Assembly: GCF_044704955.1 (NCBI RefSeq)
Contig: NC_091995.1
Coordinates: 17,918,001-17,982,000 of the forward strand
Reading direction: 5' to 3'
Source: Pristiophorus japonicus
Taxonomy: Eukaryota
DNA length: 64,000 nucleotides
In this document: positions 1 to 64,000 of the stretch, in pieces
Layout: every line of letters begins with the position of its first letter
How positions within the stretch are numbered: the first letter of the stretch is position 1
Position numbers and translations under genes: made by a program
The notes under the pieces: generated by a model
What the model was told of the DNA's origin: nothing
The model's database searches: none
What the model saw: only the letters and a program-made list of their open reading frames with translations

Positions 1-2550
1 AATAAAAAGGGGGCAGAAGCAAAAGGTAGGAAGGTGAAAACAAGAATGGAGGGCAGAAAAATCAAGGGCAAAAATGAAAGAGGACCACATTACAACATAA
101 TTCTAAAAGGACAAAGAGTGTTAAAAAAACATGCCTGAAGGCTCTCAGTCTCAATGCGAGGAGCATTCGCAATAAGGTGGATGAGTTAGCTGCGCAGATA
201 GCTATTAACCGATATGATGTAATTGGGATTACGGAGACATGGCTCCAGGGTAACCAAGGCTGAGAACTCAACATCCAGGGATATTCAATATTCAGGAAGG
301 ATAGACTGGAAGTAAAATGAGGTGGGGTAGGATTACTGGAAAAAGAGGAGATTAGCGCAATAGCAAGGAAGGACATTAGGTTCGATGATGTGGAATCTAT
401 ATGGTAGAGCGGCGAAAACCAAAGGGCAGAACACGTTAGTGGGAGTTGTATACAGACCACCAAACAGTAGTAGCGAGGTTGGGGAAGACATCAAACAGAA
501 ACTTAGGGATGCGTGCAATAAGGATACAGCAGTTTTCATGGGTGACTTTAATTTACATATAGATTGGGCTAACCAAACTGGTAGCAGTACTGTGGAGGAG
601 GATTTACTGGAGTATAAGGGATGGTTTTCTAGACCATGTCGTGCAGGCCATCCTAGACTGGGTCTTGTGTAATGAGAGAGGATTAATTAGCAATCTGGTT
701 TTGCGAAGCCCCTTGGGGAAGAGTGACCATAATATGGTAGAATTCTTCATTACGATGGAGAGTGACACAGTTAATTCAGAGACTAGGGTCCTGAACTTAA
801 ACAAAGGTAACTTCGATGGTGTGAGACATGAATTGGCTAGGATAAACTGGCGAATGATACTTAAAAGCCTGAGCGTGGATAGGCAATGGCAGATATTTAA
901 AGATCACATGGATTAACTACAACAACAGTACATCCCTGTCTGGCGTAAAAATAAAAAGGGGAAGGTGGCTCAGCCGAGGCTAACAAGGAAAATTAGTGAT
1001 AATGTTACATCCAAGGAAGAGGCATATAAATTGGCCTGAAAAAGCAGCAAACCTGAGGACTGGGAGAAATTTAGAATCCAGCAGAGGAGGACTAAGGGTT
1101 TAATTAGGAGGGGGAAAATCGAGTACGAGAGTAAGCTTGCAGGGAACATAAAAACTGACTGCAAAAGATATGTGAGGAGAAAAAGGTTAGTGAAGACTAA
1201 TGTAGGTCCCTTGCAGTCAGAATCAGGTGAATTCATAATGGAGAACAAGGACCAATTGAACAAATACTTTGGTTCTGCCTTCACTAAGGAAGACACGAAT
1301 AACCTCCCGAAAATAATAGGGAACCGAGGGTCTAGCGAGAAGGAGGAACTGAAGGAAATCCTTATGAGTCAGGAAATTGTGTTAGGCAAATTGATGGGAT
1401 TGAAGGCCGATAAATCCCCAGTGCCTGAGTGTCTGCACCCCGGAGTACTTAAGGAATTGCCCCTTGAAATAGTGGTGGTCATTTTCCAACATTCTATAGA
1501 TTCTGAATCAGTTCCTATGGATTCGAAGGTAGCTAATGTAACCCCACTTTTTTAAAAAGCAGCGAGAGAGAAAACAGGGAATTATACACCAGTTAACCTG
1601 ACATTCGTAGTGGGGAAAATGTTCGAATCAATTACTAAAGATGTAATAGCAGCGCATTTGGAAAGCATTGACAGGATCGGTCCAATTCAGCATGGATTTT
1701 TGAAAGCGAAATCATGCTTGACAAATCTTCTAGAATTTTTGAGGATATAACTAGTAGAGTGGACAAGGGAGAACAAGTGGATGTGGTGTATTTGGACTTT
1801 CAAAAGGCTTTTGTCAACGCCCCACACAAGAGATTAGTGTGCAAAATTAAAGCACATGGTATTGGGGTTAATGTATTGAAGTGGATAACGAACTGGTTGG
1901 CAGAAAGGATGCAAAGAGCAGGAACAAACGGGTCCTTTTCAGAATGGCAGCCAGTGACTAGTGGGGTACCACAAGGTTCAGTGCTATTTACAATATTCAT
2001 TAATGATTTAGACAAAGGAATTGAATGTAATAGCTCCAAGTTTGCAGATGACATTAAGCTAAGTGGCAGTGTGAGCTGTGAGGAGGATGCTAAGATGCTG
2101 CAGTTTGATTTGGACAGGTTAGATGAGAGGGCAAATACATGGCAGATGCAGTATAATGTAGATAAATGTGAGGTTATCCACTTTGGTGGCAAAAGCAGGA
2201 AAGCAGAATATTATCTGAATGGTGACAGATTAGGAAAAGGAGAGTTGCAACGAGACCTGGGTGTCCTGGTACATCAGTCATTGAAAGTTGGCATGCAGGT
2301 ACAGCGAGAGGATTTGAGTATAGGAGCAGGGAGGTCTTACTGCAGTTGTACAGGGCCTTGGTGAGGCCACACCTTGAATATTGTGTACAGTTTTGGTCTG
2401 CTAATCTGAGGAAGGACATTCTTGCTTTTGAGGGTGTGCAGCAAAAGTTCACCAGACTGATTCCCGGGATGGCAGGAGTCACATATGAAGAAAGACTGGA
2501 TCGACGAAGCTTATATTCACTGGAATTTAGAAGAATGAGAGAGGATCATA
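1..2550 (+). mobile_element. CR1-clade LINE, degenerate ORF2 (APE endonuclease + reverse transcriptase), 3' end missing
   Basis: Fragmented ORFs carry GVVYRPP, MGDFN, ILDWVLCNE, SDHN (endonuclease) and LDFQKAF, GVPQGS, KFADD (RT); many stops and frameshifts; joined abruptly to ORF1 of the next element near 2550. Confidence 0.93.
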
Positions 2551-5500
2551 TAGGGGAGGAAAAAGAGTGGGAGAGCGATAGTGATAGGGGATTCAATTGT
2601 AAGGGGAATAGATAGGCGTTTCTGCGGCCGCAACCGAGACTCCAGGATGGTATGTTGCCTCCCTGGTGCAAGGGTCAAGGATGTCTCTGAGCGGGTGCAG
2701 GACATTCTAAAAAAGGAGGGAGAACAGCCAGTTGTCGTGGTGCACATTGGTACCAACGACATAGGTAAAAAAAAAGGGGATGAGGTCTTATGAAACGAAT
2801 TTAAGGAGCTAGGAGCTAAATTAAAAATTAGGACCTCAAAAGTAGTAATCTCGGGATTGCTACCAGTACCACGTGCTAGTCAGAGTAGGATTCGCAGGAT
2901 AGCGCAGAAGAATACATGGCTTGAGCAGTGGTGCAGCAGGGAGGGATTCAAATTCCTGGGGCATTGGAACCAGTTCTGGGGGAGGTGGGACCAGTACAAA
3001 GCGGATGGTCTGCACCTGGGCAGGACCGGAACCAATGTCCTAGGGGGAGTGTTTGCTAGTGCTGTTGGGGAGGAGTTAAACTAATATGGCAGGAGGATGG
3101 GAATCAATGCAGGGAGACAGAGGGAAACAAAAAGGAGACAAAAGCAAAAGACAGAAAGGAGATGAGGAAAAGTGGAGGGCAGAGAACCCCAAGACAAAAA
3201 ACAAAAAGGGCCACTGTACAGCAAAATTCTAAAAGAGAAAAGTGTGTTAAAAAAACAAGCCTGAAGGCTTTGTGTCTTAATGCAAGGAGTATCCGTAATA
3301 AGGTGGATGTATTAACTGTGCAAATAGATGTTAACAAATATGATGTGATTGGGATTACGGAGACGTGGCTCCAGGATGATCAGGGCTGGGAACTCAACAT
3401 CCAGGGGTATTCAACATTCAGGAAGGATAGAATAAAAGGAAAAGGAGGTGGGGTAGCATTGCTGGTTAAAGAAGAGATTAATGCAATAGTTAGAATGGAC
3501 ATTAGCTTGGATGATGTGGAATCTATATGGGTAGAACTGCAGAACACCTAAGGACAAAAAACGTTAGTGGGAGTTGTGTACAGACCTCCAAACAGTAATA
3601 GTAATGTTGGGGAGGGCATCAAACAGGAAATTAGGGGTGCATGCAATAAGGGTGCAGCAGTTATAATGGGTGACTTTAATATGCACATAGATTGGGCTTA
3701 CCAAACTGGAAGCAATACGGTGGACGAGGATTTCCTGGAGTGCATAAGGGATGGTTTTCTAGACCAATATGTCGAGGAACCAACTAGGGGGGAGGCCATC
3801 TTAGACTGGGTGTTGTGTAATGAGAGAGGATTAATTAGCAAACTCGTTGTGCGAGGTCCCTTACGAAAGAGTGACCATAAATGTTGGAATTCTACATTAG
3901 GATGGTGAATGAAACAGTTAATTCAGAGACCATGGTCCAGAACTTAAAGAAGGGTAACTTTGAAGGTATGAGGCGTGAATTAGCAAGGATTGATTGGCGA
4001 ATGATACTTAAGGGGTTGACTGTGGATGGGCAATGGCAGACATTTAGAGACGGCATGGATGAACTACAACAATTGTACATTCCTGTCTGTCGTAAAAATA
4101 AAAAAGGGAAGGTGGATCAACGGTGGCTATCAAGGGAAATCAGGGAAAGTATTAAAGCCAAGGAAGTGGCATACAAATTGGCCAGAAATAGCAGTGAACC
4201 CGGAGAATGGGAGAAATTTAGAACTCAGCAGAGGAGGACAAAAGGTTTGATTAGGGCAGGGAAAATGGAGTATGAGAAAAAGCTTGCAAGGAACATTAAG
4301 ACGGATTGCAAAAGTTTCTATAGATATGTAAAGAGAAAAAGGTTAGTAAAGACAAACGTCGGTCCCCTGCAGTCAGAATCAGGGGAAGTCATAACGGGGA
4401 ACAAAGAAATGGCGGACCAATTGAACAAGTACTTTGGTTTGGTATTCACTAAGGAGGACAGTAACAACCTTCCGGATATAAGAGAGGTCAGAGGGTCTAG
4501 TAAGGAGGAGGAACTGAGGGAAATCCTTATTAGTCGGGAAACTATGTTGGGGAAATTAATGGGATTGAAGGCCGATAAATCCCCAGGGCCTGATGGACTG
4601 CATTCCAGAGTACTTAAGGAGGTGGCCTTGGAAATAGCGGATGCATTGACAGTCATTTTCCAACAGTCCATTGACTCTGAATCAGTTCCTATCGAGTGGA
4701 GGGTAGCCAATGTAACCCCACTTTTTAAAAAAGGAGGGAAAGAGAAAACAGGGAATTATAGACGGGTGAGCCTGACATCGGTAGTGGGTAAGATGATGGA
4801 ATCAATTATTAAGGATGTCATAGCAGCGCATTTGGAAAGAGGCGACATGATAGGTCCAAGTCAGCATGGATTTGTGAAAGGGAAATCATGCTTGACAAAT
4901 CTTCTAGAATGTTTTGAGGATGTTTCCAGTAGAGTGGACAAGGGAGAACCAGTTGTTGTGGTATATTTGGACTTTCAGAAGGCTTTCGACAAGGTCCCAC
5001 ACAAGAGATTAATGTGCAAAGTTAAAGCACATGGGATTGGGGGTAGTGTGCTGACATGGATTGAGAACTTGTTGTCAGACAGGAAGCAAAGAGTAGGAGT
5101 AAATGGGGACTTTTCAGAATGGCAGGCGGTGACTAGTGGTGTACCGCAAGGTTCTGTGCTGGGGCCCCAGCTGTTTACACTGTACATTAATGATTTAGAC
5201 GAGGGGATTAAATGTAGTATCTCCAAATTTGCAGATGACACTAAGTTGGGTGGCAGTGTGAGCTGCGAGGAGGATGCTATGAGGCTGCAGAGCGACTTGG
5301 ATAGGTTAGGTGAGTGGGCAAATGCATGGCAGATGAAGTATAATGTGGATAAATGTGAGGTTATCCACTTTGCTGGTAAAAACAGAGAGACAGACTATTA
5401 TCTGAATGGTGACAGATTAGGAAAAGGGGAGGTGCAACGAGACCTGGGTGTCATGGTACATCAGTCATTGAAGGTTGGCATGCAGGTACAGCAGGCGGTT

Positions 5501-6170
5501 AAGAAAGCAAATGGCATGTTGGCCTGCATAGCGAGGGGATTTGAGTACAGGGGCAGGGAGGTGTTGCTACAGTTGTACAGGGCATTGGTGAGGCCACACC
5601 TGGAGTATTGTGTACAGTTTTGGTCTCCTAACCTGAGGAAGGACATTCTTGCTATTGAGGGAGTGCAGCAAACGTTCACCAGACTGATTCCCGGGATGGT
5701 GGGACTGACCTATCAAGAAAGACTGGATCAACTGGGCTTGTATTCACTGGAGTTCAGAAGAATGAGAGGGGACCTCATAGAAACGTTTAAAATTCTGATG
5801 GATTTAGACAGGTTAGATGCAGGAAGAATGTTCCCAATGTTGGGGAAGTCCAGAACCAAGGGTCACAGTCTAAGGATAAGGGGTAAGCCATTTAGGACCG
5901 AGATAAGGAGGAACTTCTTCACCCAGAGAGTGGTGAACCTGTGAAATTCTCTACCACAGAACGTTGTTGAGGCCATTTCACTAAATATATTCAAAAAAGA
6001 GTTAGATGTAGTCCTTACTACTAAGGGGATCAAGGGGTATGGTGAGAAAGCAGGAATGGGGTACTGAAGTTGCATGTTCAGCCATGAACTCATTGAATGG
6101 TGGTGCAGGCTCGAAGGGCCGAATGGCATAATCCTGCACCTATTGTCTATGTTTCTTTGTTTCCATGTTT
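2551..6170 (+). mobile_element. Relatively intact 5'-truncated CR1 LINE: ORF1 SGNH-esterase C-terminus, ORF2, 3'UTR and (TCTATGTT)-like tail
   Basis: ORF1 motifs IGDSIVR, VHIGTND, DGLHL (2581-3084); ORF2 LNARSI, TETWL, YRPP, then 687-aa ORF 3881-5944 with KSPGPDG, QHGF, FADDTK, PHLEYC; frameshifts near 3550 and 3880, TGG>TGA at 5942. Confidence 0.96.
3881..5944 (+). pseudogene. CR1 ORF2 reverse transcriptase (longest open stretch, 687 aa)
   Basis: Canonical non-LTR RT motifs; separated from the endonuclease by a frameshift and ended by a premature stop. Confidence 0.93.
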
Positions 6171-6189
6171 CCAATTTGCCTATCTATTC

Positions 6190-6731
6190 TAAAAGTCATC
6201 ATTATCATAGGTCGTCTCTCGAATCGAGGATGACTTGATTCCACGACAAAAAGTTCACAGGTGTTTCAATGAAGGATATAAAATTCTCGGTCCAAATTAA
6301 ATCTTGAAGGGTGGAAGATGCCTGTGCATAGATTTTTTTAACGTGTTGTGACCGTTGCACACCAGCCACCACCTAGCTCGGTCTTGATTCCAGTAGCAAG
6401 GATTAACCAAGACGACTGGAGACAGCACTGCTGCACGGACCTAGTGCGCACACAGATCACAATGTGGATGATCCTGTGCTGCCCCTGGGCACTCGCCTCT
6501 TCTGGGCCCCAAACTCACACCTTGCCTGGGCTACGCTCACGTCCCTCTAAAATCTCTCACCGCTTCTTCGCCCTGACCTCGTCGCTTCTGCTGTATGTGC
6601 CCACGCTCCAATCACCGACCTGGATCTTGGTGATGTCCCTTTTCACTGACGTTGCTCTCCTGCTCCAGCACGTGCTGCTCCCTGGAGTGGTATGCCGCCA
6701 CGCTGCTCCTTCCACTCCATGGCCTGCTCCG
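6190..6731. repeat. Unclassified interspersed repeat
   Basis: Starts with an (ATC)n-like run right after the CR1 tail and abuts another CR1 fragment; no recognisable protein motif. Confidence 0.35.
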
Positions 6732-7030
6732 ATTATGCTAAAATCAAAGTATCCTGGAAGATTTAGTTCCCAACCTTGCCACATTGCAACCACATCTGCA
6801 TAATGGCTATTAAATCAAACCTATTAATTTCTATCTGCACTATGAATTCATCTATTTTGTTGCGATGCTTCGCACATTCAGATATAGTGCATTTAGCATT
6901 GACATACTTATACTCTTCCCTGATGTCACCTTAGTCACTCAAGCCTCGTTACCTTTTTTACATTATCTGTCCCTTTCTGACCCACTCTGCTTATATTTAC
7001 CCAAATCTCTACTCTGATCTAGAGCCTTGA
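6732..7030 (-). mobile_element. CR1 fragment (start of ORF2 endonuclease)
   Basis: Minus strand reads ALYLNVRSI..KIDE..QIEINRFDLIAI..QGWELNLPGY with frameshifts. Confidence 0.8.
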
Positions 7031-7084
7031 AAGAAAGCACTTCTGACAGTACAGCACTCCCTCAGCAACTGACACCTGATATCC

Positions 7085-7530
7085 TGTGTGACTGTGACCA
7101 TATTCTCACGTATCATCTTGTTAGCTTTGCATGGTTACTCACCTGAAGATTCGGGGCACGTGCAGAGTCAAGAAAGAGGACCAGAATTGGGGCACTTACT
7201 TCCTGGTGGAGGTCGAACAGGGTGGCTTCAATGTTGCTGATGTTGGGTTACAGAGGGTTGTGGGGCATCCAGGACGTGATACCCAATAGATATATCAGGT
7301 AGCATGGGACGGCCATGCAGTGTGGTTAAGTAATCTTGGGTGTCTTTAGAATGCACGTGAAAATTGGCTCTATGTGTGTGGATGATGTCATGGAATATTA
7401 TCATGTTGCTGAGGACAAGAAGCCAATTAAGTATGGGCCATTGCCAAATTTGCCACTCGTTGAGGGTGACCATAGGGGAATAGGAAGAAAAGGCAAGCTG
7501 TACTGTTACCTTGGAAGTGTTACTAAGCTA
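7085..7530 (-). mobile_element. Old L2-clade LINE RT fragment (paralogous to 20353-20630)
   Basis: Minus strand DIIHTHRANFHVHSKDTQ resembles the L2 DIIRKHGxxFHxYADDTQ motif; aligns co-linearly with 20353-20630. Confidence 0.65.
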
Positions 7531-7621
7531 GGCTTGTGCTTAACGGAAAGCTATCATTTCAATAAAAAGTTACAACGGAAATTCAAGAGAAAAAACTGAC
7601 GTGTGTCAACTGAGTAGAACA

Positions 7622-7627
7622 TTTATT
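7622..7627 (-). promoter_or_regulatory. Putative polyadenylation signal (AATAAA) of gene A
   Basis: Conserved at the homologous position in copy B (22249-22254), close to the end of the conserved 3' block. Confidence 0.55.
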
Positions 7628-9249
7628 ACGAAAATAACACATACTATATAGGATTATGATTAAATGTAAGCAGTTATGGAACTAGGTTTATTGAACAGTA
7701 ACCGGTATGAATGCTGAACATGTTGGTATCCATTTTAACAAATGCATGAATCTGTTTATTTTTTCGTATAGCACGCCTCTAAGAAGAGGGGACTAATAAA
7801 TTTCATAAAAAGTGATAAATGTTATGAACTGATACGAAAGAGCTTAATGTTAAGCATTGGAGATTTCAAGTATATGCGATTTAATCATTTCCATGGATGG
7901 TTCTCCGATCATCGGCGTTGAAGATCCCGGAGGACCTCGAGTTTTCACCAAAGTTACGGCGGGAGAGTGAACCAACTCTGTGAAAATTGCGCCAGCTTGT
8001 CCATCCAGGACATCTCATCATTGAGACGGATTGTGACGGCTCCTCTTACTTCACCGAAGCGTACAGCACCGCTTCTCGATTCACGCAGCACTCTGTTTGA
8101 TTTCTCTCCTGCAGATTCAGTGTGGCGTATTGCAACTTGTCCTCACCCTCTCTCTATTGAGATGAAAGTGCTTCATTGTTGAATATTGTAAATTGAATAG
8201 AGCGTTTGGCATCAAACACAGTGTAATGATTAAAACCGACATATTGTGTAGTTTCAGTTGAAGAGAATTCACACCACTGAACATTCTACATATAATTAGA
8301 ATATTTATATGTCTGTCAAACGTTACAGGATTGAATACACCGTCCTAAATATTCCTGTTCTTTTGAATATATCACAGCGTTTCAAAGATTGCACAATTTA
8401 AATAAACAGCAAGGGGAAATAATAGACCTAAATAGCGCATAATTACAAATATAAAGGTAAAATCCAAGCATTTAGAAGCATTTCACAATTCACACTTAAT
8501 GACTTCACGAACAATGGATCAGTCAGCATTTAGGAAGGGCAGATTGACATTTGGGAAGAACCGTTCAGATCTTGCCATTCGCATGAAGGGTTCTAGCCCA
8601 ACGCTTACCCTGTGTTTTCTCTTTCAAGTGCTGATCTACTTTGCATATCCTGCATTTTCTGTGTTGACTTCAGATTTCCAGCGTTTTCTGGTTTCCTTCT
8701 TATCTCGACTGATCAAATGATGTGTATTTTTGTATGTGTGCGTGTGTTTGTGTAGAATCCTGGGTGCCCCTAGTTTGTGATCTATGTTATGCTTCCTCTG
8801 TGTACCTCGTGTATGTGCATGCACCTGCCTGTAGGTGTGTGCCTATTTGCATTTGCGAGTGTCTGTGTGTGTGAGTGTGTCTTTCTGTGTGTGTACAGGC
8901 GTTTGAATTCTCAGACTGTCAGATTTCATTTCCTGTTTGGCTCTCTGACGATTTGTAACTAATATTTTAATCCCCGGCTCTATTGGAATTTGATTTTCAA
9001 CTTGCTGTGCCTTTGCATAAAATTGGCGATCGGGATGCCCGCAATGCTAGCTTTACGCCTGTGTGGCAAGTTGAGAATATACCCCACAGCTACAAGCAGA
9101 AATGTTGAGGCCGTCCAATCTAGTTTCTATTTTAGATTGTTACACCCGACGGAGAGAATTCTTTATATTATAATCACCGTGGCAAAGTAAACAAGAGGTC
9201 AGTAGTTTTAAAAAAAAACATATATAGCCAAAGTCATTGCGCTACATAC

Positions 9250-9290
9250 CCGATGAGGATTTCGGCACTCAGAGCTGTCATTATTCCCCT
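9250..9290 (-). other. Gene A relic 41-nt tail exon (EGNNDSSECRNPHR), downstream of the stop codon
   Basis: tttatag|41 nt|gtatgt; same length and phase (1->0) as 23886-23926 in B and 53983-54023 in C. Confidence 0.7.
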
Positions 9291-9305
9291 CTATAAAGCA
9301 TAGAA

Positions 9306-9732
9306 AAAAGAAAGACTTGCATTTATATGGCGCCTTTGATGACCACCCGACTTCACAAATCGCGATACAGGGAATAAAGTACTTCTTAAAAAAGTTGAGT
9401 TACTGTTTAATGTAGGAAACGTGATCATGACCAGATAATCTGTTTTACTGATGTTGATTGAGGAATAAATAATTGTCAGGAAGAGATAACTCCCCTGCTC
9501 TTCTTCAAAATAGTGCCTGGGATCTTTTATGTCCGCATGAGATCGGAGACATGGACTCTGTTTAACGTCTCATCTGAAATATAGCAATCCTCCCACCACC
9601 CCACAGTGCAGCGCTCCCTCAGTACTGCACTGTCAGTGTTAGTTTAGATTTTTCTGCTATAAGTCCCTGGAGTGGGACACAAACCTACAACCTTCCGACT
9701 TAGAGGCGAGGTTGCTACCAACTGAGCTACGG
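9306..9732 (-). mobile_element. tRNA-derived SINE, family 1 (DeuSINE/SacSINE1-like); other copies ~23940-24357(-), 31785-32215(-), 49590-50030(+), partial 61715-61880(+)
   Basis: Pol III A-box head (tagctcagttgg) and degenerate B-box; 3' tail ..gcgccatataaatgcaagtctttc similar to L2 3' ends; several mutually similar copies in the window. Confidence 0.8.
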
Positions 9733-10279
9733 GAAATGACCCTGTGTAATTTAATATTACTTGAACTGTGTGTACAATACAACGCCACATAATGCGCCAT
9801 ACCTATAGCGCTATAATGCACTGTATTATTATGTTATAGGATCCAGCATAACATGGTAGAAAACAGTAGGACGCAATAAAATAAAATACAATAGGATGAA
9901 CTGCATTGCACAACAAGAAAACGATGCAATTAATATGGTCCAACATGTAATACTCTCCCACAGAATGTAAAACAGCGTAAGGTTTTTCCGTTTAACTGCT
10001 AATTTTAAACTGATGAGCAAAGCAATTTGATATGAGCGCACCCAGCATTCGTACGAGAACAGATTGACATCTAGACTAATCAATTATAATATACGATATA
10101 TCAATGAAACGAACATTACAATATTATGTAATAATTTCTCACAAATATCAGCACGTGATAAGAAAATCTTTCAAAATATTATATTAGCCTTATCCCTTAA
10201 CTCCTCAAATTGACTTTGTGACTAAGACGGCTAACAGGTTTCACTCAATAGCCATTCTAGAATCAAGAGTTATTCAACC

Positions 10280-10570
10280 ATAGAATCATACAGTGCAGAA
10301 GGAGGCCATTCGGCCCAACATGCCCGTGTCGTCTCTCTGAAGGAGCTACTAATTAGTCCCGCTCCCCCTGCTCTTTCTCGATAGCCCTGAAAAAAATCCC
10401 ACTTTAAAGTAGTTATCCAATTCCCTTTTGAAAGTTACTATTAGCTCTCACCAACGTTTCTGGCAGTGCATTCCAGATCATAACCACTCGCTTAGTAAAA
10501 TAATATCTCCTCATCTCCAAACCTGGCTGCTTTATGCCAGTTATCTTAAATTTGTGTCCTCTGGTTACCA
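10280..10570 (-). mobile_element. CR1 3'-end fragment (shared with 24895-25180)
   Basis: TRGHKFK..RYYFTKRVVMIWNALP plus tail. Confidence 0.8.
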
Positions 10571-10594
10571 GACAGAATACACTAAAACAAAACA

Positions 10595-10955
10595 TTCGTT
10601 CGCGGAATGTGGGCTTTGCTTAGCAAGGCCAGTATTGATTGCTCATCCCTAGTTGCCCTTGGAAGGTAGCGACAATCCACCAATTCAGAGGGCAGTTAGG
10701 AGTCAACGACATTTCTGTGGGTCTGAAGTCACTTTAAGGCCAGACCAGGTAAGGATGGCAGACGTCCTTCCCTAAAGAGACATTTGACAATAGTGAACCA
10801 GGTGGGTTTTATGACAATCTGATAGTTACTAGTTTTTTTTATACCAGATTGATTTCATTTTAATGAATTTAAATTCCCCAGTTGCCATGGATTATTAGTC
10901 CAAATTTCTAGGATTTTTAAGCCAGTAACAAATCCAGTATGCTAATGTACCCGCT
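10595..10955 (-). mobile_element. SINE family 2; other copies ~25203-25578(-), 59345-59730(-), 60680-61050(+)
   Basis: Shared core (..ggtctggccta..gtgactcca..cagcaatg..) and a 3' tail matching the LINE 3' ends at 15670-15870 and 57365-58115. Confidence 0.7.
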
Positions 10956-11136
10956 AAATAATCAGACAGAACAATACTGAACTCATGGTTAATGTGTTAT
11001 AACTGATGGACAAGGAAATTAACCAGATTATTAATTAATATCAAATGAAATCGAAGGAGTAAGTATTGGGTGTCTGCTAAAAGTGACAGGTTGTAAACAG
11101 TTCTTTCTGTTACACACCTGTTTCACGGATCACTGG

Positions 11137-11152
11137 CTAGAGCGGATCTATT
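11137..11152 (-). CDS. Gene A last coding exon (35-nt exon 11152-11118; K-IDPL-stop)
   Basis: tgttgctccag|35 nt|gtgtgt; TAG at 11139-11137 aligns to TAT (Tyr) in B. Confidence 0.7.
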
Positions 11153-14100
11153 CTGGAGCAACAGAGGACATCAGCAAAGTGATGCATTCACAAAATAAAA
11201 TACGCTGAAGAAATAGAAAGTGGATTCTTAAAAAGTAGTTCTATGTAAACAATTACTTCCTGGGTTGCTGAAGAGCGACTGTGAGCAGGGGAAGACAAAG
11301 AACAGTCAAAGAGCTGAGGTTATTGATTATTTCAGTCGCTTCTTATAGATATTAATTAGTATCGAATAAATTGAATCACATTTTGTGGGCAATTTTAACC
11401 AAATCCACGGAGGAACGGACGGGATCGGGTGCAACGTTGGGTTCACATTCCGCCTGATTTTGAAATAAGTTGGCGAGCAATATAGGGCGGTATTGAACCC
11501 GGCGTTTCATCTGATTCGGTTGGTTTCCCATCCGGTGCATTAAGATGAAATTACCAAAGAATTTGTCAATCACAAGGAATTCAGTAGGGTTCCAATTAGT
11601 GCTGTTACCTGTCTTACGACGCCGGCTGGCAACAACTAAAGTGACTATAACCATGATCAGGAGAGGCACGGCTCGCACAGCAAAGACGAATGGTGTGATC
11701 TTTAGATTGGACTGGCCGTTGCTGCCCTCTTCACCATCTGTGTGTAATTGTTAAGGTTCATTGTGAGACAGACCAGTCAAGAGCAGGGCAATGATCAAAT
11801 TGAGATTTAGCATCAGCAAATGTGACACGGATACTAATCCCTCTTGATATGGGCGATTATATTCATACTTAACATTGGCATACTTCAAACAAGGCCATCG
11901 ATTAAAATGCAAAATGTCACCGGTGGTCAACTGCAGCGTTTCCTTTCCTTGAAGTAACACTGGGAGAATTTTAATGTAAGGATGCTTAGTGGGCTGGTAC
12001 CCAAATCGTTTATTTTAAAAGGGATGTGGTTGGGGTGGGGAAGGGGGGGACGGGGCGGGTGGGTGTGGACGACCGTGTGAGTTCCGTTATCATAGGAAAA
12101 GTAATACGCTATTTAACCCCTCAAGCTTGCTCCGCCATTCAATGAGATCATAGCTGATTTGCAACCTAACTCCATATTCCTGAGTGCCTTTGTTTAACAA
12201 AAAGTTATCTATCACAGATTTTAAATTTACAATTGACTCAGTATCAATTGCCATTTGTGAAAGACAGTGCCAAACTTCGACCACCTATTGTGTGTAGAAG
12301 TGTTTCCTAACTTCGCTCTTGAAAAGTCTGCTTCTAAATGTTAGACTATGCCTCCGGTCCTAGAATCCCCAACTAGCTGAAATAGATTATCTGCATCTTT
12401 CCTATGTGTTACCCTTAATATCTTGAGAGTGTTGCTCCTCCCGCCGAGTTTTCCTGAATTCACTAGACCCTGGAGATTCATGCGGCCCCGAGCACGAACG
12501 AGAAAATTGTCCCCTCATACTTATGGGATGCTTAAGACAAACATCTTGATATTAGATTGCCGAATCTTGGTGGTCAACGCGGTTCTTTCGTGAATCCATC
12601 TTTGCATTTAGATGGACCGCAATGTATTCATTTCTATTGACACACATAACTCTATCTGCCTCTACATCCATTTACAGGCTGGCAATGACATCTAACTTAT
12701 CGACGGATTGACCTGTTATTCCTAATATTGACACGCTGCAATTTCAAGGCTCACGTGTTGCTCTCGGAAAGGGTCTGCAGTTTTCGCCTTACACACTGCA
12801 ACTGCGTTGACCACTGGTCTATAGCCCTACATAAAATGATACCCAACTGAATCTCATTAATATCATCCATCTATTTATTCTAAAAGAAATAATTCTCAGT
12901 ATACGGGCGTCTCGGGCAAGGTTGGCTTTAATTGCCCTTCCCTAATTGCCCTTGGTAAGATTTTGGTTGGCCTTCTGCTTGAACCGCTGCAGTCTATGAG
13001 GTGAAAGTGAACCCACAGTGCTGTTAGGGAGTAGTTACAGGATTTTTAAAGGAACTGCGATACAAGGTCAAGTCAGGATGGCGTGTGACTTGGAGGAGAA
13101 ATTGCTCCCATGCAGCTGCTGCCCTTATCCTTCGAGGTGGCGTTGGTCGCGGGTTTGGGAGTTCCAATTGATTTAATGGATCATTTGGCTATATTGACAA
13201 TATTATTCCCTCCAATCCCATATGATTGCGTTCAATTGCATTCGTAAGAATATCTCCACCAATCCAAACTTACCTTGATCACCATGTTTCACGAGAAGTA
13301 TTGTGCCTGTTCCGTATGCAGTACCGATTCGCGCGAGCTCCACTTTGCAAATATAGAAACCTGTATCTCGGAGGCCCAGTTGGATTATTCTAATAGACGC
13401 TTTTTTCCTTTGGCGGAAATCCTCTTCGTCTGCGCGGAACACTCTACCTCTGTATTCGTCTGTGCTGTTGGAAACTTCAATTCCATGTTTGGAGCCTCGG
13501 TGCCATTTGTAGCCGCCGATTCCTGCGGGACCTTCGTATGTACAGACCAGGTCCGCTGTCTGACCCACGGTTTTGGTGAGAGATTGCGGGCTCTGAAATA
13601 CTGCGATGTTTCCACCATTAACTGTGGAAATGGGAAAAACAGACCATTTATAAATAGGCAGTGCACGTCTTTGCGTTAAAGCACGCCGTGGAAAGCCTCG
13701 TTTTAATCACATATCCTTCTGAGTATTTTGGGTAAGGTATTAATGGCCTTTAATTTGGGGTATAATAAACAGAAAATGCTGGAAATACTCAGCAGTTCGG
13801 GCAGCATTTGTGGAGAGAGAGCAACAGAGTTAACGTTCCGGGTCGATGGCCTTTTACCAGACCTGGAAAACAGGTAGAGATGTGCCAAGTTTTGAGCAAG
13901 TGCAGGGAGCAAGGAAAGAGGGGAGGGGCGGAAAGAAAAGGGAAGGTCTGTGATAGGGTGAAAGGCAGGAGAGATTAATTCACAAAAGGAATGAAGGTGC
14001 AAGGCATAAGGAGATTGTAATGGGACAAGTAATGAAACAAAAGGTGTCTGGAAGAGGTATAAATGGTTAACTTGAGGAACATTGGAACTGGAAATGGAGT

Positions 14101-15551
14101 GTCTTTTGATGTTGTGTGCACTCCTAGGTCAAGTACAGAATGGATCTGGAATAAGGTACCTCTGCCCCTTTCGAAATAAGCATTAATTTAATTTCAGTAC
14201 TCCCGATTGCGTCGGCGTGATATATATATAAGAACATAAGAATTTAAGAATTAGGAGCAGGAGTAGGCCATTCGGCCCGTCGAGCCTGCCCCGCCATTCA
14301 ATAAGATCACCACTGATCTTCCACCTGAACTCCACTTTGCCGCCTGATCTCCATATCACTTGATTCCCTATGACTCCAAAAATCTATCTATCTCACCCTT
14401 GAATATATTCAGAAACTGAGCATCTACAGCTCTCTGGGGTAGAGAATTCCAAAGATTCATGACCCTCTCAGAGAAGAAATTCCTCCTTATCTCCGTCTTA
14501 AATGGCCGACCACTTATTCTGAAACCATGCCCTCAGTTTCAAAATTACCCCCGAGTGAGTCAGTCCCACTCCTTTCCACCATATTTTTGCAATATGTTCC
14601 TTCAAGTATTTATCCACATTCCCTTTTCAAGGCTGCTATTGAATCTGTATCCACCACGCTATGAGGCAGAGTACTCTGGCAATATGTACGTTAGGAAGGA
14701 AAATACATTGTGCGCTCCTGGACCGGAGACAATAAATCTAGTTACCCGAGAGCCGATCCGTGTCTCACGGTTAGCTTGCAATCACTCCCTACTCTTATAA
14801 TCTCACTTTTTCTCACACACACGTATGCACACGTACGATTGGAATGCATTTCTCTCTGTGTGTTCTATGCACAATGCGCTCCTCAACACGCTTTTTACAT
14901 TCTTAGCCTTCACGTCTTGATTTATTTTGTCTTCCCTTCCAATATTGCCAGCCTTGATGCTGCTCTGCGCCATGTGGCATTGGCCTTTCAGCTAAATGCC
15001 TCAATTCAAAATAGGCAACCTCGAAAGCGTTAGCTTCTCTATGCTGACTCCGGCTTAACTGCGGGATTGATTATATTACCAGGACTTGATTCATTACCAC
15101 GGCGCTGAACTTTTAAGATGGCAATTCTCGTGTCTATGAGAATGTCCGCACGAACCTGATGTTGTTTTTTAATTGCAGGCGAGCTGACCATGAAAATAAA
15201 ATTAGTTGAATCTACAATCTGGTATTGAGAACCGCAAATAGCTGATAGCAGAATAAGATTGCATCAGGTTCACAGATGAACTAGTGTTCACATACATAAA
15301 AAAGAAGAGCACATCGCTATGGGTAATTAATAACTAGTTAAATCATGCAATATTTCATTAACGTCATTATGAAATCAATAGAAATGATAATCAGTCTCTG
15401 CGGCCACGCCGCAGCGCCCAGTTTACGCGCAGGGGCTAAGTTGATATTCTCCCCTATGTTTTTATATGAACCTGGTGTGCAAGAAATTGATATTAAAACG
15501 CTGCTTACCGAAGAACATAGTGATTGCCCAGGAAACTGCAGCCCAATGCAT
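11137..15551 (-). CDS. NCR3-like: Gene A: NKp30/NCR3-like single-IgV activating-type receptor; exons 15551-15509, 13621-13274, 11737-11609, 11278-11257, 11152-11137
   Basis: All junctions GT-AG and in phase; leader MHWAAVSWAITMFF, VJ-type IgV, TM FVFAVRAVPLLIMVIVTLVVA with Arg, tail SRRRKTVALQQPRKIDPL*. Confidence 0.85.
11257..11278 (-). CDS. Gene A 22-nt cytoplasmic micro-exon (VALQQPR)
   Basis: Strong polypyrimidine tract tctttgtcttcccctgctcacag; donor gtaatt; phase 1->2. Confidence 0.75.
11386..11556. mobile_element. Palindromic MITE-like element; related copies ~26010-26160 and 57148-57327
   Basis: Termini ggcaattttaacc...gatgaaattacc form an imperfect inverted repeat; internal self-complementarity. 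Confidence 0.5.
11609..11737 (-). CDS. Gene A stalk + transmembrane exon (with Arg)
   Basis: cacacag|129 nt|gtaaca; DGEEGSNGQSNLKITPFVFAVRAVPLLIMVIVTLVVASRRRKT. Confidence 0.88.
12090..12430 (-). mobile_element. CR1 3'-end fragment (shared with 26662-27000)
   Basis: VVEVWHCLSQMAIDTESIVNLKS corresponds to the ORF2 C-terminus, followed by 3'UTR. Confidence 0.75.
13274..13621 (-). CDS. NCR3-like: Gene A Ig V-set (VJ-type) exon, NKp30-like
   Basis: ttccacag|348 nt|gtaagt; B-strand Cys, IGGYKW, EVSNSTDEYRGRV, DTGFYICKVE, GTGT; pattern matches NKp30 IGSVTW / EVRNGTPEFRGRL / DASIYVCRVE / GNGT. Confidence 0.93.
13765..14070. mobile_element. Interspersed repeat (probably a Penelope-like element end); copies ~28323-28625 and 62925-63160, degenerate reverse copies ~8500-8700 and 23145-23330
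   Basis: Shared start aacagaaaatgctggaaatactcagc..gagagagcaacagagttaacg; family assignment is from recollection only. Confidence 0.5.
14230..14550 (-). mobile_element. CR1 3'-end fragment
   Basis: (TAAGAACA)-type tail and ORF2 C-terminal sequence. Confidence 0.8.
15509..15551 (-). CDS. Gene A leader (signal peptide) exon
   Basis: agaATG..43 nt|gtaagc; MHWAAVSWAITMFF; phase 1 matches the V exon; conserved in B. Confidence 0.82.
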
Positions 15552-15669
15552 TCTCGCTGTAGGCTGTGGAAAAATTTCAGAAAAGAAATTCAGATAGTGC
15601 ACAGAGAGGAATATTAGAGTAATGTGCAGTGGGAGAGTGAAGCCGAGTTAGTGTACGGATGTGAGGTAA

Positions 15670-15870
15670 TATCGCCGTTCGTTCACCGTCGCTGGGTCAA
15701 AATTCTGGAACTCCCTCCCGAACAGCACTGTGGGAGCACCTTCACCACACGGACTGCAGCGGTTGCAGAAGGAGGCTCGCCACCACCTTCTCAAGGGCAA
15801 TCAGGAATGGACAATAAATGGTGGCGTTGCCAGCGATGTGCAGAACCCATGAAAGAATTTTTAAAAAGAA
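15670..15870 (+). mobile_element. LINE 3'-end fragment directly upstream of gene A
   Basis: Same family as 32410-32625 and 57365-58115 (ggactgcagcggtt..gaaggcggctc..caataaatg). Confidence 0.7.
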
Positions 15871-16069
15871 AATAAGAAATAGGATGTGGAGTAGGCCGTT
15901 TGGACCCTCGAGTCTACTCAACCATTCAGTAAGATCATGGCTGATCTTTTACCTAAATTCCACCTTCTGCACTATCCCCATATTCCTTAATTCCCTATTT
16001 GCCCCCAAATTTCTTGATTTATGTCTTCAATATAGTCATTTTGCCGATCCAGTCCATGCTGGCATTTAT

Positions 16070-18065
16070 CATAGAATCATCGAATCCTAGAAATTTACCG
16101 CACGGAAGGAGACCATTCCGCCCATCGTGTCCGTGCAGCTGAGAAAGAGCTATACAGCCTAATCCGAATTTCCAGCTTTTGGTCCATAGCCTATTAGGTT
16201 ACGGGCCTTCAAGTGCATAGCCAAGTAATTTTAAATTTGGTGAGGGTTTCTCCCTCTACCACTTATTCACGCAGTAAGTTCCACATCCCCATCACCCTCT
16301 GGATGAAAACATTTCCCCTCAAATCCCCTCTGTACCTCCGACCAATTACATTAAGTCTACGCCTCTGGGTGTTGCCCTCTCTGCTCAGGGAAGTAGGTCT
16401 GTTCAGCCCACTCTATCTAGGTCCCTCATAATTTAATACACCTAAATTTGGTCTCCCCTCAGCCTCCTCTGTTCCAAAGAAAACAAATTCCAGCCTACCA
16501 ATCTTTCCTTATAGATAAAGTTCTCCAGTTCAGGCAACATCCTCGTAAATTTCCTCTGTACCCTCTCGAATGCAATCACATCCGTCCTGTAATATGGTGA
16601 CCAGAGCTGCAATCAGTACTCTAGCTGAAGCCTAGCAGGTGTTTTATAAAGTTCAAACTTAACCTCCCAGCTCTTATAATCTATTCTTCGGGGCTAATAA
16701 AGGAAATATATCATATGCCTTCTTAACCAACTTATCTACTGGTCCTGCTACATTCTGCCATGTCAGACCTTCTCTAAAGCCTTGCTAAATCCATATACCC
16801 TATATAAAATGCACTGCCCGAATCGACCCTCGTTATTATCTCCTCAAAAAATGTAATCAAGTTAGTCAGACGTGAACTTCCCTTAACATATCCATGCAGA
16901 CGACACTTGATCAAACCGTGTCTCTCCAAATGAAAATTTATCCTGTCCCTCAGAATTTTATCCAATACTTTTCACACCACCGAGATTAGGCTGATTGGCC
17001 TCTCATTACTTGCTCTATCGCTTGCTCCCTTTTTAAACAAGAATATAATGTTAGCAGTCCTCTCTTCCTCCGACACCACACCTGTAGCCTGAGAGGATTG
17101 GAAAATGATGGCCGGAGCTTCTGCTCTTTCTTCCCTTGCTTCTCTTAAGAGCCTGGGACGCATTTGATCCGCGACTGGGATGTATCCACTTTCAAAAATG
17201 CAAAGCCCTTAATTCTTCCTTTCTCACTATGTTTATTTAATCTAATGTTTCACACTCATCCTCCCGCATTACAATTTCTGCATCATCCTCTCTTTTGTCA
17301 AGAACCATACCAACATCTGCTGCCTCAACGCACATATTACCTTTATGGTTTCTAATAGGCCCTACTCTTTCTTTAGTTATCTTCTTGCTCTTAATGTATT
17401 TATACAATATGTTTGGTTATTGCTTGACTTTACTTGTCAATATTATTTCTGCCCTCTCTTTGCTTTCCTAATTTCCTTTTTAGTTGCACCCCTGCACTTT
17501 CTATACTCCTGTAGAGTCCCTGCAGTATTGAGCCCTCGGTATCAGTGATAAGCCTCCTTTTAAAACTCCTACCCTGTATGCCCTTTGACATCCAGGGGGC
17601 TCTAGATTTGTTTGTCTGGCCGGTTTACTTTAAAGTAACATACTTATTCTGAACCTTCATGATCTCCTCATTGAATGACTCCCATTGCTCTGTCATCGAT
17701 TTGCCTTCAAGGGGTTGGTTTCAGTCCACTTTGGCCACATCATATCTCAGTTTAGTAAAATTGAACTTTCCATAATTCAGAAATTATATTCCTGGTCTAT
17801 CTTCGTCCTTTTCCATAAATACCCGAAATCAAACAGAATTGTGATCTCGAGCACCACAATTCTCTCCCACTGATATCTCATCCACCTGCCTGGTCTCAAT
17901 CCCTAAAAGTAAGTGCAGAACCGCCTCCTCCCTTGTTGGGCTTGCTATGTACTGGCCAAAAAAAAGTTACACTGAATGCAGTTTAGAAATTCTGCATCGT
18001 CTCTACCCTTGACATTAATTACCACCCATTTAATATTAGGGCAGTTGAAATCTCCTACTATTACC
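16070..18065 (-). mobile_element. Degenerate CR1 ORF2 with internal deletions
   Basis: Minus-strand fragments RDRINFHLERHGLIK..HGYVKG..LTNLITFFEE, PRLLREAREE..IFLFKKG. Confidence 0.85.
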
Positions 18066-18334
18066 GTCGCTCCACTCAAGCCCCCTCCCGTCTTTCTTCA
18101 TCTAAATATTTCAGCATAAACTTCTGTTCCCTCCTCCCTCAAATACGGGTCTAGCCCTCCCCCCCCCCCCCCCGCCTTAAATGCACCTCTACTTTTCACT
18201 TTAACCACTTCCTGTGGTAGAGAGTGCCACATTCTCACCACCCTCTGGGTACAGAAGTTTCTGCTGAATTCCCTATTTGATTTCTTGGTGAAAATTGTAT
18301 TGATGGCCTCACAAGTGGAAACAGGATAAAATGA

Positions 18335-18990
18335 TGTTGATTTTTTCGCATTTCTTCATTGACGTGTTTTCTGTGCAGAATATGGCGCATCTGCAAGTTA
18401 CTAAACTTCATGTCGGGTGTGCTAATCTGCACGAAGCTCCATAACTTCAGCTGGATGCGCACTAGCAATGAGATTTTGCAAAAGAACTTGAGGCAAAGTC
18501 CGTGTCTATTAATGACAACGAGCAGAGTTCAACATCTATAACTGGAGTGCCAGGTGTTGGAGATCAGAAAGCTGCTCAGTTACAAAGACGTATGGTGTTG
18601 CTTCTTACTTATAGTCACGTAATTTACGAGGAACATTCATCAACTTGAGTTGATACTGCACATTGCTGAGGAACTCGTGAGTGAACTCCATACCTGTCTG
18701 TGGTCAGCTCCCTCCTCCTTTCAAGTTAGTGTCATGACATGGAACAACAACAGCAACAGTCCAAAATCTACAGCAACTGATTAAATTCAGACGTTACACC
18801 TGGGCCTTAAATTTACATTGTGCGAATGAACAATAAAGCAAAAGGAAACTTATCGACTTCACGGGCAATCATATTATAGGTCATTTTAAGGAAATTGTTA
18901 AATTGTTCATTTAGAAACACTTCAAAGATTCCAATAAGATAACATGCAAGGGGATTTGATCACATAGAGCGGGTATTTCATTCATTTTTG
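18335..18990. repeat. ~650-bp non-TE-like segment, inverted paralogue of ~33300-33930
   Basis: 18341-18430 reverse-complements to 33841-33930, and similarity continues to the adjoining CR1 tail in both copies. Confidence 0.85.
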
Positions 18991-20352
18991 AATCATAGAC
19001 ATTTACGGAACTGAGGGAGACCAATGGCTCATTGTGTCTGTGTCGGCCAAAAAAAGATCTATCCAGGCTCGTCCTACTTTCCAGCTCTTGGTCCGTAGCC
19101 TTGTAGTGCACTTCAAGTGCATATTCAAGTACTTTTTAAATGTGGTGAAGGTTTCTGCCTCTACCATCCTTTCCGGTGGTGAGTTCCAGATCCCTATAAT
19201 CGTCTGGGTACAAAACCTTCCCCTCAAATCCGCTCTAAACGTTCTACGAATTACTTTAAATCTATGCCCCCTGCTTGTTGTCCTCTCTGCTAACTGAAAT
19301 AGCTGCTTCCTATCAAGTCTATCTAGGTCCGTCATCATGTTATGCACCACAATAAGGTCTCCCCTCAGCCTCCTCCTTTCCAAAGAAAACAACCCCAGCC
19401 TATCCAATCTTTCATCATAAATAAAATTCTCCAGTCCAGGCAACATCCACGTAAATTTCGTCTGGACCCTCTCTCGTGCAATAACATCTTTCCTGTAATG
19501 TGGTGACCAGAACTGCAAGCAGTTCTCTAGCTGTGGCCAAACTAGTGTTTCAGACAGTTCAACTATAACCTGCTTGATCTTGTATTCTATGCCTCGGCTA
19601 ATAAACGCAAGCGTTCCATATGTCTTCTTAACCACCTTATCCATGTTGCCTGTTACTTTCAGGGATCTGTGGACAAGCACTCCAAGGTCCCCTTGTTCAT
19701 CTACACTGCGAACTGGCCTTCCATTTAATGTTTATACCGTTTCCTTATTAGCCCTCCCCAAGTGCATTAACTCACACTTCTCTGAATTAAATTCGATTTA
19801 TCACTGTTCTGCCCACCTGACCAGTAGATTGATATCCTCCTGCAGTCCATTACTTTCCTCTTCATTATCAACCACACAGCTACATTTAGTTTCATCTGCA
19901 AACTTCTTAATCATACCCCCTATATTCAAACCTAGATCATTGATGTATACCACAAAAAGCAATGGACACAGTACTGAGCCCTGCAGAACCCTACTGAAAA
20001 CATCCTTCCAGTCAAAAAAAATCCATTAATCATTACTCTTTGCTTCCTACCTCTAAGCCAATTTTGGATCCAACTTGTCGCTTTGCCCTGGATCCCATGG
20101 GCTTTTTACCTTCGAAACCAGTCTGCCATGTGTGACCTTACCAAAATCTTTGCTAACGTCCACATACACTACATCGTATGCACTACCCTCATCATCCCTC
20201 CTGGTTACCTCCTCGAAAAATTCATTCAGTTTAGTCAAACAGGATCTTCCCATAACAACTCCGTGCTGACTCTCCCTGATTAACCGTTTGCCTTTCTAAA
20301 TGTAGATTTATCCTGTCCCTCAGAAATGTTTGCAATAATTTTCCCACCACTG
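18990..20352 (-). mobile_element. 5'-truncated CR1 (RT to 3' end)
   Basis: GRSCLTKLNEFFEEV, 225-aa ORF 19003-19680 of the RT C-terminal half. Confidence 0.92.
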
Positions 20353-21300
20353 AGGGTTGTGGGGCATCCAAGACGTGATGCCCAATTGATATACCTGACA
20401 GCATAGGATGGTCATGCAGCGTTGGTAATTAACCCTGGGTCTCATCAGAATGCAGGTGAAAGTTGGCTCTATGTTTGTGGATGATGTCATGGATTATTAG
20501 CATGTTGTTGAGGACCAGAAGCCAATCAACAATGGGCCATTGCCAAATTTGCCACTCGCTAGGGGTGACCATAGGGAAACAAGAAGAAAAGACAACCTGT
20601 ACCGTTGCCTTAGAAGTAGTACTAAACTACGCAGCACCACAGGGGTAAATCACAGAGAAGCAGTGTGCGAAATAGGGATCAACTGTGTTGATAACTGCAG
20701 GGTGATAAAGGATATCACACCATGACCACAATCATAGTGGGATATTACTGGTGACCTTAGCCAGGGTAGCCTGGGTGGTGTGGGCCGAAATAAGGGTGGT
20801 TAGAGAGTTAGGTGTTCAGATGCATCTAGTTACCTTAGATAGATTGAGAACTTTAGAGATCGATGCATAGCTGAAGGGAATAGATGCATCGAAGGTGGTC
20901 TTTTTCTGAAAGAGGATAATGCGGACAATTTATTTGAGAGGTACAGCGGCTGAGGAGAGGCAGGGATTCACTGAAAGAAAGTAGTTGAGTTGTTTTTAGG
21001 GGGACTCTGAGCAGTAGGTGGTAAGTCTCATGGCGGTCGAGAGTCTGATAAGAACATTGTCGGCAAAGGTAGAGCGTTGTGGAGTGGGAACTGAAGTGTA
21101 TTGGGCTTGAGAACATCTGCGAGATAGAGAGGACGCAGATAGAAAAGATGGCCGAGAGGATAAAGGTAAGGATGTTTTATTCCAATACAGTAGCTGCTGC
21201 AATTTGGCAAATATGTGTATTCTTTGAAATTCGGGGATATTAAAGCATGATGTGCGAGGCAAATATGAAAAAAGTGTGATATGCAGTGAAGAAGGTTTAG
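20353..21300 (-). mobile_element. Old L2-clade LINE RT fragment
   Basis: Minus strand ATLAKVTS.., ..AVINTVD.., DIIHKHRANFHLHSDETQ, ITSWMPHN. Confidence 0.65.
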
Positions 21301-21999
21301 CGATTTGATGAGAATCATAGGTTCATATAACGTTACAGCACAGAAGGAGCCCATTCGGACCATCGAGCCCGTGTCGGTTCTCTACAAGAGCACTTCAGCT
21401 AAGCCTTGGCGAGTTGCTGCAAGACATCTTGTAGATAGTACACACAGCAGCCAATGTGCGCCGGTGGTGCATGCAGTGAATGTTGAAGATGGTGGATGGG
21501 GTGATACATTGTGAATCCAGGTAAGGTGGATGTAGAAGATACCATGGCACTATAGGAAGAAGAACAGGGAGCTTTCCAGTGCTTCGCTCAAACAATACAT
21601 CCCTCTCCTCAAAAAATTATTACCTGCTCCTTTATCTCATTTGCTGTCTGAGGAACCTTATTTGGCACAAGGCTGAGGTTGTGTTTAACTGCAAAGTAAC
21701 TGTAACTGTCGGGTGCATCTTTGCTGTACTGCCTGAGAGTTCAGCCTGGGAGGAGCAAAGGGGAACGGATGGTTGGGATCAACGCACTGCAGTAACAGAA
21801 GGCGCTGGATTTTACTTTCATCAAAATCAGTGGAAGGAAATTGCAGCAGATTCTGTTGGAAGTGTTGGAACCTTCCCATGGGATTTTATTCCACGATTTC
21901 CCCCGGCGGTGCTTGACGATTAAACATTGAAGAAAAAAGTCTGCCCCTATCTGTCCAATGGTAGTTAGATGGGCAGAGCTTTGAGACATCCGGCAAAGT

Positions 22000-22155
22000 C
22001 ATAATTTCCTGGAGGAGGTTGTTCTACCGATCTCCTAGCGTGACTTGGCTGGAAGTTCACCAGAACCCCGTTTCAGCTAATATGAGCTAAATGAGTTCCG
22101 CTGATCTTCCGCCGTCATTACCGCAGGAGATCGGGAGAACCCGCAGAAGTTATCC
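22000..22155. mobile_element. Palindromic MITE-like hairpin
   Basis: ttctaccgatctcct...tttcagct / agctaaa...aggagatcgggagaa arms are reverse-complementary around aatatg. Confidence 0.55.
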
Positions 22156-22248
22156 CTTCCCTTGAGTGTAACGTAAAGCTTTCATTTCAATAAAAGGCAC
22201 AAAGGAAAATCAACAGAACAACCTGACTTGGGTCAACTGAGTAGAATC

Positions 22249-22254
22249 TTTATT
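22249..22254 (-). promoter_or_regulatory. Putative polyadenylation signal (AATAAA) of gene B
   Basis: Homologous to 7622-7627. Confidence 0.55.
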
Positions 22255-23885
22255 GCGAAAATGTCGCATACTATATAGGATTATTGCGAAATGTAAGAAG
22301 TTACGTGATGACACTAGGTTGATTGAACAGTAACCGGTTCGAACGATGAACATGTTGTTACCCATGTTAACAGATGCAGGAACCTGTTTATTTTCTCGGA
22401 TAGCACACCCCTAAGAATAGGGCATTAATACATGTCATATAAATGTGATCAATGTTCTCAACGAATACTACAGAACCTAATGTTAAAGCATTGGAGATAT
22501 CAAGTCCTTGCGATTGAATAATTTCCATGGAATGTTTTCCGAACATCCGGCGTTGAAGATCCCAGAGGGCCCCGAGTTTCCGCCGAAGTTACAGCGGGAG
22601 AGCGGAACAACTCTGCGAAAATTGAACCCGCTTGTCCATCGGGGAGGGGGTTTCATCATTAAAACGGATTGTGATGGCTCCGCTTACTTCACTGACGAGT
22701 ACAGCACCGCTTCTTCATTCTCGCGAGGCTCTGTTTGATTCTTCTCCTGCAGATTCAGTGTAGCGTATTGCAGCATGTCATCGCCCTCTTCCTATCGAAA
22801 TGACAGTGAATCAGTGTTGAATATTGTAAATTGAATAGAGCGTTTGGCATCAAACATTGTGCAATGATTAAAACCGACATGTGCAATTGAATAGAATTCG
22901 CCTCAGTGAACATTCTACATATAATTAGAATATGACTCCGCCCCTCAAATATTGTAACAGGATAGAACACGCCGTCCTAAATGTTCCTGTTCTTTTGAAT
23001 ATATTTCAGCATGTAAATATAGCACAATTTAAATAATAAACAAGGGGATATAGTCGACCTAAAAGCTGATAATTACAAGTATAATTTTAAAATCCATACA
23101 TTTAGAAGCAATTTACAAATCACACTTAATTAATTCATGAACAGTGGGTCAGTCAGCATCTGGGAAAGACAGATTGACCTTTGGGAATAACCGTTCAGGA
23201 GAACTTTCGGTTCGAATGAAGGGTCCCAGCCCGCCGCTTACCCTGTGTTTTCTCTTTCAAGTGCTGACCTATTTTGCATATCCTGTATTTTCTGTTTTGA
23301 CTTCAGATTTCCAGCATTTGCTGGTTTCCTTCTTGTCTCGACCTATCAAATGATGTGTATGTTTGTATGTGTGCGTGTGTTTGTGTAGAATCCTGGGTGC
23401 CCCTATTTTGGGGTCTATGTTATGCTATGTTATGGTCTGTGTACCTGCTGTATGTGCATGCACCTGCCTGTTGGTGTATGCCAATTTGTCTTTGCGAGTA
23501 TCTGTCTGAATGTGTCTTTCTGTGTGTGTGCAGGCATTTGAATTCTCAGTCTGTCAGATTTCATTTCCTGGTTGGCTCTTTGTCTAATTATAACTAATAT
23601 TCTAGTCCTCAGCTCTATTGCAATTTGATTTTCAACTTGCCGGCGCTTGTGCATAAAACTGGTGTTCGGGATGGGCCGCAATGCTAGCTTTACACCTGTG
23701 TGGCAAGTCGAGAATCTACCCCACATCTTCAAGAGCAAACGTTGAGGCCGTCCAACCTGGTTTCTTTTTTAAATTGTTGCACCCCACGAAGAGAATTGTT
23801 TATATTATAATCTACCTGGAAAAGTAAATAAGCGGTCAGTAGTTTTAAAAATAACATAAATAGCCCAAGTCAATGTGCTACATAC

Positions 23886-23926
23886 CCGATTTGGTCTTCT
23901 GCTCCCAGAGCGGTCATTATTCCCCT
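23886..23926 (-). other. Gene B relic 41-nt tail exon (EGNNDRSGSRRPNR)
   Basis: tttatag|41 nt|gtatgt; homologous to 9250-9290. Confidence 0.68.
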
Positions 23927-25740
23927 CTATAAAGCATAGAAAAAAGAAATACTTTTATTTATACAGCGCCTTTCATGACTCCAGACGTCACAAAGCGCTA
24001 TGCAGCAAATAAAGTGCTTTTTTTTAAGTGTAGGTACTGTTGTAATGTAGGAAACGCGGCAGCCATTTTGCGCACAGCAAGCTCGCACAAACTTCAACAT
24101 GATCATGAACAGATAATCCGTTTTACTGCTGTTGATTGAGGGATAAATGTTGGCCTGGAGGGGATAACTCCCCTGCTCTGCTTTAAAATAGTGCTTGGGA
24201 TCTCGCACTACAGCAGACAGGGACTCGGTTTAACCTCTCATCTGAAACAAGATGTATTGCACTGGGACGTCAGCTTAGATTTCTGTGCTGCAATTCGCTG
24301 GAGTGGGACACACAACCTTCCGATTCAGAGGCGAGGGTGCTACCAACCGAGCCACGGGAAATGATGCTGTATAATTTAATTTACTTGAACTGTGTATACA
24401 ATATAATACCATACTGTACCATACCTATAGCGCTGTAATGCACTGTGTTATAATGTTATAAGTTCCAGCTTAACACGGTAGAAAACAGTAGAATAATAAA
24501 ATAAAATACAGTAGGATGGACTGCATTGCACAAAAATAAAACGACACAATTAGTATGGTCCAATATACTCTACCACACAATGTAATGCAGCGTAAGGTTT
24601 TTCTCTTTAACTCTTTCCTTTAATCTGGTGAGCAAAGCAATTTAATATGTGCGCACCAAGCACTCGCACTAGAATAGAGTGACGTCTAGGTTAATCTATT
24701 ATAATACATGATATATCATTGAAACGTACACTACAATATCATGTAATAATTACTCAATAAAAATCAGCGTGTAGGAAGAAAATCTTTCAAAATATTTTGT
24801 TAGCCATATCCCTTAACACCTCAAATTGACTTTGTGACCAAGACGACTAACAAGTTTCACTCAATAGCCGTTCTAGAAGCAGAAGTTATTAAATCATAGA
24901 ATCACACAGTATGGAAGGAGGCCATTCGTCCCAACATGCCCGTGCCGGCTCTCTGAAGGAGTTATTAATTAGTCCCGCTCCCCCATAGCCCTGAAAAAAA
25001 AACGTTTAAAAATATTTATCCAATTTGGTTTTGAAAGTTACTGTTGGATCTGCTCTCACCAACGTTTCTTGCAGTGCATTCCAGATCATAACCACATGCT
25101 TAATAAAAAAAAAAATCTCCTCATCTCCCAACCTGGCTGTTTTATGCCAGCTATTTAAATCTGTGTCCACTGGTTGCCAGACAGAATACAATAAAAAAAA
25201 ATATTCGTTCACTTGATGTGAGCTTTGCTAGCAAGGCCAGTATTTATTGCCCATCCCTAATTGCCCTTGAGAATGTGGCGACAATCCACCAATTCAGAGA
25301 GCAGATAGGAGTCAAATACCTTGTTGTGGGTCTGGAGTCACTTTATGGCCAGACCAGGTCAGGACGGCAGATGTCTTCCCTAAAGAGACATATGACAATA
25401 GTGAACCTGATAGAATTTATTTGCTAGTTACTAGCTTTTTATTCCAGATTTATTTCATTTTAATGAATTTAAGTTCCCCAGTTGCTCTGGTGAGATGTGA
25501 ACTCATGTCTCTGAATTATTAGTCCAGACTTCTAGGATTTGTAGGTCAGTAACATATTCAATATGCTGACGTACCCGCTAAATAATCAGATAGAACAATA
25601 CTGAACACTTGTTCAATGGATTATAACTGATGGATACGGAAATTAACCAAATTATCATTAAAATCAAATGAAATCGAAGGAGTAAGTGTTGGGTGTCTAC
25701 TAAAAGTGATAGGTTGTGCACAGTTCTTTCTTTGACCCTC

Positions 25741-25775
25741 CTGCTTTACAGACCGCTGCATAGACCGGATCTAGT
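25741..25775 (-). pseudogene. Gene B relic 35-nt Tyr-motif exon (LDPVYAAVCKA), donor mutated GT>GA
   Basis: ttttttgcttcag|35 nt|gagggt; homologous to 11118-11152; lies after B's stop codon. Confidence 0.68.
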
Positions 25776-25884
25776 CTGAAGCAAAAAAGAACACCAGAAA
25801 GGTTAGGCATTCAAAAAAAATACATTGAAGAGAAAGAAAGTGGATTCTTAAAAAATAGTTTTATATAAACAATTATCTCGTGGG

Positions 25885-28800
25885 TTAACGAAGAGCGACT
25901 GTGAGCAGGAGAAGACAAAGATAGAACAGTTAAAGAGCTGAGGTTATTGATTATTTCAGTCGCGTCTTACAGATATAATTGGTATCGAATGAATTGAATC
26001 ATATTTTGAGGGCAATTTTAAACAAACCTACGGAGGAACGGACAGGATCGGGTGAAACTTTGGTTTCACACTCCGCCTGATTTTGAAATCAGCTGGCGAA
26101 CAATATTGGCAGGATTAAACCCGGTTCGTTTCCCACCCGGTGCGTTAAGATGAAATTACCAAAGAATTTGCCAACCACATGGAATTCAGTAGAGTTACAA
26201 TTAGTGCTGTTACCTCTCTTACGACGCCGGCGGACAACAACTACAGTGATTATAACAATGATCAGGAGAGGCGCTGCATAGACGAGTGGCCGTTGCTTTG
26301 CTTTGGACTGGCCGTTGCTGCCCTCTCCACCATCTGTGTGTAAATATAAAGGTTCATTGTGAGACAGAGCAGTCAAGAGCAGGGTAATGTTCACATAGAG
26401 ATTTAGCATCAGCAAATGTGACACAGATTCTAATCCCTCTTGAAGTGGGCGGATATATCCACACTCAACACTGGCAGACATCAAACTGGACCATCGCTTA
26501 AAATGCAATATGTCACAAGTGGTCAACTGGATTGTTTCCGACCCTTGAAGTAATACTGGGAGAATTTTAATGTAGGAATGCTTAATGAGTTGGTACCAAA
26601 TGCATTGATTTTAAACGGGATAAGGTGGGGTTGGAGCTGGGGCGGCCGTGTGAGTTCCGCTATCATAGGAAAGGGTTAAGCCATTTAACCCCTCAAGCCT
26701 GCTCCGTCATTCAATGAGATCATAACTGATTTGCAACCTAACTCCATATTCCTTAGTGCCTTTGTTTAATAAAAATATATCAACCACAGCAATTAAATAT
26801 GCAATTTACCCAGCATCAATTGCCATTTGCGAAAGACAGTGCCAAACTTCTACCACCCTTTGTGTGTAGAAGTGTTTCCTAATTTCGCTCTTGAAAAGTC
26901 TGGTTCTAAATTTTCGGCTATGCCCCCGGTCCTAGAATCCCCAACTAACTGAAATAGTTTATCTGCATTTTCCAATCTGTTCCCCTTAATATCCTGAGAG
27001 TGTTGCTCCTCCTACCGAGTTTTCCTGAATTCACTAGACCCTGGAAATACAGGCGGCCACCCCAGCACGAACGAGAAAATTATCCCCTCATAATTATGGG
27101 ATGCTTAAGACAAAATGAACATGTAGATATTAGATTGCCGAATCTGGGTGGTCAACGTATTTATTTCGTGGTCCCAACTTTGCAATTGGATGGAGCGCAA
27201 TATATTAATTCATATTTACATGCACAAATCTATCTGCCTCTATCTCCATTACAGGATGGCAATGAAAGCGAACTTAACATTGATGTGTTGACATGTTTAT
27301 TACTAATATTGGCACGTTGCAATTTCAAGGTTCACGTATTGCTCTTTGCCTTGCACACTGTATCTGGGTGGACTACTTGTCTATAGTCCTACCTAAAATG
27401 ATACACAACTAAATTTTATGAATATCCTCCATCTATTTATTTTTGAAAATCTTTCTCAGGATACGGGTGTCACTGGCGAGGCTGCCATGTATTGCCCATC
27501 CCTAATTGCCCTGAGAAGGTGCTGGTTGGCCTTCTTCTTGAACCGCTGCAGTCCGTGAGGTGAAGGTGCTCCCACCGCGCTGTTAGGGAGGGAGTTCCAG
27601 GATTTTAAAAGGAACTGCGATACAAGGTCAAGTCAGGATGGTGTGTCAATTGGAGGGGAACGTGCAGGTGGTGGTGTTCCCATGTACCTACTGCCGTTAT
27701 CCTTCGAGGTGGTGGAGGTCGCGGGTTTGGGAGTTTCAATTGATCGAATGGATCATTGACCTATACGGCCAATATTACTCCCTAGAAAAATAGCATACGG
27801 TTGTGTGCAATATCATTCGTAAGAATAACTCCACCAATCCAAACTTTGGTCACCACCTTGCACGGTCAGTGTTGTGCCGGTTCCGTATACTTCACCGATT
27901 TTCACGAGCTGTACTTTGCACAAATATAACCCTGTATCTCCCGGTTTCAGCTGGATTATTCTAATGGATGCGTTTTTCCTCGTGCTGAAATCTTCTCTAC
28001 TTGCCCCCAGGACCCTGCCGCTGTATTCGCCTGTGCTGTTGGAAACTTCAATTCCATGTTTGGAGCCTCGGAGCCAACTGTAGCCGCCGATTCCTGCGGG
28101 ACCCTCATATGTGCAGCCCAGTTCCGCTGTCTGTCCCACGGTTTTGGTGAGCGATTGCGGGCTCTGAGATACTGTGATATCATAACAGTAAATGCTGCAA
28201 GTGGGTAAAACAGACGATATATAAATAAGCAGTGCACGTGTTTGCCTTAAAACACGGCGCGGAAGGATTAGTTTTAATCAAATATTGTTTTGAGGATTTA
28301 TGCTCTTTAATTGGGGTATAATAACAGAAAATTCTGGAAATACTCAGCAAGTCAGGCAGCATTTGTGGAAAAAGAGAAGCAGAGTTAACGCTCCTGAACG
28401 ATTATCTTTAGCCAGAACTGGAAACAGGTAGAGATGTGACATGTTTTAAGCAGGTGCAGGGGGCAGTGAAAAAGGGAGGGAAGAAAGAACAAAAAGGAAG
28501 GTATGTGACAGGGTGGAAGGCAGGAGAGATTAACTAACAAAACGGATGATGGTGCAAGATATAAGTCGATAGTAATGCCACAAGTAAAGAACAAAATGAG
28601 TCTAGAAGAGGTATAAATGGTTAACGAGGGATATTGGAGTTGGAAATGAAGTGACTTTCGATGTTGGGTGCATTCCTAGGTAAAGTACAGAATGGATCTG
28701 GTACAAACTATCTCTACCCCTTTCCAAATAATAAGCATTAACTTTAATTTCAGTACTCCCGATTGTGCCGCCTTGGGGTATATATAGGAATATTAAAACG

Positions 28801-31462
28801 TAAGAATTAGGAGCACGAGTAGGCCATTCGGTGCATCGAGCCTGCACCACCATTCAATGACGGAATGGCTGATCTTCTACCACAACTCTACTTTCCTGCA
28901 CTATCCCCATATTCTTTGATTCCCTTCATATCCAGTAATCTATTGATGTCTCTCTTGAATATACTCAAAGACTGAGCCTCTACATCCCTCTGGGATAGAG
29001 AATTCTAAAGATTCACTACCCTCTGAGTGAAGAAATTTCTCCTCATCTCAATCCTAAATATTCAACCCTTTATTCTGAGTCAGTGACCTGGGTTCTGGAC
29101 TCCTCACCCAGAGGAAACATCCTCCCTGTATTTACTCGGTCCATCCCTGTCAGATCACCTCTCATTCTTCGAAACTCTGGAGAATATAGGCCTAGTCCAC
29201 TCAAGCTCGACTCATAGGACAATGCCCCATCCCAGGAATCAGGCTGGTAAACCGTCGGTGCACTCTCTCAAACGGTTAATATATCATTCCTTAGGTAAGG
29301 AGACCAAAACTGTACACAATACGCCAGGTGTGGTCTCACCAGGGCCTTATATAATTGTAGTAAGACATCTTTACTGTTATACTCAAATCCTCTCGCACGA
29401 AAGGCCAACATACTATTTCTTTTTTAACTGCTTGCTGCACCTGCATGTTCATATGCTTTCTTCGCTACCCTCAGGTCTCACTAACGCTTTGAGCGAGGGT
29501 TGAAACTGGGCGATTTCGAATTAAGCGCCTCGTCCGATGCGCTCTAGAATTTGGCTGTCATTCCAACTTCAGGGTGATACATGGGCGAGATCGGATCAGC
29601 TGCCTGCAGTTGAAATCGGGACCAGGTATACAACGGGCGGCTGAATCAATGTCGCCCGTCGCACAAAGTCAAAATCCCCTCCAAAAAGCAAGAGCAATTA
29701 TAATCTTATTAGTCTGAACAAGTTGGAAGTCACATAGGTGCTAACCACCCCAGTGATCATCTCACTATTAACCATTGATGACCGAAGAATGTGTAAAATT
29801 CAAACAGAATATCATAGTCAAAATAATGAAACGAGCTGAATGTCCTCAGCTTGCTACATTTAGCGGCATTACAAATTAGATGAAACATTTTCCTACTTTG
29901 GGTGCATCTTGTAAAACCGCAAATACCTGTTTAAATATTTTAATCATTTTTCCACAATTACTGAAGAGAGAAAATACTCAATGCATTCGCGACCTCTTTA
30001 TGCGCGGCAAGCAGCCTAATTCGAGCCATTTGCTGATAAGGAGAGAAAGACTGTATTCATTTAAACTGCTCAAATCTTGGTAACGGGTACTTATTTGAAC
30101 ACAGCCAGCACTGAGCATTTGCATTTTAATTGTCAGTGTAATATCATAGAATCATAGAATGGTACAGCACAGACTCCTAAAGCTTGCTCCGCCATTCAAT
30201 AAGATCATGGTTGATCATCTACCTTAAGTCCACTTTCCAACCAGATTTCCATAAACCTTCATTACCCTAGAGTAAAAAAAATCTATATCTCAGCCTTGAA
30301 TATATTCGGAGACTCAGCATCCACAGCTATCTGGGGCAGATAATTCCAAATGTTCACAATGCTCTGAGTGAAGAAATTCCTCTTCATCGCCGTCTTAAAA
30401 GGGCGACCCCTTAACTGAAACGATGCGCCCTAGTTCTAGATTCACCGCCCCCTCCCCCCCACCCCGCAATGAGTTGGTCCCACTCCTTTTCCCCATATTT
30501 CTGCAATATTTTCTTTCAAGTATTTGCCATACTTCCCTTTGAAGATGCTATTGAATCTGTATCCACCATCCTATCAGGTAGAGTACTGTGGCAATATGTA
30601 CTTCAGGGTGCAACATACGTTGTGCTTTCATGGACAGCTAATTAGCCGAGAGCCGATCTGTCTCTCGCGTTTAGCCTGTAATCTCTCTCTATCTCTTTCA
30701 GTCTCACTTTCTCTCTCACACACACCTACGCACAAGTATGATTGGAACCCAACTCTCTCTGTGTGTTTTACGCATAATGTTCCCCTCAACTGTTTTTCCC
30801 CTTCCTAACCATAACTTCTGGATTTATCTTTTCTTCCCTCCCACTATTCCGAGCCTTGATGTTGTCTTGCGCCATGGCCCATTGTCCTTTCACCTAAATG
30901 CCTCAATTCAAATATAAGCAACCTCGAAAGCGTTAGCTTCTCTATGCTGACCCCCCCCCCCCCCCCCGCTTAACTGCGGGATTGATTATATTGCCGGGAC
31001 ATGATTCATTACCACGGCATTGAGATTCCAAGTTGGCCAATCTCCTGTCTATGAGAATGTCCGCACGAAACTGCTGGTTTTTTAAATTGCAGGCCAGCTG
31101 ACCATGAATAAAAAAATTGGTTGAATCTACAATCTGGTATTGAGAACCACAAATAGCTGATAGCAGAATAAGATTGGACTCGGTTCACGGATGACCTAGT
31201 GTACACATACATAAGAAAGAAAGGGAGGGCGTCGCAATTGGTAATTCATAATTAATTGGCATGCATTATTTCATTAAAGTCATTATTTAATCAATGGAAA
31301 TGATAATCAGTCCCTTTCACCGCAGCGCACGTTTTACACTCAGGCGGCAAGTTGACATTCTCCCCTGTACATATCTATGAATCTGATGCGTTAGAAATTG
31401 ATATGAAAACGCTGCTTACCGGAGAACATAGTGATTGCCCAGGTAACTGCAGCCCAATTCAT
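25885..31462 (-). CDS. NCR3-like: Gene B: NKp30/NCR3-like paralogue of gene A (non-signalling, secreted or pseudogene); exons 31462-31420, ~28194/28171-~27857, 26333-26214, 25898-25885
   Basis: Leader MNWAAVTWAITMFS, intact IgV, TM lacking Arg, tail RRRRKRVALR*; V-exon acceptor shifted by 2 nt and canonical donor deleted. Confidence 0.72.
26214..26333 (-). CDS. Gene B stalk + transmembrane exon (9 nt shorter than in A, no TM Arg)
   Basis: cacacag|120 nt|gtaaca; DGGEGSNGQSKAKQRPLVYAAPLLIIVIITVVVVRRRRKR. Confidence 0.85.
27813..28194 (-). CDS. NCR3-like: Gene B Ig V-set (VJ-type) exon, NKp30-like (shown to the read-through stop)
   Basis: DITVSQSPQ..LGCTY..IGGYSW..EVSNSTGEYSGRV..DTGLYLCKVQ..YGTGTTLTVQ; 82 of 112 aa identical to A by hand count. 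Confidence 0.9.
28800..29450 (-). mobile_element. CR1 3' fragment in gene B intron 1
   Basis: Tail plus RT C-terminal sequence (..ALVRPHLAYCVQFWSP..). Confidence 0.8.
31420..31462 (-). CDS. Gene B leader exon
   Basis: agaATG..43 nt|gtaagc; MNWAAVTWAITMFS. Confidence 0.8.
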
Positions 31463-31564
31463 TCTCCCTGTAGGCGGTGGAATAATTTCAGAAAAGAAAT
31501 TCAGTTATTGCACAGAGAGGAAACTTGAGTAATGCGCAGCGGTAGAGTGAGACCGAGATAGTGT

Positions 31565-31572
31565 CCGGAAGT
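31565..31572. promoter_or_regulatory. Consensus ETS site (CCGGAAGT) ~100 bp upstream of the gene B ATG
   Basis: Exact ETS consensus in the conserved proximal promoter; gene A has ACGGATGT at the same position. Confidence 0.45.
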
Positions 31573-32224
31573 GAGGTAATGGAAAGAAAAGTGAGCTGCA
31601 TGCTGTATGTCCCACCGCAATTACCTCTCGCATATATTTCTCACTCTCTCTCTCGCACCCGCACACTCGCATTTTCTGTCAAAGACAATTTACAGCAGAC
31701 ACACACAGGTGGGGTAGAGTCTTGGCTTCATCTGCTCCTTGGGTATGTAATTGGTTACGCTATAGAAGGCAGTCACTGGAAGAAACAAATACTTGCATTT
31801 TTATAATGCACTTCACGACCACCGGACGTGTCAACGCGCTTTAAAACCAATTGAGTACTTTTGAAGTGTTGTCACTGTTGTAATGTGGTAGATGCGGCAG
31901 CCATTTTACGCACAGCAATATGATAATGATCAGATAATCTATTTTTGTCATGTTGATGGATGGATAAATATTGACCAGGACACTGGGGATCAATCCCTGC
32001 TCTTTGAAATTGTGCCATGGGACATTTTACTTCAATCTGAGAGAGCAGACGGGGCCTTGATTTATCGTGTCATCCGAAAGACAGCACCTCCGACAGTACA
32101 GCACTCCATTCAGCAGTGCTTTGGTGAGTCAGCCTAGATTAAAGTGCTCAAGTTTACGACTTGAGCGCGCAATCTTCTGACTCAGAGGCCAAGGTGCTAC
32201 CCACTGAGCCACAGGTGACTGTAG

Positions 32225-33310
32225 GAGCTCATAGAGAGACTGGTGAAATGGGCAGACACAAGGCAGATGCAAATTAATGCGGAGAAGTGTGAAGTGATGC
32301 ACTTTGGGAGGAGCAACATGGAGAGACATGAAAACATAATGGTACTATTTTGAGGGGGTGCAAGAACAGAGGAACCTGGGTGTGCATATTCACAAGTAAT
32401 TGAACCTCCAACTTACAAGCCACCTGACTTGGAAATATATCGCCGGTCCTTCGTCGACGCTGGGTCAAGACTCTGGTACTCCCTCCCTAAAAGCACTGCT
32501 GGAGTACCTTCACCACACGGACTGCAGCAGTTCAAGAACGTGGCTGATCACCAGCTTCTATAGGGCAAGTAGAGATGGGCAATAAACGTTGGCCTTTCCA
32601 GCTTTGCCTACATCTTGGAATGAATGAACATAAATTTGAAGGTGGCAGTGCAAGTTGACAAGGCAGTTAAGAAAACATATAGGATACCTGGCTTTGTTAA
32701 AAGGGGCATTGAATACGAAAGCATGGAAGTCATGCTAAGCCTTTTCCAATCACTCATTTGGCCTCAGCTGTTGCATTGTGTAGAATTCTGGCCAGCACAC
32801 TTTAGGATGGATGGCTAGGCTTTGTGGACGGTACAGAGAGGTTTACCAGGATGATGCCAGGGAGGACGGAGTTCAGTTATGTGGAGAGATTGGAGAAGCT
32901 GTGATTGTTCTCCTTCGAGCAGAGAAGGTTAAGGGGAAACCTGAGAGATGCATTCAAAATAAGAAGGAGTTCTGAGAGAGCAAGTAGCGAAAAATTATAT
33001 CCTCTGGCTAGTGGGTCGGTAAACAGAGGTCATAGATTTAAAATAATTGGCCAAAAAACTAGAGTGGAAATTAGGAGAAATTTCTTCACACAGTGTATTA
33101 CTAAGATCTGGAATGCACTACCTGAAAGGGCTGTGTAAGCATATTCCACAGTAACTTTCAAAAGGCAATTGGAGATGTACTTGGTTATTTGCAGGATTAA
33201 GGGAGAAAATCAGGGAATGCGACTAATTAAATCCTCACCACCTTTATTTGACCGGCACAGACACGATGGCCTAGTTGTCTCCTTCAGTGCCAAAAATTTC
33301 TATGATTCGA
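32225..33310 (+). mobile_element. Old CR1 3' portion interrupted by another LINE 3' fragment (~32410-32625)
   Basis: EKCEVMHFG, AVKKTYRIPGFVKRGIEY, RGHRFK..RRNFFTQ..IWNALP. Confidence 0.82.
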
Positions 33311-35129
33311 AAAGAATGAACTACCCGCTCGATGGAGTCTTTGAAGTGTTTCTAAGTGAACAATTTAACATCTTCCTTAAAATGACCTACAAAACGATTG
33401 CACATGAAGTTGTTAATTTCGTTTTGTTTTATTGTTTATTCCCACAATCTAAACTTAAGTCCCAGATGTAACGTCAGCATTTTATGCAGTTGCTGTGGAT
33501 TTTGGACTGTTGTTGTTGTTCTTCCTTGTCATGACACTAACATGAAGGGAGGACGGCGCTGACCACAGACTGGTATGGAGTTCATTCACGCTTACCAAAG
33601 CAACGTGCAGTGTCGACTCAAGTCGATGAATGGTCCTCGTAGCTTAAATTAAATGACTGTAAATAAGAAACAGCACCATATGTATTTTTGACCGAGCAGC
33701 TTTCAGACATGAAGCATCTGGGACTCCAGTTATAGATGTTGAATGCTGCTCGTTGTCTTTAATAGATGCGGCATTTGCCTCAAATGTTTTTGCAGAATCT
33801 CATTGCTAATGTGCATCCTCCTGAAGTTATGGGGCGACCTGCAGATTAGCACACCCGACATGAGCTTTAGTAACTTTCAGATGAGCCACATTCTGCACAG
33901 AAAACACGTCATTGAAGAAATGCAAAAACAAACCCAGATAATTCCTTCTTTAATTATTAAACGTCTTGAAAAGCAAACGCAACCAACATAAAAAAAATAA
34001 CTTGATTTTAATTAGTTCAATTTGATTGATGCAGTAAATTTAGGGGGGACCTGAAAACTCTCAGGTAGCTACTTACATAATTGACCCCAGCCCTCCTGCT
34101 GAAGTAGTTGATTCACGGTCTGTTGTTCCACAGGTGGCGGGTCTCAGCTGCTCCGCAAGTGGCCATCTTTATCTCTGAGCCAGGACAATGATTGATGGGG
34201 TGCTATTCAACTAAGATCACTCGCACACCCCACCCAGCTGAATATTATGTACCTATCAATGTCAGCAGATGACTGGTTGGGCCTAGTGTTTAATTCTGGC
34301 TCAAGTATCCCATTCCTTCGTCTCTACTTTGGTTCTAAACCTTTATTGCCGTGTGTCACCGTTGAGGCATTTTGACCTTGAAGACACCACCTTACTTCCT
34401 GCAAGATGGAGGATGCTTACTCTATAGTCATTGGCCAACTGGTAAGGATGGGATCAGGCCCTCGCTTCAAGGACAATGTAACCCAAAACAGGCAAACGCC
34501 GCCCAGGTTAATATGTACTTATATCTTTCCATTTGGGTTGATAGTGCAGATCATTGACGCAGTCCATCACAAGCAAAACTGTTTACGCTGTTGTTTGTGT
34601 TAATGCAAAGTGAAAATCAGCATATAGGTGGAATATAAATCTGAAATTTCCCAGGTCACTAACACCCTGATGTGTAAGACTCCACATGGGAAGCCGTCCC
34701 TCACTGCTTGCAGCTCTCAAAGAATGCATTCCAAATTCAACTTTAAGAAAGAGGGGTGGTGAATTTATGTAGCGATTTTCAGACTTCATAAAATGCCTTC
34801 ATCCCCTGCTCTTGTCCAGATAGAGCCAGGGCACAATTTATCTCCAGTTGAGAGGGTCGAAGCAGCTTTATATAGTTATGGCAAAACATACTCCCTTTAA
34901 ATTCAAGCCCTCTAGATATAAATGATAACATTTCATTAGCCTTTTTGATTACTTTTCTACCTGGTCACTACATTTTAGTGATCTGTATACATGGAGCCGT
35001 AACTCTCTTTGGACCTCCAATTTTCCTAACTTTTCACCGTTTTAAAAATATTGTAACCATGCTGCATTAATCCAAGTTATAATTTAAATGGGGAAAAATT
35101 GCAAAGTGCTGCAGTACAGAGGGACATAG

Positions 35130-35545
35130 AAAGATAGAATCATATAAATCTACACCACAGAAGGAGGACATTTCGGACCGTAGTGCCTGTGCCAGCCGAT
35201 AAAGAACTAAACCACCCTCGTTCAGCAACCCTGAAGATTACATATAAATCTTTGATGAATGAACAATGGCGGAGAGGTAAAGAATATCCGACCCAACCAA
35301 AACGCCCCACACAACTATGACACCGCAACATTGTACACTCCACCCTAACCGGAGCCATGCAATCTCCTGGGAGAGGCAAAAACCAGATGCAAACACAGGC
35401 CAGTTGGGGAAAATAATCTGGGAAAATTCCAATCTGACCAATTCAGGGGATCAAAACTAGTCCAAAAGATCACCCTGGCCGTAGTCGATTCCCTGCAATA
35501 CTTACCAGCGTATCTGCACCAGCCAACAAGAGGTTACCCAGTTTA
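35130..35545 (-). mobile_element. Isolated long 3'UTR of a CR1 subfamily (inverted relative to 36860-37270)
   Basis: Reverse-complement similarity, e.g. aaccggagccatg..atctcctgggagaggcaaaaacca vs tggtttttgcctctcccaggagatcacatggctccggtt. Confidence 0.8.
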
Positions 35546-35549
35546 ATCC

Positions 35550-37270
35550 CACTTATTAGCTTAAACTCAGTGGTGGGAAAATTATTGGAAAAAGTCCTGA
35601 AAGACAGGATAAATCGACATTTCGAAAGGCAAGGATTAATTAGGGACAGTCGGCACGGATTTTTTTTTAAGGGAAGATCGTGTTTGACAAACCTGATTGA
35701 ATTTTTTGAGGAGGTAACCAAGAGGGTTGATGAGGGTAGTGCGTACGATGTAGTATATATGGACTTTAACAAGGCTTTTCATCAGGTCCCAAATGATAGA
35801 CTGGTCACGAAGGTTAAAGCCCATGGGATACAAGGCAAAGTGGCAAGTTCAATCCCAAATTGGCTGAGAGGTAGGAAGAAAAAGGTGATGATTGATGAAT
35901 ATTTCTGTGATTGGAAGGATGTTTGCATTGGGGTTCCGCAGGGCTCAGTACAGGGTCCCTTGTGTTTTGTAGTATATATTCACAATTTAGGTTTGAATAT
36001 AGGGAGTATGATTAAGAAGTTTGCAGACGACATTAAAATTGACTGTGTGGTTGATAATGAAGAGAAAAGTCATGGGCTGCAGGAGGATATCAATCTACTG
36101 GTCAGGTAGGCACAGCAGTGGCAAATGGAATTTAATTCAGAGAAATTTGAGGTGATGCACTTTGGGAAGGCTAATAAGGAAAGTGTATACACATTAAGCG
36201 GTAGGCCACTTAATAGTGTAGATGAACAAAGGGACCTTGGAGTGGTTGTCTACAGATCCCTGAAAGTAGCAGGCTAGGTGGATAAGTTGGATAAGAAAGC
36301 ATACGGAATGCTTGCCTGTATTGGCTGTGGCATAGAATATAAGAGCAGGGATATTATGCTTCAATTGTATAATACTTTGGTTAGGCCACAGCTGGAGTAC
36401 TGCGTGCAGTTCTGTTCGTTGTATTATAGGAAGGACGTGATTGCACTAGAGAGAGTGCAGAGGAGATTTACTAGGATGCTGCCTGAAATGGAGAATCTTG
36501 GTTATGAGGACAGATTGGATAGGCTGGGTTTGTTCTCATTGGAACAGAGAAGGTTGAGAGGAGACCTCATTGAGATGTAGCAAATACTGAGGGACCTGGA
36601 CATAGTGGATAGTAAGGGACTATTTGAATTGGGGGAGGGGTATATTAAGAGGGGGCATAGTTTTAAGGTGGTTGGTGGAAGATTTAATGGAGATTTGAGG
36701 GGAGGCTCCTTTATGCAGAAGATTGTGGGGATCTGGAACTTGCTGCCTGGAAGAGTGATGGATGCAGAAACCCTCACCACTTTTAAGAGATGGTTGGATG
36801 GGCACTTGAAGTGCAGTAACCTGCAGGGTTACGGACCTAGGGCTCGTAATTGTGATTAGACTGGATGACCTTTTGTTGGACGGCGCAGATATAATGCTAA
36901 GTACTGCAGGGTATAGAATATAGCCAGGGTGATCTCCTGTACTAGTTTCGATCGCCTGGATGGGACGGAAAGGAATTTTCCCAGATTTTCTCTCCCTAAA
37001 TTGGCCTGGGTTTTTATATGGTTTTTGCCTCTCCCAGGAGATCACATGGCTCCGGTTTGGGTGGAGTGTAGAATGTTTCAGTATAAGGGGTGTCACAGTT
37101 GTGAGGCGGACTGGTTGGGCTAGGTGCTCTTTGCCTTTCCGTCATTTTTCATTGGTTTATATGTAACCTTTAGGGTGCTGACCAAGGGCCGTGCGGCTCT
37201 TTGTCGGCCAGCGCGGACACGAAGGGCCAAAATGGCCTCCATCTGCGCTGTACATTTCTATGTGTCTATG
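35550..37270 (+). mobile_element. 5'-truncated CR1 with long 3'UTR
   Basis: GRSCLTNLIEFFEEV, YMDFNKAF, GVPQGS, KFADD, RPQLEYCVQF. Confidence 0.93.
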
Positions 37271-38062
37271 TTTGGTGGTGAAAACAGAGATAGACTATTA
37301 TCTGAATGGTGACAGATTAGGAAAAGGGGAGGTGCAACGAGACCTGGGAGTCAAGGTAGATCAGTCATTGAAGGTTGGCATGCAGATACAGCAGGTGGTT
37401 AAGAAAGCAAATGACATGTTGGCCTTCATAGCGAGGGAATTTGAGTATAGGGGCATGGAGGTGTTACTACAGTTGTACAGGGCCTTGGTGAGGTCACACC
37501 TGGAGTATTGTGTACCGTTTTGGTCTCCTAACTTGAGGAAGGACATTTTTGCTATTGAGGGAGTGCAGCGAAAATTCACCAGACTGATTCTCAGGATGGC
37601 GGGACTGACATATCAAGAAAGATTGGATCAACTGGGCTTGTATTCACTGGAGTTAAGAAGAATGAGAGGGAATCTCATAGAAACGTTTAAAATTCTGACG
37701 GGTTTAGACAGGTTAGATGTAGGATGAATGGTCCCAATGTTGGGGAAGTCCAGAGCCAGTGGTCACAGTCTAAGGATAAGGGATAAGCCATTTAGGACCG
37801 AGATGCGGAGAAACTTCTTCGCCCAGAGAGTGGTAAACCTGTGGAATTCTCTACCACAGAAAGTTGTTGAGGCCAATTCACTAAATATATTCAAAAAGGA
37901 GTTAGATGTAGTCCTGACTACTAGGGGGATCAAGGGGTATGGCGAGAAAGCAGGAATGGGGTACTGAAGTTGCATGTTCAGCCATGAACTCATTGAATGG
38001 TGGTGCAGGCTCGAAGGGCCGAATGGCCTACTCCTGCACCTATTTTCTATGTTTCTATGTTT
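37271..38062 (+). mobile_element. CR1 3' end, same young subfamily as 2551-6170
   Basis: Highly similar to 5370-6170, with a (TCTATGTT) tail. Confidence 0.93.
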
Positions 38063-38069
38063 ATATTCC

Positions 38070-39153
38070 CAGTTCTAGGTTACAGACCATGAAGTGCCCA
38101 TTCTTACACCTTTTAAATGTAGTGAGAGTATGCTGCATCCACCACTCCGGGCATTGAGTTCCAGATCCCCATAACCCTCTGCGTGAAGAAGCTACCCCTC
38201 AAATCCCCTTTGAACCTTCCACCAACCACCGTAAAACTATCCTCCCTCGTAATTGACCACTCCACCATGGGAAATAAGCCCTTGCTATCCACTTCATCCA
38301 GGCCCCTCAAAATGGTACACACCTCAATGAGGTCTCCTCTCAGCCTCTTCTGTTCCAATGAGAACAAACTCAGCCTGTACAATCTGTCCTCATAGCTAAG
38401 ACTCTCCATTCAATGAAGCGTCCTAGTAAACCTCCTCTGCACCTTCTCTCGTGCAATCACGTCATTTCTATAAAACAGCGGTGAGAGCTGCATGGTGTAT
38501 TCCACCGGTAGCCTAACCAAAATGTTATACAATTTAAACATAACATCCCCGCTCTTGTATTCTCTTCCTCGGCCAATTAAGACAAATATTCTGTATGTCT
38601 TCTTTACCACTTTATCCAACTGGACTGCTACTTTCAGGGATCTGTGGACAAGTACTCCAAAGTCCCATTGTTGATCTACACTTCTAAGTGGCCTACAATT
38701 TAATGTGCATACTCTTTCCTTATTAGCCCTCCCTAAATGCATTACCTCACACTTCTCTGAATTAAATTCCATTTGCCACTGTTCTGCCCACCTGACTAGT
38801 AGATTGATATCCTCCTGCAATCCATGACTTTCCACTTCATTATCAACCACACAGCCAATTTTAGTGTCCTCTGCAAACTTCTTAATCATACTCCCTACAT
38901 TCAAATCAAGATCATCGATGTATACCACAAAAGACAAGGGACCAGTACTGAGCCCTGCAGATCCCCACAGGAAATCTCTTTCCAGTCAAAAAACATCAAT
39001 CAACAATCACCCTTTCCTTCCTACCTCTATACCAGTTTTAGATTCAGCTTGCCAAATTGCCCTGAATCCCATGGGCTTTAACCTTCGTGACCAGTCTACC
39101 ATGTGAGACATTATCAAATGCTTTGCTAAAGTCCATATACATTACTTTGTATA
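38070..39153 (-). mobile_element. CR1 RT, 3' part; interrupted by the Gypsy element and continued at 43644-43800
   Basis: Removing the Gypsy element and one TATA restores FDEGSVYKVMYMDFSKAFD. Confidence 0.92.
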
Positions 39154-39366
39154 TGTCATGTATGGAACACTGTGTAATCAGCATTCTACCGCCACCACAG
39201 GGTGTATCTGTTGAAGTCCCAAGGGATCCCAGCATCCCTTGGAAGCACTGTATGTAAGCAGGCCTCCCATGCTGCACCAGCACTCTGGAGTTAGAATAAA
39301 TAGACTAAGGTCACACTTACTCGCGTCTACAGTATTCAATCACATTGTTTTCTTCAAGACATAACA
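39154..39366 (+). repeat. Gypsy 5' LTR
   Basis: TG..CA, 213 bp, AATAAA. Confidence 0.93.
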
Positions 39367-42300
39367 ACTGGTGATGGGATAACGAACCATGCAGAGAATG
39401 CAGAGAACTGTTAGGATCCTGGAGAAATTCTCTGAAGGGGACGATTGGGAGGCCTTCATGGAGCGACTCGGCCAACACTTCATGGCCAACGAGCAGGAAG
39501 GGCGTGTGAGCACTGCCAAACGAAGGGCGATCTTCCTCGCCGTCTGTGGAGCAACAACCTATGGTCTCATGAAGAATCTTCTTGCTCCTGTGAAACCAAA
39601 AACCAAATCATATGTGTGCACTGGTCCGGGAGCATCTAATCCAAAGGAGAGCGTTCTGATGGCAAGGTATCGATTTTACACATGTCAACGGTCTGAAGGC
39701 CAGAAAATGGTGAGCTATGTCGCCGAATTAAGGCGCCTTGCAGGACATTGTGAATTCGATAGATTCCTGAAGCAAATGCTAAGAGACTTTTTTTGTGCTT
39801 GGCATTGGCCATGAGGTTATTCTTTGCAAACTATTGACTGTTGAAGCACCGAACCTGAGCAAAGCCATAACGATAGCCCAGGCATTTAGTCCATCAGCGA
39901 TAACACCAAACAAATTTTGCAGCATAAAGATGTTTTGGCAAGTACTGTTCAAAAAGTAACGTCGTTTTCAGGCAGGAATGCATATGGCAGAATGTACACG
40001 CCTGCAGCTGCACGATGTCAGATGACTCAGAGTCTGCCATCAAACGTTATTGCGAGGCAATTGACACATTGTTGGTGCTGCGGAGGTGATCATCGAACCC
40101 ATCAATGCCGCTTCAAACACTATGCATGCAAAGGCTGTGGAACAATGGGACACCTCCTGCGAATGTGCAGACGAGCTGCAAACCCTGCAAACCACCACGT
40201 TGCAGAGGAAGTCCGATCCATGGCTGATCAAACTGAACTAGAGACTCAAACTGAGGAGGCAGAAGTGTATGGGGTACACACATTCACTATGAAATTTTCA
40301 ATGATCATGTTAAAAATTGAACTGAATGTAATTCCAGTATCCATAGAATTAGACACAGGTGCGACTTAGTCTATCATGAGCAAAAAGGCTTTCGACAGGC
40401 TGTGGAGCAACAAGGCACACAGGCCCAAGCTGAGCCCTATTCATACCAAGCTGAGAACTAACACTAAACAGCTGATCCCTGTAATTCGCAGCGCAGCAGT
40501 AAAAGTCTCCTATGAAGGAGCAGTGCATGAACTACCACTATGGATTGTACCATGAGATGGCCCCACACTGTTCGGCAGAAGCTGGCTGGGAAAAATCCCC
40601 TGGAACTGGGGCGATATCTAAGCTCTTTTGTATGTCAACGACGCCTCATGTGCCCAGGTTCTGAGCAAGTTTCCATCGTTTGAGCCAGACGTCAGAAGTT
40701 TCTAGGGGGCGAAGGTGCAGATCCACTTGATTCCCGGTACACGACCCATCCACCACAAGTCACGGGCAGTGCCATACATGATGCAAGAGAAAGTGGAGAT
40801 TGAGCTAGACAGGCTGCAACGAGAGGGCATCATTGCACCGGTAGAGTTCAATGAGTGGGCCAGTCTGATTGTTCTGGTTCTCCAGGGCAATCGCATGGTC
40901 AGAATTTGTTGGCACTATAAAGTAACGTTTAACCATTTTTTGCTGCAGGACCAGTATCCGCGACCGAGTGCAGACAACCTCTTTGCGACGCTGGCAGGAG
41001 GAAAGCCATTCACTAAGTTGGACCTGACCTCGGCCTACATGATGCAGGAGCTGGCAAAATCTTCGAAAGGCCTCACCTGCATCAATGTGCACAAAGGTCT
41101 GCTCATCTGCAACAGATGCCCGTTTGGGATTCAATCAGCCGTGGCTATTTTTCAAAGGAACATGGAGAGTCTGCTTAAGTCAGTTCTTTGCACCTTCGTT
41201 TTCCAGGACGACATATTGATCATAGGTTGGGAAACAATATAACACTTGCAAAACCTGGAAGAGGTTCTAATCGGCTAGATCGTGTGGGACTCAGGTTGAA
41301 ATGCTCGAAGTATGTTTTCCTGGTACCAGAGGTCGAGGTCTTAGGGGGAAGAGTCGTGGCAGACGATATCAGACCCACCGACGCCAAGATAGAGGCCATC
41401 AAAAACGTGCCGAGACCACAGAATGTGACAGAGCTGTGGTCGTTCCTGGGACGCCTCAATTATTTTGTTAATTTCCGACCCGGGATAAGCACCTTGCTAG
41501 AACCTCTACATGAGTTGCCACGCAAGGGAGCTGATGGGTATGGGGGAAATCACAAGAAGCAGCTTTTAATAAAGCTCAAAATCTGTTATGTTCCAACAAA
41601 CTGTTTGTCCTGTATCATCCTTGTAAACGTTTAGTGCTAGCTTGCAATGCATCTTCACTCGGGGTCGGGTGTGTGTTACAACAAGCTAACGAATCGGGAA
41701 CATTGCAACTGGTCGCTTATGCATCCAGGAGTTTGTCCAAGGCCGAAAGGGCTTATAGCATGATTGAAAAAGAAGCTCTGGCATACATTAACGCATCAGT
41801 ATCTGTTTGGGCTTAAGTTCGAGTAAGAAACTGACCATAAGCCGCTCAAATCGCTATTCTCAGAGAGCAAAGGTATCAATACCAATGCCTCTGCTCGCAT
41901 CCAAAGATGGGCGCTCATGCTGTCTGCATATAACTGTGTAATTCACCACAGGCCGGGCACAGAGTACTGTGCTGACGCCCCCAGTCGGCTACCATTGCCC
42001 ACCACAGGGGTGGAAATGACACAGTCTGCAGACTTGCTCTTGGTGATGGATGCATTTGAAAATGAAAAGTCACCCATTACGACCCGCCAGTTCAGGACCT
42101 GAACCAGCCAGGATCCTTTACTGTACCTTGTAAAAAAAACTGTGTTCTCCATGGGAGCAGCAGAGATGCATGAAGAGATCAAGCCATTCCAGCGGCGTAA
42201 AGACAAAATGTCCATACAGGCAGACTGTCTTTTGTGGGGTAATTGCGAGGTTTTGCCCTAGAAAGGCAGGGAAACGTTCATATGCAACCTACACAGTACC

Positions 42301-43432
42301 CAGCCAGGCTTAGTAATGATGAAAACTATAGCCAGATCCCATGTTTGGTGGCCCGGCATCGACTCAGATTTGGAGTCTTGCGTGCGTCAATGCAACTCTT
42401 GCTCTCAACTGAGAAATGCACCCAGCGAGGCACTGCTAAGTTTGTGGTCATGGCGCTCCAAACCGTGGTCTAGGATCCACGTTGACTTCGCTGGCCTGTT
42501 TCTAGGAAAAATATGCCAGGTTGTTGTGGATGCTTATTCAAAATGGATTGAGTGTGTAATAATGTTTGTAAGCACGTCCACTGCCACCAGCGAAAACCTA
42601 TGAGCCATGTTTGTCACGCACAGCCTGCCCGATGTCCTTGTCAGCAACAAGGGGCCATGCTTCACCAGTGCTGAATTCAAGGAATTCATGACCCGCAATG
42701 GGATCAAGCACATCACATCTGCGCCATTCAAGCCCGCATCAAACGGCCAGGCAGAACGGGCAGTCCAAACCATCAAGCAAAGCTTGAAACGCGTGTCTGA
42801 AGGCTTCCTGCAGACCCGCCTGTCCTGCGTCCTGCTCAGCTACTTCACTAGACCTCACTCACTCACCGGGGTTCCCCCAGCTGAGCTGCTCATGAAACGG
42901 GTGCTCAAAACAAGGCTCTCTCTCGTCCAACCGGATCTCCATGATCATGTCGAGGGCAGGCAGCATCAACAAAGCATGTACCATGATCGCACAAATTTGT
43001 CACGTGATATTGAAGTCAATGACCCTGTATTTTTACTCAACTATGTACATGGTCCCAAATGGCTTGCTGCCAATAGCATAGCCAAAGAAGGGAGTAGGGT
43101 GTTTCAGATCAAACTTGCAAATGGACTAACCTGCAGAAAGCATTTGGAACAAAACAAACTGCGACTCACAGACAGCCACGAGCAACCTGAAGAGGACACC
43201 ACCAACTTTGACCCTCCGACACATACACAAGTAGCAACCAACATCACGGTTGACAACAAAGCTGAACTCATCATCACCAGTAGTCCTGCAAGGCGAGCTG
43301 CGCAGCAGCCCAGCGAAGAACCAACCAACTCACCTGCACCTGCATTTGTACCAAGACGGTCGACTAGGTAGCGGAAAGCCCCAGATCGTCTCATCCTGTA
43401 AATAAGTGTAATATTGAGTTTGGAGAGAGTGA

Positions 43433-43643
43433 TGTCATGTATGCAACACTATGTAATCAGCATTCTACCGCCACCAGAGGATGTATCTGTTGGAGTCCCA
43501 AGGGATCCCAGCATCCCTTGGGAGCATGTACATAAGCAGGCCTCCCATTCTGTACCAGCACTCTGGAGTTAAAATAAAGAGACTTAGGTCACACATATCA
43601 CGTCTACAGTAATCAATCATATTGCTTTATTCAAGACATAAAA
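43433..43643 (+). repeat. Gypsy 3' LTR
   Basis: About 90% identical to the 5' LTR by hand count (about 20 substitutions, 2 indels). Confidence 0.93.
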
Positions 43644-43800
43644 TATACACTCCCTTCATCGAACCTCCAGGTGATCTCCTCGAAAAATTCAATCAGTTTA
43701 CTCAAATAATGAGCTTCCCTTAACAAATCGTGCTGACTGTTCCAAATTAATCCTTGCTTTTCAAATGTAGAATTATCCGATCCTTCAAGATTTTTTCCAA

Positions 43801-45632
43801 AATTAAGGATAGTGTTAAATCCAAGGAAGAGGCATATAAATTGGCCAGTAAAAGCAGCAATCCTGAGGACTGGGAGAAATTTAGAATTCAGCAGAGGAGG
43901 ACAAAGGTTTAATTAAGAGGGGGAAAATAGATTTCGAGAGGAAGATTGCTGGGAACATAAAAACTGACTACAAAAGTTTTTATAGATATATGACGAGAAA
44001 ATGATTAGTGAAGACAAACGTAGGTCCCTTGTAGTCGGATTCAGGTAAATTTATAATGGGAAACAAAGAAATGGCAGACCAATTGAACAAATGCTTTGAT
44101 TCTGTCTTCACGAAGGAAGACACAAATAACCTTCCAGAAGTACTAGGGGAATGAGGGTCTAGTGAAAAGGAGGAACTGAAGGATATCCTTATTAGGTGGG
44201 AAATTGTGTTAGAGAAATTGATGGGATTGAAGGCCGACAAATCCCCGGGGCCTGATAGTCTGCATTCCAGAATACTTAAGGAAGTTGCCATAGAAATAGT
44301 GGATGCATTGTTGATCATTTTCCAACAGTCTATCGAATCTGGATCAGTTCCTATGGACAGGTGGGTAGATAATGTAACAGCACTTTTTAAAAAAGGAGGG
44401 AGAGAGAAAACGTGTAATTATAGACCAGTTAGCCTGCCATCAGTAGTGGGGAAAATGCTAGAATCAATTATTAAGGATGAAATAGCAGTGCATTTGGAAA
44501 GCAGTGACAGGATCGGTCCAAGTCAGCACGGATTTATGAAGGGGATATCATGTTTGACAGACCTTCTGGAATTTTTTGAGGATGTAACTAGCAGAGTGGA
44601 CAAGGGAGAACGAGTGGATGTGGTTTATTTGGACTTTCAAAAGGCTTTTGACAAGGTCCCAAACAAGAGATTGGCGTGCAAAATCAAAGCACATGGTATT
44701 GGGGGAAATGTACTGACGTGGATAAAGAAATGGTTGGCAGAAAGGAAGCAAAGAGTAGGAATAAACAGGTCCTTTTCAGAATGGCAGCCAGTGACTGGTG
44801 GGGTAGCGCAAGGTTCAGTGCTATTTACAATATTCATTAATGATTTAGATGAAGGAATTGAATGTAATATCTCCAAGTTTGCAGATGAACTGGTTGGCAG
44901 ACAGCAAGCAGAGAGTCGGGATAAACGGGTCCTTTTCAGAATAGCAGACAGTGACTAGTGGAGTCCTGCAGGGCTCAGTGCTGGGACCCCAGCTCTTTAC
45001 AATGTATATTAATGATTTAGATGAAGGAATTGAGTGTAATATCTCCAAGTTTGGAGATGACACTAAACTGGGTGGCGGTGTGAGCTGTGAGGAGGACGCT
45101 AAGAAGCTGCAGTTTGCCTTGGACAAGTTAGGTGAGTGGGCAAATGCGTGGCAGGTGCAGTATAATGTGGATAAATGTGAGGTTATCCACTTTGGGGGCA
45201 AAAACACGAAGACAGAATATTATCTGAGTGGCGTCAGATTAGGAAAAGGGGAGGTGCAAAGAGACTTGGGTGTCATAGTCATTTGTCATTGAAAGTTGGC
45301 ATGCAGGTGCAGCAGGTGGTGAAGAAGGCAAATGGCATGTTGGCCTTCATAGCTAGGGGATTTGAGTATAGGAGCAGGGAGGACTTACTGCAATTGTACA
45401 GGGCCTTGGTGAGGCCTCATCTGGAATATTGTGTTCAGTTTTCGTCTCCAGTCTGAGGAAGGACGTTCTTGCTATTGAGCGAGTGCAGCGAAGGTTCACC
45501 AGACTGATTCCCAGGATGGTGAGACTGACATATGAGGAGAGAGTGGATCAACTGGGCCTTTATACACTGGAGTTTAGAAGGATGAGATGAGATCTCATAG
45601 AAACATATAAGATTCTGACGGGACTGGACAAG
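43801..45632 (+). mobile_element. CR1 ORF2 fragment with an internal ~160-bp tandem duplication; cut by the ERV LTR
   Basis: [25 protein letters not shown] then jumps back to WLADSKQRV; ends ggactggacaag|TG. Confidence 0.92.
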
Positions 45633-46046
45633 TGTTTTGGATCGATAGACCCAGGTTCGGGATCTGGATTAATGTTAAATAAGAGACAAGACAAATGAAG
45701 TAAAGATAAAACACCATTTACTGTGAGAAAAGAAACATAATACAGTTTACGAAGAAGAGAGAAGTATGATAAGATGCAACAAAGCTCACAACCTTCGGCC
45801 CGTCGGGAACTCCACAACGACGGCTGGTCAGGAGCCTTGGGGGACCCGGCACCGATCGCAAATCATGGACCAATGTGAAGTTCAAAGAGCTACTGGACAG
45901 TTCCGTTCCTTTATACTAATGAACAAACATGGGTGCATGTGGCTTATGGCCAACTCCTAATCTGTAAGGCCCCAGCTGTTCCTCCACAAAGAATAAGACC
46001 TTGAGGCACCGATCGTCCCATAAACAAGATGGTGTGTGGATCAAGG

Positions 46047-46078
<32 letters not shown>

Positions 46079-46168
46079 AACAACATTCCACGAGGCATGA
46101 AACAGAAAACACACTGTAAATGTCGGAATATCATAATTAACCCTATGTGATTAACCCTATACAATACA
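45633..46168 (-). repeat. ERV 3' LTR
   Basis: Follows the PPT-like gggtggat; TG..CA ends; TATAAA at ~45911-45916; AGTAAA at ~45717-45722; (AG)n inside. Confidence 0.75.
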
Positions 46169-47164
46169 ATCCACCCGTGATATTTGGACATTCTCAGTAA
46201 TATAATCGAGTTGAAGGCGTAATGCATCAGTTACACGTTGAGTATGCGCAAGCAACGCCCGCAATCTGCACCAAAGAATACATACAATCAGTAATATCAG
46301 TAATAACACGACGAATAGAACGATAGGATGTATTAACAGCTTCAAAGTGGCGGATGTTTTTGGGGACCATCCATAAAAGATGTCCCACCAATGGTGTACT
46401 GTAAGGTCAGTGAACATTGTCACAACTCTGACCAAGGCTCCTTCACTGTAACTCACAGCAACTTGCAGAGTATGAAGAGTACGCCCTCTGTTTCTGTTAG
46501 GGACCAATAACATGCTAAAAATTGTTTCTCAAATGGAGTGTAACGAGTAGCAGCATCTGTCAATTTTCTAGACCAGATCCCAAATGGTATACGAGTGCCA
46601 TGTTGAATCTGCCACGAACTCCATACTGCAGTATCATTGGTAACGGATACCAATAGCTCAAAAGGCTGCCGAAGCACTCACGGGGCTAGGGGTAAAGCTT
46701 GAGCTTCGGTTCCTTTGGCTGCATCAAAAGCCACCTGCTGTTCCTTTCCCGACTCGAAGTGGGCCTTTTTTTCTTGTTATGGCATACAGTAGTTTTAATA
46801 ACATCGTGAGGTGAGGTATTGCCTCCCTTCCCAAGTGAATGCAAACTGGTACTGGGATTCTTCCGCGATTGGAATGGAGAAAAAGGCAATGGCCAGGTCG
46901 ATTACCGCATACCACTCCGCACCTTCTTCAGACAGCCGCTCTGTTATAGTTACTACATCTGTGACAGCGGTTGCCAGGGGAGGGGCAAATTTGTTCAGTT
47001 GTCGGGAGTCCACAGTCACCCTCCAACTTTTGTCGGCTTTCTGCACGGGCCAAACAGGGCTATTGTAGGGGCACACCGCATGTCTACTGATAACCGCCTC
47101 CAAGAGCCCTTGTATGGTTTCCCCTATTTCTTTGTGTCCCCCAGGTATTTGGTACTGTTTCATA

Positions 47165-47332
47165 GGAGTTAGATGTAGTCCTTACTACTAGGGGGATCAA
47201 GGGGTATGGCGAAAAAGCAGGAATGGGGTACTGAAGTTGCATGTTCAGCCATGAACTCACTGAATGGCGGTGCAGGCTCGAAAGACCGAATGGCCTACTC
47301 CTGCACCTATTTTCTATGTTTCTATGTTTCTA
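47165..47332 (+). mobile_element. Short CR1 3' end inserted in the ERV pol gene
   Basis: Same subfamily as 37900-38062, (TCTATGTT)n tail; interrupts ..SRIVM|MKQYQIPGG. Confidence 0.88.
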
Positions 47333-48294
47333 TCATCACTATACGCGACAGCCATGGTATTACCACTCGTTGCCACTTTGCTTCCACTGCAATCAGAGTG
47401 ATCGCCCGTATCCCGAATGAGAATCGCCCAAACGAGATTTGTGTGGGGTTCCCTTTAAAACGTCCATCTCAATAATATGTTCCTTTACTGCCGATATTAA
47501 GACCATTACCCAGCATGGAGGCTCATTTCCCAACGCCATTCTGTTAGTTGTTCAGCCAGCCGTCGTTTCTGCCCCTCAGAACCCATTAATCATCCTACGG
47601 GTCCCTGTCTGTTTCCTAGGATTTCCATGGACAATAGTAACTTCTGCCCCTGTGTTTACTAAAGCAACATCTCTTTGTATATCCCCCCCCACTCCCCCCA
47701 CCAATATATTGTCATCGGAATGTGTGGCCTCGGGTCTGCGAGAGCTTGGGTTGATGTGGTTCTAACGGGGAGTACTCCTGGATCCCGGCCACACCCCTAG
47801 TCGAGGGAATTACTAGCCTTCTACAGCTCTTCTACGTTGGAGTATAGGCTAGTGGGAAGTGGTTTATCCACATCCACAGACTTATCGCTATCCAACTTAA
47901 TCTCACTTACCTCCCTCCTTTCACCCTACCCTGTTCCCGAAACGCAGTGTTGCTTCCACATAGAATACATCGCTCCTGTTGGGATTCCATCAATTATTTC
48001 CATGGGGACCCCTGCCTTCAGTAAAGCTGCGAACATGTCCCTCCGCGTAATTCTTTTTTTGTCTTTCCTGACCCTGTACCTTTCCCAGAAGTCCATACTA
48101 TTAATTGTTTGCATACCTTGAATCTGACTGAATTATTGTCACTGGCACCCAAGTGCTCTCCCACTAAAAGCCCTTCTACCTGCCCAGCTTAATTCTCCAA
48201 AACTAAATCGGAAACTGCCCTTCTCGTGTTGGGCTTGCTCCATACTGACTAAAAAAGTTATCTTGAATGCATTTGAAGAATATCGCATTTTACG

Positions 48295-48995
48295 AAGTCC
48301 TTGTCCATAAAACACAAAAAGTTAGTATGCAGGTACAGCAAACAATGAGGAAGGCAAATGGAATGTTGCGCTTTATTGCAAGGGGAATAGAGTATAAAAT
48401 CAGAGAAGTCCTGCTACAACTGTACAGAGTATTGGAGTACTGCGTAAAATTTTGGTCTCCATATTTAAGGAAGGATATATTTGCATTGGAGGCTGTTCAG
48501 AGAAGGTTTACTAGGTTGATTCTGGAGATGAGGGGGCTGACATGAGGAAAGGTTGAGTAGGTTGGGCCTATACATATTGGAGCTCAGAAGAATGAGAGGT
48601 GATCTTATCGAAATATATGATAATGAGGGGGCTCAATAAGGTGGATGCAGAGAGGAGATTTCCACTCATAGGGGAAACTGAAACTAGGGGACATAGCCTC
48701 AGAATAAAGGGCGCCCATTTAAATCTGAGATAAGGAGGACATTTTTCTGTGAGAGGGTTGTAAGTCTATGGAATTCTCTGCCCCAGAGAGCTGTGGAGGC
48801 TGAGTCATTGAATATATTTAAGGTGGAGATAGACAGATTTTTGAGCGATAACGGAATAAAGGGTTATGGGGAGCGGGTAGGGATTTGGAGCTTAGCCCAT
48901 GATCAGATGAGCCATGAAATTTTTAAATGGTGGAGCAGGCTCGAGAGGCAAGGTGGCCTACTCCTGCTTCTGTTTCTTATGTTCTTATATTCTTA
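48295..48995 (+). mobile_element. CR1 3' fragment
   Basis: RKANGMLRFIARGIEYK..QRRFTRLI, tail (TTCTTATG). Confidence 0.88.
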
Positions 48996-48999
48996 AAAT

Positions 49000-49580
49000 G
49001 AATGACCTCACATTTACCTGCATTGAAATCTAACTGCCGATGCTTTGCCCACTCATTTAAGCTATCAATGTCTCTTTGTCATTTTATGTTCCCATCTACA
49101 GTACTTTCTATGCCACCTATCTTTGCTTCTTTGGTAAACTTGGATATAAAACTCTCTATTGTGCTATATAATTCATTGATGCATATTATGAATAGAAGAG
49201 GCCCCAGCACAGATCCTTGTGGGACATTAATAGTTATTTCCTTCTAATTGGAGTACATAGCAATTATCACTACTCTGTGTCTTCCACTGCCTAACCGATC
49301 ATCTAACAAGGTCAATAATTTGACTTAAATTCCATGAGCTTTACTTTCAGCCAACAGTCTCCTATGTGGAACGTTATGGAATACTTTTGTAGTCTATATA
49401 AACTACATCCATAGACATTCCTCTGTCTATTACATTAGTCTCTTCCTCAACAAATGCATAGTTAGACATGACCTATTCTTTACAATTTCATGTTAGCTCT
49501 CTCTAATCAGCTCAAATTTTTCCAACTGCTCAATCACTCTGTCCTTAATTATAGTTTCTAATAACATCCCCACAACTTGA
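49000..49580 (-). mobile_element. Old CR1 RT fragment
   Basis: Minus strand VPQGSVLGPLLFIICINEL..SKFTKEAKIGG. Confidence 0.75.
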
Positions 49581-51402
49581 TTGTCCTACTGTGTCAGCTG
49601 TGGCTCAGTGGTTAGCAATCCCGCCTCTAAGTCAGAAGCTTGTGTAGCACAAAAACTGTAGGCCAACACTCCAATCCAGTACTGAGGGAGTACTGAACTG
49701 TTGGAGGTGCCATCTTTCGGTTGAGACATTAAAGCGAGGCCCCATCTGCTCTTTCAAGTGAACGTAAAAGATCACAAGGCATTATTTTGAAGAAGAGCAG
49801 GGGAGTTCTCTCCTGTGTCTTGGCCAATACTTATCCCTCTATAAACAGAACAAAAAACAAATGATTTGGTCATTATCAAGTTACAGTTTATGGGAGCTAT
49901 CTTTTGTGAAAATTGGCTGCCGCTTTTCCTACATTACAAAAGTGACTGCACTCCCAAAGTAATTCATTGGCTGTTAAGCGCATGAAGAGTCCGTTGGTCA
50001 TGAAAAGCGCTATATAAATCCAAGTCTTTTTTCTTTTACTGAGAGCATTTAAAAATCAGACTGTGCATTCTACCAGTCAGTCTTTATTACTGTGGGGCAC
50101 GGGGGTCACTGCTGTTTCTGATCAATTAATGTTTTGCAGCCATGTTTTATTCAACACCATAGATTTCTTTGCTATGTTAAAAAATAAAATAGGGACCAAA
50201 TCAATAATATCTTATGTTTAATGGGATGTTATCTGTGATAGTGAGACGTGGGATGCAATCTGCGATCAAGATTTTCCAGCAAGAAGATTAATCATCATTA
50301 TGTTTTATTCATCCATTGAATCGTCAGTTAAACGTTGAACAAACTGTTATTTGTACATTTTATGGTCAAACACCGCTATCCACTTTGCTAGCATCATTTT
50401 TCAATCTTTGGAATCACCTCAAAACATGTTTCATATATTAGATCGTTTGCAGGAGTCCTGTGAAGTAGCATGATATTTATAATTTAGTCTTGTGGCCCCG
50501 TTTTCACTGAATTCCTCACTGCAGTCCCTTCCAAATGCAGGTCCAATACTTCAAGTTGTTTTCTTCTTCACTGTTGCATTTGGTTTAAATGTATTTTCAT
50601 TAAGTTTATGTTCAAGTAAAGCAACATGTTACAAACTTCACCGAAGAATGAAATGAACGAAATTGTGTTAAAAATAAGATCAACGGATCTATTAAAATTG
50701 AATAAAACACAGCCGGCAGAGTTCTTACCAAATATTTGACATGAGTACACAATAGCTTGAAAGTTGCTATAAAGGATCATTTATCCTATGCACTTTGTTT
50801 AGCCAAATTGTATTCCTATTGATAAAGAATCGGTTCACTCTTTAGTTACACATAACGCCCCCCAAGTGTTATGTTCTCATCCAACCCCTTAAAGCGTTTC
50901 TATCAAATTGATGTGCCTGCTTCTTTAGGAAGGTACAGGATCTACAGCTTAACAGGGTTAAAAAAAACATCTATTAAAGGGATATCATACCGAAGATTTT
51001 AAGTATTGGTACTTCAGTAACGATGTATAATTTCTAGGCTTATAACAAAAAATATGCGTACGGTTTATATTTTCTCTTTATGAAATCGAAGCAAATCACA
51101 CAGCCAAATATTAATTCACAAATCAGAATCCATCTGGAGTAGCACATGACCTTTCCTGGTCATCCAATCACTGGACAAGCATTATTGCCTTTGAGAAACG
51201 TATCAGATGCAAACAAGAAAGACGGAGGGTGGCGTGAAATTGTGCATGGGCAGGCATGCAAAACAGACAGTTTTGCATTGGTCCCCTGTTGTACGTTACA
51301 ACCGCTATTCGCCTCCATTTACATCAATGGATCGGAATATTGAAGATACGCTACAATGGTCAGCAAATGAGCAGCGGTACAGAAAAAGCAAGTAAAACTT
51401 CA

Positions 51403-54400
51403 CTAGAGTCCTGTAAGTGTTAGGGAGAGATGGTTCAACGCCACTGGGTTAGGGATAGAGCATTAGCTAGATCTTGCAAAGTCATTGGACGTTCATAGAT
51501 AATGTAACAGAAATGGCTTGTGTGTGGGACTGTGTTGCTTACAGGATAGCACGGTTACAGCAAAGAAGGAGGCAATTAGGTCTGTTGGAGCGGATTTTTG
51601 GACATATACCTGACTAGTATATGGGACCAAACATTTGTTTTTATTTTCCCCTTTAATGAATTTTGTAAGTGAGAATACTGATGCATTATGCTTTATATAA
51701 AAAAACAGTTAGACTTCAAGGTATGCTGGCCTTGAGTTATGGAGATAGGAAAGTGAGATAATGAATGACTGGAGAGATAATTAAGTGGGATGTTTGTCTA
51801 TACCGGTGCCAAAAGGCCTGCACTTGTTTATAATGCCCTGTCACAATGAAGGCTGGTTTATATCAAGAACTCAGCCTTGGATAGTAAACCTTGTAATGCG
51901 ATGATTAGACTTAAGGACTAATGCTAAAACATGTGATGTAAAGTGACGTAATTTGTAAGATAAAAGAACCTCACTGGAGATACCAAAGGGAGAAGTGGTT
52001 CAGAGACAGGGGTCTCTAACACTTCTCCCAAAGCTTTGTCTCCGATTTAATAAACCTCTCTTTATATATTATACAGTCTCGGAAATATTTTTCCATAACA
52101 GATCCGTTGAACCTGTGCAGGTTCTCTGCAAGAGCACTTCAGCTAGTCCCACTCCCCTGTCCTGTCCCCGTTACAAGAATGTAAGAACATAAGAACATAC
52201 GAAATAGGAGCAGGATTAGGCCATTTGGCCCCACGAGCTTGCTCCACCATTCAATAAGATCATGAGTGATTTGACTATGGACTCAGCTCCACTTCACTGC
52301 CCGCTCCCCATAATCTTTTACTCCCTTATCGCTCAAAAATCTGTCTATCTCCACCTTAAATATATTCAATGGCTCAACTTCTACAGCTCTCTGGGGCAGA
52401 GAATTCCATAGATTTAAAACCCTCTGAGAAAAGACATGCCTCCTCATCTCAGTTTTAAATGGGTGGCCCCTTATTCTAAGACTATGTCCCCAAGTTTTAG
52501 TTTCTCCTATGTGGAAATATCCTCCCTGCATTCACCATATCGAGCTCCCTCATTATCTTATAAGTTTCCATAAGATCATCTCTCATTCTTCTGAACTCCA
52601 ATATGTATAGTCCCAAACTACTCAATCTATCCTCATAAGGCAACCCCCTCATCTCCAGAATCAATGTAGTGAACCTTCTCTGAACAGCCTCCAATGCAAG
52701 TATATCCTTCCTTAAATATAGATACAAAAATTGTACACAGTACTGCAGGTGTGGCCTCAGCAATACCCTGTACAATTGTAGCCGGACTTCTCTGCTTTTA
52801 TACTCTATCACCCTTGCAATAAAGGCCAAGATTCCATTTGCCTTCCTGATTACTTGCTGTACCTGATACTAACGTTTTGTGTTTCATGCACAAGGACCCC
52901 CAGGTTTGTCGGACTGCAGCACTTTGCAATTTTTCTCCATTTATATTAGAATTTGCTGTTCTATTATTTCTGCCAAATTGGATAGCCTCACATTTTCCCA
53001 CATTATACTCTATCCGCCAAATTGTTGCCCACTCACTTAGCCTGTCTATATCCCTTTGCAGATATGTTGTGTCCCCCTCACAATTTGCTTTCCCACCCAT
53101 CTTTGTATCATTAGCAAACTTGGCTACGTCACACTCGGTCCCTTCATCTAAGTCATTAATATAGATTGTAAATAGTTAAGGCCTCTGCACTGATCCCTGC
53201 GGCACTAGTCACTGTTTGCCAACCGGAAAATGACCCATTTAACCTAACTCTCTGTTTTCTGTTAGTTAACCAATCCTCTATCCATGATAATATATTACTT
53301 CCAACCCTTCAATAAATACCGATGAAATGCTTATGACTGATAAAAACAGGTGGAAGAACTGCTTTTATCAGCGTAATATCTGCTTTTATCAGTGTAAGAC
53401 ATTTAAAGAACAGGAACATATTTTTTTAAATAATGTAAACATTTAAACACCTATTAAATAAGATAAGTTTATTGCTGGAGCCTTTTACGTTTGAATTTTA
53501 AAACATAATTAAATTCCAATTTGATTAATTTTAAATAAGGTTGAATTTTAAAACATAATTAAATTCCAATTTGATTCATTTTAAATAAGGTATTTTTTTA
53601 ACATTTATTTTAAGTGTTTGTCTATTGTTTTGCAGCTCGCTGCAAGTATGAATGGGGATCCCCTACTTGGATTAGTTGGACCGGCCCACGTCAACCCAGG
53701 TTCACATACCAAGCCCTTAAGCTCCTAGGATACATGGGTCTCTGCGAAGGCCTTCACGTACAGTCCTATCTCCGGGAACACCAGGTAAGTTCGTATACAT
53801 TTTGCAGGTCGGAAGCATCCATCCGCGGGAAGTTTCTGTCCGCAATTTGTGCGCCAATATGGCGTTCTTCACACTGAGGCACATTTCGTTTTTACCTGAT
53901 GTGGAGCTGTGTGCCTAAACTATGCTTCATTGACATTAAACACATTAGATGCCTGAATTCCAGTCATTGTAAGTTTACTTACCACAAAGTTAGAATCAGA
54001 CACATCGACTGAGCTAGCCATACCTATAATTTGTGAAAAGGAAGAAAATATGCGGATTTGAACAATTTACGGCGGTGATTTGTTACCTGTCCAAACGACG
54101 GATCTTGGAAGCAACCTTCCAGAGAAATCGAATCGAAAGTATGGCTCGAAGCAAAACTATTCCATAAAATTTAATAGCCGTATGAAAACATTCACTGTAC
54201 ATAGATGTGTAAAGTCAGAAGCACGCAGTCTGTTTACACAGCATATCGGACCGTTAATATAGCGAAAATGAAAAGTAACGTATTTCAAACAAAAGGAGAG
54301 GGTACATTATTAGGAATACATTCTAACAGGCACCAATGTGTTCACAGTAATTATAGCCATAGACTTAGTGTTACTTATATTAAGGAGTGCCCTTTATTAC

Positions 54401-57400
54401 GGTTGAATGCTAGCCGGACTAATGAATGTCGCACCAATGTGTTATATATTGAAAGGCTAATATAGACAATTTGTACGTAACTTGAACGTAACAAACCGGA
54501 ACAATCCTTACCATTTGGGTAGATATCGTCATAGATCTCGTCATCGCTAAACCATAAAGGGAGGAAGAAGCAAATGATTACGTGTTGAAAACATCCTGCA
54601 CAGGTCAGAGAAACATAAAGGCAGCAATATGTCACAGAGAGACCTACGCACCATTGCAGAGTTTGGGAGAAGTCTGTGGAAACACAAAAGGAACAAACAA
54701 CAAAATCGTAACTCTGTTATATCTGAAACCATATTTAGCACAGCTGTAGTTTAAAGCGCGTCACAGTTTTTTTTTAAATCATTTGTCTATTATAAATAAT
54801 AAATCTTTATCTACGGGCAGTGGGAGTGGAAAGGGGTTAGTGCAGTTGGATCTCATTCCATTATGCAACCCAGTCTCATCAAACTTTCGGGTAAGTGCAT
54901 CCTTTCTCGCTTTCGAGAAGGACAATGTGTAAAGAGAGTTTAGGACGGTTGCGAGCCAGAATCCAATGCGCGTGGTTGAACTGAATTTAATGAGGAGGCG
55001 GTTATTTGCACTGTGTCTGGCTGATTGGTACTCCGCCATCACATGACCTGATTGTTAATTGGTCCCCTTGGAGGATAATTCTCACCCAGAAGTTTCTCTG
55101 GAGTGCGTAATTGGAACCGCAGCCCAAGTTCTGAGTGACTTTGCAGAGTGTCATTCGAGCCATTATGACTTCAGAACTCCTCTGCAAGCAGCCAGAGAGG
55201 ATAGAGATCACAGCAAAAGCCTCCCAAACCCTTGTCCCCAGCCCAAGTGCATGCCTCCACTCCCCCCAGCCGCAGTCCCGGACATCCCAGCCCAAGTTCA
55301 TCCCTCATCTCCAGCCCGTGCTGCATTCCTAGCCGAAGTCCATTACCTCAGCGCGAGTGCTGCCTCCCCCAGCCGAAGTCCCTTACCCAAGTGCAAGTGC
55401 ATGACCTTAACTCCCACCGTAGTTGGGGCATTTTGTGTCGGTCATGGATTGTTAATAGGTTTATTGGGTAGGAAGTGAACAGTGACAGTTTAGTCACTTC
55501 CAGATTTCATCCACTGTGGGTGTAAAGGGGGTTTGTAGAATATGAGACATCTTCCCTGAACGCTCTCCCTTCCAATCCCCATCCTGCTTCCCCATCTCTC
55601 TCTCTCCCCATCTCTCACTCCACTCTCTTTCTCCCCCGACTTTCTCTCTTCCCCCCCCCCCCTCCGCCCCCATGTTTGTCTCCTCTTCCCCGACGTTTCT
55701 CTCTCCAGTCTTCCTGCCCGCCCCCGTTGTCTTTCTCTCTCCCCCGTATGTCTCTCTCCACCCGCGTATCTCTGTACTTCCTGGTGTCTCTCACTCCACG
55801 CCCCCCCCCCCGCAGTGCCTCCTTCACCCACCCCCCATGTCTCTCTCCCCCTGCAATGTCTCTCTCTCCCTCCCTCATGTCTCTCTGTCCCCTCCCCCCT
55901 TCACCGTGTCTAACTCTGTCACCCCTACCTGCCCACTCGCCGCCTCTATCACCGCCCAACGCCTCTCTCTACCCAGCCCGCTCTCCCCCCGCCCGTTCTG
56001 CCGCCTCCTCGCGCTCCCTGCCCGCCACCTCTCTCCCCACCCGCTGCCTCTCTCTCCCCGCCCATCTGTTGTCTCTCTAACCCCCGCCCGGTCGCTCCTC
56101 TCTCCCCGGCCGCCGTCTCTCTCCCCTTCCGCCATCTCTATCCCCCCCGCCGCCCGCCGCCTCTGTCTCTCTCCCCCACTATGTCCGATGTTTTCTCTCC
56201 CACAGAAGGCCGCAATAATGCAAAGACTGGAAGCAACGTTTCAGCAGCGGATTACATGCGGACTCATCGGAGCCCCACTTTCAGTTGCGATTTCTGCTCC
56301 GAGTCTGCGCATGCAGGAGAGGCATCGGTGCAGAGGACGCAGGTGCAGAAAAAACACAATGCATATCGGCACTCAGATATAAATAAGCATAAAAGTGAAA
56401 ATGTGTGCCTGATCCAACAAATCAAAAGAGCTGTCATACTGACAAAACAAAAATAATTCTTCAGAGTTTGTTGCTAAAGTATAGCATTGCCGATGCATTT
56501 GCTACCTCGAGAATTGACACTGATGGCGAGCCTCCCACATTCTACCCTACGTAAAGTAGAGGTGATCGAAATCTCGGCTGCCCATATCCTGACTCACACC
56601 AAGTCCCACACACCCTTCTGCTCGATTGGCTCTGTGTTAAGCAACTGCTCGATTTCAAAATTCCCATCTTTATTTACAAATCCCTCCATGGCCTTGCTCA
56701 TCCCTATCTCTATAATCTCCTCCAGCCCAAGAGCCGCCCCTCCCAGAGAGATGCGCTCCTCTAATTCTGTCCTCATGAGCATCCCTGATTATAATTGCTC
56801 AAACATTGGTGGCCGTGTCTGTAGCTGCTAGGAACCTAACTTCTGGAATTCCCCACGTAAATCTCTCTGCCTCTCTCCCGCTTTCCTCTCCTTATGACGC
56901 TCCATAAAAGCTACCTCTTTGACCAAGCTTGTGTTCATCTGCCCTAATGTCTTTTTACCTGGCTCGGTGTCAAATTTATTTTTTTGTTTTATAACACTCC
57001 TGTGAAGCGTCTTGGGACGTTTTACAACGTTAAAGGTGCTATATAAATACACGTTTTTGTTGTTATTATGGAGCACAGGGAACTCTATTTTCCTGGCGGG
57101 CGCAATAATTCAATAGCCCTCTAACAGTGGTTGTTGCTGATGCTGTCGCCAATTTTAAACTAAGGCCGGGCAGCAAACCCGCAGATCGGGTGGAACGTCG
57201 GTCTTACACTCCACATGATATCAACCTCCATTGACTTCAATGGTGAGTATAATCAGGACAGGGTGTAAAACCCATATTTCTCCCAATCTCATCAATTCCC
57301 GATGGTCGGGTGAGGTTATAATTGGCCCACGAGGTCAAGAACACAAGGGAAAGGGTATTACATCTCCAACAAGCGAGAGTCTAACCACCGCCCCTGAGAG

Positions 57401-60400
57401 TCAATGGCATTACCATCGCCGAATCCTCACCATCAACTTCCTGGGGGCATCAACATTGACCAGAAACTTAAATGGCCCAGCGACTTAATACTGTGGGTAC
57501 AAGAGCAGGTCAGAGGCTGGGTATTCTGCAACGAGTGTTTCACCTCCTGACGGCCACCCGGCCCCCCACCTGCACCGCGCCCCAAAGTATTTCTACCTCC
57601 AACAAGGCACAATTCAGGAGTGTAATAGAATTTCTCCACTTGCCTGACTGAGTGCAGCTCCAACAAGACTCAAGAAGCTCGACAGCATCCAGGACAAAGC
57701 AGCACGCCTGATTGGCACCCCATCTACCACATTAAATGTTCACTCCCTCCACCCCCAGCTGCAATGTGTACCATCTGCAAGATGCATGGAGCAACTCGCC
57801 AAGGCTTCTATGGCAGCACACCCCAAACCCACAACCTCTACCTAAGAGGACAGGGGCAGCAGGCGCATGGGAACACCGTCACCTGCAACTTCCCCTCCAA
57901 GCCACACACCATCCTGAATTGGAAATATATCGACCATTCCTTCATCATCACTGGGTCAAAATCATGGAACTCCCTATCAGCACCGGGAGCAGAAGACCTT
58001 CTACGTAAGGACTGCAGCGGTTCAAGAAGGCAGCTCACCGCCAAGGTTAATTAAGGAAGGCCAATAAATGCTGTCCTCAACAGCAACGTCCACATCCCAG
58101 GAACAAATACAAAAAATAGCAAGCAGCAAGCTACTGAGGTTGTTCCTCAGCAATTCACACACGTATAATATTGAGGACTCATTGAAATTTGTCAACTGGG
58201 AAAATTAAGTGATTCTTTAATCGGCGGTGCTCACCATCTACATCAGTGTCATCATAGAGCGGCCCGTTCCTTAGGGACAACAGACAAATACAGAAAATTA
58301 GTGCCACAGCATAGTTAGTAAACTAACTATAGAACAATTATAATACAACAGGTTGAAAATTTAAACTCTGAGATTCACTGACCTTCCAAATTGCGGGGGA
58401 ACATCTGTAAAAATAAAGTTAAGCATGAAAGATTTGTAGCGTTAATGCAATTTGTCTAAAGACATTTTGAGTACAGGAAACTGTTTCCATTTGCGGGAGG
58501 GTTAGTAACCTGAGGACATAGATTTAAAATAATTGGCAAAAGAACCAGAGGGGAGTTGAGGAGATTTGATTTATGCTGTGAGTTGTTATGATATGGAGTG
58601 CACTACCTGAAAGAATGGTAGAAGCACGATCCCTTCATCTACTGCACCCAGATGTTCTTTTCCTAACACCCCACCCCCGCTCCCCGCCCTTCGCAGGTTC
58701 CAGCCCAGATGTTCTCACCTTCCATCCCACCCAACATGCTCCGGCCTGATATATTCTGTTCCTTTCCCCTGCTTCCCCGGCTCGATATTCTCTCCCTCAC
58801 CTCCTCGATGCTCCTTCGGCGATATTCTCTACCCCGCCGCCCCACCCCATGCTCCAACCCCGATCTTCTCTCACCGCACCGCCGCCCCACGCCCCGCCGC
58901 CCGATGATCCTGTCCTGAACTTCTCCACGATGTTCCAGCCCCGTTGCTTCCATCCCTCATCCCCAATCCTCCTCCGGCCAGCGAACCTCCCCCTCCCACT
59001 ATTGCACGCATCTGATCCGCCCCCCACCCAACCTCTCTGTAGTTTGGTGCCACAGGCCTCTCCATCTAGGTGGCTGCGGGTGGGGAATCAAAGGTTGGAA
59101 ATGAAAATCAGGCCCCACCGTTAAGTTCAGCAGAGCTCGCGGTAAACCCGTCCCCGCGGGTTTCTCAGCCGCTTTCATGCACCTCTGCCTCCCGATTAAA
59201 ATTCAGGCCATTGTATCATGCAATCTCCTACCCTAGTGAGACCAGTTAGTTCGGTGTGTCTCACTGATCCAAACACTGGCTACCACTGGTACTGTGATTC
59301 AGTAGTACACCAGAGCAACGTAAACGCTACGCATGTTTTTTTTTGTATTCGTTCACTGGATGTGGGCATTAACTGGCAAGGTAATAGTTATTGCTCATCC
59401 CTAATTGCCCACGAGAAGGTGGTGTTGAGCTGCCTTCTTGAACAACAGAGGGCAGTTAAGAGTCGACCAACATTGCTGTGGGTCAGAAGTCACATATAGG
59501 CTAGACCAAGTATGAATGGCTGATGTCCTTCCCTAAAGGACATTCGTGAGCCAGATGGGTTTTTATGACAATCCGGTTGTTTCATGGTCACCATTACTGA
59601 TCCTAGCTTTTTCAGTCCAGATTGATTTAATTAACTGAATTTAAATTCCCCAGCTGCCATGGTGGGATTTTTAAAACTCGTGTCTCCGGATCACTAGTCC
59701 AGTAACATAATCACTATGCTACCATTCCGCGTGTGCATCACTCACCAGCTGGATTAATTTCATCACAGGTGCGAAAAGCGCTCTCCATCCAGGGGCTGGG
59801 AAAGAAGAAAAGAAAATCACATAGCTAGGGGAAAAAAAATCCAGCTAATTAAATAACGTTTTACCCTCTATAACCACGAACCAACCTTTGTGCTTGCGGA
59901 GCTAACTCTGTGGGATTAAAACTCAAAAATTAAGGTTTATCCATTGATGCAAGCAAGACATTTGATACTGTGAAAAAAGATTAAAATTATATAGACCTCT
60001 TATGTCCATCTAGGAACAATAATCAGTAAAACTACTGAAGTCCTTTCCGAACAATAATTGGTAATTAAAAAAATAATGCTTAAATGACTATTTAATATAT
60101 CGACCACTTAAATACTCACCATTAAAATGAATGTTACTGCAAGGCGCAATATTGCTTTGGGATTAAAACAGAAAAGTGAAAAGGTGTCAATGGATTGCAT
60201 ACCTAAATGCATATCAATTCAATAAAAACACCAAGAGAAGTGTCATCTTCACTTCAATATTCATTGACCGTTGTAAGCGTGCAAGGTCGAGGGCTGCAGG
60301 AATAAAAGGTGATGTAGAAAGTGTTACAACTTAACTACGGGCTTGTGGTAGCTTAATGGTTATAAGAACATAAGAACAGAAGAAATAGGAGCAGGATTAG

Positions 60401-63400
60401 GCCATTCGGCCCATCGAACCTGCTCCGCCATTGAACAAGATCATGGCTGACCTTCGGTCTCAGCTCCAACTTCCCGCCCGATATCCATATACGGTGATTC
60501 CCCATGAGCCAAAAATCTATCCCGCTCTGTCTTGAATATACTCAATGACTGAGCATCCGCAGCCCTCTGGGCTTAATAATTCCGCAGATTCACAATCAAT
60601 GGAGTGAAGAAATTTCTCCTCATCTCAGTACTAAAGGAGACTCCCCAGGCAATGGAAACATCCCTCAGCGTCTGCTCTGTTATGATAGTGGACATAATGC
60701 AGAGGCCTGTAGTAATGATGTGAAAACATGAGCTCAAATCCCAACACGGCAGCTGGTAAGGAATTTTTATTCAGTTAATTAAATAAATCTGGAACAAAAA
60801 GCTTGTATCAGTAATGGTGACTATGAAACTACCGGATTGTCGTAAAAACCAGTCTGGTTCACTAACGTCCTTTAGGGAAGGAAATCTGCCTTCACCCAGT
60901 CTGGCCTATAAGTGACTCCAAACCGACAGCAATGTGTTGAGTCTTAATAGGTCTCTGAAATGGCCTAGCAAGCCACCACCAATGTGGCTCACTATCACCT
61001 CCTGGAGGGCAATTAGGGATGGGAAATAAATGAATAAAAAATAAATAAACTTTTCATATTTGAATGTACAGCTTTCCAACTACAGTTCGGTCAAGATCAG
61101 CTAATGGTTTCAACTGAACGATAGCAGTATCGTTTATATAATAAGCCGACTCAATCCCTAACCATCTGCAAATGCTTAGTATTAAATATAATAATGTAAT
61201 ATAATTTCTGTACATAAACTGCAAGCAGCTCACTGCAAATCGTGAATGTAAAAGGAATAATCTAAGAATTGCTGTTAATTATATTTACGGAGGGACACTA
61301 GCTTCATAATGGAATATGGAATTTTTCGAATTCTATTTTGACAATGTGAATTCATTCATCCATTAACAAGGCAGGAAAGCTAAATATCACACCAATCAGC
61401 TAAAGGTTCATTTCCGAATTTAGCCCGGCTTATTTTCTAACCTATTCACGCAAAACGTATTTATCCTGATAAAACAGTGCAATTTGAACAAGTCACTTAT
61501 GAGCTAAACGAAAGTCATCATTCATGCTAAATCACAAAGCAAAAAGACACATTATAGAGCAGTAGAAAAACATTTATACATCATTTTTGAATACAACATG
61601 TTTTTTTTGGGGGGGGCGCGGGTAGGTTTACTAACCTCCGAAATTGTAGGCGATAAATTGTAGAAATCAAAATTAACAATTAATTTGAATAGATACAACA
61701 CTAAAATCAGAGTATCTGGCCATTATAATATTACTGTGTGTGGGAGCTTGCTGTGCTAAAATTAGCTGCCGTGTTTCTTGCATTACAACAGTGACTACAC
61801 GTTAAACGAAGTACTTCTTGATTAAGGCGCTTTGGGAAGTCCGGATATCGTGAAAGGCCTATATAAATGCAAGTCTTTCTTTATAAAAACATCAAAGGTT
61901 TTAGCGCAAACCAAATGTCACTGGCATTAGCTTGCATTTGTATGAATGTATCTACTTTGTGGATATATCCGGAAGCAAAATATTGTTCTTTACAATATTT
62001 ACCTTTTCTCATACCGCAAACTGCGGAGAACATGAGGAAAGCGGCTAAAGCTCCAGCAATGATGTACACGGATGTGAAGCTGAACTGTGACGCCTCGGAT
62101 TTCTCTGTGGTCGGTTTTCCTGGTCGGAAGACAAAATAAGAGATTGGTTTCACCCAGAACACCACTTGCTACCTCCCACTTTCCCTGCGAGTGAATGTAC
62201 ACTGTGCCCCGAAACCAACCAATATATATCGTAATTTCAATGGACTGATGCAGTCGTGCTGGTTTTATCCATCTCTCCTACGTTTGCTGATTGGGCTTGT
62301 GATATTAGTTATTTATATTTTATTATTTTAACGGCTTTTTAAAAATTAATTAAAGTCAATTGTTATCGAAAATATATCGTGACAAAACTCTTAAAGATTA
62401 TAATCTCGTGATTGAATTAGCTGTTCTCAGTACTCTACGCGTTTTTTATGTGTCAGAGTGTATGCATATGTGTTAATGTAGGCATATGTGTTAATGTAAG
62501 CTTGTGTGTGAGTGTTTATATGTGTGTGTATGCATGCGTATCTGCGTGTGAGTGTGTATCCGTGTGTATATGTGTGTGTTTGTGTCTGTATATCTGTCTG
62601 TGTCTGTATCTCTGTTTGCATATCTGTGTGTATATGTGTATGTATGTGTGTGTATGTGCGTGTGTGTGTATAGCTGTGTGTGCACATGTGCGTGTGTGTG
62701 TGTGTATTTGTGCGTGTGTGCATGTGTCTGGGTGTATGAGTGCGTTATTCTATGGGTGTGTGTTTGTATGCGTGTGTGTCTGTATGTGTAAGTTTGTGCA
62801 GACTATCATAACTTTTTAATAAATGTTTTGGTGATAAAGTGGAGATATTTATTAAACACAAAGGGAGACATGCTTATAACCCATGCATCCGGACATAGAA
62901 ATAGAAATAATAACAGAAAAAAATAACAGAAAATGCTGTATTTACTCAGCAAGTCAGATGGCGTCTATTGAGAAAGAAACAGAATTATCGTTTCAGGTCG
63001 ATGGACTTGAGTCAGTATTGGAAAAAAAAGTTAGAGGTGTAACAGATTTTAAGCCATGCGGGGCAGGAATGTGGGGACGGAGGAAAGAATAAAAGAGAAG
63101 GCCTGTGATAGGCAGAAGTGATTATATGACAGAAGGTATGATAGGACAACGCAAAAGTCATAGAAATATAATATTTTCCTCATTTTCATTAGGTTGACAT
63201 ATTTTCTTTACGTGTAAGATCCTCCAAGTTTAGTCTGCTGTGATATAGTAACGGACTGACCGACTCGGGAATTATGGTGGAAAAGTTTGCAAGAAGCAGT
63301 CAACTCACGCAGTACATTAAGCATTGTTCCTTGTCCGTATGTTTCGGCCACTTCCATTAGTTCCACTTTGCAGTAGTAATTCCCTGAATCATACTGTCTC

Positions 63401-63647
63401 ACGTCTTTGATAGAAATGGAAGCGTCCCTCCTTTGCGTGAAATCCTCGGCACTTGCCCGGGATAGACGCCCGCTGAATTCCGTCGTTTGGTCGCTGACTT
63501 CAGGTCCACCTTTAAAGTTTTTGTGCCAATTGAAATTACCGACCCCTGGAGGCCCTTCATGCGTGCAGTTCATGAGCACCGACTGCCTCTCCGTGGCGTT
63601 AATGAAGGACGGGATTTTAATTACTTTGATGTTGTCTGCAGCAATTC
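51403..63647 (-). CDS. NCR3-like: Gene C (5' partial): NKp30/NCR3-like IgV receptor with uncharged TM and long Tyr-motif tail; exons 63647-63309, 62119-62003, 60293-60269, 60154-60120, 59907-59886, 59795-59746, 58404-58383, 58269-58235, 54673-54652, 54546-54512, 54023-53983, probably 53914-53896 and 51410-51403
   Basis: Every exon is flanked by AG/GT, and the phases chain without a stop: tail RK-ALDLARLQ-RNIAPCSNIHFN-ELAPQAQ-SPWMESAFRTCDEINPA-DVPPQFG-RNGPLYDDTDVD-DFSQTLQ-CDDEIYDDIYPN-GMASSVDVSDSNFV-AHSSTS-GL*; the last two exons are less certain; no leader exon found in the window. Confidence 0.8.
51583..52100 (+). mobile_element. Solo LTR inserted in a CR1 3' tail
   Basis: TGTT..AACA ends, AATAAA at ~52049, flanks ggtc/gatc (imperfect 4-bp TSD); flanks rejoin into a CR1 tail. 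Confidence 0.72.
52185..53310 (-). mobile_element. CR1 3' portion
   Basis: LQRDIDRLSEWA..GKCEAIQFG, RPHLQYCVQF, GHSLRIRG, (TAAGAACA) tail. Confidence 0.92.
53491..53590. repeat. 50-bp AT-rich tandem duplication
   Basis: ttgaattttaaaacataattaaattccaatttgatt(a/c)attttaaataagg x2. Confidence 0.9.
53983..54023 (-). CDS. Gene C 41-nt tail exon (GMASSVDVSDSNFV)
   Basis: ttttcttccttttcacaaattatag|41 nt|gtaagt. Confidence 0.78.
54512..54673 (-). CDS. Gene C micro-exon module 4 (22 nt 54673-54652 + 35 nt 54546-54512; DFSQTLQ-CDDEIYDDIYPN)
   Basis: tttccacag|..|gtgcgt; tggtttag|..|gtaagg; 105-nt intron. Confidence 0.83.
55560..56180. repeat. C/T-rich low-complexity tract
   Basis: Mostly (CT)n and Cn on the + strand; the overlapping long ORFs are low-complexity. 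Confidence 0.85.
56570..57065 (+). mobile_element. L2 LINE 3' fragment
   Basis: ..DWL..KQLLDFKI....FTNPSM, ..FWNSPRK.., tail tgtgaagcg..ttgggacgtttt..taaaggtgctatataaat. Confidence 0.72.
57365..58115 (+). mobile_element. LINE 3' fragment (RT C-terminus)
   Basis: Frameshifted ..IDQKLKW..AGQRLGILQRV..RSVIEFSPLA..KLDSIQDKAARLIG. Confidence 0.75.
58235..58404 (-). CDS. Gene C micro-exon module 3 (22 nt 58404-58383 + 35 nt 58269-58235; DVPPQFG-RNGPLYDDTDVD)
   Basis: tttttacag|..|gtcagt; tccctaag|..|gtgagc; 113-nt intron. Confidence 0.83.
59746..59907 (-). CDS. Gene C micro-exon module 2 (22 nt 59907-59886 + 50 nt 59795-59746)
   Basis: atcccacag|..|gttggt; tttcccag|..|gtgagt; 90-nt intron. Confidence 0.78.
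60120..60293 (-). CDS. Gene C micro-exon module 1 (25 nt 60293-60269 + 35 nt 60154-60120)
   Basis: ttcctgcag|..|gtcaat; tcccaaag|..|gtgagt; 114-nt intron. Confidence 0.75.
60363..60640 (-). mobile_element. CR1 3'-end fragment
   Basis: (TAAGAACA) tail and ORF2 end. Confidence 0.78.
62003..62119 (-). CDS. Gene C stalk + transmembrane exon
   Basis: tcttccgaccag|117 nt|gtaaat; RKPTTEKSEASQFSFTSVYIIAGALAAFLMFSAVCGMRK; no charged TM residue. Confidence 0.85.
62445..62795. repeat. Degenerate (TG)n microsatellite
   Basis: Alternating purine-pyrimidine tract of ~350 bp. Confidence 0.92.
63309..63647 (-). CDS. NCR3-like: Gene C Ig V-set (VJ-type) exon, NKp30-like
   Basis: ttggcag|339 nt|gtgagt; MNCTHEG..VGNFNW..EVSDQTTEFSGRL..DVRQYDSGNYYCKVE..YGQGTMLNVL. 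Confidence 0.93.
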
Positions 63648-64000
63648 CTGCCAATAGATGATGATATGTGATTAGCAAGACGCACCGAGTTCTAACTTCA
63701 TCTGAACCAAGTGCTGAAGATGCGGGAGGCCTCCAGTGAAGAGGCCAGAGGGACCGTGCCAATCCGGACAGTCAGTGGTGAAGGGACATTCGAAATGCAG
63801 TAACCTTGATCCCGCTGGGTGTGTTTTTCCAAGGCACCGCGCCATAGTTATGGCCTTATTAGCATGGGAGGATTACGAGACCACCAGTGCACGGACAGGC
63901 ATTTCCAATCAATTAACTTTAGCCGTTTTCTCACAACCCGCCCCGCTGCAGGAGTGGTGGCGTGGGGCCTCGGAAAATAAAATGGATTGGTTACAGCACA

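Follow-up and report, generated by a model that had tools for sequence, protein, structure and literature searches.

The window analyzed here (the whole 64-kb stretch of sawshark DNA) is part of a large shark NCR3 (NKp30)-family cluster, with three predicted minus-strand genes, designated A, B, and C. Taken as a whole, the account we favor, at a probability of roughly 0.55, is that C would be a self-signaling receptor and that A and B would form an activating/inhibitory pair arising from a duplicated ITIM-type NCR3 gene. The trio represents a familiar paired-receptor pattern in a family known to be multi-copy in sharks, and is no new kind of system. Gene models were read from sequences, reading frames, splice sites, and homologies, with the splicing of exons predicted from them; spliced models were translated and aligned only, and homology searches were done exon by exon.

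Exactly three V-set exons occur in the 64-kb window, near 13.6k (A), 28.2k (B), and 63.6k (C), and all are on the minus strand, in line with a preliminary description of the locus as three same-strand genes with related VJ-type IgV domains. All three are single-exon, VJ-type IgV domains that Pfam assigns to the V-set, and each combines the Cys...Trp...D-x-G-x-Y-x-C landmarks with the J motif Y-G-x-G-T-x-L-x-V (YG(T/Q)GT.L.V) in one exon. The limits given to the cluster in that description also fit features, as 63647 is the first base of the gene C V exon and an AATAAA lies at 7627-7622, downstream of the gene A last exon. Human NKp30 was the best PDB match for the V exons of both gene A (E 3e-9; next family 2e-4) and gene C (E 2e-11, a small margin over antibody V domains at 2e-9). 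The gene A V domain shares 65% identity with nurse shark NCR3 (QTT61898), which was the sole match in a protein homologue search with that domain; the search with the gene C V domain returned no match. Turtle and lizard (amniote) NCR3 were among the protein matches to the V domains. In a V-domain tree restricted to NCR3-like relatives, A, B, and C all fall among shark NCR3-like proteins: A and B are sisters (support 99/95) within a clade of nurse shark, bamboo shark, horn shark, and catshark proteins, and C pairs with horn shark XP_067865368 and the second V of a catshark model (support 100/96). The structure match, the identity to nurse shark NCR3, and the tree placement sustain the earlier assignment to the NCR3/NKp30 family and support a closer affinity of all three predicted domains to NCR3 than to other IgSF V domains. 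On two further traits of the NCR3/NKp30 family, linkage to the MHC or its class III neighbors and binding of a B7-H6-type ligand, the window offered no other cellular gene and no ligand candidate.

Table 1. Predicted exons and other features of the three NCR3-family genes (a slash in a donor marks the exon-intron boundary)
Feature	Positions	Strand	Remarks
Tandem duplication unit with genes A and B	7250..31580		7250-15670 matches 20349/22161-31580
Gene A leader exon	15509..15551	-	ATG at 15551; MHWAAVSWAITMFF; phase-1 donor TCG/GTAAGC
Gene A VJ-type IgV exon	13274..13621	-	phase 1/1; perfect donor AAG/GTAAGT
Gene A stalk + TM exon	11609..11737	-	helix ITPFVFAVRAVPLLIMVIVTLVVA with Arg, then SRRRKT
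Gene A micro-exon X	11257..11278	-	22 nt, AG/GT; phase 1 in, phase 2 out; VALQQPR
Gene A micro-exon Y	11118..11152	-	35 nt; TAG at 11139-11137
Gene A exon I	9250..9290	-	41 nt; phase 1 in, phase 0 out; GNNDSSECRNPHR; donor CGG/GTATGT
Gene A last exon	8046..8153	-	open; two canonical ITIMs LQYATL, VLYASV; TAA 8048-8046
Gene B leader exon	31420..31462	-	MNWAAVTWAITMFS; donor CCG/GTAAGC
Gene B VJ-type IgV exon	27857..28171	-	frame open
Gene B stalk + TM exon	26214..26333	-	uncharged helix PLVYAAPLLIIVIITVVVV, then RRRRKR
Gene B micro-exon X relic	25877..25898	-	in-frame TAA; donor GT>AT
Gene B micro-exon Y relic	25741..25775	-	TAT Tyr codon kept, LDPVYAAV; donor GT>GA
Gene B exon I	23886..23926	-	intact; GNNDRSGSRRPNR; acceptor and donor same as gene A
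Gene B last exon	22684..22791	-	open; ITIMs LQYATL, VLYSSV; TAA
Gene C VJ-type IgV exon	63309..63647	-	phase 1/1; Pfam; NKp30 best PDB match
Gene C stalk + TM exon	62003..62119	-	117 nt; uncharged helix FSFTSVYIIAGALAAFLMFSAVCG; donor AAG/GTAAAT
Gene C cytoplasmic tail	54512..60293	-	four X+Y micro-exon pairs (22/25-nt + 35-nt), all AG/GT
Gene C pair 1	X1 60293-60269, Y1 60154-60120	-	AG/GT
Gene C pair 2	X2 59907-59886, Y2 59780-59746	-	AG/GT
Gene C pair 3	X3 58404-58383, Y3 58269-58235	-	AG/GT; PLYDDT
Gene C pair 4	X4 54673-54652, Y4 54546-54512	-	AG/GT; DDEIYDDIYPN

Gene A appears to encode an adaptor-type receptor that evolved from a tail-bearing ancestor. Both features first ascribed to it, a transmembrane (TM) Arg and an 18-aa Tyr-free tail, are confirmed: the Arg codon is CGA (11675-11673), and the chain from the TM exon through X (22 nt) to Y (35 nt), where the TAG lies, encodes a tail of exactly 18 residues free of Tyr. 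The combination of a TM Arg and a short tail, characteristic of the adaptor-dependent NKp30, is found in the sequence of gene A and not in B or C. The position of the Arg is occupied by M or V in orthologues, and the residue is derived, because the helices of five orthologues are uncharged. Exon X is homologous to ATPEQLE of nurse shark NCR3 and ATRQQPA of a horn shark protein, and X and Y count as real exons, since the nurse shark NCR3 protein and horn shark models carry both, in order; the TAG in Y occupies the position of the Tyr of gene B and nurse shark. Gene A has only canonical splice sites, at its six donors as well as at every acceptor, its V exon has a second in-frame acceptor at 13600, and the leaders of both gene A and gene B match those of catshark and horn shark orthologues by tblastn. 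Downstream of the TAG, exon I (acceptor TTTATAG preceded by 17/20 pyrimidines) resembles TNNSSERRGTNGR of the horn shark protein, and the last exon, untranslated if the TAG is read, matches the catshark tail (tblastn E 2e-10). Exon I (41 nt) and the two-ITIM last exon are intact in both A and B; the summary in the preliminary description lacks them. When X and Y are skipped, the chain from TM through I to the last exon makes both ITIMs of gene A readable in frame, and the split between A and B at the level of genes is therefore only putative. With exon I included, the TAG lies 60 nt upstream of the last exon junction, which could expose such a message to nonsense-mediated decay.

Gene B is likely an inhibitory partner of A or a decaying copy, and not a clear decoy. 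It was first thought to have neither the TM Arg nor the Tyr-bearing tail. The former is indeed absent, as a 9-bp in-frame gap has removed the A-V-R codons, but a short tail would need X, which is donor-less, and the two-ITIM exon is intact. Neither X nor Y would be able to act as an internal exon because both lack a GT donor; with the two skipped, TM, I, and the last exon join in frame to give a predicted product of 208 aa with both ITIMs. Since these ITIMs are intact, and in frame once the donor-less exons are skipped, gene B is likely either an inhibitory partner or a young pseudogene, and the retention of both in an open last exon speaks against the proposed decoy. The V exon has lost its ancestral acceptor (AG>CA, with an out-of-frame AG 2 nt upstream), and its donor was removed by a 4-bp deletion; substitute in-frame sites are present, namely an acceptor at 28171 and an in-phase donor, CAAG/GTGGTG (27857). 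In total, gene B has five lesions at or near splice sites, both V-exon sites included.

Gene C is supported as the long-tail type, with a putative exon chain conserved in horn shark. Its V domain is 62-67% identical to that of horn shark XP_067865368, and no leader was found in the 353 nt preceding the V exon; the leader probably lies beyond position 64000. The eight micro-exons of the tail encode at least 77 residues, with Tyr in YDDT and YDDIYPN; thus, of the initial picture of an uncharged TM followed by a ~110-aa Tyr-bearing tail, the TM and the Tyr motifs stand, and the length of ~110 aa is provisional, neither the leader nor the terminal exon having been found. For that exon and a fifth "module 0" there was no convincing match, with an acceptor at 54023 only a weak candidate. 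The joined tail aligns collinearly with the tail of horn shark XP_067865365 at a score of 212 (shuffles 33±6, maximum 58), and the alignment covers the split-codon residues. The count of 35-nt exons that are bounded by AG and GT and have Y-[DE]-[DE] at codon 5 is two, against 0.0025 expected. The motifs PLYDDT and EIYDDIYPN, 16 residues apart, fit none of ITAM (YxxL/I, 6-12 residues, YxxL/I), ITIM ((I/V/L/S)xYxx(L/V/I)), and ITSM; DDE-I-YDDI in Y4 matches the hemITAM pattern (three acidic residues, one residue, then YxxL/I), with a Tyr that is His in horn shark and hence not conserved. Gene C would most likely signal on its own, via phosphotyrosine docking. Repeat finders on the tail region returned only CT-rich low-complexity arrays, the comparison of A and C for micro-exon homology at the DNA level only repeats and chance matches, and no usable match came from the ESM Atlas when the horn shark tail was the query.

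The tree places horn shark XP_067865365/67/68 (annotated as "signal-regulatory protein beta-2-like") and the second half of catshark XP_038671257 as gene C orthologues, and by this placement the gene C lineage is old, common to horn shark and catshark. Tail modules in XP_067865365 have the same order and the same junction residues as in gene C, but the horn shark has five modules, with Tyr in partly different ones (SNYDEI, TIYHDI), and its listed isoforms lack the TM exon. In catshark, as in sawshark, A-type and C-type genes adjoin, one catshark model merging both; unlike gene C, the catshark C-type gene has a TM Arg and a short read-through tail.

Under the favored account, the ancestral ITIM-type NCR3 gene would have ended in a two-ITIM exon, preceded by leader, V, TM, X, Y, and I exons in that order. 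Once it had duplicated, gene A would have acquired an Arg, placed in the outer third of its TM helix, as well as a stop codon within Y, such that its standard transcript would encode an NKp30-like, adaptor-dependent receptor with an 18-residue tail. Gene B would have lost three codons around the Arg position together with the donors of X and Y, its simplest transcript then running from the TM exon to exon I and reading both ITIMs. The two would thus constitute an activating/inhibitory pair, unless the damaged V-exon splice sites have already silenced B. Gene C would use an uncharged anchor and a long, acidic tail with proline and tyrosine, built from four micro-exon pairs. Adaptor coupling and the direction of signaling are predictions here. 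As in KIR2DL/2DS, Ly49, SIRPalpha/beta, PILR, and teleost NITR, A and B are neighboring genes (here tandem duplicates) with closely similar ectodomains. Gene A resembles the activating members in its charged TM, stop-shortened tail, and downstream ITIM remnants, its derived Arg and its TAG ahead of an intact ITIM exon being present by sequence, and gene B would resemble the partners with an uncharged TM and ITIMs, although its ITIMs are in frame only via splicing of TM to I and its V-exon splice sites are damaged. In those families, as proposed here, the activating form is derived from the inhibitory one. Differences are that the V domains are of NCR3 type, that inhibitory signaling by B would need two dead micro-exons to be skipped, and that a third neighbor, C, has a different tail. 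The earlier view of a multi-copy family contrasting a charged TM with a long tail is supported.

Predicted genes A and B are sawshark-specific tandem duplicates of a conserved ITIM-type NCR3 gene, with 80-84% blastn identity across ~8.4 kb of exons and introns (84% DNA identity) and V domains that are 74% identical. Constraint on their V exons appears weak: exon identity is not above intron identity, non-synonymous divergence between the V exons (0.17) is about that of introns (0.16-0.18), and A and B have the same number of derived changes. These values favor a reading in which A and/or B are decaying, the TM Arg, stops, and splice lesions being neutral damage in a fast-turnover cluster, and only C and ITIM-type genes elsewhere in the cluster being functional. 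The lesions of gene B, both V-exon splice sites among them, fit the pattern of a young pseudogene, and the premature stop of gene A lies upstream of two introns. Nonetheless, all coding exons of A and B are open, with only one frameshifting indel, at an exon edge, in five coding exons against 4.8 expected at the intron rate, although for gene B alone (half of the 4.8 expected) this lack is not significant. Moreover, every splice site of gene A is canonical, the two changes in gene A coincide exactly with those by which activating partners are defined in other paired families, and the V domain of gene B has changed no faster than that of A, with nine derived changes in each. We regard decay as unlikely, though as the likeliest of the alternatives.

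It is also conceivable, but quite unlikely, that X, Y, and I are cassette exons in this NCR3 clade and that each gene makes both short-tail and ITIM-tail forms, as CEACAM1 does with its long and short tails, gene A additionally a form with the TM Arg plus ITIMs. Since X and Y together have 57 nt and I has 41 nt, their inclusion or skipping would shift the reading frame of the ITIM exon. Models from other sharks vary in this respect: the nurse shark NCR3 protein stops three residues past exon Y, horn shark isoforms continue through an I-like exon to ITIMs (one uses other tail exons), a bamboo shark model is without X and Y, and horn shark gene C isoforms X5, X7, and X8 omit the TM exon. However, these models are predictions with uncertain RNA support, any form of gene A with Y ends at the TAG, and gene B cannot include X or Y, and thus A and B could not make identical sets of forms. 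The tails of PECAM-1 and CEACAM1 likewise contain several very short exons whose inclusion or skipping sets ITIM reading; they differ in having unrelated ectodomains, and in gene C the modules are tandem copies of a unit of two exons. A version in which the three designs are fixed, A being adaptor-coupled, C self-signaling, and B a signaling-dead decoy or a secreted V-only protein, is improbable, for while gene B is without a TM Arg, the TAA in its X would leave a tail of ~10 residues if X were spliced in, and the 4-bp deletion at its V donor permits read-through to a stop after 15 codons, its X and Y have no GT donor and hence are no internal exons, an in-phase substitute V donor is present, and its exon I and two-ITIM exon are intact and in frame on skipping of X and Y.

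A broader extension of the favored account strikes us as a long shot: gene C would stand for an ancient, undescribed NKp30 lineage found in squalomorph as well as galeomorph sharks, adaptor-free, with a tail grown by tandem duplication of two micro-exons, and, with the A/B pair, would make up a three-way system (adaptor-coupled, ITIM-inhibitory, and self-signaling) on one ligand family. The duplicated unit in that reading would pair a proline-rich exon of 22 nt with an acidic one of 35 nt that carries YxxI/T.

NKp30 is, to our knowledge, the only natural-killer receptor that can be traced throughout the jawed vertebrates. If the models presented here hold, duplication of an ITIM-bearing inhibitory NCR3 gene in a shark produced a form that is tail-less and anchored by an Arg, the same route by which activating KIRs and Ly49s arose in mammals. 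This would suggest that the adaptor-coupled NKp30 of mammals is one outcome of a recurrent switch, and not the ancestral state. With its conserved micro-exon tail, gene C would contribute a third signaling solution. Such findings would be of value to comparative immunologists. Human NKp30 (PDB 3NOI, 3PV6, 6YJP) shares with gene A one V domain, a short stalk, an outer-third TM Arg, and a short tail, but it is a single gene in mammals, has no ITIM exon or micro-exon tail, and is only ~30% identical in sequence.

NCR3 family genes of nurse shark, reportedly described by Kinlein et al. in 2021 (Immunogenetics 73:333, doi 10.1007/s00251-021-01209-6), are said to be multi-copy. Like A, B, and C, nurse shark NCR3 has a one-exon, VJ-type IgV domain and belongs to a multi-copy, divergent family, and QTT61898 carries the stalk/TM, X, and Y in the same order as gene A; unlike gene A, it retains the Tyr of exon Y and lacks a TM Arg. 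The A/B duplication, in contrast, is later, in the sawshark line, according to the tree. PMC12227049 gives the nurse shark NCR3 family sequences as GenBank MT914154-914161. A literature search for ITIM-bearing NKp30 in sharks or Xenopus found nothing on this point. Public annotations list short-tailed NCR3-like proteins with a TM Arg in Chiloscyllium plagiosum and tetrapods, and ones with ITIM tails in other sharks and vertebrates; because both types are already annotated elsewhere, the architecture is not new in kind. One relative, from bichir, is fused with PRRC2A in one database record.

The window holds exactly three V-set exons, at approximately 13.6k, 28.2k, and 63.6k on the minus strand (genes A, B, and C, respectively; tblastn of the window against itself). 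Each combines, in one exon, the landmarks of an Ig domain with a J-like Y-G-x-G-T-x-L-x-V motif. Among all solved structures, human NKp30 was the top match both to the gene A V domain (3e-9; next family 2e-4) and to that of gene C (2e-11; antibody V domains 2e-9). HMMER, run in full against 1.84 billion representatives, returned 381 matches, and those with names include nurse shark NCR3 (QTT61898), bamboo shark NCR3, and horn shark "NCR3-like" and "SIRP-beta-like" models, together with lungfish, frog, and sturgeon NCR3-like proteins and turtle and lizard NCR3; in a second homology search, nurse shark NCR3 was 65% identical to the gene A V domain over 96% of the latter. In a V-domain tree, genes A and B paired as sisters (99/95), and their clade also held proteins of nurse shark, bamboo shark, horn shark, and catshark; gene C joined horn shark XP_067865368 and the second V domain of a merged catshark model (100/96). 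As the tree was built without an outgroup from other IgSF families, it shows orthology groups and not family membership.

Genes A and B lie on a tandem duplication (7250-15670 versus 20349/22161-31580) with 84% identity, exons being about as similar as introns, and the same seven-exon layout was recovered in both using orthologous proteins as guides. The micro-exons X and Y of the tail are genuine exons of this clade, because homologues occur in the same order in the nurse shark NCR3 protein and in horn shark models. The ITIM tail is old, since lungfish NCR3-like proteins have the same ending. Both copies also contain a sequence resembling the ITIM exon but with a broken frame, located approximately 500 bp 5' of the last exon (8700-8630 and 23355-23270, minus strand; ..RQEGNQQM.. 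/ ..WKSEV.TEN.GYAK..); it is apparently an old tandem duplicate whose decay preceded the A/B duplication.

Exon layout of the NCR3-family candidates and positions of transposon-derived sequence in the window
Feature	Position	Strand	Description
A/B exon 1			leader
A/B exon 2			V
A/B exon 3			stalk + transmembrane (TM)
A/B exon 4 (X)			micro-exon, 22 nt, phase 1 to 2
A/B exon 5 (Y)			micro-exon, 35 nt, phase 2 to 1
A/B exon 6 (I)			41 nt, phase 1 to 0
A/B exon 7 (last)			two canonical ITIMs, LQYATL and VLYA/SSV
Gene C V exon	63647-63309	minus	canonical, phase-1 sites
Gene C stalk/TM exon	62119-62003	minus	uncharged helix; canonical, phase-1 sites
Gene C tail	60293 to 54512	minus	eight micro-exons: four X (25 or 22 nt) + Y (35 nt) pairs, all AG/GT
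LTR-retrotransposon-like gag-pol	39389-43371	plus	between genes C and B
LINE-type reverse-transcriptase fragments	385-5944	plus	
LINE-type reverse-transcriptase fragments	35570-38937		
LINE-type reverse-transcriptase fragments	44206-45292	plus	
LINE-type reverse-transcriptase fragments	19003-19680	minus	
LINE-type reverse-transcriptase fragments	52497-53100	minus	

All splice sites of gene A are canonical. The TM Arg claimed for it in the preliminary description was found (CGA, 11675-11673) approximately nine residues from the outer side of the helix, a position that matches NKp30; the residue is M, V, or A in five orthologues, which marks the Arg as derived. Exon Y of gene A contains a TAG (11139-11137) at the position of a Tyr in gene B and nurse shark, and the leader-V-TM-X-Y chain, joined and translated locally, gave a 185-residue precursor that reproduced the 18-residue Tyr-free tail described earlier. 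Exon I and the ITIM exon are intact downstream of this stop, and in a joined model that omits X and Y (57 nt), both ITIMs are read in frame together with the TM Arg, giving a protein of 222 residues. Nonsense-mediated decay follows a 50–55 nt rule; in a message in which I follows Y, the distance from the TAG to the last junction is 60 nt, and such a message could be a candidate for decay.

Gene B had been described as having neither a TM Arg nor a Tyr-bearing tail. The first part holds, the A-V-R codons having been removed by a 9-bp in-frame gap that leaves an uncharged 19-residue helix. The second we do not accept, because joining the TM exon, I, and the last exon (translated locally) keeps both ITIMs in frame in a 208-residue protein. 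Exon X of gene B has an internal TAA and AT as its donor, and Y keeps the Tyr codon with GA as its donor; without donors, neither can serve as an internal exon. Neither original splice site of the V exon survives: the ancestral acceptor AG is now CA (an out-of-frame AG lies 2 nt upstream), and the donor was removed by a 4-bp deletion. In-frame substitutes are present for both (acceptor at 28171, donor CAAG|GTGGTG). Damaged V-exon sites, in-frame substitutes, and the ITIM join together suggest that gene B would be either an inhibitory gene running on substitute splice sites or a young pseudogene.

Across the five coding exons of the A/B pair, one frameshifting indel was observed, at an exon edge, versus 4.8 expected at the intron indel rate (P(<=1) = 0.05). 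Between A and B, the V and ITIM exons had dN/dS values of 0.45 and 0.42, respectively, and nine derived V-domain changes were counted in each gene. The V-exon dN (0.17) roughly matches the divergence of the introns, which indicates that constraint on the proteins is either weak or combined with diversifying change. Nei-Gojobori estimates of synonymous divergence were 0.37-0.39 for the V and ITIM exons, twice the divergence of the introns (0.16-0.18); the excess may be methodological, produced by transition bias or CpG sites.

For gene C, the uncharged TM and the Tyr motifs of the earlier claim were both recovered, the latter within a 77-residue tail stretch in which the tyrosines of Y3 (PLYDDT) and Y4 (DDEIYDDIYPN) are kept. 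Translated locally and aligned, this tail scored 212 against that of its horn shark orthologue XP_067865365 (shuffles 33±6, maximum 58), with module order and split-codon residues in common, and 35-nt AG..GT exons with Y-[DE]-[DE] at codon 5 numbered 2 versus 0.0025 expected. Individual tyrosines vary: Y1 has none in sawshark or horn shark, Y2 has Cys in gene C and Tyr in horn shark, and horn shark has His in place of the Y4 tyrosine. The gene C motifs fit neither ITAM nor ITIM; DDE-I-YDDI of Y4 matches the hemITAM pattern, and its YPN the Grb2-type YxN. We commit only to a putative phosphotyrosine docking tail, which could act in either direction of signalling. In horn shark isoforms X8, X5, and X7 of the orthologue, the V exon is joined straight to tail modules with no TM exon; at 117 nt, the sawshark TM exon could also be left out without a frameshift, and a soluble form is possible.

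The leader and last exon of gene C were not found within the window, the leader probably lying beyond 64000. Two weak, adjacent tblastn matches to the C-terminal end of the horn shark orthologue (LNYFLSVNP and IPASPQPLY; E about 1-12) occur between B and A at 20941-20989 (minus), in a 1.5-kb stretch confined to the B copy of the duplication; they may derive from a decayed C-type last exon or may be fortuitous. A CT-rich low-complexity array (55500-56200) sits inside the X4-side intron of gene C, and a (TG/CA)-like microsatellite block (62420-62820) in the intron between its V and TM exons.

We infer exon usage in genes A, B, and C from the sequence and from models in other species. In public annotations, NCR3-like proteins with a TM Arg and short tail occur in Chiloscyllium plagiosum, bichir, frogs, and amniotes, and others have ITIM tails. 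In catshark, a TM Arg and a short tail are found in the C-type protein, and the switch is thus recurrent among species. This protein belongs to a single RefSeq model (XP_038671257) that fuses an A-type gene with an ITIM tail to a C-type gene, which places A- and C-type genes as neighbours in catshark too; its C-type part closes with 17 residues read through the TM-exon donor. Multi-copy, divergent shark NCR3 genes are published (Kinlein et al. 2021, as cited in PMC10450919 and PMC12272517), and with these annotated relatives the window therefore extends a known kind of system by new members; least described so far is the micro-exon tail conserved in the C lineage.

The surrounding DNA is vertebrate and transposon-rich. 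The gag-pol retains a CCHC zinc knuckle, a reverse transcriptase, and an integrase remnant in several ORFs broken by stops and frameshifts. LINE-type fragments are many, and a 687-aa ORF at 3881-5944 matched RVT_1 at 2e-33.

What the first reader, a model, noticed from the sequence alone, without database searches (positions are those of the whole stretch)
11118..11152. Gene A tail ends exactly at the former signalling tyrosine (TAT-equivalent codon is TAG)
Seen: A reads GAT CCG CTC TAG where B reads GAT CCG GTC TAT (DPVYAAV) and C module 3 reads GGG CCG CTC TAT. The downstream 41-nt exon still has intact splice sites and an open frame. Established: short-tailed activating KIR and Ly49 arose from long-tailed forms by tail truncation together with a charged TM residue. 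Inference: A derives from a receptor with a Tyr tail and was converted to adaptor-only signalling by one substitution. Retained downstream introns could also expose the mRNA to NMD.
Basis: partly seen in the sequence, partly recalled or inferred. Interest (0 to 1): 0.78.

Follow-up and report, generated by a model that had tools for sequence, protein, structure and literature searches.

The report
Shark NKp30-like receptor tail cut short
A shark immune-receptor gene of the NKp30 family, descended from an inhibitory form, has a stop codon where its relatives have a tyrosine and a new charged residue in its membrane anchor; this is the classic recipe for turning an inhibitory receptor into an activating one, but nothing here shows whether the gene is expressed.

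Summary
On the minus strand, gene A's 35-nt micro-exon (11152-11118) reads GAT CCG CTC TAG, with the TAG at 11139-11137. Paralogue B reads TAT and gene C cassette 3 reads TAT at the same codon. DNA contigs of two runs from one sample match the window there.

Two exons further on (8153-8046), gene A still has an intact last exon with two canonical ITIMs, LQYATL and VLYASV. It is in frame with the 41-nt exon. Apart from the TAG, A therefore encodes a complete inhibitory-type NKp30/NCR3 receptor like those of horn shark and catshark.

The tyrosine that was hit is not an ITIM. It is N in horn shark and C in catshark.

A's transmembrane Arg (11675-11673) is derived, because four shark relatives have hydrophobic residues there.

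Stop plus charge is the same pair of changes reconstructed for the first short-tailed KIR. A is thus a probable young inhibitory-to-activating switch. A null allele prone to nonsense-mediated mRNA decay (NMD), or skipping of the 22+35-nt cassette, is not excluded.

No RNA data could be had. Paired NKp30-family genes were already noted elsewhere in this genome by this scan.

The parts
15509..15551 (-). Gene A leader exon (MHWAAVSWAITMFF, phase 1, donor gtaagc)
   Evidence: It matches the leaders of nurse shark and catshark relatives.
13274..13621 (-). Gene A V exon, 348 nt. It encodes a V-set domain with the J-like YGTGT motif in the same exon.
   Evidence: for coordinates. Pfam V-set, E 1.6e-09; the best solved relatives are NKp30, E 2.4e-10.
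11609..11737 (-). Gene A stalk/transmembrane exon, 129 nt (…PFVFAVRAVPLLIMVIVTLVVASRRRKT)
11673..11675 (-). CGA codon for Arg inside the TM helix. It is the 6th residue of the best 21-residue hydrophobic window.
   Evidence: Relatives have hydrophobic residues here, and B lacks the codon through a 9-nt gap.
11257..11278 (-). 22-nt cytoplasmic micro-exon (V)ALQQPR(K), with an AG acceptor and a GT donor
   Evidence: It is homologous to horn shark ATRQQPAR.
11118..11152 (-). 35-nt cytoplasmic micro-exon, IDPL* then PVIRET. This is the stretch of the finding.
11137..11139 (-). TAG at the codon that is TAT in B (25762-25760) and in C cassette 3 (58256-58254)
   Evidence: Contigs of X1 and X3 are identical to the window over 10792-11244.
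9250..9290 (-). 41-nt exon (E)GNNDSSECRNPHR. It is open and has AG/GT sites. It now lies behind the stop.
   Evidence: It is homologous to horn shark ETNNSSERRGTNGR.
8046..8153 (-). Last exon REGEDKLQYATLNLQERNQTECCVNREAVLYASVK*. It carries two ITIMs, at 8135-8118 and 8069-8052, and a TAA at 8048-8046. It is in frame with the 41-nt exon and now lies behind the stop.
   Evidence: tblastn, 71.9% identity to the horn shark tail, E 6.7e-11. Also.
25741..25775 (-). Gene B's copy of the 35-nt exon. It keeps TAT (LDPVYAAVCKA), but its donor is GA instead of GT.
25877..25898 (-). Gene B's copy of the 22-nt exon. It has an in-frame TAA (ALR*PT), and its donor is AT instead of GT.
22687..22791 (-). Gene B's last exon, with both ITIMs intact (LQYATL, VLYSSV)
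58235..58269 (-). Gene C cassette-3 35-nt exon (NGPLYDDTDVD), the outgroup copy that carries TAT

Best explanation
Gene A is a seven-exon, single-V receptor gene of the shark NKp30/NCR3 family that descends from an ITIM-bearing (inhibitory-type) ancestor. On A's own lineage, or in the A/B ancestor, two changes happened. An Arg appeared inside an otherwise inhibitory-type transmembrane helix. A T-to-G change turned a Tyr codon of the 35-nt tail micro-exon into TAG. If the 22-nt and 35-nt exons are spliced in, as they are in the nurse shark NCR3 record and the horn shark models, the product ends 18 residues after the membrane (SRRRKTVALQQPRKIDPL). It then lacks all tyrosines, and the two ITIMs become untranslated fossils. 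Such a protein would signal only through an ITAM adaptor paired with the Arg, as mammalian NKp30 does with CD3-zeta or FcR-gamma. The intact downstream exons suggest that the stop is young relative to the A/B duplication. The message would be a borderline NMD target. Shown: the sequence, the exon phases, the homology, the direction of the stop change and the derived Arg. Inferred: exon use, expression, adaptor pairing and activating function.
For: Family: the V exon matches Pfam V-set (E 1.6e-09). The four best solved relatives are all NKp30 (E 2.4e-10 to 3.4e-10), and the next hit is at 1.8e-05. The best named relative is nurse shark NCR3, QTT61898.1, at 65% identity.

Ancestry: A's tail exons align piece by piece with horn shark XP_067865393/5, as ATRQQPAR | PDPINAEIPEK | ETNNSSERRGTNGR | ...VQYATL...VLYATVK. 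All phases fit.

Direction of the stop: B, C cassette 3 and C cassette 4 have TAT, and nurse shark has Tyr.

Derived Arg: nurse shark, brownbanded bamboo shark and catshark relatives have M/A/V/L between FVFA and VPLL, where A has VRA. The Arg sits at residue 6 of the hydrophobic window. That is the same position as in the R-TM, short-tailed family members P0006 (whitespotted bamboo shark) and P0097.

Gene otherwise intact: the ATG, 6 of 6 donors (GT) and 6 of 6 acceptors (AG) are present, and there is no frameshift. About 8.8 lesions would be expected if A had drifted neutrally since the duplication (rough).

The base is real in reads of one sample.

Precedent: the short-tailed KIR ancestor arose by Lys in the TM plus a stop in the membrane-proximal ITIM (PMC2213150, passages read).
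Against: No RNA evidence exists. None of the 7 listed runs is on record as RNA. The two small runs laid, X5 and X6, hit only repeats.

The stop lies 19+41 = 60 nt before the last exon junction, so a fully spliced message should be prone to NMD. Established activating receptors usually avoid this.

A's V domain has changed as fast as that of the broken paralogue B. There are 8 A-derived and 8 B-derived replacements, with 14 ambiguous. Its non-synonymous difference (0.159) equals the intron mismatch (0.148). Sequence therefore gives no proof that the ectodomain is under purifying selection.

The downstream ITIM exon looks better kept in A than in B, with 1 against 5 derived replacements and 3 ambiguous. 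This fits continued use as well as it fits youth.

Only one individual was seen.
Confidence: 0.45

Rival explanations
1. Gene A is a recently disabled inhibitory receptor gene, either a null allele or a young pseudogene. The TAG is an ordinary nonsense mutation at a mutation-prone Tyr codon. The message is removed by NMD. The Arg in the TM is a second, damaging or neutral, change without adaptor function.
For: Tyr codons carry 2 of the 18 one-step nonsense paths in this part of the tail. The stop is 60 nt upstream of the last junction. A's V domain has as many derived replacements as broken B, 8 against 8. These include changes at three positions that are invariant in five outgroups. Paralogue B shows that this lineage does decay: it has an in-frame TAA, three lost donors and a 9-nt TM deletion. 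One contig in each of X1 and X3 leaves out a base at 9284, inside the 41-nt exon. This may be a second lesion or an allele.
Against: A has no other lesion. All 12 splice dinucleotides, the ATG and every reading frame are intact, against about 8.8 lesions expected under lifelong neutrality. The two derived changes are exactly the pair that defines the inhibitory-to-activating switch. The Arg sits at the position seen in bona fide R-TM family members.
Confidence: 0.3
2. The 22+35-nt cassette is optional or skipped in gene A. The two exons total 57 nt and are phase 1 to phase 1, so splicing the TM exon directly to the 41-nt exon keeps the frame. That gives an Arg-TM receptor that still carries both ITIMs, a dual-motif receptor like NKp44-1 or KIR2DL4. 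The TAG then matters only in cassette-including isoforms, and it acts as a splicing-controlled switch between long and short tails.
For: Phase arithmetic supports it. In both A and B the cassette exons are the fastest-changing coding parts. Nucleotide identity is 78% and 73%, and the 35-nt exon has 8 non-synonymous and 0 synonymous differences. The 41-nt and last exons stay open, with intact sites, in both genes. B has lost both cassette donors but none of the later sites. A's ITIM exon is well kept, with 1 derived replacement against 5 in B. Horn shark relatives are annotated with several tail isoforms. NKp44 uses splicing to include or drop its ITIM (PMC6514059, passages read).
Against: The nurse shark NCR3 record (QTT61898.1, P0005) and all three horn shark isoforms include the cassette. 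None of the three horn shark isoforms differs by the 19 residues that skipping would remove. A's cassette has canonical sites and keeps QQP as in horn shark. If the 1-nt gap at 9284 seen in read contigs is real at this locus, the long frame is broken anyway.
Confidence: 0.17
3. The G at 11137 is an assembly or sequencing error, or a private somatic or heterozygous variant, and the gene really reads TAT.
For: Only one sample's reads were available, and they may be the ones the assembly was built from. The same read contigs disagree with the window at 9159 and 9284, so the assembly is not perfect here.
Against: Contigs of X1 and X3 span 10792-11244 with 0 other letters at word depths of 10.1 and 7.95. 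No alternative letter is listed at 11137.
Confidence: 0.03

Closest known systems
Shark NCR3 (NKp30) gene family, e.g. nurse shark NCR3 QTT61898.1 (Kinlein et al. 2021, Immunogenetics 73:333; title seen in reference lists only)
   Same: It has a single VJ-type V-set domain encoded in one exon, with 65% identity over the V exon. The TM core is the same (PFVFA...VP.LII). The tail is likewise built from a 22-nt-type piece and a 35-nt-type piece containing ...PLY....
   Different: The nurse shark protein has no Arg in the TM. It keeps the tyrosine (NPLYADM) and ends a few residues later. Gene A has Arg and a stop at that tyrosine, with ITIM exons still present downstream. I could not read the paper, so what it says about activating and inhibitory members is not checked.
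Horn shark NCR3-like / SIRP-like models XP_067865393, XP_067865395 and XP_067865396, and catshark XP_038671257
   Same: Tail exon order is the same as in A: 22-nt type, 35-nt type, 41-nt type, then a last exon with two ITIMs (VQYATL/MQYAQL and VLYATV). A's last exon is 71.9% identical to horn shark and 64.1% identical to catshark.
   Different: These models read through the 35-nt-type exon, with N (horn shark) or C (catshark) where B has Y and A has the stop. They have no Arg in the TM core.
Origin of short-tailed activating KIR from inhibitory KIR (Abi-Rached & Parham 2005, PMC2213150)
   Same: The reconstructed switch consisted of a positive charge introduced into the TM plus a stop codon in the membrane-proximal tyrosine motif. 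Rat Ly49 intermediates carry both a charge and an ITIM (passages read). Gene A shows the same pair of changes.
   Different: It is a different protein family (NKp30-type V domain, not KIR D domains) in a different vertebrate class. In A the stop sits in an internal micro-exon, two introns before the gene's end. The hit tyrosine is not an ITIM.
Mammalian NKp30 (NCR3) and NKp44 (NCR2)
   Same: NKp30 has one V domain and an Arg in the TM that pairs with CD3-zeta or FcR-gamma, with no signalling motif of its own. NKp44 combines a TM Lys with an ITIM that splicing includes or drops (PMC6514059, passages read).
   Different: A's TM and tail are of the shark inhibitory type, with Arg arising in place and not by inheritance of the mammalian-type TM. 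Adaptor pairing is untested.

Membership tests
NKp30 / NCR3 family | Single extracellular V-set Ig domain | tested here: met
   Pfam V-set, E 1.6e-09, above the curated cut-off at 38.4 against 26 bits
NKp30 / NCR3 family | V domain closest to NKp30 among solved structures and named proteins | tested here: met
   The top 4 PDB sequences are all NKp30 (E 2.4e-10 to 3.4e-10), and the next is a VNAR at 1.8e-05. The best single-V relative is named NCR3, from nurse shark, at 65% identity.
NKp30 / NCR3 family | Germline-joined VJ: the J-like G-x-G-T motif is encoded in the V exon | tested here: met
   YGTGTILLV lies inside exon 13621-13274
NKp30 / NCR3 family | MHC linkage and B7H6-type ligand | not testable with these tools
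   The window holds only three family genes and repeats. No ligand assay is possible.
Activating, adaptor-coupled immunoreceptor | Basic residue inside the transmembrane helix | tested here: met
   Arg (CGA, 11675-11673) is residue 6 of FVFAVRAVPLLIMVIVTLVVA
Activating, adaptor-coupled immunoreceptor | Short cytoplasmic tail without tyrosine motifs in the expressed protein | tested here: inconclusive
   The predicted tail has 18 residues and no Tyr if exons 11278-11257 and 11152-11118 are used. Exon use could not be checked because no RNA run was found.
Activating, adaptor-coupled immunoreceptor | Physical and functional pairing with an ITAM adaptor | not testable with these tools
   This needs co-expression experiments.
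Inhibitory ITIM receptor | ITIM ([SIVL]xYxx[IVL]) translated in the cytoplasmic tail | tested here: not met
   Two ITIMs exist, at 8135-8118 and 8069-8052. They lie behind the TAG at 11139-11137 in the cassette-including reading. They would be met only if the 57-nt cassette is skipped.
Pseudogene | Several disabling lesions (frameshifts, lost splice sites, stops) | tested here: not met
   There is one stop only. The ATG, 6 of 6 GT donors and 6 of 6 AG acceptors are present, and there are no frameshifts. Paralogue B, by contrast, has about five lesions.

The most novel reading that the evidence does not exclude
Gene A is a receptor caught in the act of switching sign. The TAG may be a segregating allele, so that the same sawshark locus encodes an ITIM-bearing, Arg-TM dual receptor in some animals or isoforms and a short-tailed activating receptor in others. 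This would be an allelic or splicing-controlled inhibitory/activating switch like KIR3DL1/S1. It would have been made in place by two point changes, in a lineage that split from ours over 400 million years ago.
Probability: 0.15. Interest if true: 0.6.

Novelty: new member of a known kind. Interest (0 to 1): 0.4.

Why it matters
Paired activating and inhibitory receptors are a recurring theme of innate immunity. How they arise has been reconstructed mainly for mammalian KIR and Ly49. Gene A offers a shark example in which both steps, charge gained and tail cut, are visible while the old ITIM exons are still intact. It could therefore show whether the same two-step route operates in the oldest jawed vertebrates and in the one NK receptor family conserved from sharks to humans. 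It also warns annotators. The tail is made of 22-, 35- and 41-nt exons that ORF finders miss, and the true ITIMs lie about 3 kb beyond the stop.

Tried and rejected
1. Looking for the species' own annotated protein. The search for homologous proteins with the V exon gave nothing. With a longer stop-free stretch it gave only nurse shark NCR3. No gene model or isoform evidence for gene A itself was obtained.

2. RNA evidence. The one run search listed 7 runs, and none is on record as RNA. X5 and X6, which are small runs of unknown kind, laid only on repeats. Exon use and NMD therefore stay untested.

Changes were polarised with protein outgroups only, and no branch-specific dN/dS was possible.

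4. Key papers were not held: Kinlein et al. 2021, Flajnik et al. 2012 and Ohta & Flajnik 2015. I saw only their titles in reference lists. What I recall of their content is not used as evidence. Supplements were not consulted.

5. A full-text search for Pristiophorus together with NKp30 or NCR3 terms was run. None of the 10 papers listed holds the genus name. This is no proof that the locus is undescribed.

6. Intronic polyadenylation as an escape from NMD. Only ATTAAA hexamers are found, at 10864, 9755 and 9411. At least the first lies in sequence shared with B or in a repeat. This is not informative.

7. Rejected: the idea that the TM exon was imported from an activating gene. A's TM matches the inhibitory-type core of nurse shark, bamboo shark and catshark relatives, not the R-TM of P0006.

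8. Rejected: dN/dS of 0.46 for the V exon as proof of constraint. Synonymous difference (0.30) exceeds the intron mismatch (0.148), and the non-synonymous difference equals it.

Full report
**What is there**

The window carries three single-V immune-receptor genes on the minus strand. tblastn with gene A's V exon finds three copies:
- A at 13619-13275, 100% identity.
- B at 28181-27846, 73.2% identity.
- C at 63633-63313, 45.8% identity.

All 3 of 3 V exons match Pfam V-set. For A's V exon, the four best solved relatives are all NKp30 (E 2.4e-10 to 3.4e-10), and the next hit is a shark VNAR at 1.8e-05.

A full HMMER scan of 1.84 billion representatives gave 249 proteins at E <= 0.001. The closest single-V ones carry these source names:
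- Natural cytotoxicity triggering receptor 3, nurse shark, QTT61898.1, 65% identity.
- NCR3, brownbanded bamboo shark.
- NCR3-like or SIRP-like, horn shark.
- An uncharacterised catshark model.

Earlier notes of this scan call the genome the Japanese sawshark and report other NKp30-family pairs elsewhere in it. I did not verify the species.

A and B are tandem duplicates. 8968-14522 matches 23603-29078 at 79.9% identity, and further blocks match up to 15834 and 32602.

**Gene model of A**

I kept every step exon by exon.

| Exon | Coordinates | Length / note |
|---|---|---|
| Leader | 15551-15509 | MHWAAVSWAITMFF |
| V | 13621-13274 | 348 nt |
| Stalk/TM | 11737-11609 | 129 nt |
| Micro-exon | 11278-11257 | 22 nt |
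| Micro-exon | 11152-11118 | 35 nt |
| Micro-exon | 9290-9250 | 41 nt |
| Last | 8153-8046 | found by tblastn |

I found the last exon by tblastn with the tails of the horn shark, catshark and bamboo shark relatives. All six donors are GT and all six acceptors are AG. The phases run 1, 1, 1, 2, 1, 0, so every piece is in frame with the next.

**The observation**

In that frame the 35-nt exon reads A ATA GAT CCG CTC TAG, with the TAG at 11139-11137. B reads GAT CCG GTC TAT, and C cassette 3 reads GGG CCG CTC TAT.

DNA contigs of runs X1 and X3 cover 10792-11244 without a single differing letter. Both runs come from one sample, possibly the assembly's own. The G at 11137 is therefore not an obvious assembly slip. 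No second individual was available.

The last exon of A encodes REGEDKLQYATLNLQERNQTECCVNREAVLYASVK and then a stop. It holds two canonical ITIMs, LQYATL at 8135-8118 and VLYASV at 8069-8052.

A's tail lines up piece by piece with horn shark XP_067865393/5:

| Piece | Horn shark | Gene A |
|---|---|---|
| 22-nt type | ATRQQPAR | VALQQPRK |
| 35-nt type | PDPINAEIPEK | IDPL*PVIRET |
| 41-nt type | ETNNSSERRGTNGR | EGNNDSSECRNPHR |
| Last exon | ITIM exon | 71.9% identical |

Apart from the one stop codon, A is a complete inhibitory-type family member.

The tyrosine that was hit is not an ITIM; B reads DPVYAAV there. It is also not conserved among the closest relatives:
- Y in B, in nurse shark and in C cassettes 3 and 4.
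- N in horn shark.
- C in catshark.

All of these codons are one step from TAT where DNA is known, so TAT is the likely ancestral state and TAG is derived in A. Calling it the 'former signalling tyrosine' goes beyond the evidence. What the stop removes is above all the two ITIMs further on.

Landing on a Tyr codon is also unsurprising. Of 18 one-step nonsense paths in whole codons between the membrane and the first ITIM tyrosine, 2 are at this codon.

**The transmembrane arginine**

A's TM exon reads ...PFVFAVRAVPLLIMVIVTLVVASRRRKT. The Arg is CGA at 11675-11673, the sixth residue of the best hydrophobic window.

Relatives share the flanks but have hydrophobic residues in between:
- Nurse shark: PFVFAMAVLVPVLII.
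- Bamboo shark: TFVFAVMVIVPLLII.
- Catshark: SYAFALAVVVPLLII.

The Arg is therefore derived. The TM was not imported from an activating gene. B lacks the Arg codon through a 9-nt gap. Against the outgroups this looks like a deletion in B, so the A/B ancestor may or may not have had the Arg.

I scanned 59 family representatives that passed my filter of 150-330 residues with a clear TM. Several have an Arg at the same position and a short tail. Examples are P0006 (whitespotted bamboo shark), P0015 (bichir), P0061 (Bombina NCR3) and the P0097, P0108 and P0112 proteins with the LLLRA TM. Others have uncharged TMs and ITIM tails. Both designs are thus normal in this family.

**How it most likely works**

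If the 22- and 35-nt exons are used, the protein ends 18 residues after the membrane, without any tyrosine and with an Arg in the helix. That is the activating design. In mammals, NKp30's Arg pairs with CD3-zeta or FcR-gamma (PMC6514059, passages read).

The pair of changes is the one reconstructed for the first short-tailed KIR. [quoted passage not shown] Rat Ly49 relatives that carry both a charge and an ITIM serve as intermediates (PMC2213150, passages read).

The cassette exons are present in the nurse shark NCR3 record and in all three horn shark isoforms. This favours their use in A.

**Is A alive?**

For:
- A has one lesion only.
- The aligned A/B non-coding sequence shows a 14.8% mismatch and 29 indel events in 2,530 aligned bases. 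From this, a rough estimate gives about 8.8 disabling hits for a gene drifting neutrally since the duplication. For the part behind the stop the estimate is 2.25, giving a chance of 0.11 of none. The nonsense share used in that estimate is my assumption.
- B has about five such hits: a 4-bp loss of the V donor, a 9-nt TM deletion, an in-frame TAA in the 22-nt exon, and both cassette donors lost.

Against:
- A's V domain has as many derived replacements as B's. The count is 8 and 8, with 14 ambiguous, using five outgroups.
- The V exon's non-synonymous difference (0.159) equals the intron mismatch. The dN/dS of 0.46 therefore rests on an inflated synonymous value and proves little.
- The stop lies 19+41 = 60 nt before the last exon junction, so a fully spliced message should be prone to NMD.
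- A's ITIM exon is better kept than B's. There is 1 A-derived replacement against 5 B-derived, with 3 ambiguous. The numbers are small. They mean either a young stop or continued use of that exon.

**Rivals**

1. Young null allele or pseudogene (0.30).
2. Cassette skipping (0.17). The 22+35 nt add up to 57 nt and keep phase 1, so joining the TM exon to the 41-nt exon would give an Arg-TM receptor that still has both ITIMs. In both A and B the cassette is the fastest-changing coding part, while the later exons stay intact. NKp44 shows that splicing can decide whether an ITIM is included.
3. Sequence error (0.03).

My best reading is a young inhibitory-to-activating switch (0.45).

**An odd point**

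One contig in each of X1 and X3 leaves out one base at 9284, inside the 41-nt exon. Depth with the gap is 6.3 of 38.3 in X1 and 6.6 of 25.3 in X3. The same runs read C for T at 9159, at full depth. If this belongs to the locus, the frame behind the stop is already broken in that sample or haplotype. That would speak against the ITIM isoform. It could also come from a close paralogue or from an assembly error. I could not follow it up.

**Novelty**

The family, its micro-exon tails and its paired designs are known, or were noted before in this genome. The mechanism is the textbook one. What is particular here:
- Both steps arose in place, in an inhibitory-type gene.
- The ITIM exons survive as intact fossils.
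- The stop sits in an internal micro-exon.

I file it as a new member of a known kind, of moderate interest. It needs transcripts and population data.

Kinlein et al. 2021, Flajnik et al. 2012 and Ohta & Flajnik 2015 were not held. Overlap with what they describe is therefore unchecked, and supplements were closed.

Noticed in passing
window 9284 and 9159: Read contigs of X1 and X3 leave out one base at 9284, inside gene A's 41-nt exon. Depth with the gap is about 6.3-6.6, out of 38.3 and 25.3. The same runs read C instead of T at 9159, at full depth. This could be a second lesion or allele behind the stop, a paralogue's contig, or an assembly error.
   Followed up: no
window 25877-25898 and 25741-25775: Gene B's 22-nt exon has an in-frame TAA (ALR*PT; CAA in A). 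Both cassette donors are lost (GT to AT, and GT to GA). B's preserved tyrosine therefore cannot be reached by translation, and B is a poor model of a working Tyr tail.
   Followed up: yes
window 27846-27860: B's V-exon donor is removed by a 4-bp deletion. A GT nine bases upstream (AAG|GTGGTG) is in the same phase and could act as a cryptic donor. I looked at this by eye only.
   Followed up: partly
window 11609-11737 against 26215-26331: The TM exon and the two cassette exons change faster at non-synonymous than at synonymous sites between A and B. In the TM exon there are 17 non-synonymous and 3 synonymous differences. In the 35-nt exon there are 8 and 0. In the V exon, synonymous difference (0.30) is twice the intron mismatch (0.148).
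   Followed up: partly
window 59747-59776 (gene C): In one of gene C's tail exons the horn shark relative reads FSNYDEINPA where this genome reads FRTCDEINPA. Here too a tail tyrosine has become Cys.
   Followed up: no
P0151 (horn shark XP_067865396, isoform X3): After the 35-nt-type exon this isoform uses another exon encoding DHINLYDVIPP... and then runs in a different frame. Tail splicing in the orthologous gene is therefore variable.
   Followed up: no
window 9258-9645, 10228-10615, 11974-12167, 12944-13137: Introns of gene A hold very high-copy repeats. One, near 9650-9730, has a tRNA-like head. Summed contig word depths reach about 236,000, against about 8-10 for unique sequence.
   Followed up: no
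window 385-5944: There are long plus-strand ORFs with reverse-transcriptase-like and endonuclease-like sequence, for example 3881-5944 (687 aa). They are LINE-type retrotransposon copies, with partial copies at 19003-20354 and 33242-39152.
   Followed up: no

Follow-up and report, generated by a model that had tools for sequence, protein, structure and literature searches.

How the cytoplasmic tail of a putative immune receptor, here called gene C, is encoded in Pristiophorus japonicus, and whether that tail is built from repeats of one pair of very small exons, is the question raised by this locus. The window, meaning the whole stretch of 64,000 nucleotides that was analyzed, contained only three receptor genes (A, B, and C) together with transposons. 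The first-pass annotation had proposed that the tail of gene C grew by tandem duplication of a two-exon cassette and that splicing and duplication together set the number of phosphotyrosine sites. Our sequence comparisons support the first proposal and not the regulatory part of the second. We put at roughly 80% the probability that gene C is a shark NCR3/NKp30-family receptor whose tail consists of four tandem-duplicated two-exon cassettes.

The exons of gene C are listed below with the corresponding residues of the horn shark (Heterodontus francisci) where these were compared.

63309 to 63635, minus strand: VJ-type IgV exon, a single 327-nt exon, phase 1 to 1
62003 to 62119, minus strand: stalk and transmembrane (TM) exon, 117 nt, phase 1 to 1
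60269 to 60293, minus strand: cassette 1 exon a, 25 nt (LDLARLQ); horn shark counterpart PAPEPVGLQ, the length difference being a multiple of 3
60120 to 60154, minus strand: cassette 1 exon b, 35 nt (NIAPCSNIHFN); the Tyr position is taken by Cys
59886 to 59907, minus strand: cassette 2 exon a, 22 nt (LAPQAQ); horn shark EAPQRQ
59746 to 59795, minus strand: cassette 2 exon b, 50 nt (PWMESAFRTCDEINPA); Cys, in contrast to Tyr in horn shark NYDEINPA
58383 to 58404, minus strand: cassette 3 exon a, 22 nt (VPPQFG); horn shark VPPPLE
58235 to 58269, minus strand: cassette 3 exon b, 35 nt (NGPLYDDTDVD); Tyr in common with horn shark NETIYHDINQD
54652 to 54673, minus strand: cassette 4 exon a, 22 nt (FSQTLQ); horn shark FPPPFQ
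54512 to 54546, minus strand: cassette 4 exon b, 35 nt (DDEIYDDIYPN); His at the Tyr position in horn shark DEEVHSDIPPN
53983 to 54023, minus strand: 41-nt exon (MASSVDVSDSNFV), phase 1 to 0, donor GTAAGT

Each of the eight micro-exons was flanked by AG and GT at these coordinates. Exon a measured 22–25 nt, exon b 35–50 nt, and the inner intron 90–114 nt (114, 90, 113, and 105 nt from the first pair to the fourth), with introns of 212, 1341, and 3561 nt between the pairs. The phases within a cassette ran 1 to 2 to 1, and the chain from the TM exon through the eight micro-exons to the 41-nt exon formed one open frame with no stop, so that the four pairs were confirmed at the sizes and phases originally claimed. 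Micro-exons are internal coding exons that have canonical splice sites and do not exceed 27 nt, and the four a exons (25, 22, 22, and 22 nt, AG/GT) are of this kind. Frames of exon chains were followed from window coordinates, and searches were made with individual exons or with database proteins.

Open AG/GT pairs of the same shape numbered 915 in the window when both strands were counted. The bare AG/GT pattern is therefore uninformative by itself, and the called pairs could be dinucleotides that fell into line by chance, with no true exons among them. When the 915 pairs were ranked by splice score with a crude splice-site matrix, the four called pairs took ranks 1, 2, 3, and 5, and rank 4 was an alternative donor of the fourth pair. 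When they were ranked by similarity to the horn shark tail, the top 12 places were filled by the four pairs and their overlapping variants, and the four cassettes scored 39–60 against a background median of 18. Two independent rankings thus picked the same four pairs, their peptides run in the same order in a protein of a second species, and a chance origin is very improbable. On these rankings, the eight micro-exons are judged to be genuine exons. A search of sequencing runs with the V-to-TM stretch of gene C listed no RNA run for Pristiophorus japonicus.

The horn shark orthologue of gene C has nine RefSeq isoforms and corresponds to the RefSeq models XP_067865360 to XP_067865369, which are predictions compared here as proteins. 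The names of the horn shark models are inconsistent, being either "natural cytotoxicity triggering receptor 3-like" or "signal-regulatory protein beta-2-like." The V exon of gene C was 62% identical to XP_067865360 (tblastn, E 1e-47), V-domain identity was 67% in a whole-library search, and the TM exon was 45% identical to its horn shark counterpart (tblastn, E 6e-6). The tail peptides of isoform X1 stood in the same order as those of gene C, with 19-residue cassettes and an equivalent of the 41-nt exon (ITDMVGSGDGADF) at the same place in the chain. Exon 1b matched horn shark NIAPCSNFQFN at 9 of 11 residues, and exon lengths that differed between the two species (25 vs 28/31 nt and 50 vs 56 nt) did so by multiples of 3. 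When 5.8 billion proteins were searched by shared words, this tail turned up in horn shark proteins and in no others. By contrast with the four cassettes of gene C, the orthologue has five. The additional one is membrane-proximal (cassette 0, GLQCQ R SNDWIYDDIP), and no similar cassette (WIYDDIP) was found between 62003 and 60293. Tyr occurs in horn shark cassettes 0, 2, and 3 but in gene C cassettes 3 and 4, so that the Tyr of cassette 3 is the only one common to both.

The V exon of gene C matched the Pfam V-set family (E 4e-8), and the best solved structure for its V domain was human NKp30 (E 2e-10), ~3000-fold ahead of the next match. The exon is a single germline-joined VJ-type IgV exon, as in NCR3/NKp30, and closes with the J-like YGQGTMLNVL, which contains the GxGT motif, followed by the donor C|GTGAGT. 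The closest library proteins included NCR3 of the nurse shark (QTT61898) and models from the horn shark, of which several bear the name NCR3-like. MHC linkage, in sharks as in mammals, is a further mark of the NCR3/NKp30 family; no genes other than the three receptors and transposons lie in the window. The activating NKp30 of mammals has a short tail and a positively charged TM residue that pairs with CD3 zeta or FcR gamma. In gene C, the TM exon (FTSVYIIAGALAAFLMFSAVCG) has no Arg or Lys and no charged residue in the membrane span, and the tail is long (at least 96 residues) and acidic, so that gene C is not of the mammalian activating type. To our knowledge, NKp30 is the only NK-cell receptor that can be traced from sharks to humans, and we know of no signaling by mammalian NKp30 except through adaptor chains. 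As far as the nurse shark NCR3 genes (MT914154-61/QTT61898) are described in papers citing Kinlein et al. 2021 (PMC12227049, PMC10450919), gene C resembles this family in that its VJ-type IgV exon is single and does not rearrange, it has one TM exon, and it belongs to a tandem gene cluster. QTT61898 also holds the cassette, in one copy (ATPEQLE S MSNPLYADMHD). Gene C and its horn shark orthologue differ from nurse shark NCR3 in having four to five cassettes with acidic YDDI-type cores. Full-text searches of the accessible literature returned no paper on this tail or its exon structure.

The other two genes of the window offered a further comparison, with the following features.

11118 to 11278, minus strand: single cassette of gene A (exon a 11278–11257, 104-nt intron, exon b 11152–11118)
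9250 to 9290, minus strand: 41-nt exon of gene A (GNNDSSECRNPHR), matching horn shark TNNSSERRGTNG in XP_067865393
8046 to 8153, minus strand: terminal exon of gene A, with two ITIM-type motifs (LQYATL and VLYASV) and a TAA stop
25741 to 25898, minus strand: disabled cassette of gene B (exon a 25898–25877; exon b 25775–25741, LDPVYAAVCKA)
23886 to 23926, minus strand: 41-nt exon of gene B (GNNDRSGSRRPNR)

A 22+35-nt module with a 104-nt intron had been described for both genes. This held for gene A, whereas the spacing in gene B was 101 nt; the 41-nt exon said to follow the module was located in all three genes. Two 41-nt AG/GT candidates near the cassettes of A and B (10332 and 24948) were rejected because they lie within a transposon tail, the real exons being further downstream. 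In gene A, exon b carries an in-frame TAG at 11139–11137 that replaces the Tyr codon. The cassette of gene B has a TAA in exon a and has lost both donors (GT to AT in exon a, GT to GA in exon b), and the reading frame survives its omission, running from the TM exon into the 41-nt exon and then the ITIM exon. From their sequences, neither cassette is a working copy. Gene C and its horn shark orthologue do not have the ITIM-bearing terminal exon of genes A and B.

The cassette encodes 19 residues (57 nt), and a single copy is present in nurse shark NCR3 as well as in genes A and B. The copy number is four in gene C, five in the horn shark orthologue, and one each in genes A and B, and the 19-residue period appears three times in the horn shark neighbor gene XP_067865377/78 and once in XP_067865773. 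Compared across non-orthologous cassettes, the b-exon peptides were alike in register (score 124 against a shuffle mean of −293, SD 74, equaled in 0 of 5000 shuffles), with the register chosen by hand for two of the nine peptides. When each cassette and its flanks were compared with the window by blastn, no similarity was found among the cassettes or to genes A and B. A 21-nt acceptor match (E 0.5) was the single exception. Because no DNA similarity joins the cassettes, the case for duplication is carried by size, phase, and peptide pattern. Since the cassettes are paralogous and their number varies across species and paralogues, these results support tandem duplication with in-frame gain and loss, as first claimed, and the gene C tail is best described as a predicted tandem array of one two-exon cassette. 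The single 22+35-nt cassette of other NCR3-family genes would be the paralogue, and tandem duplication of this exon pair would have produced the gene C tail. Phase symmetry would let a cassette be gained, lost, or bypassed over evolution without breaking the frame. With an inner intron of ~100 nt, the unit of exon a, intron, and exon b (about 150–185 nt) may be recognized like one ordinary exon, which would explain reliable splicing of 22-nt exons. A broader and more tentative proposal is that the 57-nt cassette serves as a copy-number unit throughout the shark NCR3 cluster (one to five per gene across paralogues and species), with its Tyr toggled by single-base changes, dead copies bypassed in frame, and perhaps alternative splicing in some cell types. 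If this is true, the signal strength of an ancient NK-type receptor family would be tunable by exon number.

Variation in cassette number between genes could also be matched within cells, if alternative splicing retained or omitted entire cassettes and so tuned the number of phosphotyrosine sites on each receptor. The phase arithmetic behind this proposal was correct. All cassettes are phase-symmetric, with lengths divisible by 3; removal of a whole pair from gene C kept the frame, and removal of a single exon led to a premature stop in seven of eight cases, removal of 4a giving no stop within the known exons. A weak exon 1a donor (GTCAAT) is also consistent with skipping, as is the use of alternative micro-exons in the family, illustrated by isoform X3 of horn shark XP_067865396, which has extra small exons after which the 41-nt and ITIM exons are read in another frame. 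Those alternative exons (DHINLYDVIPPS and PPPVLQ) were not found in genes A and B. Against skipping, none of the nine horn shark RefSeq isoforms of the gene C orthologue omits a cassette; instead, the isoforms vary in whether the TM exon is included, in single codons at or adjoining cassette junctions, and in their choice of 3′ end. Furthermore, Tyr is present in only two of the four gene C cassettes. Regulated cassette skipping is thus not supported by these sequences, and we consider it unlikely. The proposed link to the number of phosphotyrosine sites is weakened, as gene C has Tyr only in cassettes 3 and 4, shares only that of cassette 3 with the horn shark, and has neighbors A and B with disabled cassettes.

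Whether gene C is intact also bears on the duplicated-cassette reading. Its exons could be genuine relics of a gene that is unexpressed or a pseudogene in Pristiophorus japonicus. No leader exon with a start codon was found in the window, and the 365 nt upstream of the V exon contain no in-frame start codon, a nearby ATG being out of frame. The window ends at this point, so the leader exon may lie outside it; that of gene A is 1.9 kb upstream of its V exon. At the other end, no terminal exon was found in the window beyond one low-confidence candidate.

47821 to 47868, minus strand: candidate coding end of gene C (DKPLPTSLYSNVEEL, then stop), low confidence

Horn shark isoform X4 has a similar end, DKPNEKILELYSTVKKKTT, but the candidate has no convincing acceptor and a phase that does not directly fit the 41-nt exon. 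The missing ends, the disabled cassettes of neighbors A and B, and the absence of horn shark cassette 0 would all agree with a relic. However, the frame is open and the AG/GT sites are intact throughout, in the V and TM exons, in all eight micro-exons, and in the 41-nt exon. We therefore regard a dead gene C as improbable and a receptor gene with a four-cassette tail as the better reading.

The b exons share an acidic core, [D/N][D/E]x[I/L/V]-Y-[D/H][D/E]-[I/T], in which the Tyr position is occupied by Cys in gene C cassettes 1 and 2. Single-base changes to Cys or His codons have probably switched the Tyr on and off. If phosphorylated, the YDDI and YDDT sites may dock SH2 proteins, and the receptor's own tail would then transmit the signal, unlike in mammalian NKp30, where a charged-TM adaptor does so. 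The sites form neither an ITAM nor an ITIM. YDDT and YDDI are 18 residues apart, against the 6–8 residues between the YxxL/I elements of an ITAM. With respect to the ITIM consensus (S/I/V/L)xYxx(I/V/L), position −2 is Pro in cassette 3 and Glu in cassette 4, and position +3 in cassette 3 is Thr. In the hemITAM of the CLEC-2/Dectin-1 type, a single YxxL is closely preceded by an acidic triplet; cassette 4 (DDEIYDDI) has an acidic triplet and YxxI, with Ile replacing Leu, which amounts to a resemblance and no more.

Gene C and its horn shark orthologue would thus represent an NKp30-family member with its own long, acidic, multi-tyrosine tail, made up of repeated 22+35-nt exon pairs, and a clear case of immune-receptor tails growing and shrinking by duplication of an exon pair. 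They also carry a practical warning, because annotation based on open reading frames misses exons of 22–50 nt. The tails of PECAM-1 and FCRL-type receptors are likewise encoded by many very short exons, some of them alternatively spliced, but theirs are not known to form a repeated phase-symmetric pair. Nothing established is overturned. Tyrosine modules spread over two exons had already been described for TCR zeta and FcR gamma, and so had the duplication of such modules. In the ITAM units of TCR zeta, FcR gamma, CD3, and CD79, as in gene C, a Tyr motif is encoded by a pair of small exons and has been multiplied by duplication; TCR zeta has three ITAMs, and FcR gamma of Xenopus laevis has a second ITAM through an extra exon (PMC4536121). 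The layout of the ITAM units is different. An ITAM unit contains two tyrosines at a distance of 7 residues, and its exon border falls within the first YxxL/I module. A gene C cassette has one Tyr position, five codons downstream of its border, and 18 residues separate the tyrosines of adjacent cassettes. By analogy of exon structure, the closest parallel to the predicted gene C tail is the two-exon ITAM unit of TCR zeta.

Three receptor genes lie in tandem on the minus strand of the window, and each has a single Ig V exon and a single transmembrane (TM) exon:
V exon near 13640-13290 and TM exon near 11737-11613, minus strand, gene A
V exon near 28180-27860 and TM exon near 26333-26213, minus strand, gene B
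V exon 63635-63309 and TM exon 62119-62003, minus strand, gene C
A V-set domain was identified in the gene C V exon, and the closest solved structure to this domain was human NKp30 (E 2e-10); antibody and TCR V domains followed at a clear distance. Its best matches among 1.84 billion representative proteins (HMMER) were elasmobranch proteins, including nurse shark "natural cytotoxicity triggering receptor 3" (QTT61898) and horn shark (Heterodontus francisci) "NCR3-like" models. On the basis of the structure match and these database matches, we place all three genes in the shark NCR3/NKp30 family. The nurse shark is known to carry several genes of this family (accessions MT914154-61, cited in PMC12227049). 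Much of the space between the genes is occupied by retroelement ORFs (LINE reverse transcriptase and LTR pol/integrase):
1-6000, plus strand
19000-20300, minus strand
41500-45500, plus strand
52300-53200, minus strand
SINE-like tails recur in the introns of all three genes (e.g., 10300-10800, 24900-25400, 59400-59700, and 60380-60450), and the intron between the gene C V and TM exons holds a long CA/TG-rich simple repeat (62420-62816).

The first-pass annotation had placed eight micro-exons downstream of the gene C TM exon, forming four cassettes, each a pair of exons a (22-25 nt) and b (35-50 nt) with phases 1->2->1. All eight were found exactly where predicted (1a, 60293-60269; 1b, 60154-60120; 2a, 59907-59886; 2b, 59795-59746; 3a, 58404-58383; 3b, 58269-58235; 4a, 54673-54652; 4b, 54546-54512), each preceded by AG and followed by GT. 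The claimed in-frame chain was also reproduced, running stop-free from the TM exon, which ends in phase 1, through the eight exons into a 41-nt exon:
54023-53983, minus strand, 41-nt exon of gene C
The resulting tail reads A-LDLARLQ-R-NIAPCSNIHFN-E-LAPQAQ-S-PWMESAFRTCDEINPA-D-VPPQFG-R-NGPLYDDTDVD-D-FSQTLQ-C-DDEIYDDIYPN-G-MASSVDVSDSNFV. Exon chains were joined for frame checks only; the database searches took individual exons or database proteins as queries. The predicted skipping arithmetic held: deletion of a whole pair is frame-neutral, and for seven of the eight exons, deletion of that exon alone brings in a premature stop.

With modest length ranges, 915 open AG/GT pairs of cassette shape were counted on both strands of the window; the bare pattern by itself is no more than chance. 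When splice sites were scored using a crude matrix of textbook consensus frequencies, the four gene C pairs ranked 1, 2, 3, and 5 among the 915; rank 4 was an alternative donor of pair 4, and lower ranks were far weaker. In a second ranking, the peptide of each candidate pair was locally aligned to the horn shark protein tail, and the four pairs with their overlapping variants formed the top 12 (scores 39-60 versus a background median of 18). The four pairs thus stand out from the background by two independent criteria. As a prediction from sequence, the gene C micro-exons are well supported, and we regard them as real.

The best single-V match to gene C was horn shark XP_067865368 (V domain 67% identical), whose gene has nine RefSeq isoforms. 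Beyond the TM segment, the sequence of isoform X1 (320 aa) is RGLQCQ-R-SNDWIYDDIPL-A-PAPEPVGLQ-S-NIAPCSNFQFN-D-EAPQRQ-S-FSSSCMDMFSNYDEINPA-D-VPPPLE-R-NETIYHDINQD-D-FPPPFQ-C-DEEVHSDIPPN-D-ITDMVGSGDGADF..., collinear with the eight gene C micro-exons and the 41-nt exon that follows them. NIAPCSN and DEINPA are among the identical residues, tblastn placed matches on the predicted gene C exons, and orthologous exons differ in length by multiples of three (25 nt in gene C versus 28/31 nt; 50 versus 56 nt). The cassette count in another elasmobranch, suggested earlier as a check, was five in the horn shark versus four in gene C, because the membrane-proximal horn shark cassette (cassette 0) was sought between 62003 and 60293 and not found there. 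When 5.8 billion proteins were searched by shared words, with the horn shark tail as query, only horn shark proteins were recovered, and no annotated Pristiophorus japonicus protein with this tail was present in that database, which fits with such exons escaping ORF calling.

Neither the start codon nor the terminal exon of gene C was located in the window. A leader-like stretch, TRCVLLITYHHLLAGIAAD (63636-63700, minus strand), lies in frame just upstream of the V exon and can be aligned to the signal peptide of the horn shark; the ATG close by is in another frame. In gene A, the leader is a separate exon, which precedes the V exon by 1.9 kb:
15513-15551, minus strand, leader exon of gene A (MHWAAVSWAITMF)
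The true first exon of gene C may lie beyond 64000. At 47868-47821 (minus strand), DKPLPTSLYSNVEEL followed by a stop is similar to the sequence with which horn shark isoform X4 ends (DKPNEKILELYSTVKKKTT). No convincing splice acceptor was found for this piece, which adjoins an LTR-retroelement pol region; it may be what is left of the gene C terminal exon after displacement or decay.

The gene C tail had been proposed to grow by tandem duplication of the cassette. No DNA similarity among gene C cassettes was detected by blastn, so the case rests on size and phase, the period seen in paralogues, and in-register peptides, which support the proposal. Cassettes 3 and 4 are equal in size and phase in both species (19 residues = 57 nt), and the 19-residue period is also present in paralogues. 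Among non-orthologous cassettes, the 11-residue peptides of the b exons follow a common pattern, [N/D]-[D/E]-x-[I/L/V/P]-[Y/C/H]-[D/S/H]-[D/E/N]-[I/F/T]-x-x-[N/D/A]; nine peptides, two of them with the register chosen by hand, gave a sum-of-pairs score of 124 versus -293 ± 74 in column shuffles (0/5000 reached 124). Single cassettes occur in nurse shark NCR3 (ATPEQLE-S-MSNPLYADMHD), in horn shark and catshark relatives of genes A and B, and in genes A and B themselves. In a neighbouring horn shark gene (XP_067865377/78), the 19-residue unit is repeated three times in tandem, with Pro replacing Tyr, whereas the paralogue of this gene, XP_067865773, has one copy; cassette amplification is thus recurrent within the NCR3 cluster.

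The 22+35 module with a 104-nt intron, reported for both genes A and B, was confirmed in gene A, but the spacing in gene B is 101 nt. In exon b of gene A (IDPL-TAG), a stop occupies the very position of the tyrosine codon; the gene B cassette has TAA within exon a, and both donors are mutated. As claimed, a good copy of the same-sized 41-nt exon is present in each gene, and the terminal exons, each with two ITIM-type motifs, are intact despite the stops in the upstream cassettes:
9290-9250, minus strand, 41-nt exon of gene A
23926-23886, minus strand, 41-nt exon of gene B
8153-8046, minus strand, terminal exon of gene A (LQYATL ... VLYASVK-stop)
about 22788-22687, minus strand, terminal exon of gene B (LQYATL and VLYSSV)
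Because the cassette is phase-symmetric, joining the TM exon directly to the 41-nt exon would preserve the frame and restore the inhibitory tail, and gene B may be a naturally occurring case of a cassette lost without breaking the frame. In isoform X3 of a horn shark relative of genes A and B (XP_067865396 / XP_067865393), extra small exons (DHINLYDVIPPS and PPPVLQ) are inserted, and the 41-nt and ITIM exons are then read in the +1 frame, other sequence replacing the ITIM tail. Within the NCR3 family, this has the appearance of a frame switch driven by micro-exons.

Splicing, together with duplication, had been thought to set the number of phosphotyrosine sites. None of the nine horn shark isoforms lacks a cassette; they vary by TM-exon skipping, alternative 3' ends, and one-codon differences that fall at cassette junctions or beside them, QCQ(R)SND and LAP(A)PEP. 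No evidence was obtained for the idea that splicing sets cassette number, and a splicing rheostat is unsupported. The phosphotyrosine reading is weakened: of the gene C cassettes, only 3 and 4 carry Tyr, and cassettes 1 and 2 carry Cys at the corresponding position. The horn shark orthologue has Tyr in cassettes 0, 2, and 3, Cys in cassette 1, and His in cassette 4, leaving cassette 3 with the only tyrosine common to both. One base change accounts for each swap (TAY to TGY or CAY).

The gene C TM segment has no basic residue, so signalling via CD3 zeta or FcR gamma, the mammalian route, would be unlikely. Its tail is acidic (18 D+E versus 4 K+R in 96 residues), and the tyrosine contexts DDEIYDDI and GPLYDDT are neither ITAM nor ITIM; we take them to resemble the hemITAM pattern and the acidic YxxI sites that Src-family kinases and SH2 domains prefer. 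Together, these features suggest that the tail could be a self-contained multi-site SH2 docking scaffold. The inner introns of cassettes 1-4 are 114, 90, 113, and 105 nt, a constant ~100 nt, compared with 212-3561 nt for the transposon-invaded outer introns, suggesting that each a-intron-b unit might be handled as one exon-sized unit in splicing.

An arginine lies within the hydrophobic stretch of the gene A TM exon (11613-11737, minus strand; PFVFAVRAVPLLIMVIV). It resembles the adaptor-pairing Arg in the TM of mammalian NKp30, whereas genes B and C have no such Arg. The closest known principle to the gene C cassette is the two-exon ITAM unit, which is multiplied in TCR zeta and Xenopus FcR gamma (PMC4536121); the cassette differs from this unit in motif, exon border, and spacing.

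What the first reader, a model, noticed from the sequence alone, without database searches (positions are those of the whole stretch)
54512..58269. Acidic YDDT / YDDI motifs instead of ITIM or ITAM in gene C
Seen: GPLYDDTDVD and DDEIYDDIYPN. Neither matches the strict ITIM (I/V/L/S-x-Y-xx-L/V) or ITAM spacing. Established: YDDV/YDDI motifs bind the SLP-76 SH2 domain (ADAP YDDV, CD6 C-terminal YDDI), and related acidic motifs bind Nck; EIY preceded by acidic residues is a preferred Src/Syk-family substrate. Inference: an NKp30-type ectodomain wired to a CD6/ADAP-like scaffold tail, i.e. co-stimulatory or modulatory rather than classically inhibitory. Modules 1 and 2 have Cys near the Tyr position (APCSNI, RTCDEI), consistent with TAY>TGY loss of two further sites.
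Basis: partly seen in the sequence, partly recalled or inferred. Interest (0 to 1): 0.8.

Follow-up and report, generated by a model that had tools for sequence, protein, structure and literature searches.

The report
Shark NKp30-like receptor acidic tyrosine tail
A shark immune-receptor gene of the NKp30 family has an inner tail, encoded by tiny exons and also found in the horn shark, whose tyrosine motifs are acidic (YDDT, YDDI) rather than the usual "inhibit" or "activate" signals, which suggests a different, still untested, way of signalling.

Summary
Both strings are there, on the minus strand, in two 35-nt exons (58269-58235 NGPLYDDTDVD; 54546-54512 DDEIYDDIYPN). Both have AG/GT borders and are in phase with the TM exon of gene C. 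The bare exon pattern is common by chance. The real support is a horn shark (Heterodontus francisci) RefSeq protein, "NCR3-like" X1-X8, 62-67% identical in the V domain, whose tail carries the same modules in the same order (chain alignment z 5.8-8.8; 0 of 100 shuffles reach it).

None of the three tyrosines fits ITIM, ITSM or ITAM. Every module has Y, C or H at the same place, seven residues from the exon end:
- Module 3: Tyr in both species (LYDDT / IYHDI).
- Module 4: Tyr here, His in horn shark.
- Module 1: Cys in both.
- An extra upstream module with IYDDI exists in horn shark and was not found here.

So the motif type (Y-D/H-D/E-I) is conserved while single sites turn over. Papers confirm that ADAP YDDV and CD6 YDDI bind the SLP-76 SH2 domain, but Src-family SH2 domains (pYEEI), a hemITAM-like reading and AP-2 sorting fit too. 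No RNA run was listed, and the 3' end of the gene is unresolved. The scan has noted NKp30-family clusters elsewhere in this genome, but no listed title or summary mentions this tail.

The parts
63309..63647 (-). Gene C V exon (339 nt, phase 1-1): V-set Ig domain with a germline-joined J-like end (YGQGTMLNV)
   Evidence: Pfam V-set and Ig_3. Best PDB sequence match is NKp30. 62-67% identical to horn shark NCR3-like. Borders.
62003..62119 (-). Gene C stalk/TM exon (117 nt, phase 1-1). TM is FSFTSVYIIAGALAAFLMFSAVCG with no charged residue. The donor ...AAAAG|gtaaat leaves phase 1.
   Evidence: Homologous to the horn shark TM segment in P0155/P0156.
60269..60293 (-). Module 1, exon a (25 nt; LDLARLQ)
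   Evidence: AG/GT borders and phase. Horn shark counterpart is PEPVGLQ.
60120..60154 (-). Module 1, exon b (35 nt; NIAPCSNIHFN). Cys (TGC) sits at the tyrosine register.
   Evidence: 9 of 11 identical to horn shark NIAPCSNFQFN.
59886..59907 (-). Module 2, exon a (22 nt; LAPQAQ)
   Evidence: Horn shark has EAPQRQ.
59746..59795 (-). Module 2, exon b (PWMESAFRTCDEINPA). It is most likely 50 nt, using the strong acceptor ttcttctttcccag at 59795. Cys (TGT) sits at the tyrosine register.
   Evidence: Horn shark has a longer module ending ...FSNYDEINPA, with Tyr at the Cys position.
58383..58404 (-). Module 3, exon a (22 nt; VPPQFG)
   Evidence: Horn shark has VPPPLE. Recovered by the chain alignment.
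58235..58269 (-). Module 3, exon b (35 nt; NGPLYDDTDVD), the YDDT motif. This is the only tail tyrosine shared with horn shark (NETIYHDINQD).
54652..54673 (-). Module 4, exon a (22 nt; FSQTLQ, then a split Cys codon)
   Evidence: Horn shark has FPPPFQ-C.
54512..54546 (-). Module 4, exon b (35 nt; DDEIYDDIYPN): the YDDI motif overlapping a YPN (pYxN) site. Horn shark has DEEVHSDIPPN, with no Tyr.
53983..54023 (-). Tentative next exon (41 nt; MASSVDVSDSNFV; acceptor attatag, donor gtaagt; phase 1->0). Weak resemblance to horn shark ITDMVGSGDGADFDDA.
   Evidence: Not significant on its own.
50551..50610 (-). Relic or alternative last exon: HKLNENTFKPNATVKKKTT-stop, matching the end of horn shark isoform X4 (...KPNEKILELYSTVKKKTT-stop). 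Asn replaces the Tyr. There is no AG at the homologous border. AATAAA lies about 240 nt downstream (50309).

Best explanation
Gene C is a real member of the shark NCR3 (NKp30) family with an uncharged transmembrane segment. Its long cytoplasmic tail is built from repeated pairs of micro-exons (22-25 nt plus 35-50 nt). Each pair descends from one ancestral signalling unit, which carries a tyrosine seven residues before the end of its second exon, followed by acidic residues and Ile (Y-D-D/E-I). In this genome, modules 3 (LYDDT) and 4 (EIYDDI, overlapping IYPN) keep the tyrosine and modules 1 and 2 have Cys. Shown here: the exons, their phases, their conservation in horn shark, the register of the Tyr/Cys/His position, and the absence of ITIM, ITSM, ITAM and of a charged TM residue. 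Inferred: after ligand binding a Src- or Syk-family kinase phosphorylates these acidic sites, which are close to the preferred substrates of those kinases. The phosphotyrosines then dock SH2 proteins that prefer acidic +1/+2 and aliphatic +3 residues. Candidates are SLP-76/BLNK-type adaptors, Src-family kinases and Nck, with GRB2/GADS at pYPN. The receptor would then act as its own scaffold and give a positive or modulatory signal, not an SHP-1/2-mediated inhibitory one. Which sites carry Tyr differs between species, so the number of docking sites seems to matter more than any single site.
For: Exons in phase with AG/GT borders. The horn shark RefSeq NCR3-like isoforms X1-X8 carry the same modules in the same order after a homologous TM segment. 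Chain alignment gives z 5.8-8.8, with 0 of 100 shuffles reaching it. Genes A and B of the same window have one pair with the same 22 + 35 nt design and the Tyr (or TAG) at the same register. The nurse shark NCR3 entry in GenBank ends ...NPLYADMHD... No ITIM, ITSM or ITAM fits, by direct reading. NKp30 is the best solved-structure match. Papers: ADAP ExYDDV and CD6 ...DDpYDDISAA bind the SLP-76 SH2 domain, and CD6 YQN and CD28 YMN bind GADS/GRB2. All Src-family SH2 domains prefer pYEEI (PMC4584950). The toad Bombina NCR3 has a short tail with SIYEEV, so an acidic Y-E/D-E/D-V/I site is not confined to sharks in this family.
Against: Only one of the three tyrosines (module 3) is conserved in horn shark, and there the context is TIYHDI, which fits the ITSM consensus. 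The YDDI tyrosine is His and YPN is PPN in horn shark. YDDT has Thr at +3, which is poor for the SH2 classes named. Horn shark SNYDEI also fits the loose ITIM consensus. No transcript evidence exists for this species: no RNA run was listed. The last exon and stop codon were not found with confidence. The extra YDDI module of horn shark was not found here. No binding data exist for any shark protein.
Confidence: 0.5

Rival explanations
1. The tail is real, but in this species gene C is decaying. Signalling sites are being lost one by one and the remaining YDDT/YDDI strings are leftovers with no selected function.
For: Modules 1 and 2 have Cys at the Tyr register. The horn shark upstream YDDI module was not found. 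The X4-type last exon has Asn for Tyr and no AG at the homologous border. The other terminal exons were not found convincingly. The intron before module 4 is swollen to 3.7 kb with repeats. No RNA run was listed. The neighbours A and B have a stop at or before the Tyr.
Against: The V exon, the TM exon and all eight tail micro-exons are open, in phase and keep AG/GT borders. Module 1 is Cys in horn shark too, so that is not a recent loss. Module 4 has Tyr here where horn shark has His, so sites are present here that are absent there.
Confidence: 0.2
2. YDDI works mainly as an unphosphorylated YxxO sorting signal, helped by the acidic cluster. It would bind the AP-2 mu2 subunit and drive endocytosis or recycling of the receptor rather than SH2 docking.
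For: Y-D-D-I fits Y-x-x-bulky hydrophobic, and so do horn shark YDDI, YDEI and YHDI. Acidic clusters commonly accompany sorting signals (background knowledge, not tested).
Against: YDDT does not fit, since Thr is not bulky hydrophobic. A repeated array of such sites is more typical of scaffolds. The flanking acidic residues and the Ile at -1 match kinase substrate preferences. The two roles are not exclusive.
Confidence: 0.15
3. Module 4 is a hemITAM-like site: a single YxxI/L preceded by three acidic residues (DDE-I-YDDI). It would recruit Syk when receptors are clustered, making gene C an adaptor-independent activating receptor.
For: CLEC-2 signals through one YXXL downstream of a triacidic sequence that is critical for its phosphorylation, and it uses Syk (PMC3576117, abstract). 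The window has D-D-E at -4 to -2 and Ile at +3.
Against: Known hemITAMs sit in N-terminal tails of type II C-type lectins and have Leu at +3. The tyrosine and part of the acidic run are not kept in horn shark (DEEVHSDI). The other modules lack the triacidic run.
Confidence: 0.1
4. The micro-exons are chance open stretches and the true tail of gene C is something else.
For: The bare pattern is frequent, 63 hits in the window. The modules show no DNA similarity to one another. There is no transcript evidence in this species.
Against: Collinear match to the horn shark protein tail. Identical phases and a fixed Tyr register. The same exon design occurs in paralogues A and B.
Confidence: 0.05

Closest known systems
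Horn shark (Heterodontus francisci) 'natural cytotoxicity triggering receptor 3-like' isoforms X1-X8 (XP_067865360 to XP_067865369)
   Same: Closest relative and probable orthologue. V domain 62-67% identical, with a homologous uncharged TM. The tail modules come in the same order: NIAPCSN, DEINPA, DVPP, and QC-D.E...DI.PN. Acidic Y-D/H-D/E-I sites are present.
   Different: It has an extra first module (WIYDDI), Tyr in module 2, and His instead of Tyr in module 4, with no YPN. Its module 3 reads TIYHDI, which is ITSM-like. It has identifiable terminal exons, including an alternative end ...LYSTVKKKTT. Automated annotation only, with no functional study found.
Shark NCR3 family (nurse shark NCR3, QTT61898.1; Kinlein et al. 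2021, Immunogenetics 73:333, cited in PMC10450919 and PMC12227049; full text not held)
   Same: Non-rearranging VJ-type V domain followed by stalk/TM and small cytoplasmic exons. A tyrosine micro-exon of the same design is present (…NPLYADMHD).
   Different: The nurse shark protein and the A/B-type paralogues have one such unit. In other species classic ITIM exons follow it (VQYATL, VLYATV). Gene C has four units with acidic motifs and no ITIM.
Mammalian NKp30 (NCR3)
   Same: Best solved-structure match of the V domain (E 2e-10). One V domain, a stalk and one TM.
   Different: Mammalian NKp30 signals through partner chains bound through a charged TM residue and has a short tail (background knowledge). 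Gene C has no charged TM residue and has a long tail with its own tyrosines.
CD6 C-terminal region and ADAP (SLP-76 SH2 ligands)
   Same: Acidic run followed by Y-D-D-I/V. CD6 combines a pYxN site (GADS/GRB2) with pYDDI (SLP-76) to bind the GADS/SLP-76 complex bivalently (PMC5440646; PMC2211848). Module 4 has YDDI and YPN.
   Different: There is no sequence homology beyond the motif. In gene C the two tyrosines are only four residues apart, probably too close for two SH2 domains at once, against 33 in CD6. No binding was tested. This is resemblance, not membership.
Fish CD22/Siglec-like receptors with PIYDDV repeats (anchovy 'B-cell receptor CD22', XP_063064868.1)
   Same: IgSF receptor tail with repeated ...PIYDDV... 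sites.
   Different: There the acidic sites alternate with classic ITIMs (IQYASV). It is a multi-domain ectodomain and a distant relative only.

Membership tests
NCR3 / NKp30 family | Single V-set Ig domain with a germline-joined J-like G-x-G-T end | tested here: met
   Pfam V-set 1.7e-7 and Ig_3 6.6e-8. The V exon ends ...YGQGTMLNVL.
NCR3 / NKp30 family | Closer in sequence to NKp30 than to other V domains | tested here: met
   The top four PDB matches are NKp30 entries (2e-10). The next are antibody V domains at 4e-7, with SIRP-alpha at 1.6e-5. Nurse shark NCR3 matches at 2.3e-23, 46% identity.
NCR3 / NKp30 family | Charged TM residue for pairing with CD3-zeta/FcR-gamma (mammalian activating design) | tested here: not met
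   The TM FSFTSVYIIAGALAAFLMFSAVCG has no K, R, D or E. This feature defines the mammalian signalling mode, not the family in sharks.
NCR3 / NKp30 family | MHC linkage; binding of B7H6 | not testable with these tools
   No chromosome context or binding assay is available.
ITIM receptors | [I/V/L/S]-x-Y-x-x-[I/V/L] | tested here: not met
   GPLYDDT has -2 P and +3 T. DEIYDDI has -2 E. DDIYPNG has -2 D and +3 G. Read-through past the 54512 donor would add ITIM-like strings (SSYVQI, IVYISL, SIYNTL), but these lie behind a good gtaagg donor and have no counterpart in horn shark.
ITAM receptors | Two YxxL/I sites 6-8 residues apart | tested here: not met
   Tyr-Tyr distances are 19 and 4 residues.
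ITSM receptors | T-x-Y-x-x-[V/I] | tested here: not met
   No Thr at -2 in the window. Horn shark module 3 (TIYHDI) does fit.
SLP-76 SH2 ligands (ADAP, CD6, HPK1 type) | [D/E]-x-Y-D-D-[V/I] sequence | tested here: met
   Module 4 E-I-Y-D-D-I fits ExYDDV/I (motif from PMC2211848, and PMC5440646). Module 3 P-L-Y-D-D-T does not, with P at -2 and T at +3.
SLP-76 SH2 ligands (ADAP, CD6, HPK1 type) | Phosphorylation-dependent binding of the SLP-76 SH2 domain | not testable with these tools
   Needs peptide binding or pull-down assays.
GRB2/GADS ligands | pY-x-N | tested here: met
   Y-P-N in module 4; motif class from PMC5440646. Sequence level only. Horn shark has PPN.
hemITAM | Single YxxL preceded by a triacidic run | tested here: inconclusive
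   D-D-E-I-Y-D-D-I has the acidic run, but Ile at +3. It sits in a type I C-terminal tail and is not conserved in horn shark.

The most novel reading that the evidence does not exclude
The shark NCR3 family holds a third signalling design besides ITIM tails and charged-TM partners. It is a receptor that acts as its own LAT/CD6-like scaffold, made by duplicating a two-micro-exon tyrosine unit into an array of acidic Y-D-D/E-I docking sites. The array has been kept, with turnover of individual sites, since sawsharks and horn sharks diverged. It would recruit SLP-76/GADS-type or Src-family proteins directly.
Probability: 0.25. Interest if true: 0.65.

Novelty: new variant of a known kind. Interest (0 to 1): 0.45.

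Why it matters
NKp30 is one of the few natural killer receptors traceable from sharks to humans, and how its ancestors signalled is open. A family member with no inhibitory motif, no partner-chain anchor and a repeated acidic tyrosine tail, conserved between two distant shark lineages, gives a concrete and cheap test: phosphopeptide pull-downs and chimeric receptors. The question is whether self-contained scaffold signalling existed in this family early in jawed vertebrates. The case also shows how micro-exon pairs, which gene predictors miss without RNA data, can carry the whole signalling part of an immune receptor. The catshark model of the same gene stops right after the TM exon. The value is for comparative immunology, and nothing here is shown functionally.

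Tried and rejected
- Word-based protein search with the V-exon ORF found nothing. With the horn shark tail it found only horn shark isoforms. With the V+TM part it added only a catshark fusion model without the tail.
- RNA evidence: the look-up of sequencing runs on 63200-64000 listed no run, so none was listed and read laying could not be used.
Exon borders and intron conservation in the orthologue are therefore unknown.
- BLASTN between the four modules and against the window gave no similarity. The duplications are old, and only design and peptide register link the modules.
- A low-penalty chain alignment overfitted, with a shuffled mean of 238 against 286 for the real tail. It was replaced by higher penalties.
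- A counterpart of horn shark module 0 (WIYDDI) was searched for in 60294-62020, and the X1-type terminal exons in 44000-54511. Nothing convincing came up. The 54023-53983 exon is tentative.
- A leader exon directly upstream of the V exon was rejected. There is no in-frame ATG, and the only nearby ATG would need a 38-nt intron. The leaders of A and B lie 1.9 and 3.2 kb upstream, so gene C's is probably beyond the window end.
- Kinlein et al. 2021, Flajnik et al. 2012 and Ohta & Flajnik 2015 are not held. Whether acidic tails were already described for shark NCR3 could not be checked.
Comparisons were made exon by exon. The script read candidate exon pairs through only to test for open frames.

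Full report
**What is in the sequence**

The window is repeat-rich vertebrate DNA with three tandem minus-strand genes. Each has one V-set Ig exon:
- Gene A at 13.2-13.6 kb.
- Gene B at 27.8-28.1 kb.
- Gene C at 63309-63647.

Notes of earlier agents of this scan call the genome Japanese sawshark. I did not verify that.

The two strings of the finding are present on the minus strand. NGPLYDDTDVD is read from 58269-58235 and DDEIYDDIYPN from 54546-54512.

**Gene model, read exon by exon**

| Exon | Coordinates | Length | Peptide or note |
|---|---|---|---|
| V | 63647-63309 | 339 nt | phase 1-1 |
| Stalk/TM | 62119-62003 | 117 nt | phase 1-1, no charged TM residue, donor AAAAG\|gtaaat |
| M1a | 60293-60269 | 25 nt | LDLARLQ |
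| M1b | 60154-60120 | 35 nt | NIAPCSNIHFN |
| M2a | 59907-59886 | 22 nt | LAPQAQ |
| M2b | 59795-59746 | 50 nt | PWMESAFRTCDEINPA |
| M3a | 58404-58383 | 22 nt | VPPQFG |
| M3b | 58269-58235 | 35 nt | NGPLYDDTDVD |
| M4a | 54673-54652 | 22 nt | FSQTLQ |
| M4b | 54546-54512 | 35 nt | DDEIYDDIYPN |

- All exons have AG and GT borders.
- The phase goes 1->2->1 through every pair.
- The intron inside each pair is 90 nt (module 2) or 105-114 nt (modules 1, 3 and 4).
The acceptor 15 nt upstream (ttcttctttcccag) is much better, keeps the frame and fits the longer horn shark module.

**Is it more than chance?**

The design alone is not. An open AG-22/25-GT ... AG-35-GT arrangement occurs 63 times on the two strands of the window. 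The four modules have no detectable DNA similarity to each other.

The support comes from outside the window. A full HMMER scan with the V exon found P0005, which is 67% identical. It is XP_067865368, one of eight RefSeq isoforms of a Heterodontus francisci gene named NCR3-like or SIRP-beta-2-like.

The full isoform (P0156, 320 aa) has a homologous uncharged TM, then these tail segments:
- ...QCQRSNDWIYDDIPLA
- PAPEPVGLQSNIAPCSNFQFN
- DEAPQRQSFSSSCMDMFSNYDEINPA
- DVPPPLERNETIYHDINQD
- DFPPPFQCDEEVHSDIPPN
- terminal exons

tblastn of this protein against the window hits M1b, M2b, M3a and M4b in the right order and strand. A chain alignment of the horn shark tail against 48000-62018 (minus strand) recovers M1b, M2b, M3a, M3b and M4b. 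It scores 120 against 65.5 +/- 9.4 for shuffled tails (z 5.8), and 75 against 37 +/- 4.3 (z 8.8) with a harsher jump penalty. None of 100 shuffles reaches the real score.

The horn shark isoforms differ by single codons at module borders (QCQRSND / QCQSND; LAPAPEP / LAPPEP). That pattern usually comes from transcript alignments, but I could not see the underlying evidence. I take the micro-exons as real coding exons with about 0.85 confidence.

**The tyrosine register**

In every b exon the residue seven places before the 3' end is Y, C or H.

| Module | This window | Horn shark |
|---|---|---|
| M0 | not found | Y (WIYDDI) |
| M1 | C (TGC) | C |
| M2 | C (TGT) | Y (NYDEI) |
| M3 | Y (LYDDT) | Y (IYHDI) |
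| M4 | Y (IYDDI) | H (VHSDI) |

Genes A and B carry one pair of the same 22 + 35 nt design:
- Gene A (11278-11257 and 11152-11118) has TAG at the register.
- Gene B (25898-25877 and 25775-25741) has Tyr (PVYAAV). It has lost both donors and has an in-frame TAA in exon a.

The nurse shark NCR3 entry in GenBank ends ...NPLYADMHD... So this is a family-wide signalling micro-exon, multiplied in the gene C lineage with an acidic consensus Y-D-D/E-I.

It is undecided for module 1, which is Cys in both species.

**Motif class**

By direct reading none of the three tyrosines fits ITIM or ITSM, and the spacings (19 and 4) exclude an ITAM.

In the papers held:
- ADAP has two ExYDDV motifs that bind the SLP-76 SH2 domain, and a DxYDDV site of HPK1 binds BLNK (PMC2211848).
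- The CD6 peptide ...DNDDpYDDISAA binds the SLP-76 SH2 domain with KD 0.3-2 uM.
- CD6 Y629 (YQN) and CD28 YMN bind GADS/GRB2, and CD6 needs both sites for co-stimulation (PMC5440646).

So the 'established' part of the finding holds. But the motif is not specific to SLP-76:
- All Src-family SH2 domains prefer pYEEI, with acidic +1/+2 and Ile at +3 (PMC4584950).
- D-D-E-I-Y-D-D-I recalls a hemITAM, a single YXXL behind a triacidic run (PMC3576117).
- Y-D-D-I is also a YxxO sorting signal (background knowledge).

**Conservation of the sites**

Only the module 3 tyrosine is shared by the two species. The YDDI tyrosine and the YPN site are absent in horn shark, which instead has YDDI in module 0 and YDEI in module 2.

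If the genome is indeed a sawshark, the two lineages diverged near the base of living sharks, a long time on any estimate (background knowledge). The picture is then conservation of the modules and of the motif type, with turnover of individual sites.

An acidic site also occurs in the short tail of a toad NCR3 (SIYEEV). Most other relatives carry classic ITIMs (VQYATL, VLYATV).

**What stays open**

- The 3' end of gene C is unresolved. After 54512 a tentative 41-nt exon (54023-53983) follows.
- A clear homologue of the alternative last exon of horn shark isoform X4 lies at 50610-50551. It reads ...KPNATVKKKTT-stop against ...ELYSTVKKKTT-stop. It has Asn for Tyr and no AG at the homologous border.
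- Module 0 was not found.
- The leader exon is probably beyond the window end.
- No RNA run was listed for the V exon.
- The key paper on shark NCR3 genes is not held.

**Verdict**

The ectodomain is NKp30-type. The tail is a non-ITIM, non-ITAM array of acidic tyrosine sites.

That it works as a CD6/ADAP-like positive scaffold is a reasonable hypothesis, but it rests on motifs only. I give 0.5 to the broader claim of phosphotyrosine docking of positive adaptors or kinases, and less to any single partner. The rivals are decay of the gene in this species (0.2), sorting signal (0.15), hemITAM-like Syk site (0.1) and chance exons (0.05).

It is a new variant within the known shark NCR3 family, of moderate interest to comparative immunologists.

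Noticed in passing
window 62003-62119 (-): The TM exon of gene C is 117 nt with phase 1 on both sides, so skipping it keeps the frame. Horn shark isoforms X5, X7 and X8 lack exactly this segment (V domain joined directly to the tail). This hints at a secreted or TM-less isoform.
   Followed up: partly
window 50551-50610 (-): Homologue of the alternative last exon of horn shark isoform X4 (shared ...TVKKKTT-stop). Here Asn stands for the Tyr of LYSTV, and there is no AG at the homologous exon border. AATAAA lies at 50309.
   Followed up: partly
window 11118-11152 and 11257-11278 (-); 25741-25775 and 25877-25898 (-): Genes A and B each have one 22 + 35 nt micro-exon pair of the same design as gene C. 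Gene A has TAG at the tyrosine register. Gene B keeps Tyr (PVYAAV) but has GT>AT and GT>GA at the two donors and an in-frame TAA in the first exon.
   Followed up: partly
window 54375-54511 (-): If the gtaagg donor at 54511 were not used, read-through would add 48 residues with three ITIM-like strings (SSYVQI, IVYISL, SIYNTL), then a stop at 54375 with AATAAA at 54398. There is no counterpart in horn shark, so this is probably non-coding.
   Followed up: no
window ~15551 and ~31462 (-): Leader exons of genes A (MHWAAVSWAITMFF) and B (MNWAAVTWAITMFS), followed by gtaagc, lie 1.9 and 3.2 kb upstream of their V exons. Gene C has no in-frame ATG within the 350 nt available upstream of its V exon, so its leader is probably outside the window.
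   Followed up: partly
P0128 (Bombina bombina NCR3, XP_053545387.1): The toad NCR3 has a short tail ending ...SESIYEEVEMKK, an acidic Y-E-E-V site that also fits the loose ITIM consensus. It may link the acidic motif of the shark gene C lineage to tetrapod NCR3.
   Followed up: no
P0003 (Scyliorhinus canicula LOC119975537): The catshark model fuses an A/B-type ITIM gene with a gene C-type V+TM. It ends by read-through right after the TM exon, so the micro-exon tail seems to be missed by annotation there.
   Followed up: no
window 3881-5944 (+), 39389-43371 (+), 55500-58100: Long reverse-transcriptase ORF (687 aa), a retrovirus-like gag-pol stretch, and LINE/SINE fragments plus CT-rich low-complexity DNA filling the 3.7-kb intron between modules 3 and 4.
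   Followed up: no
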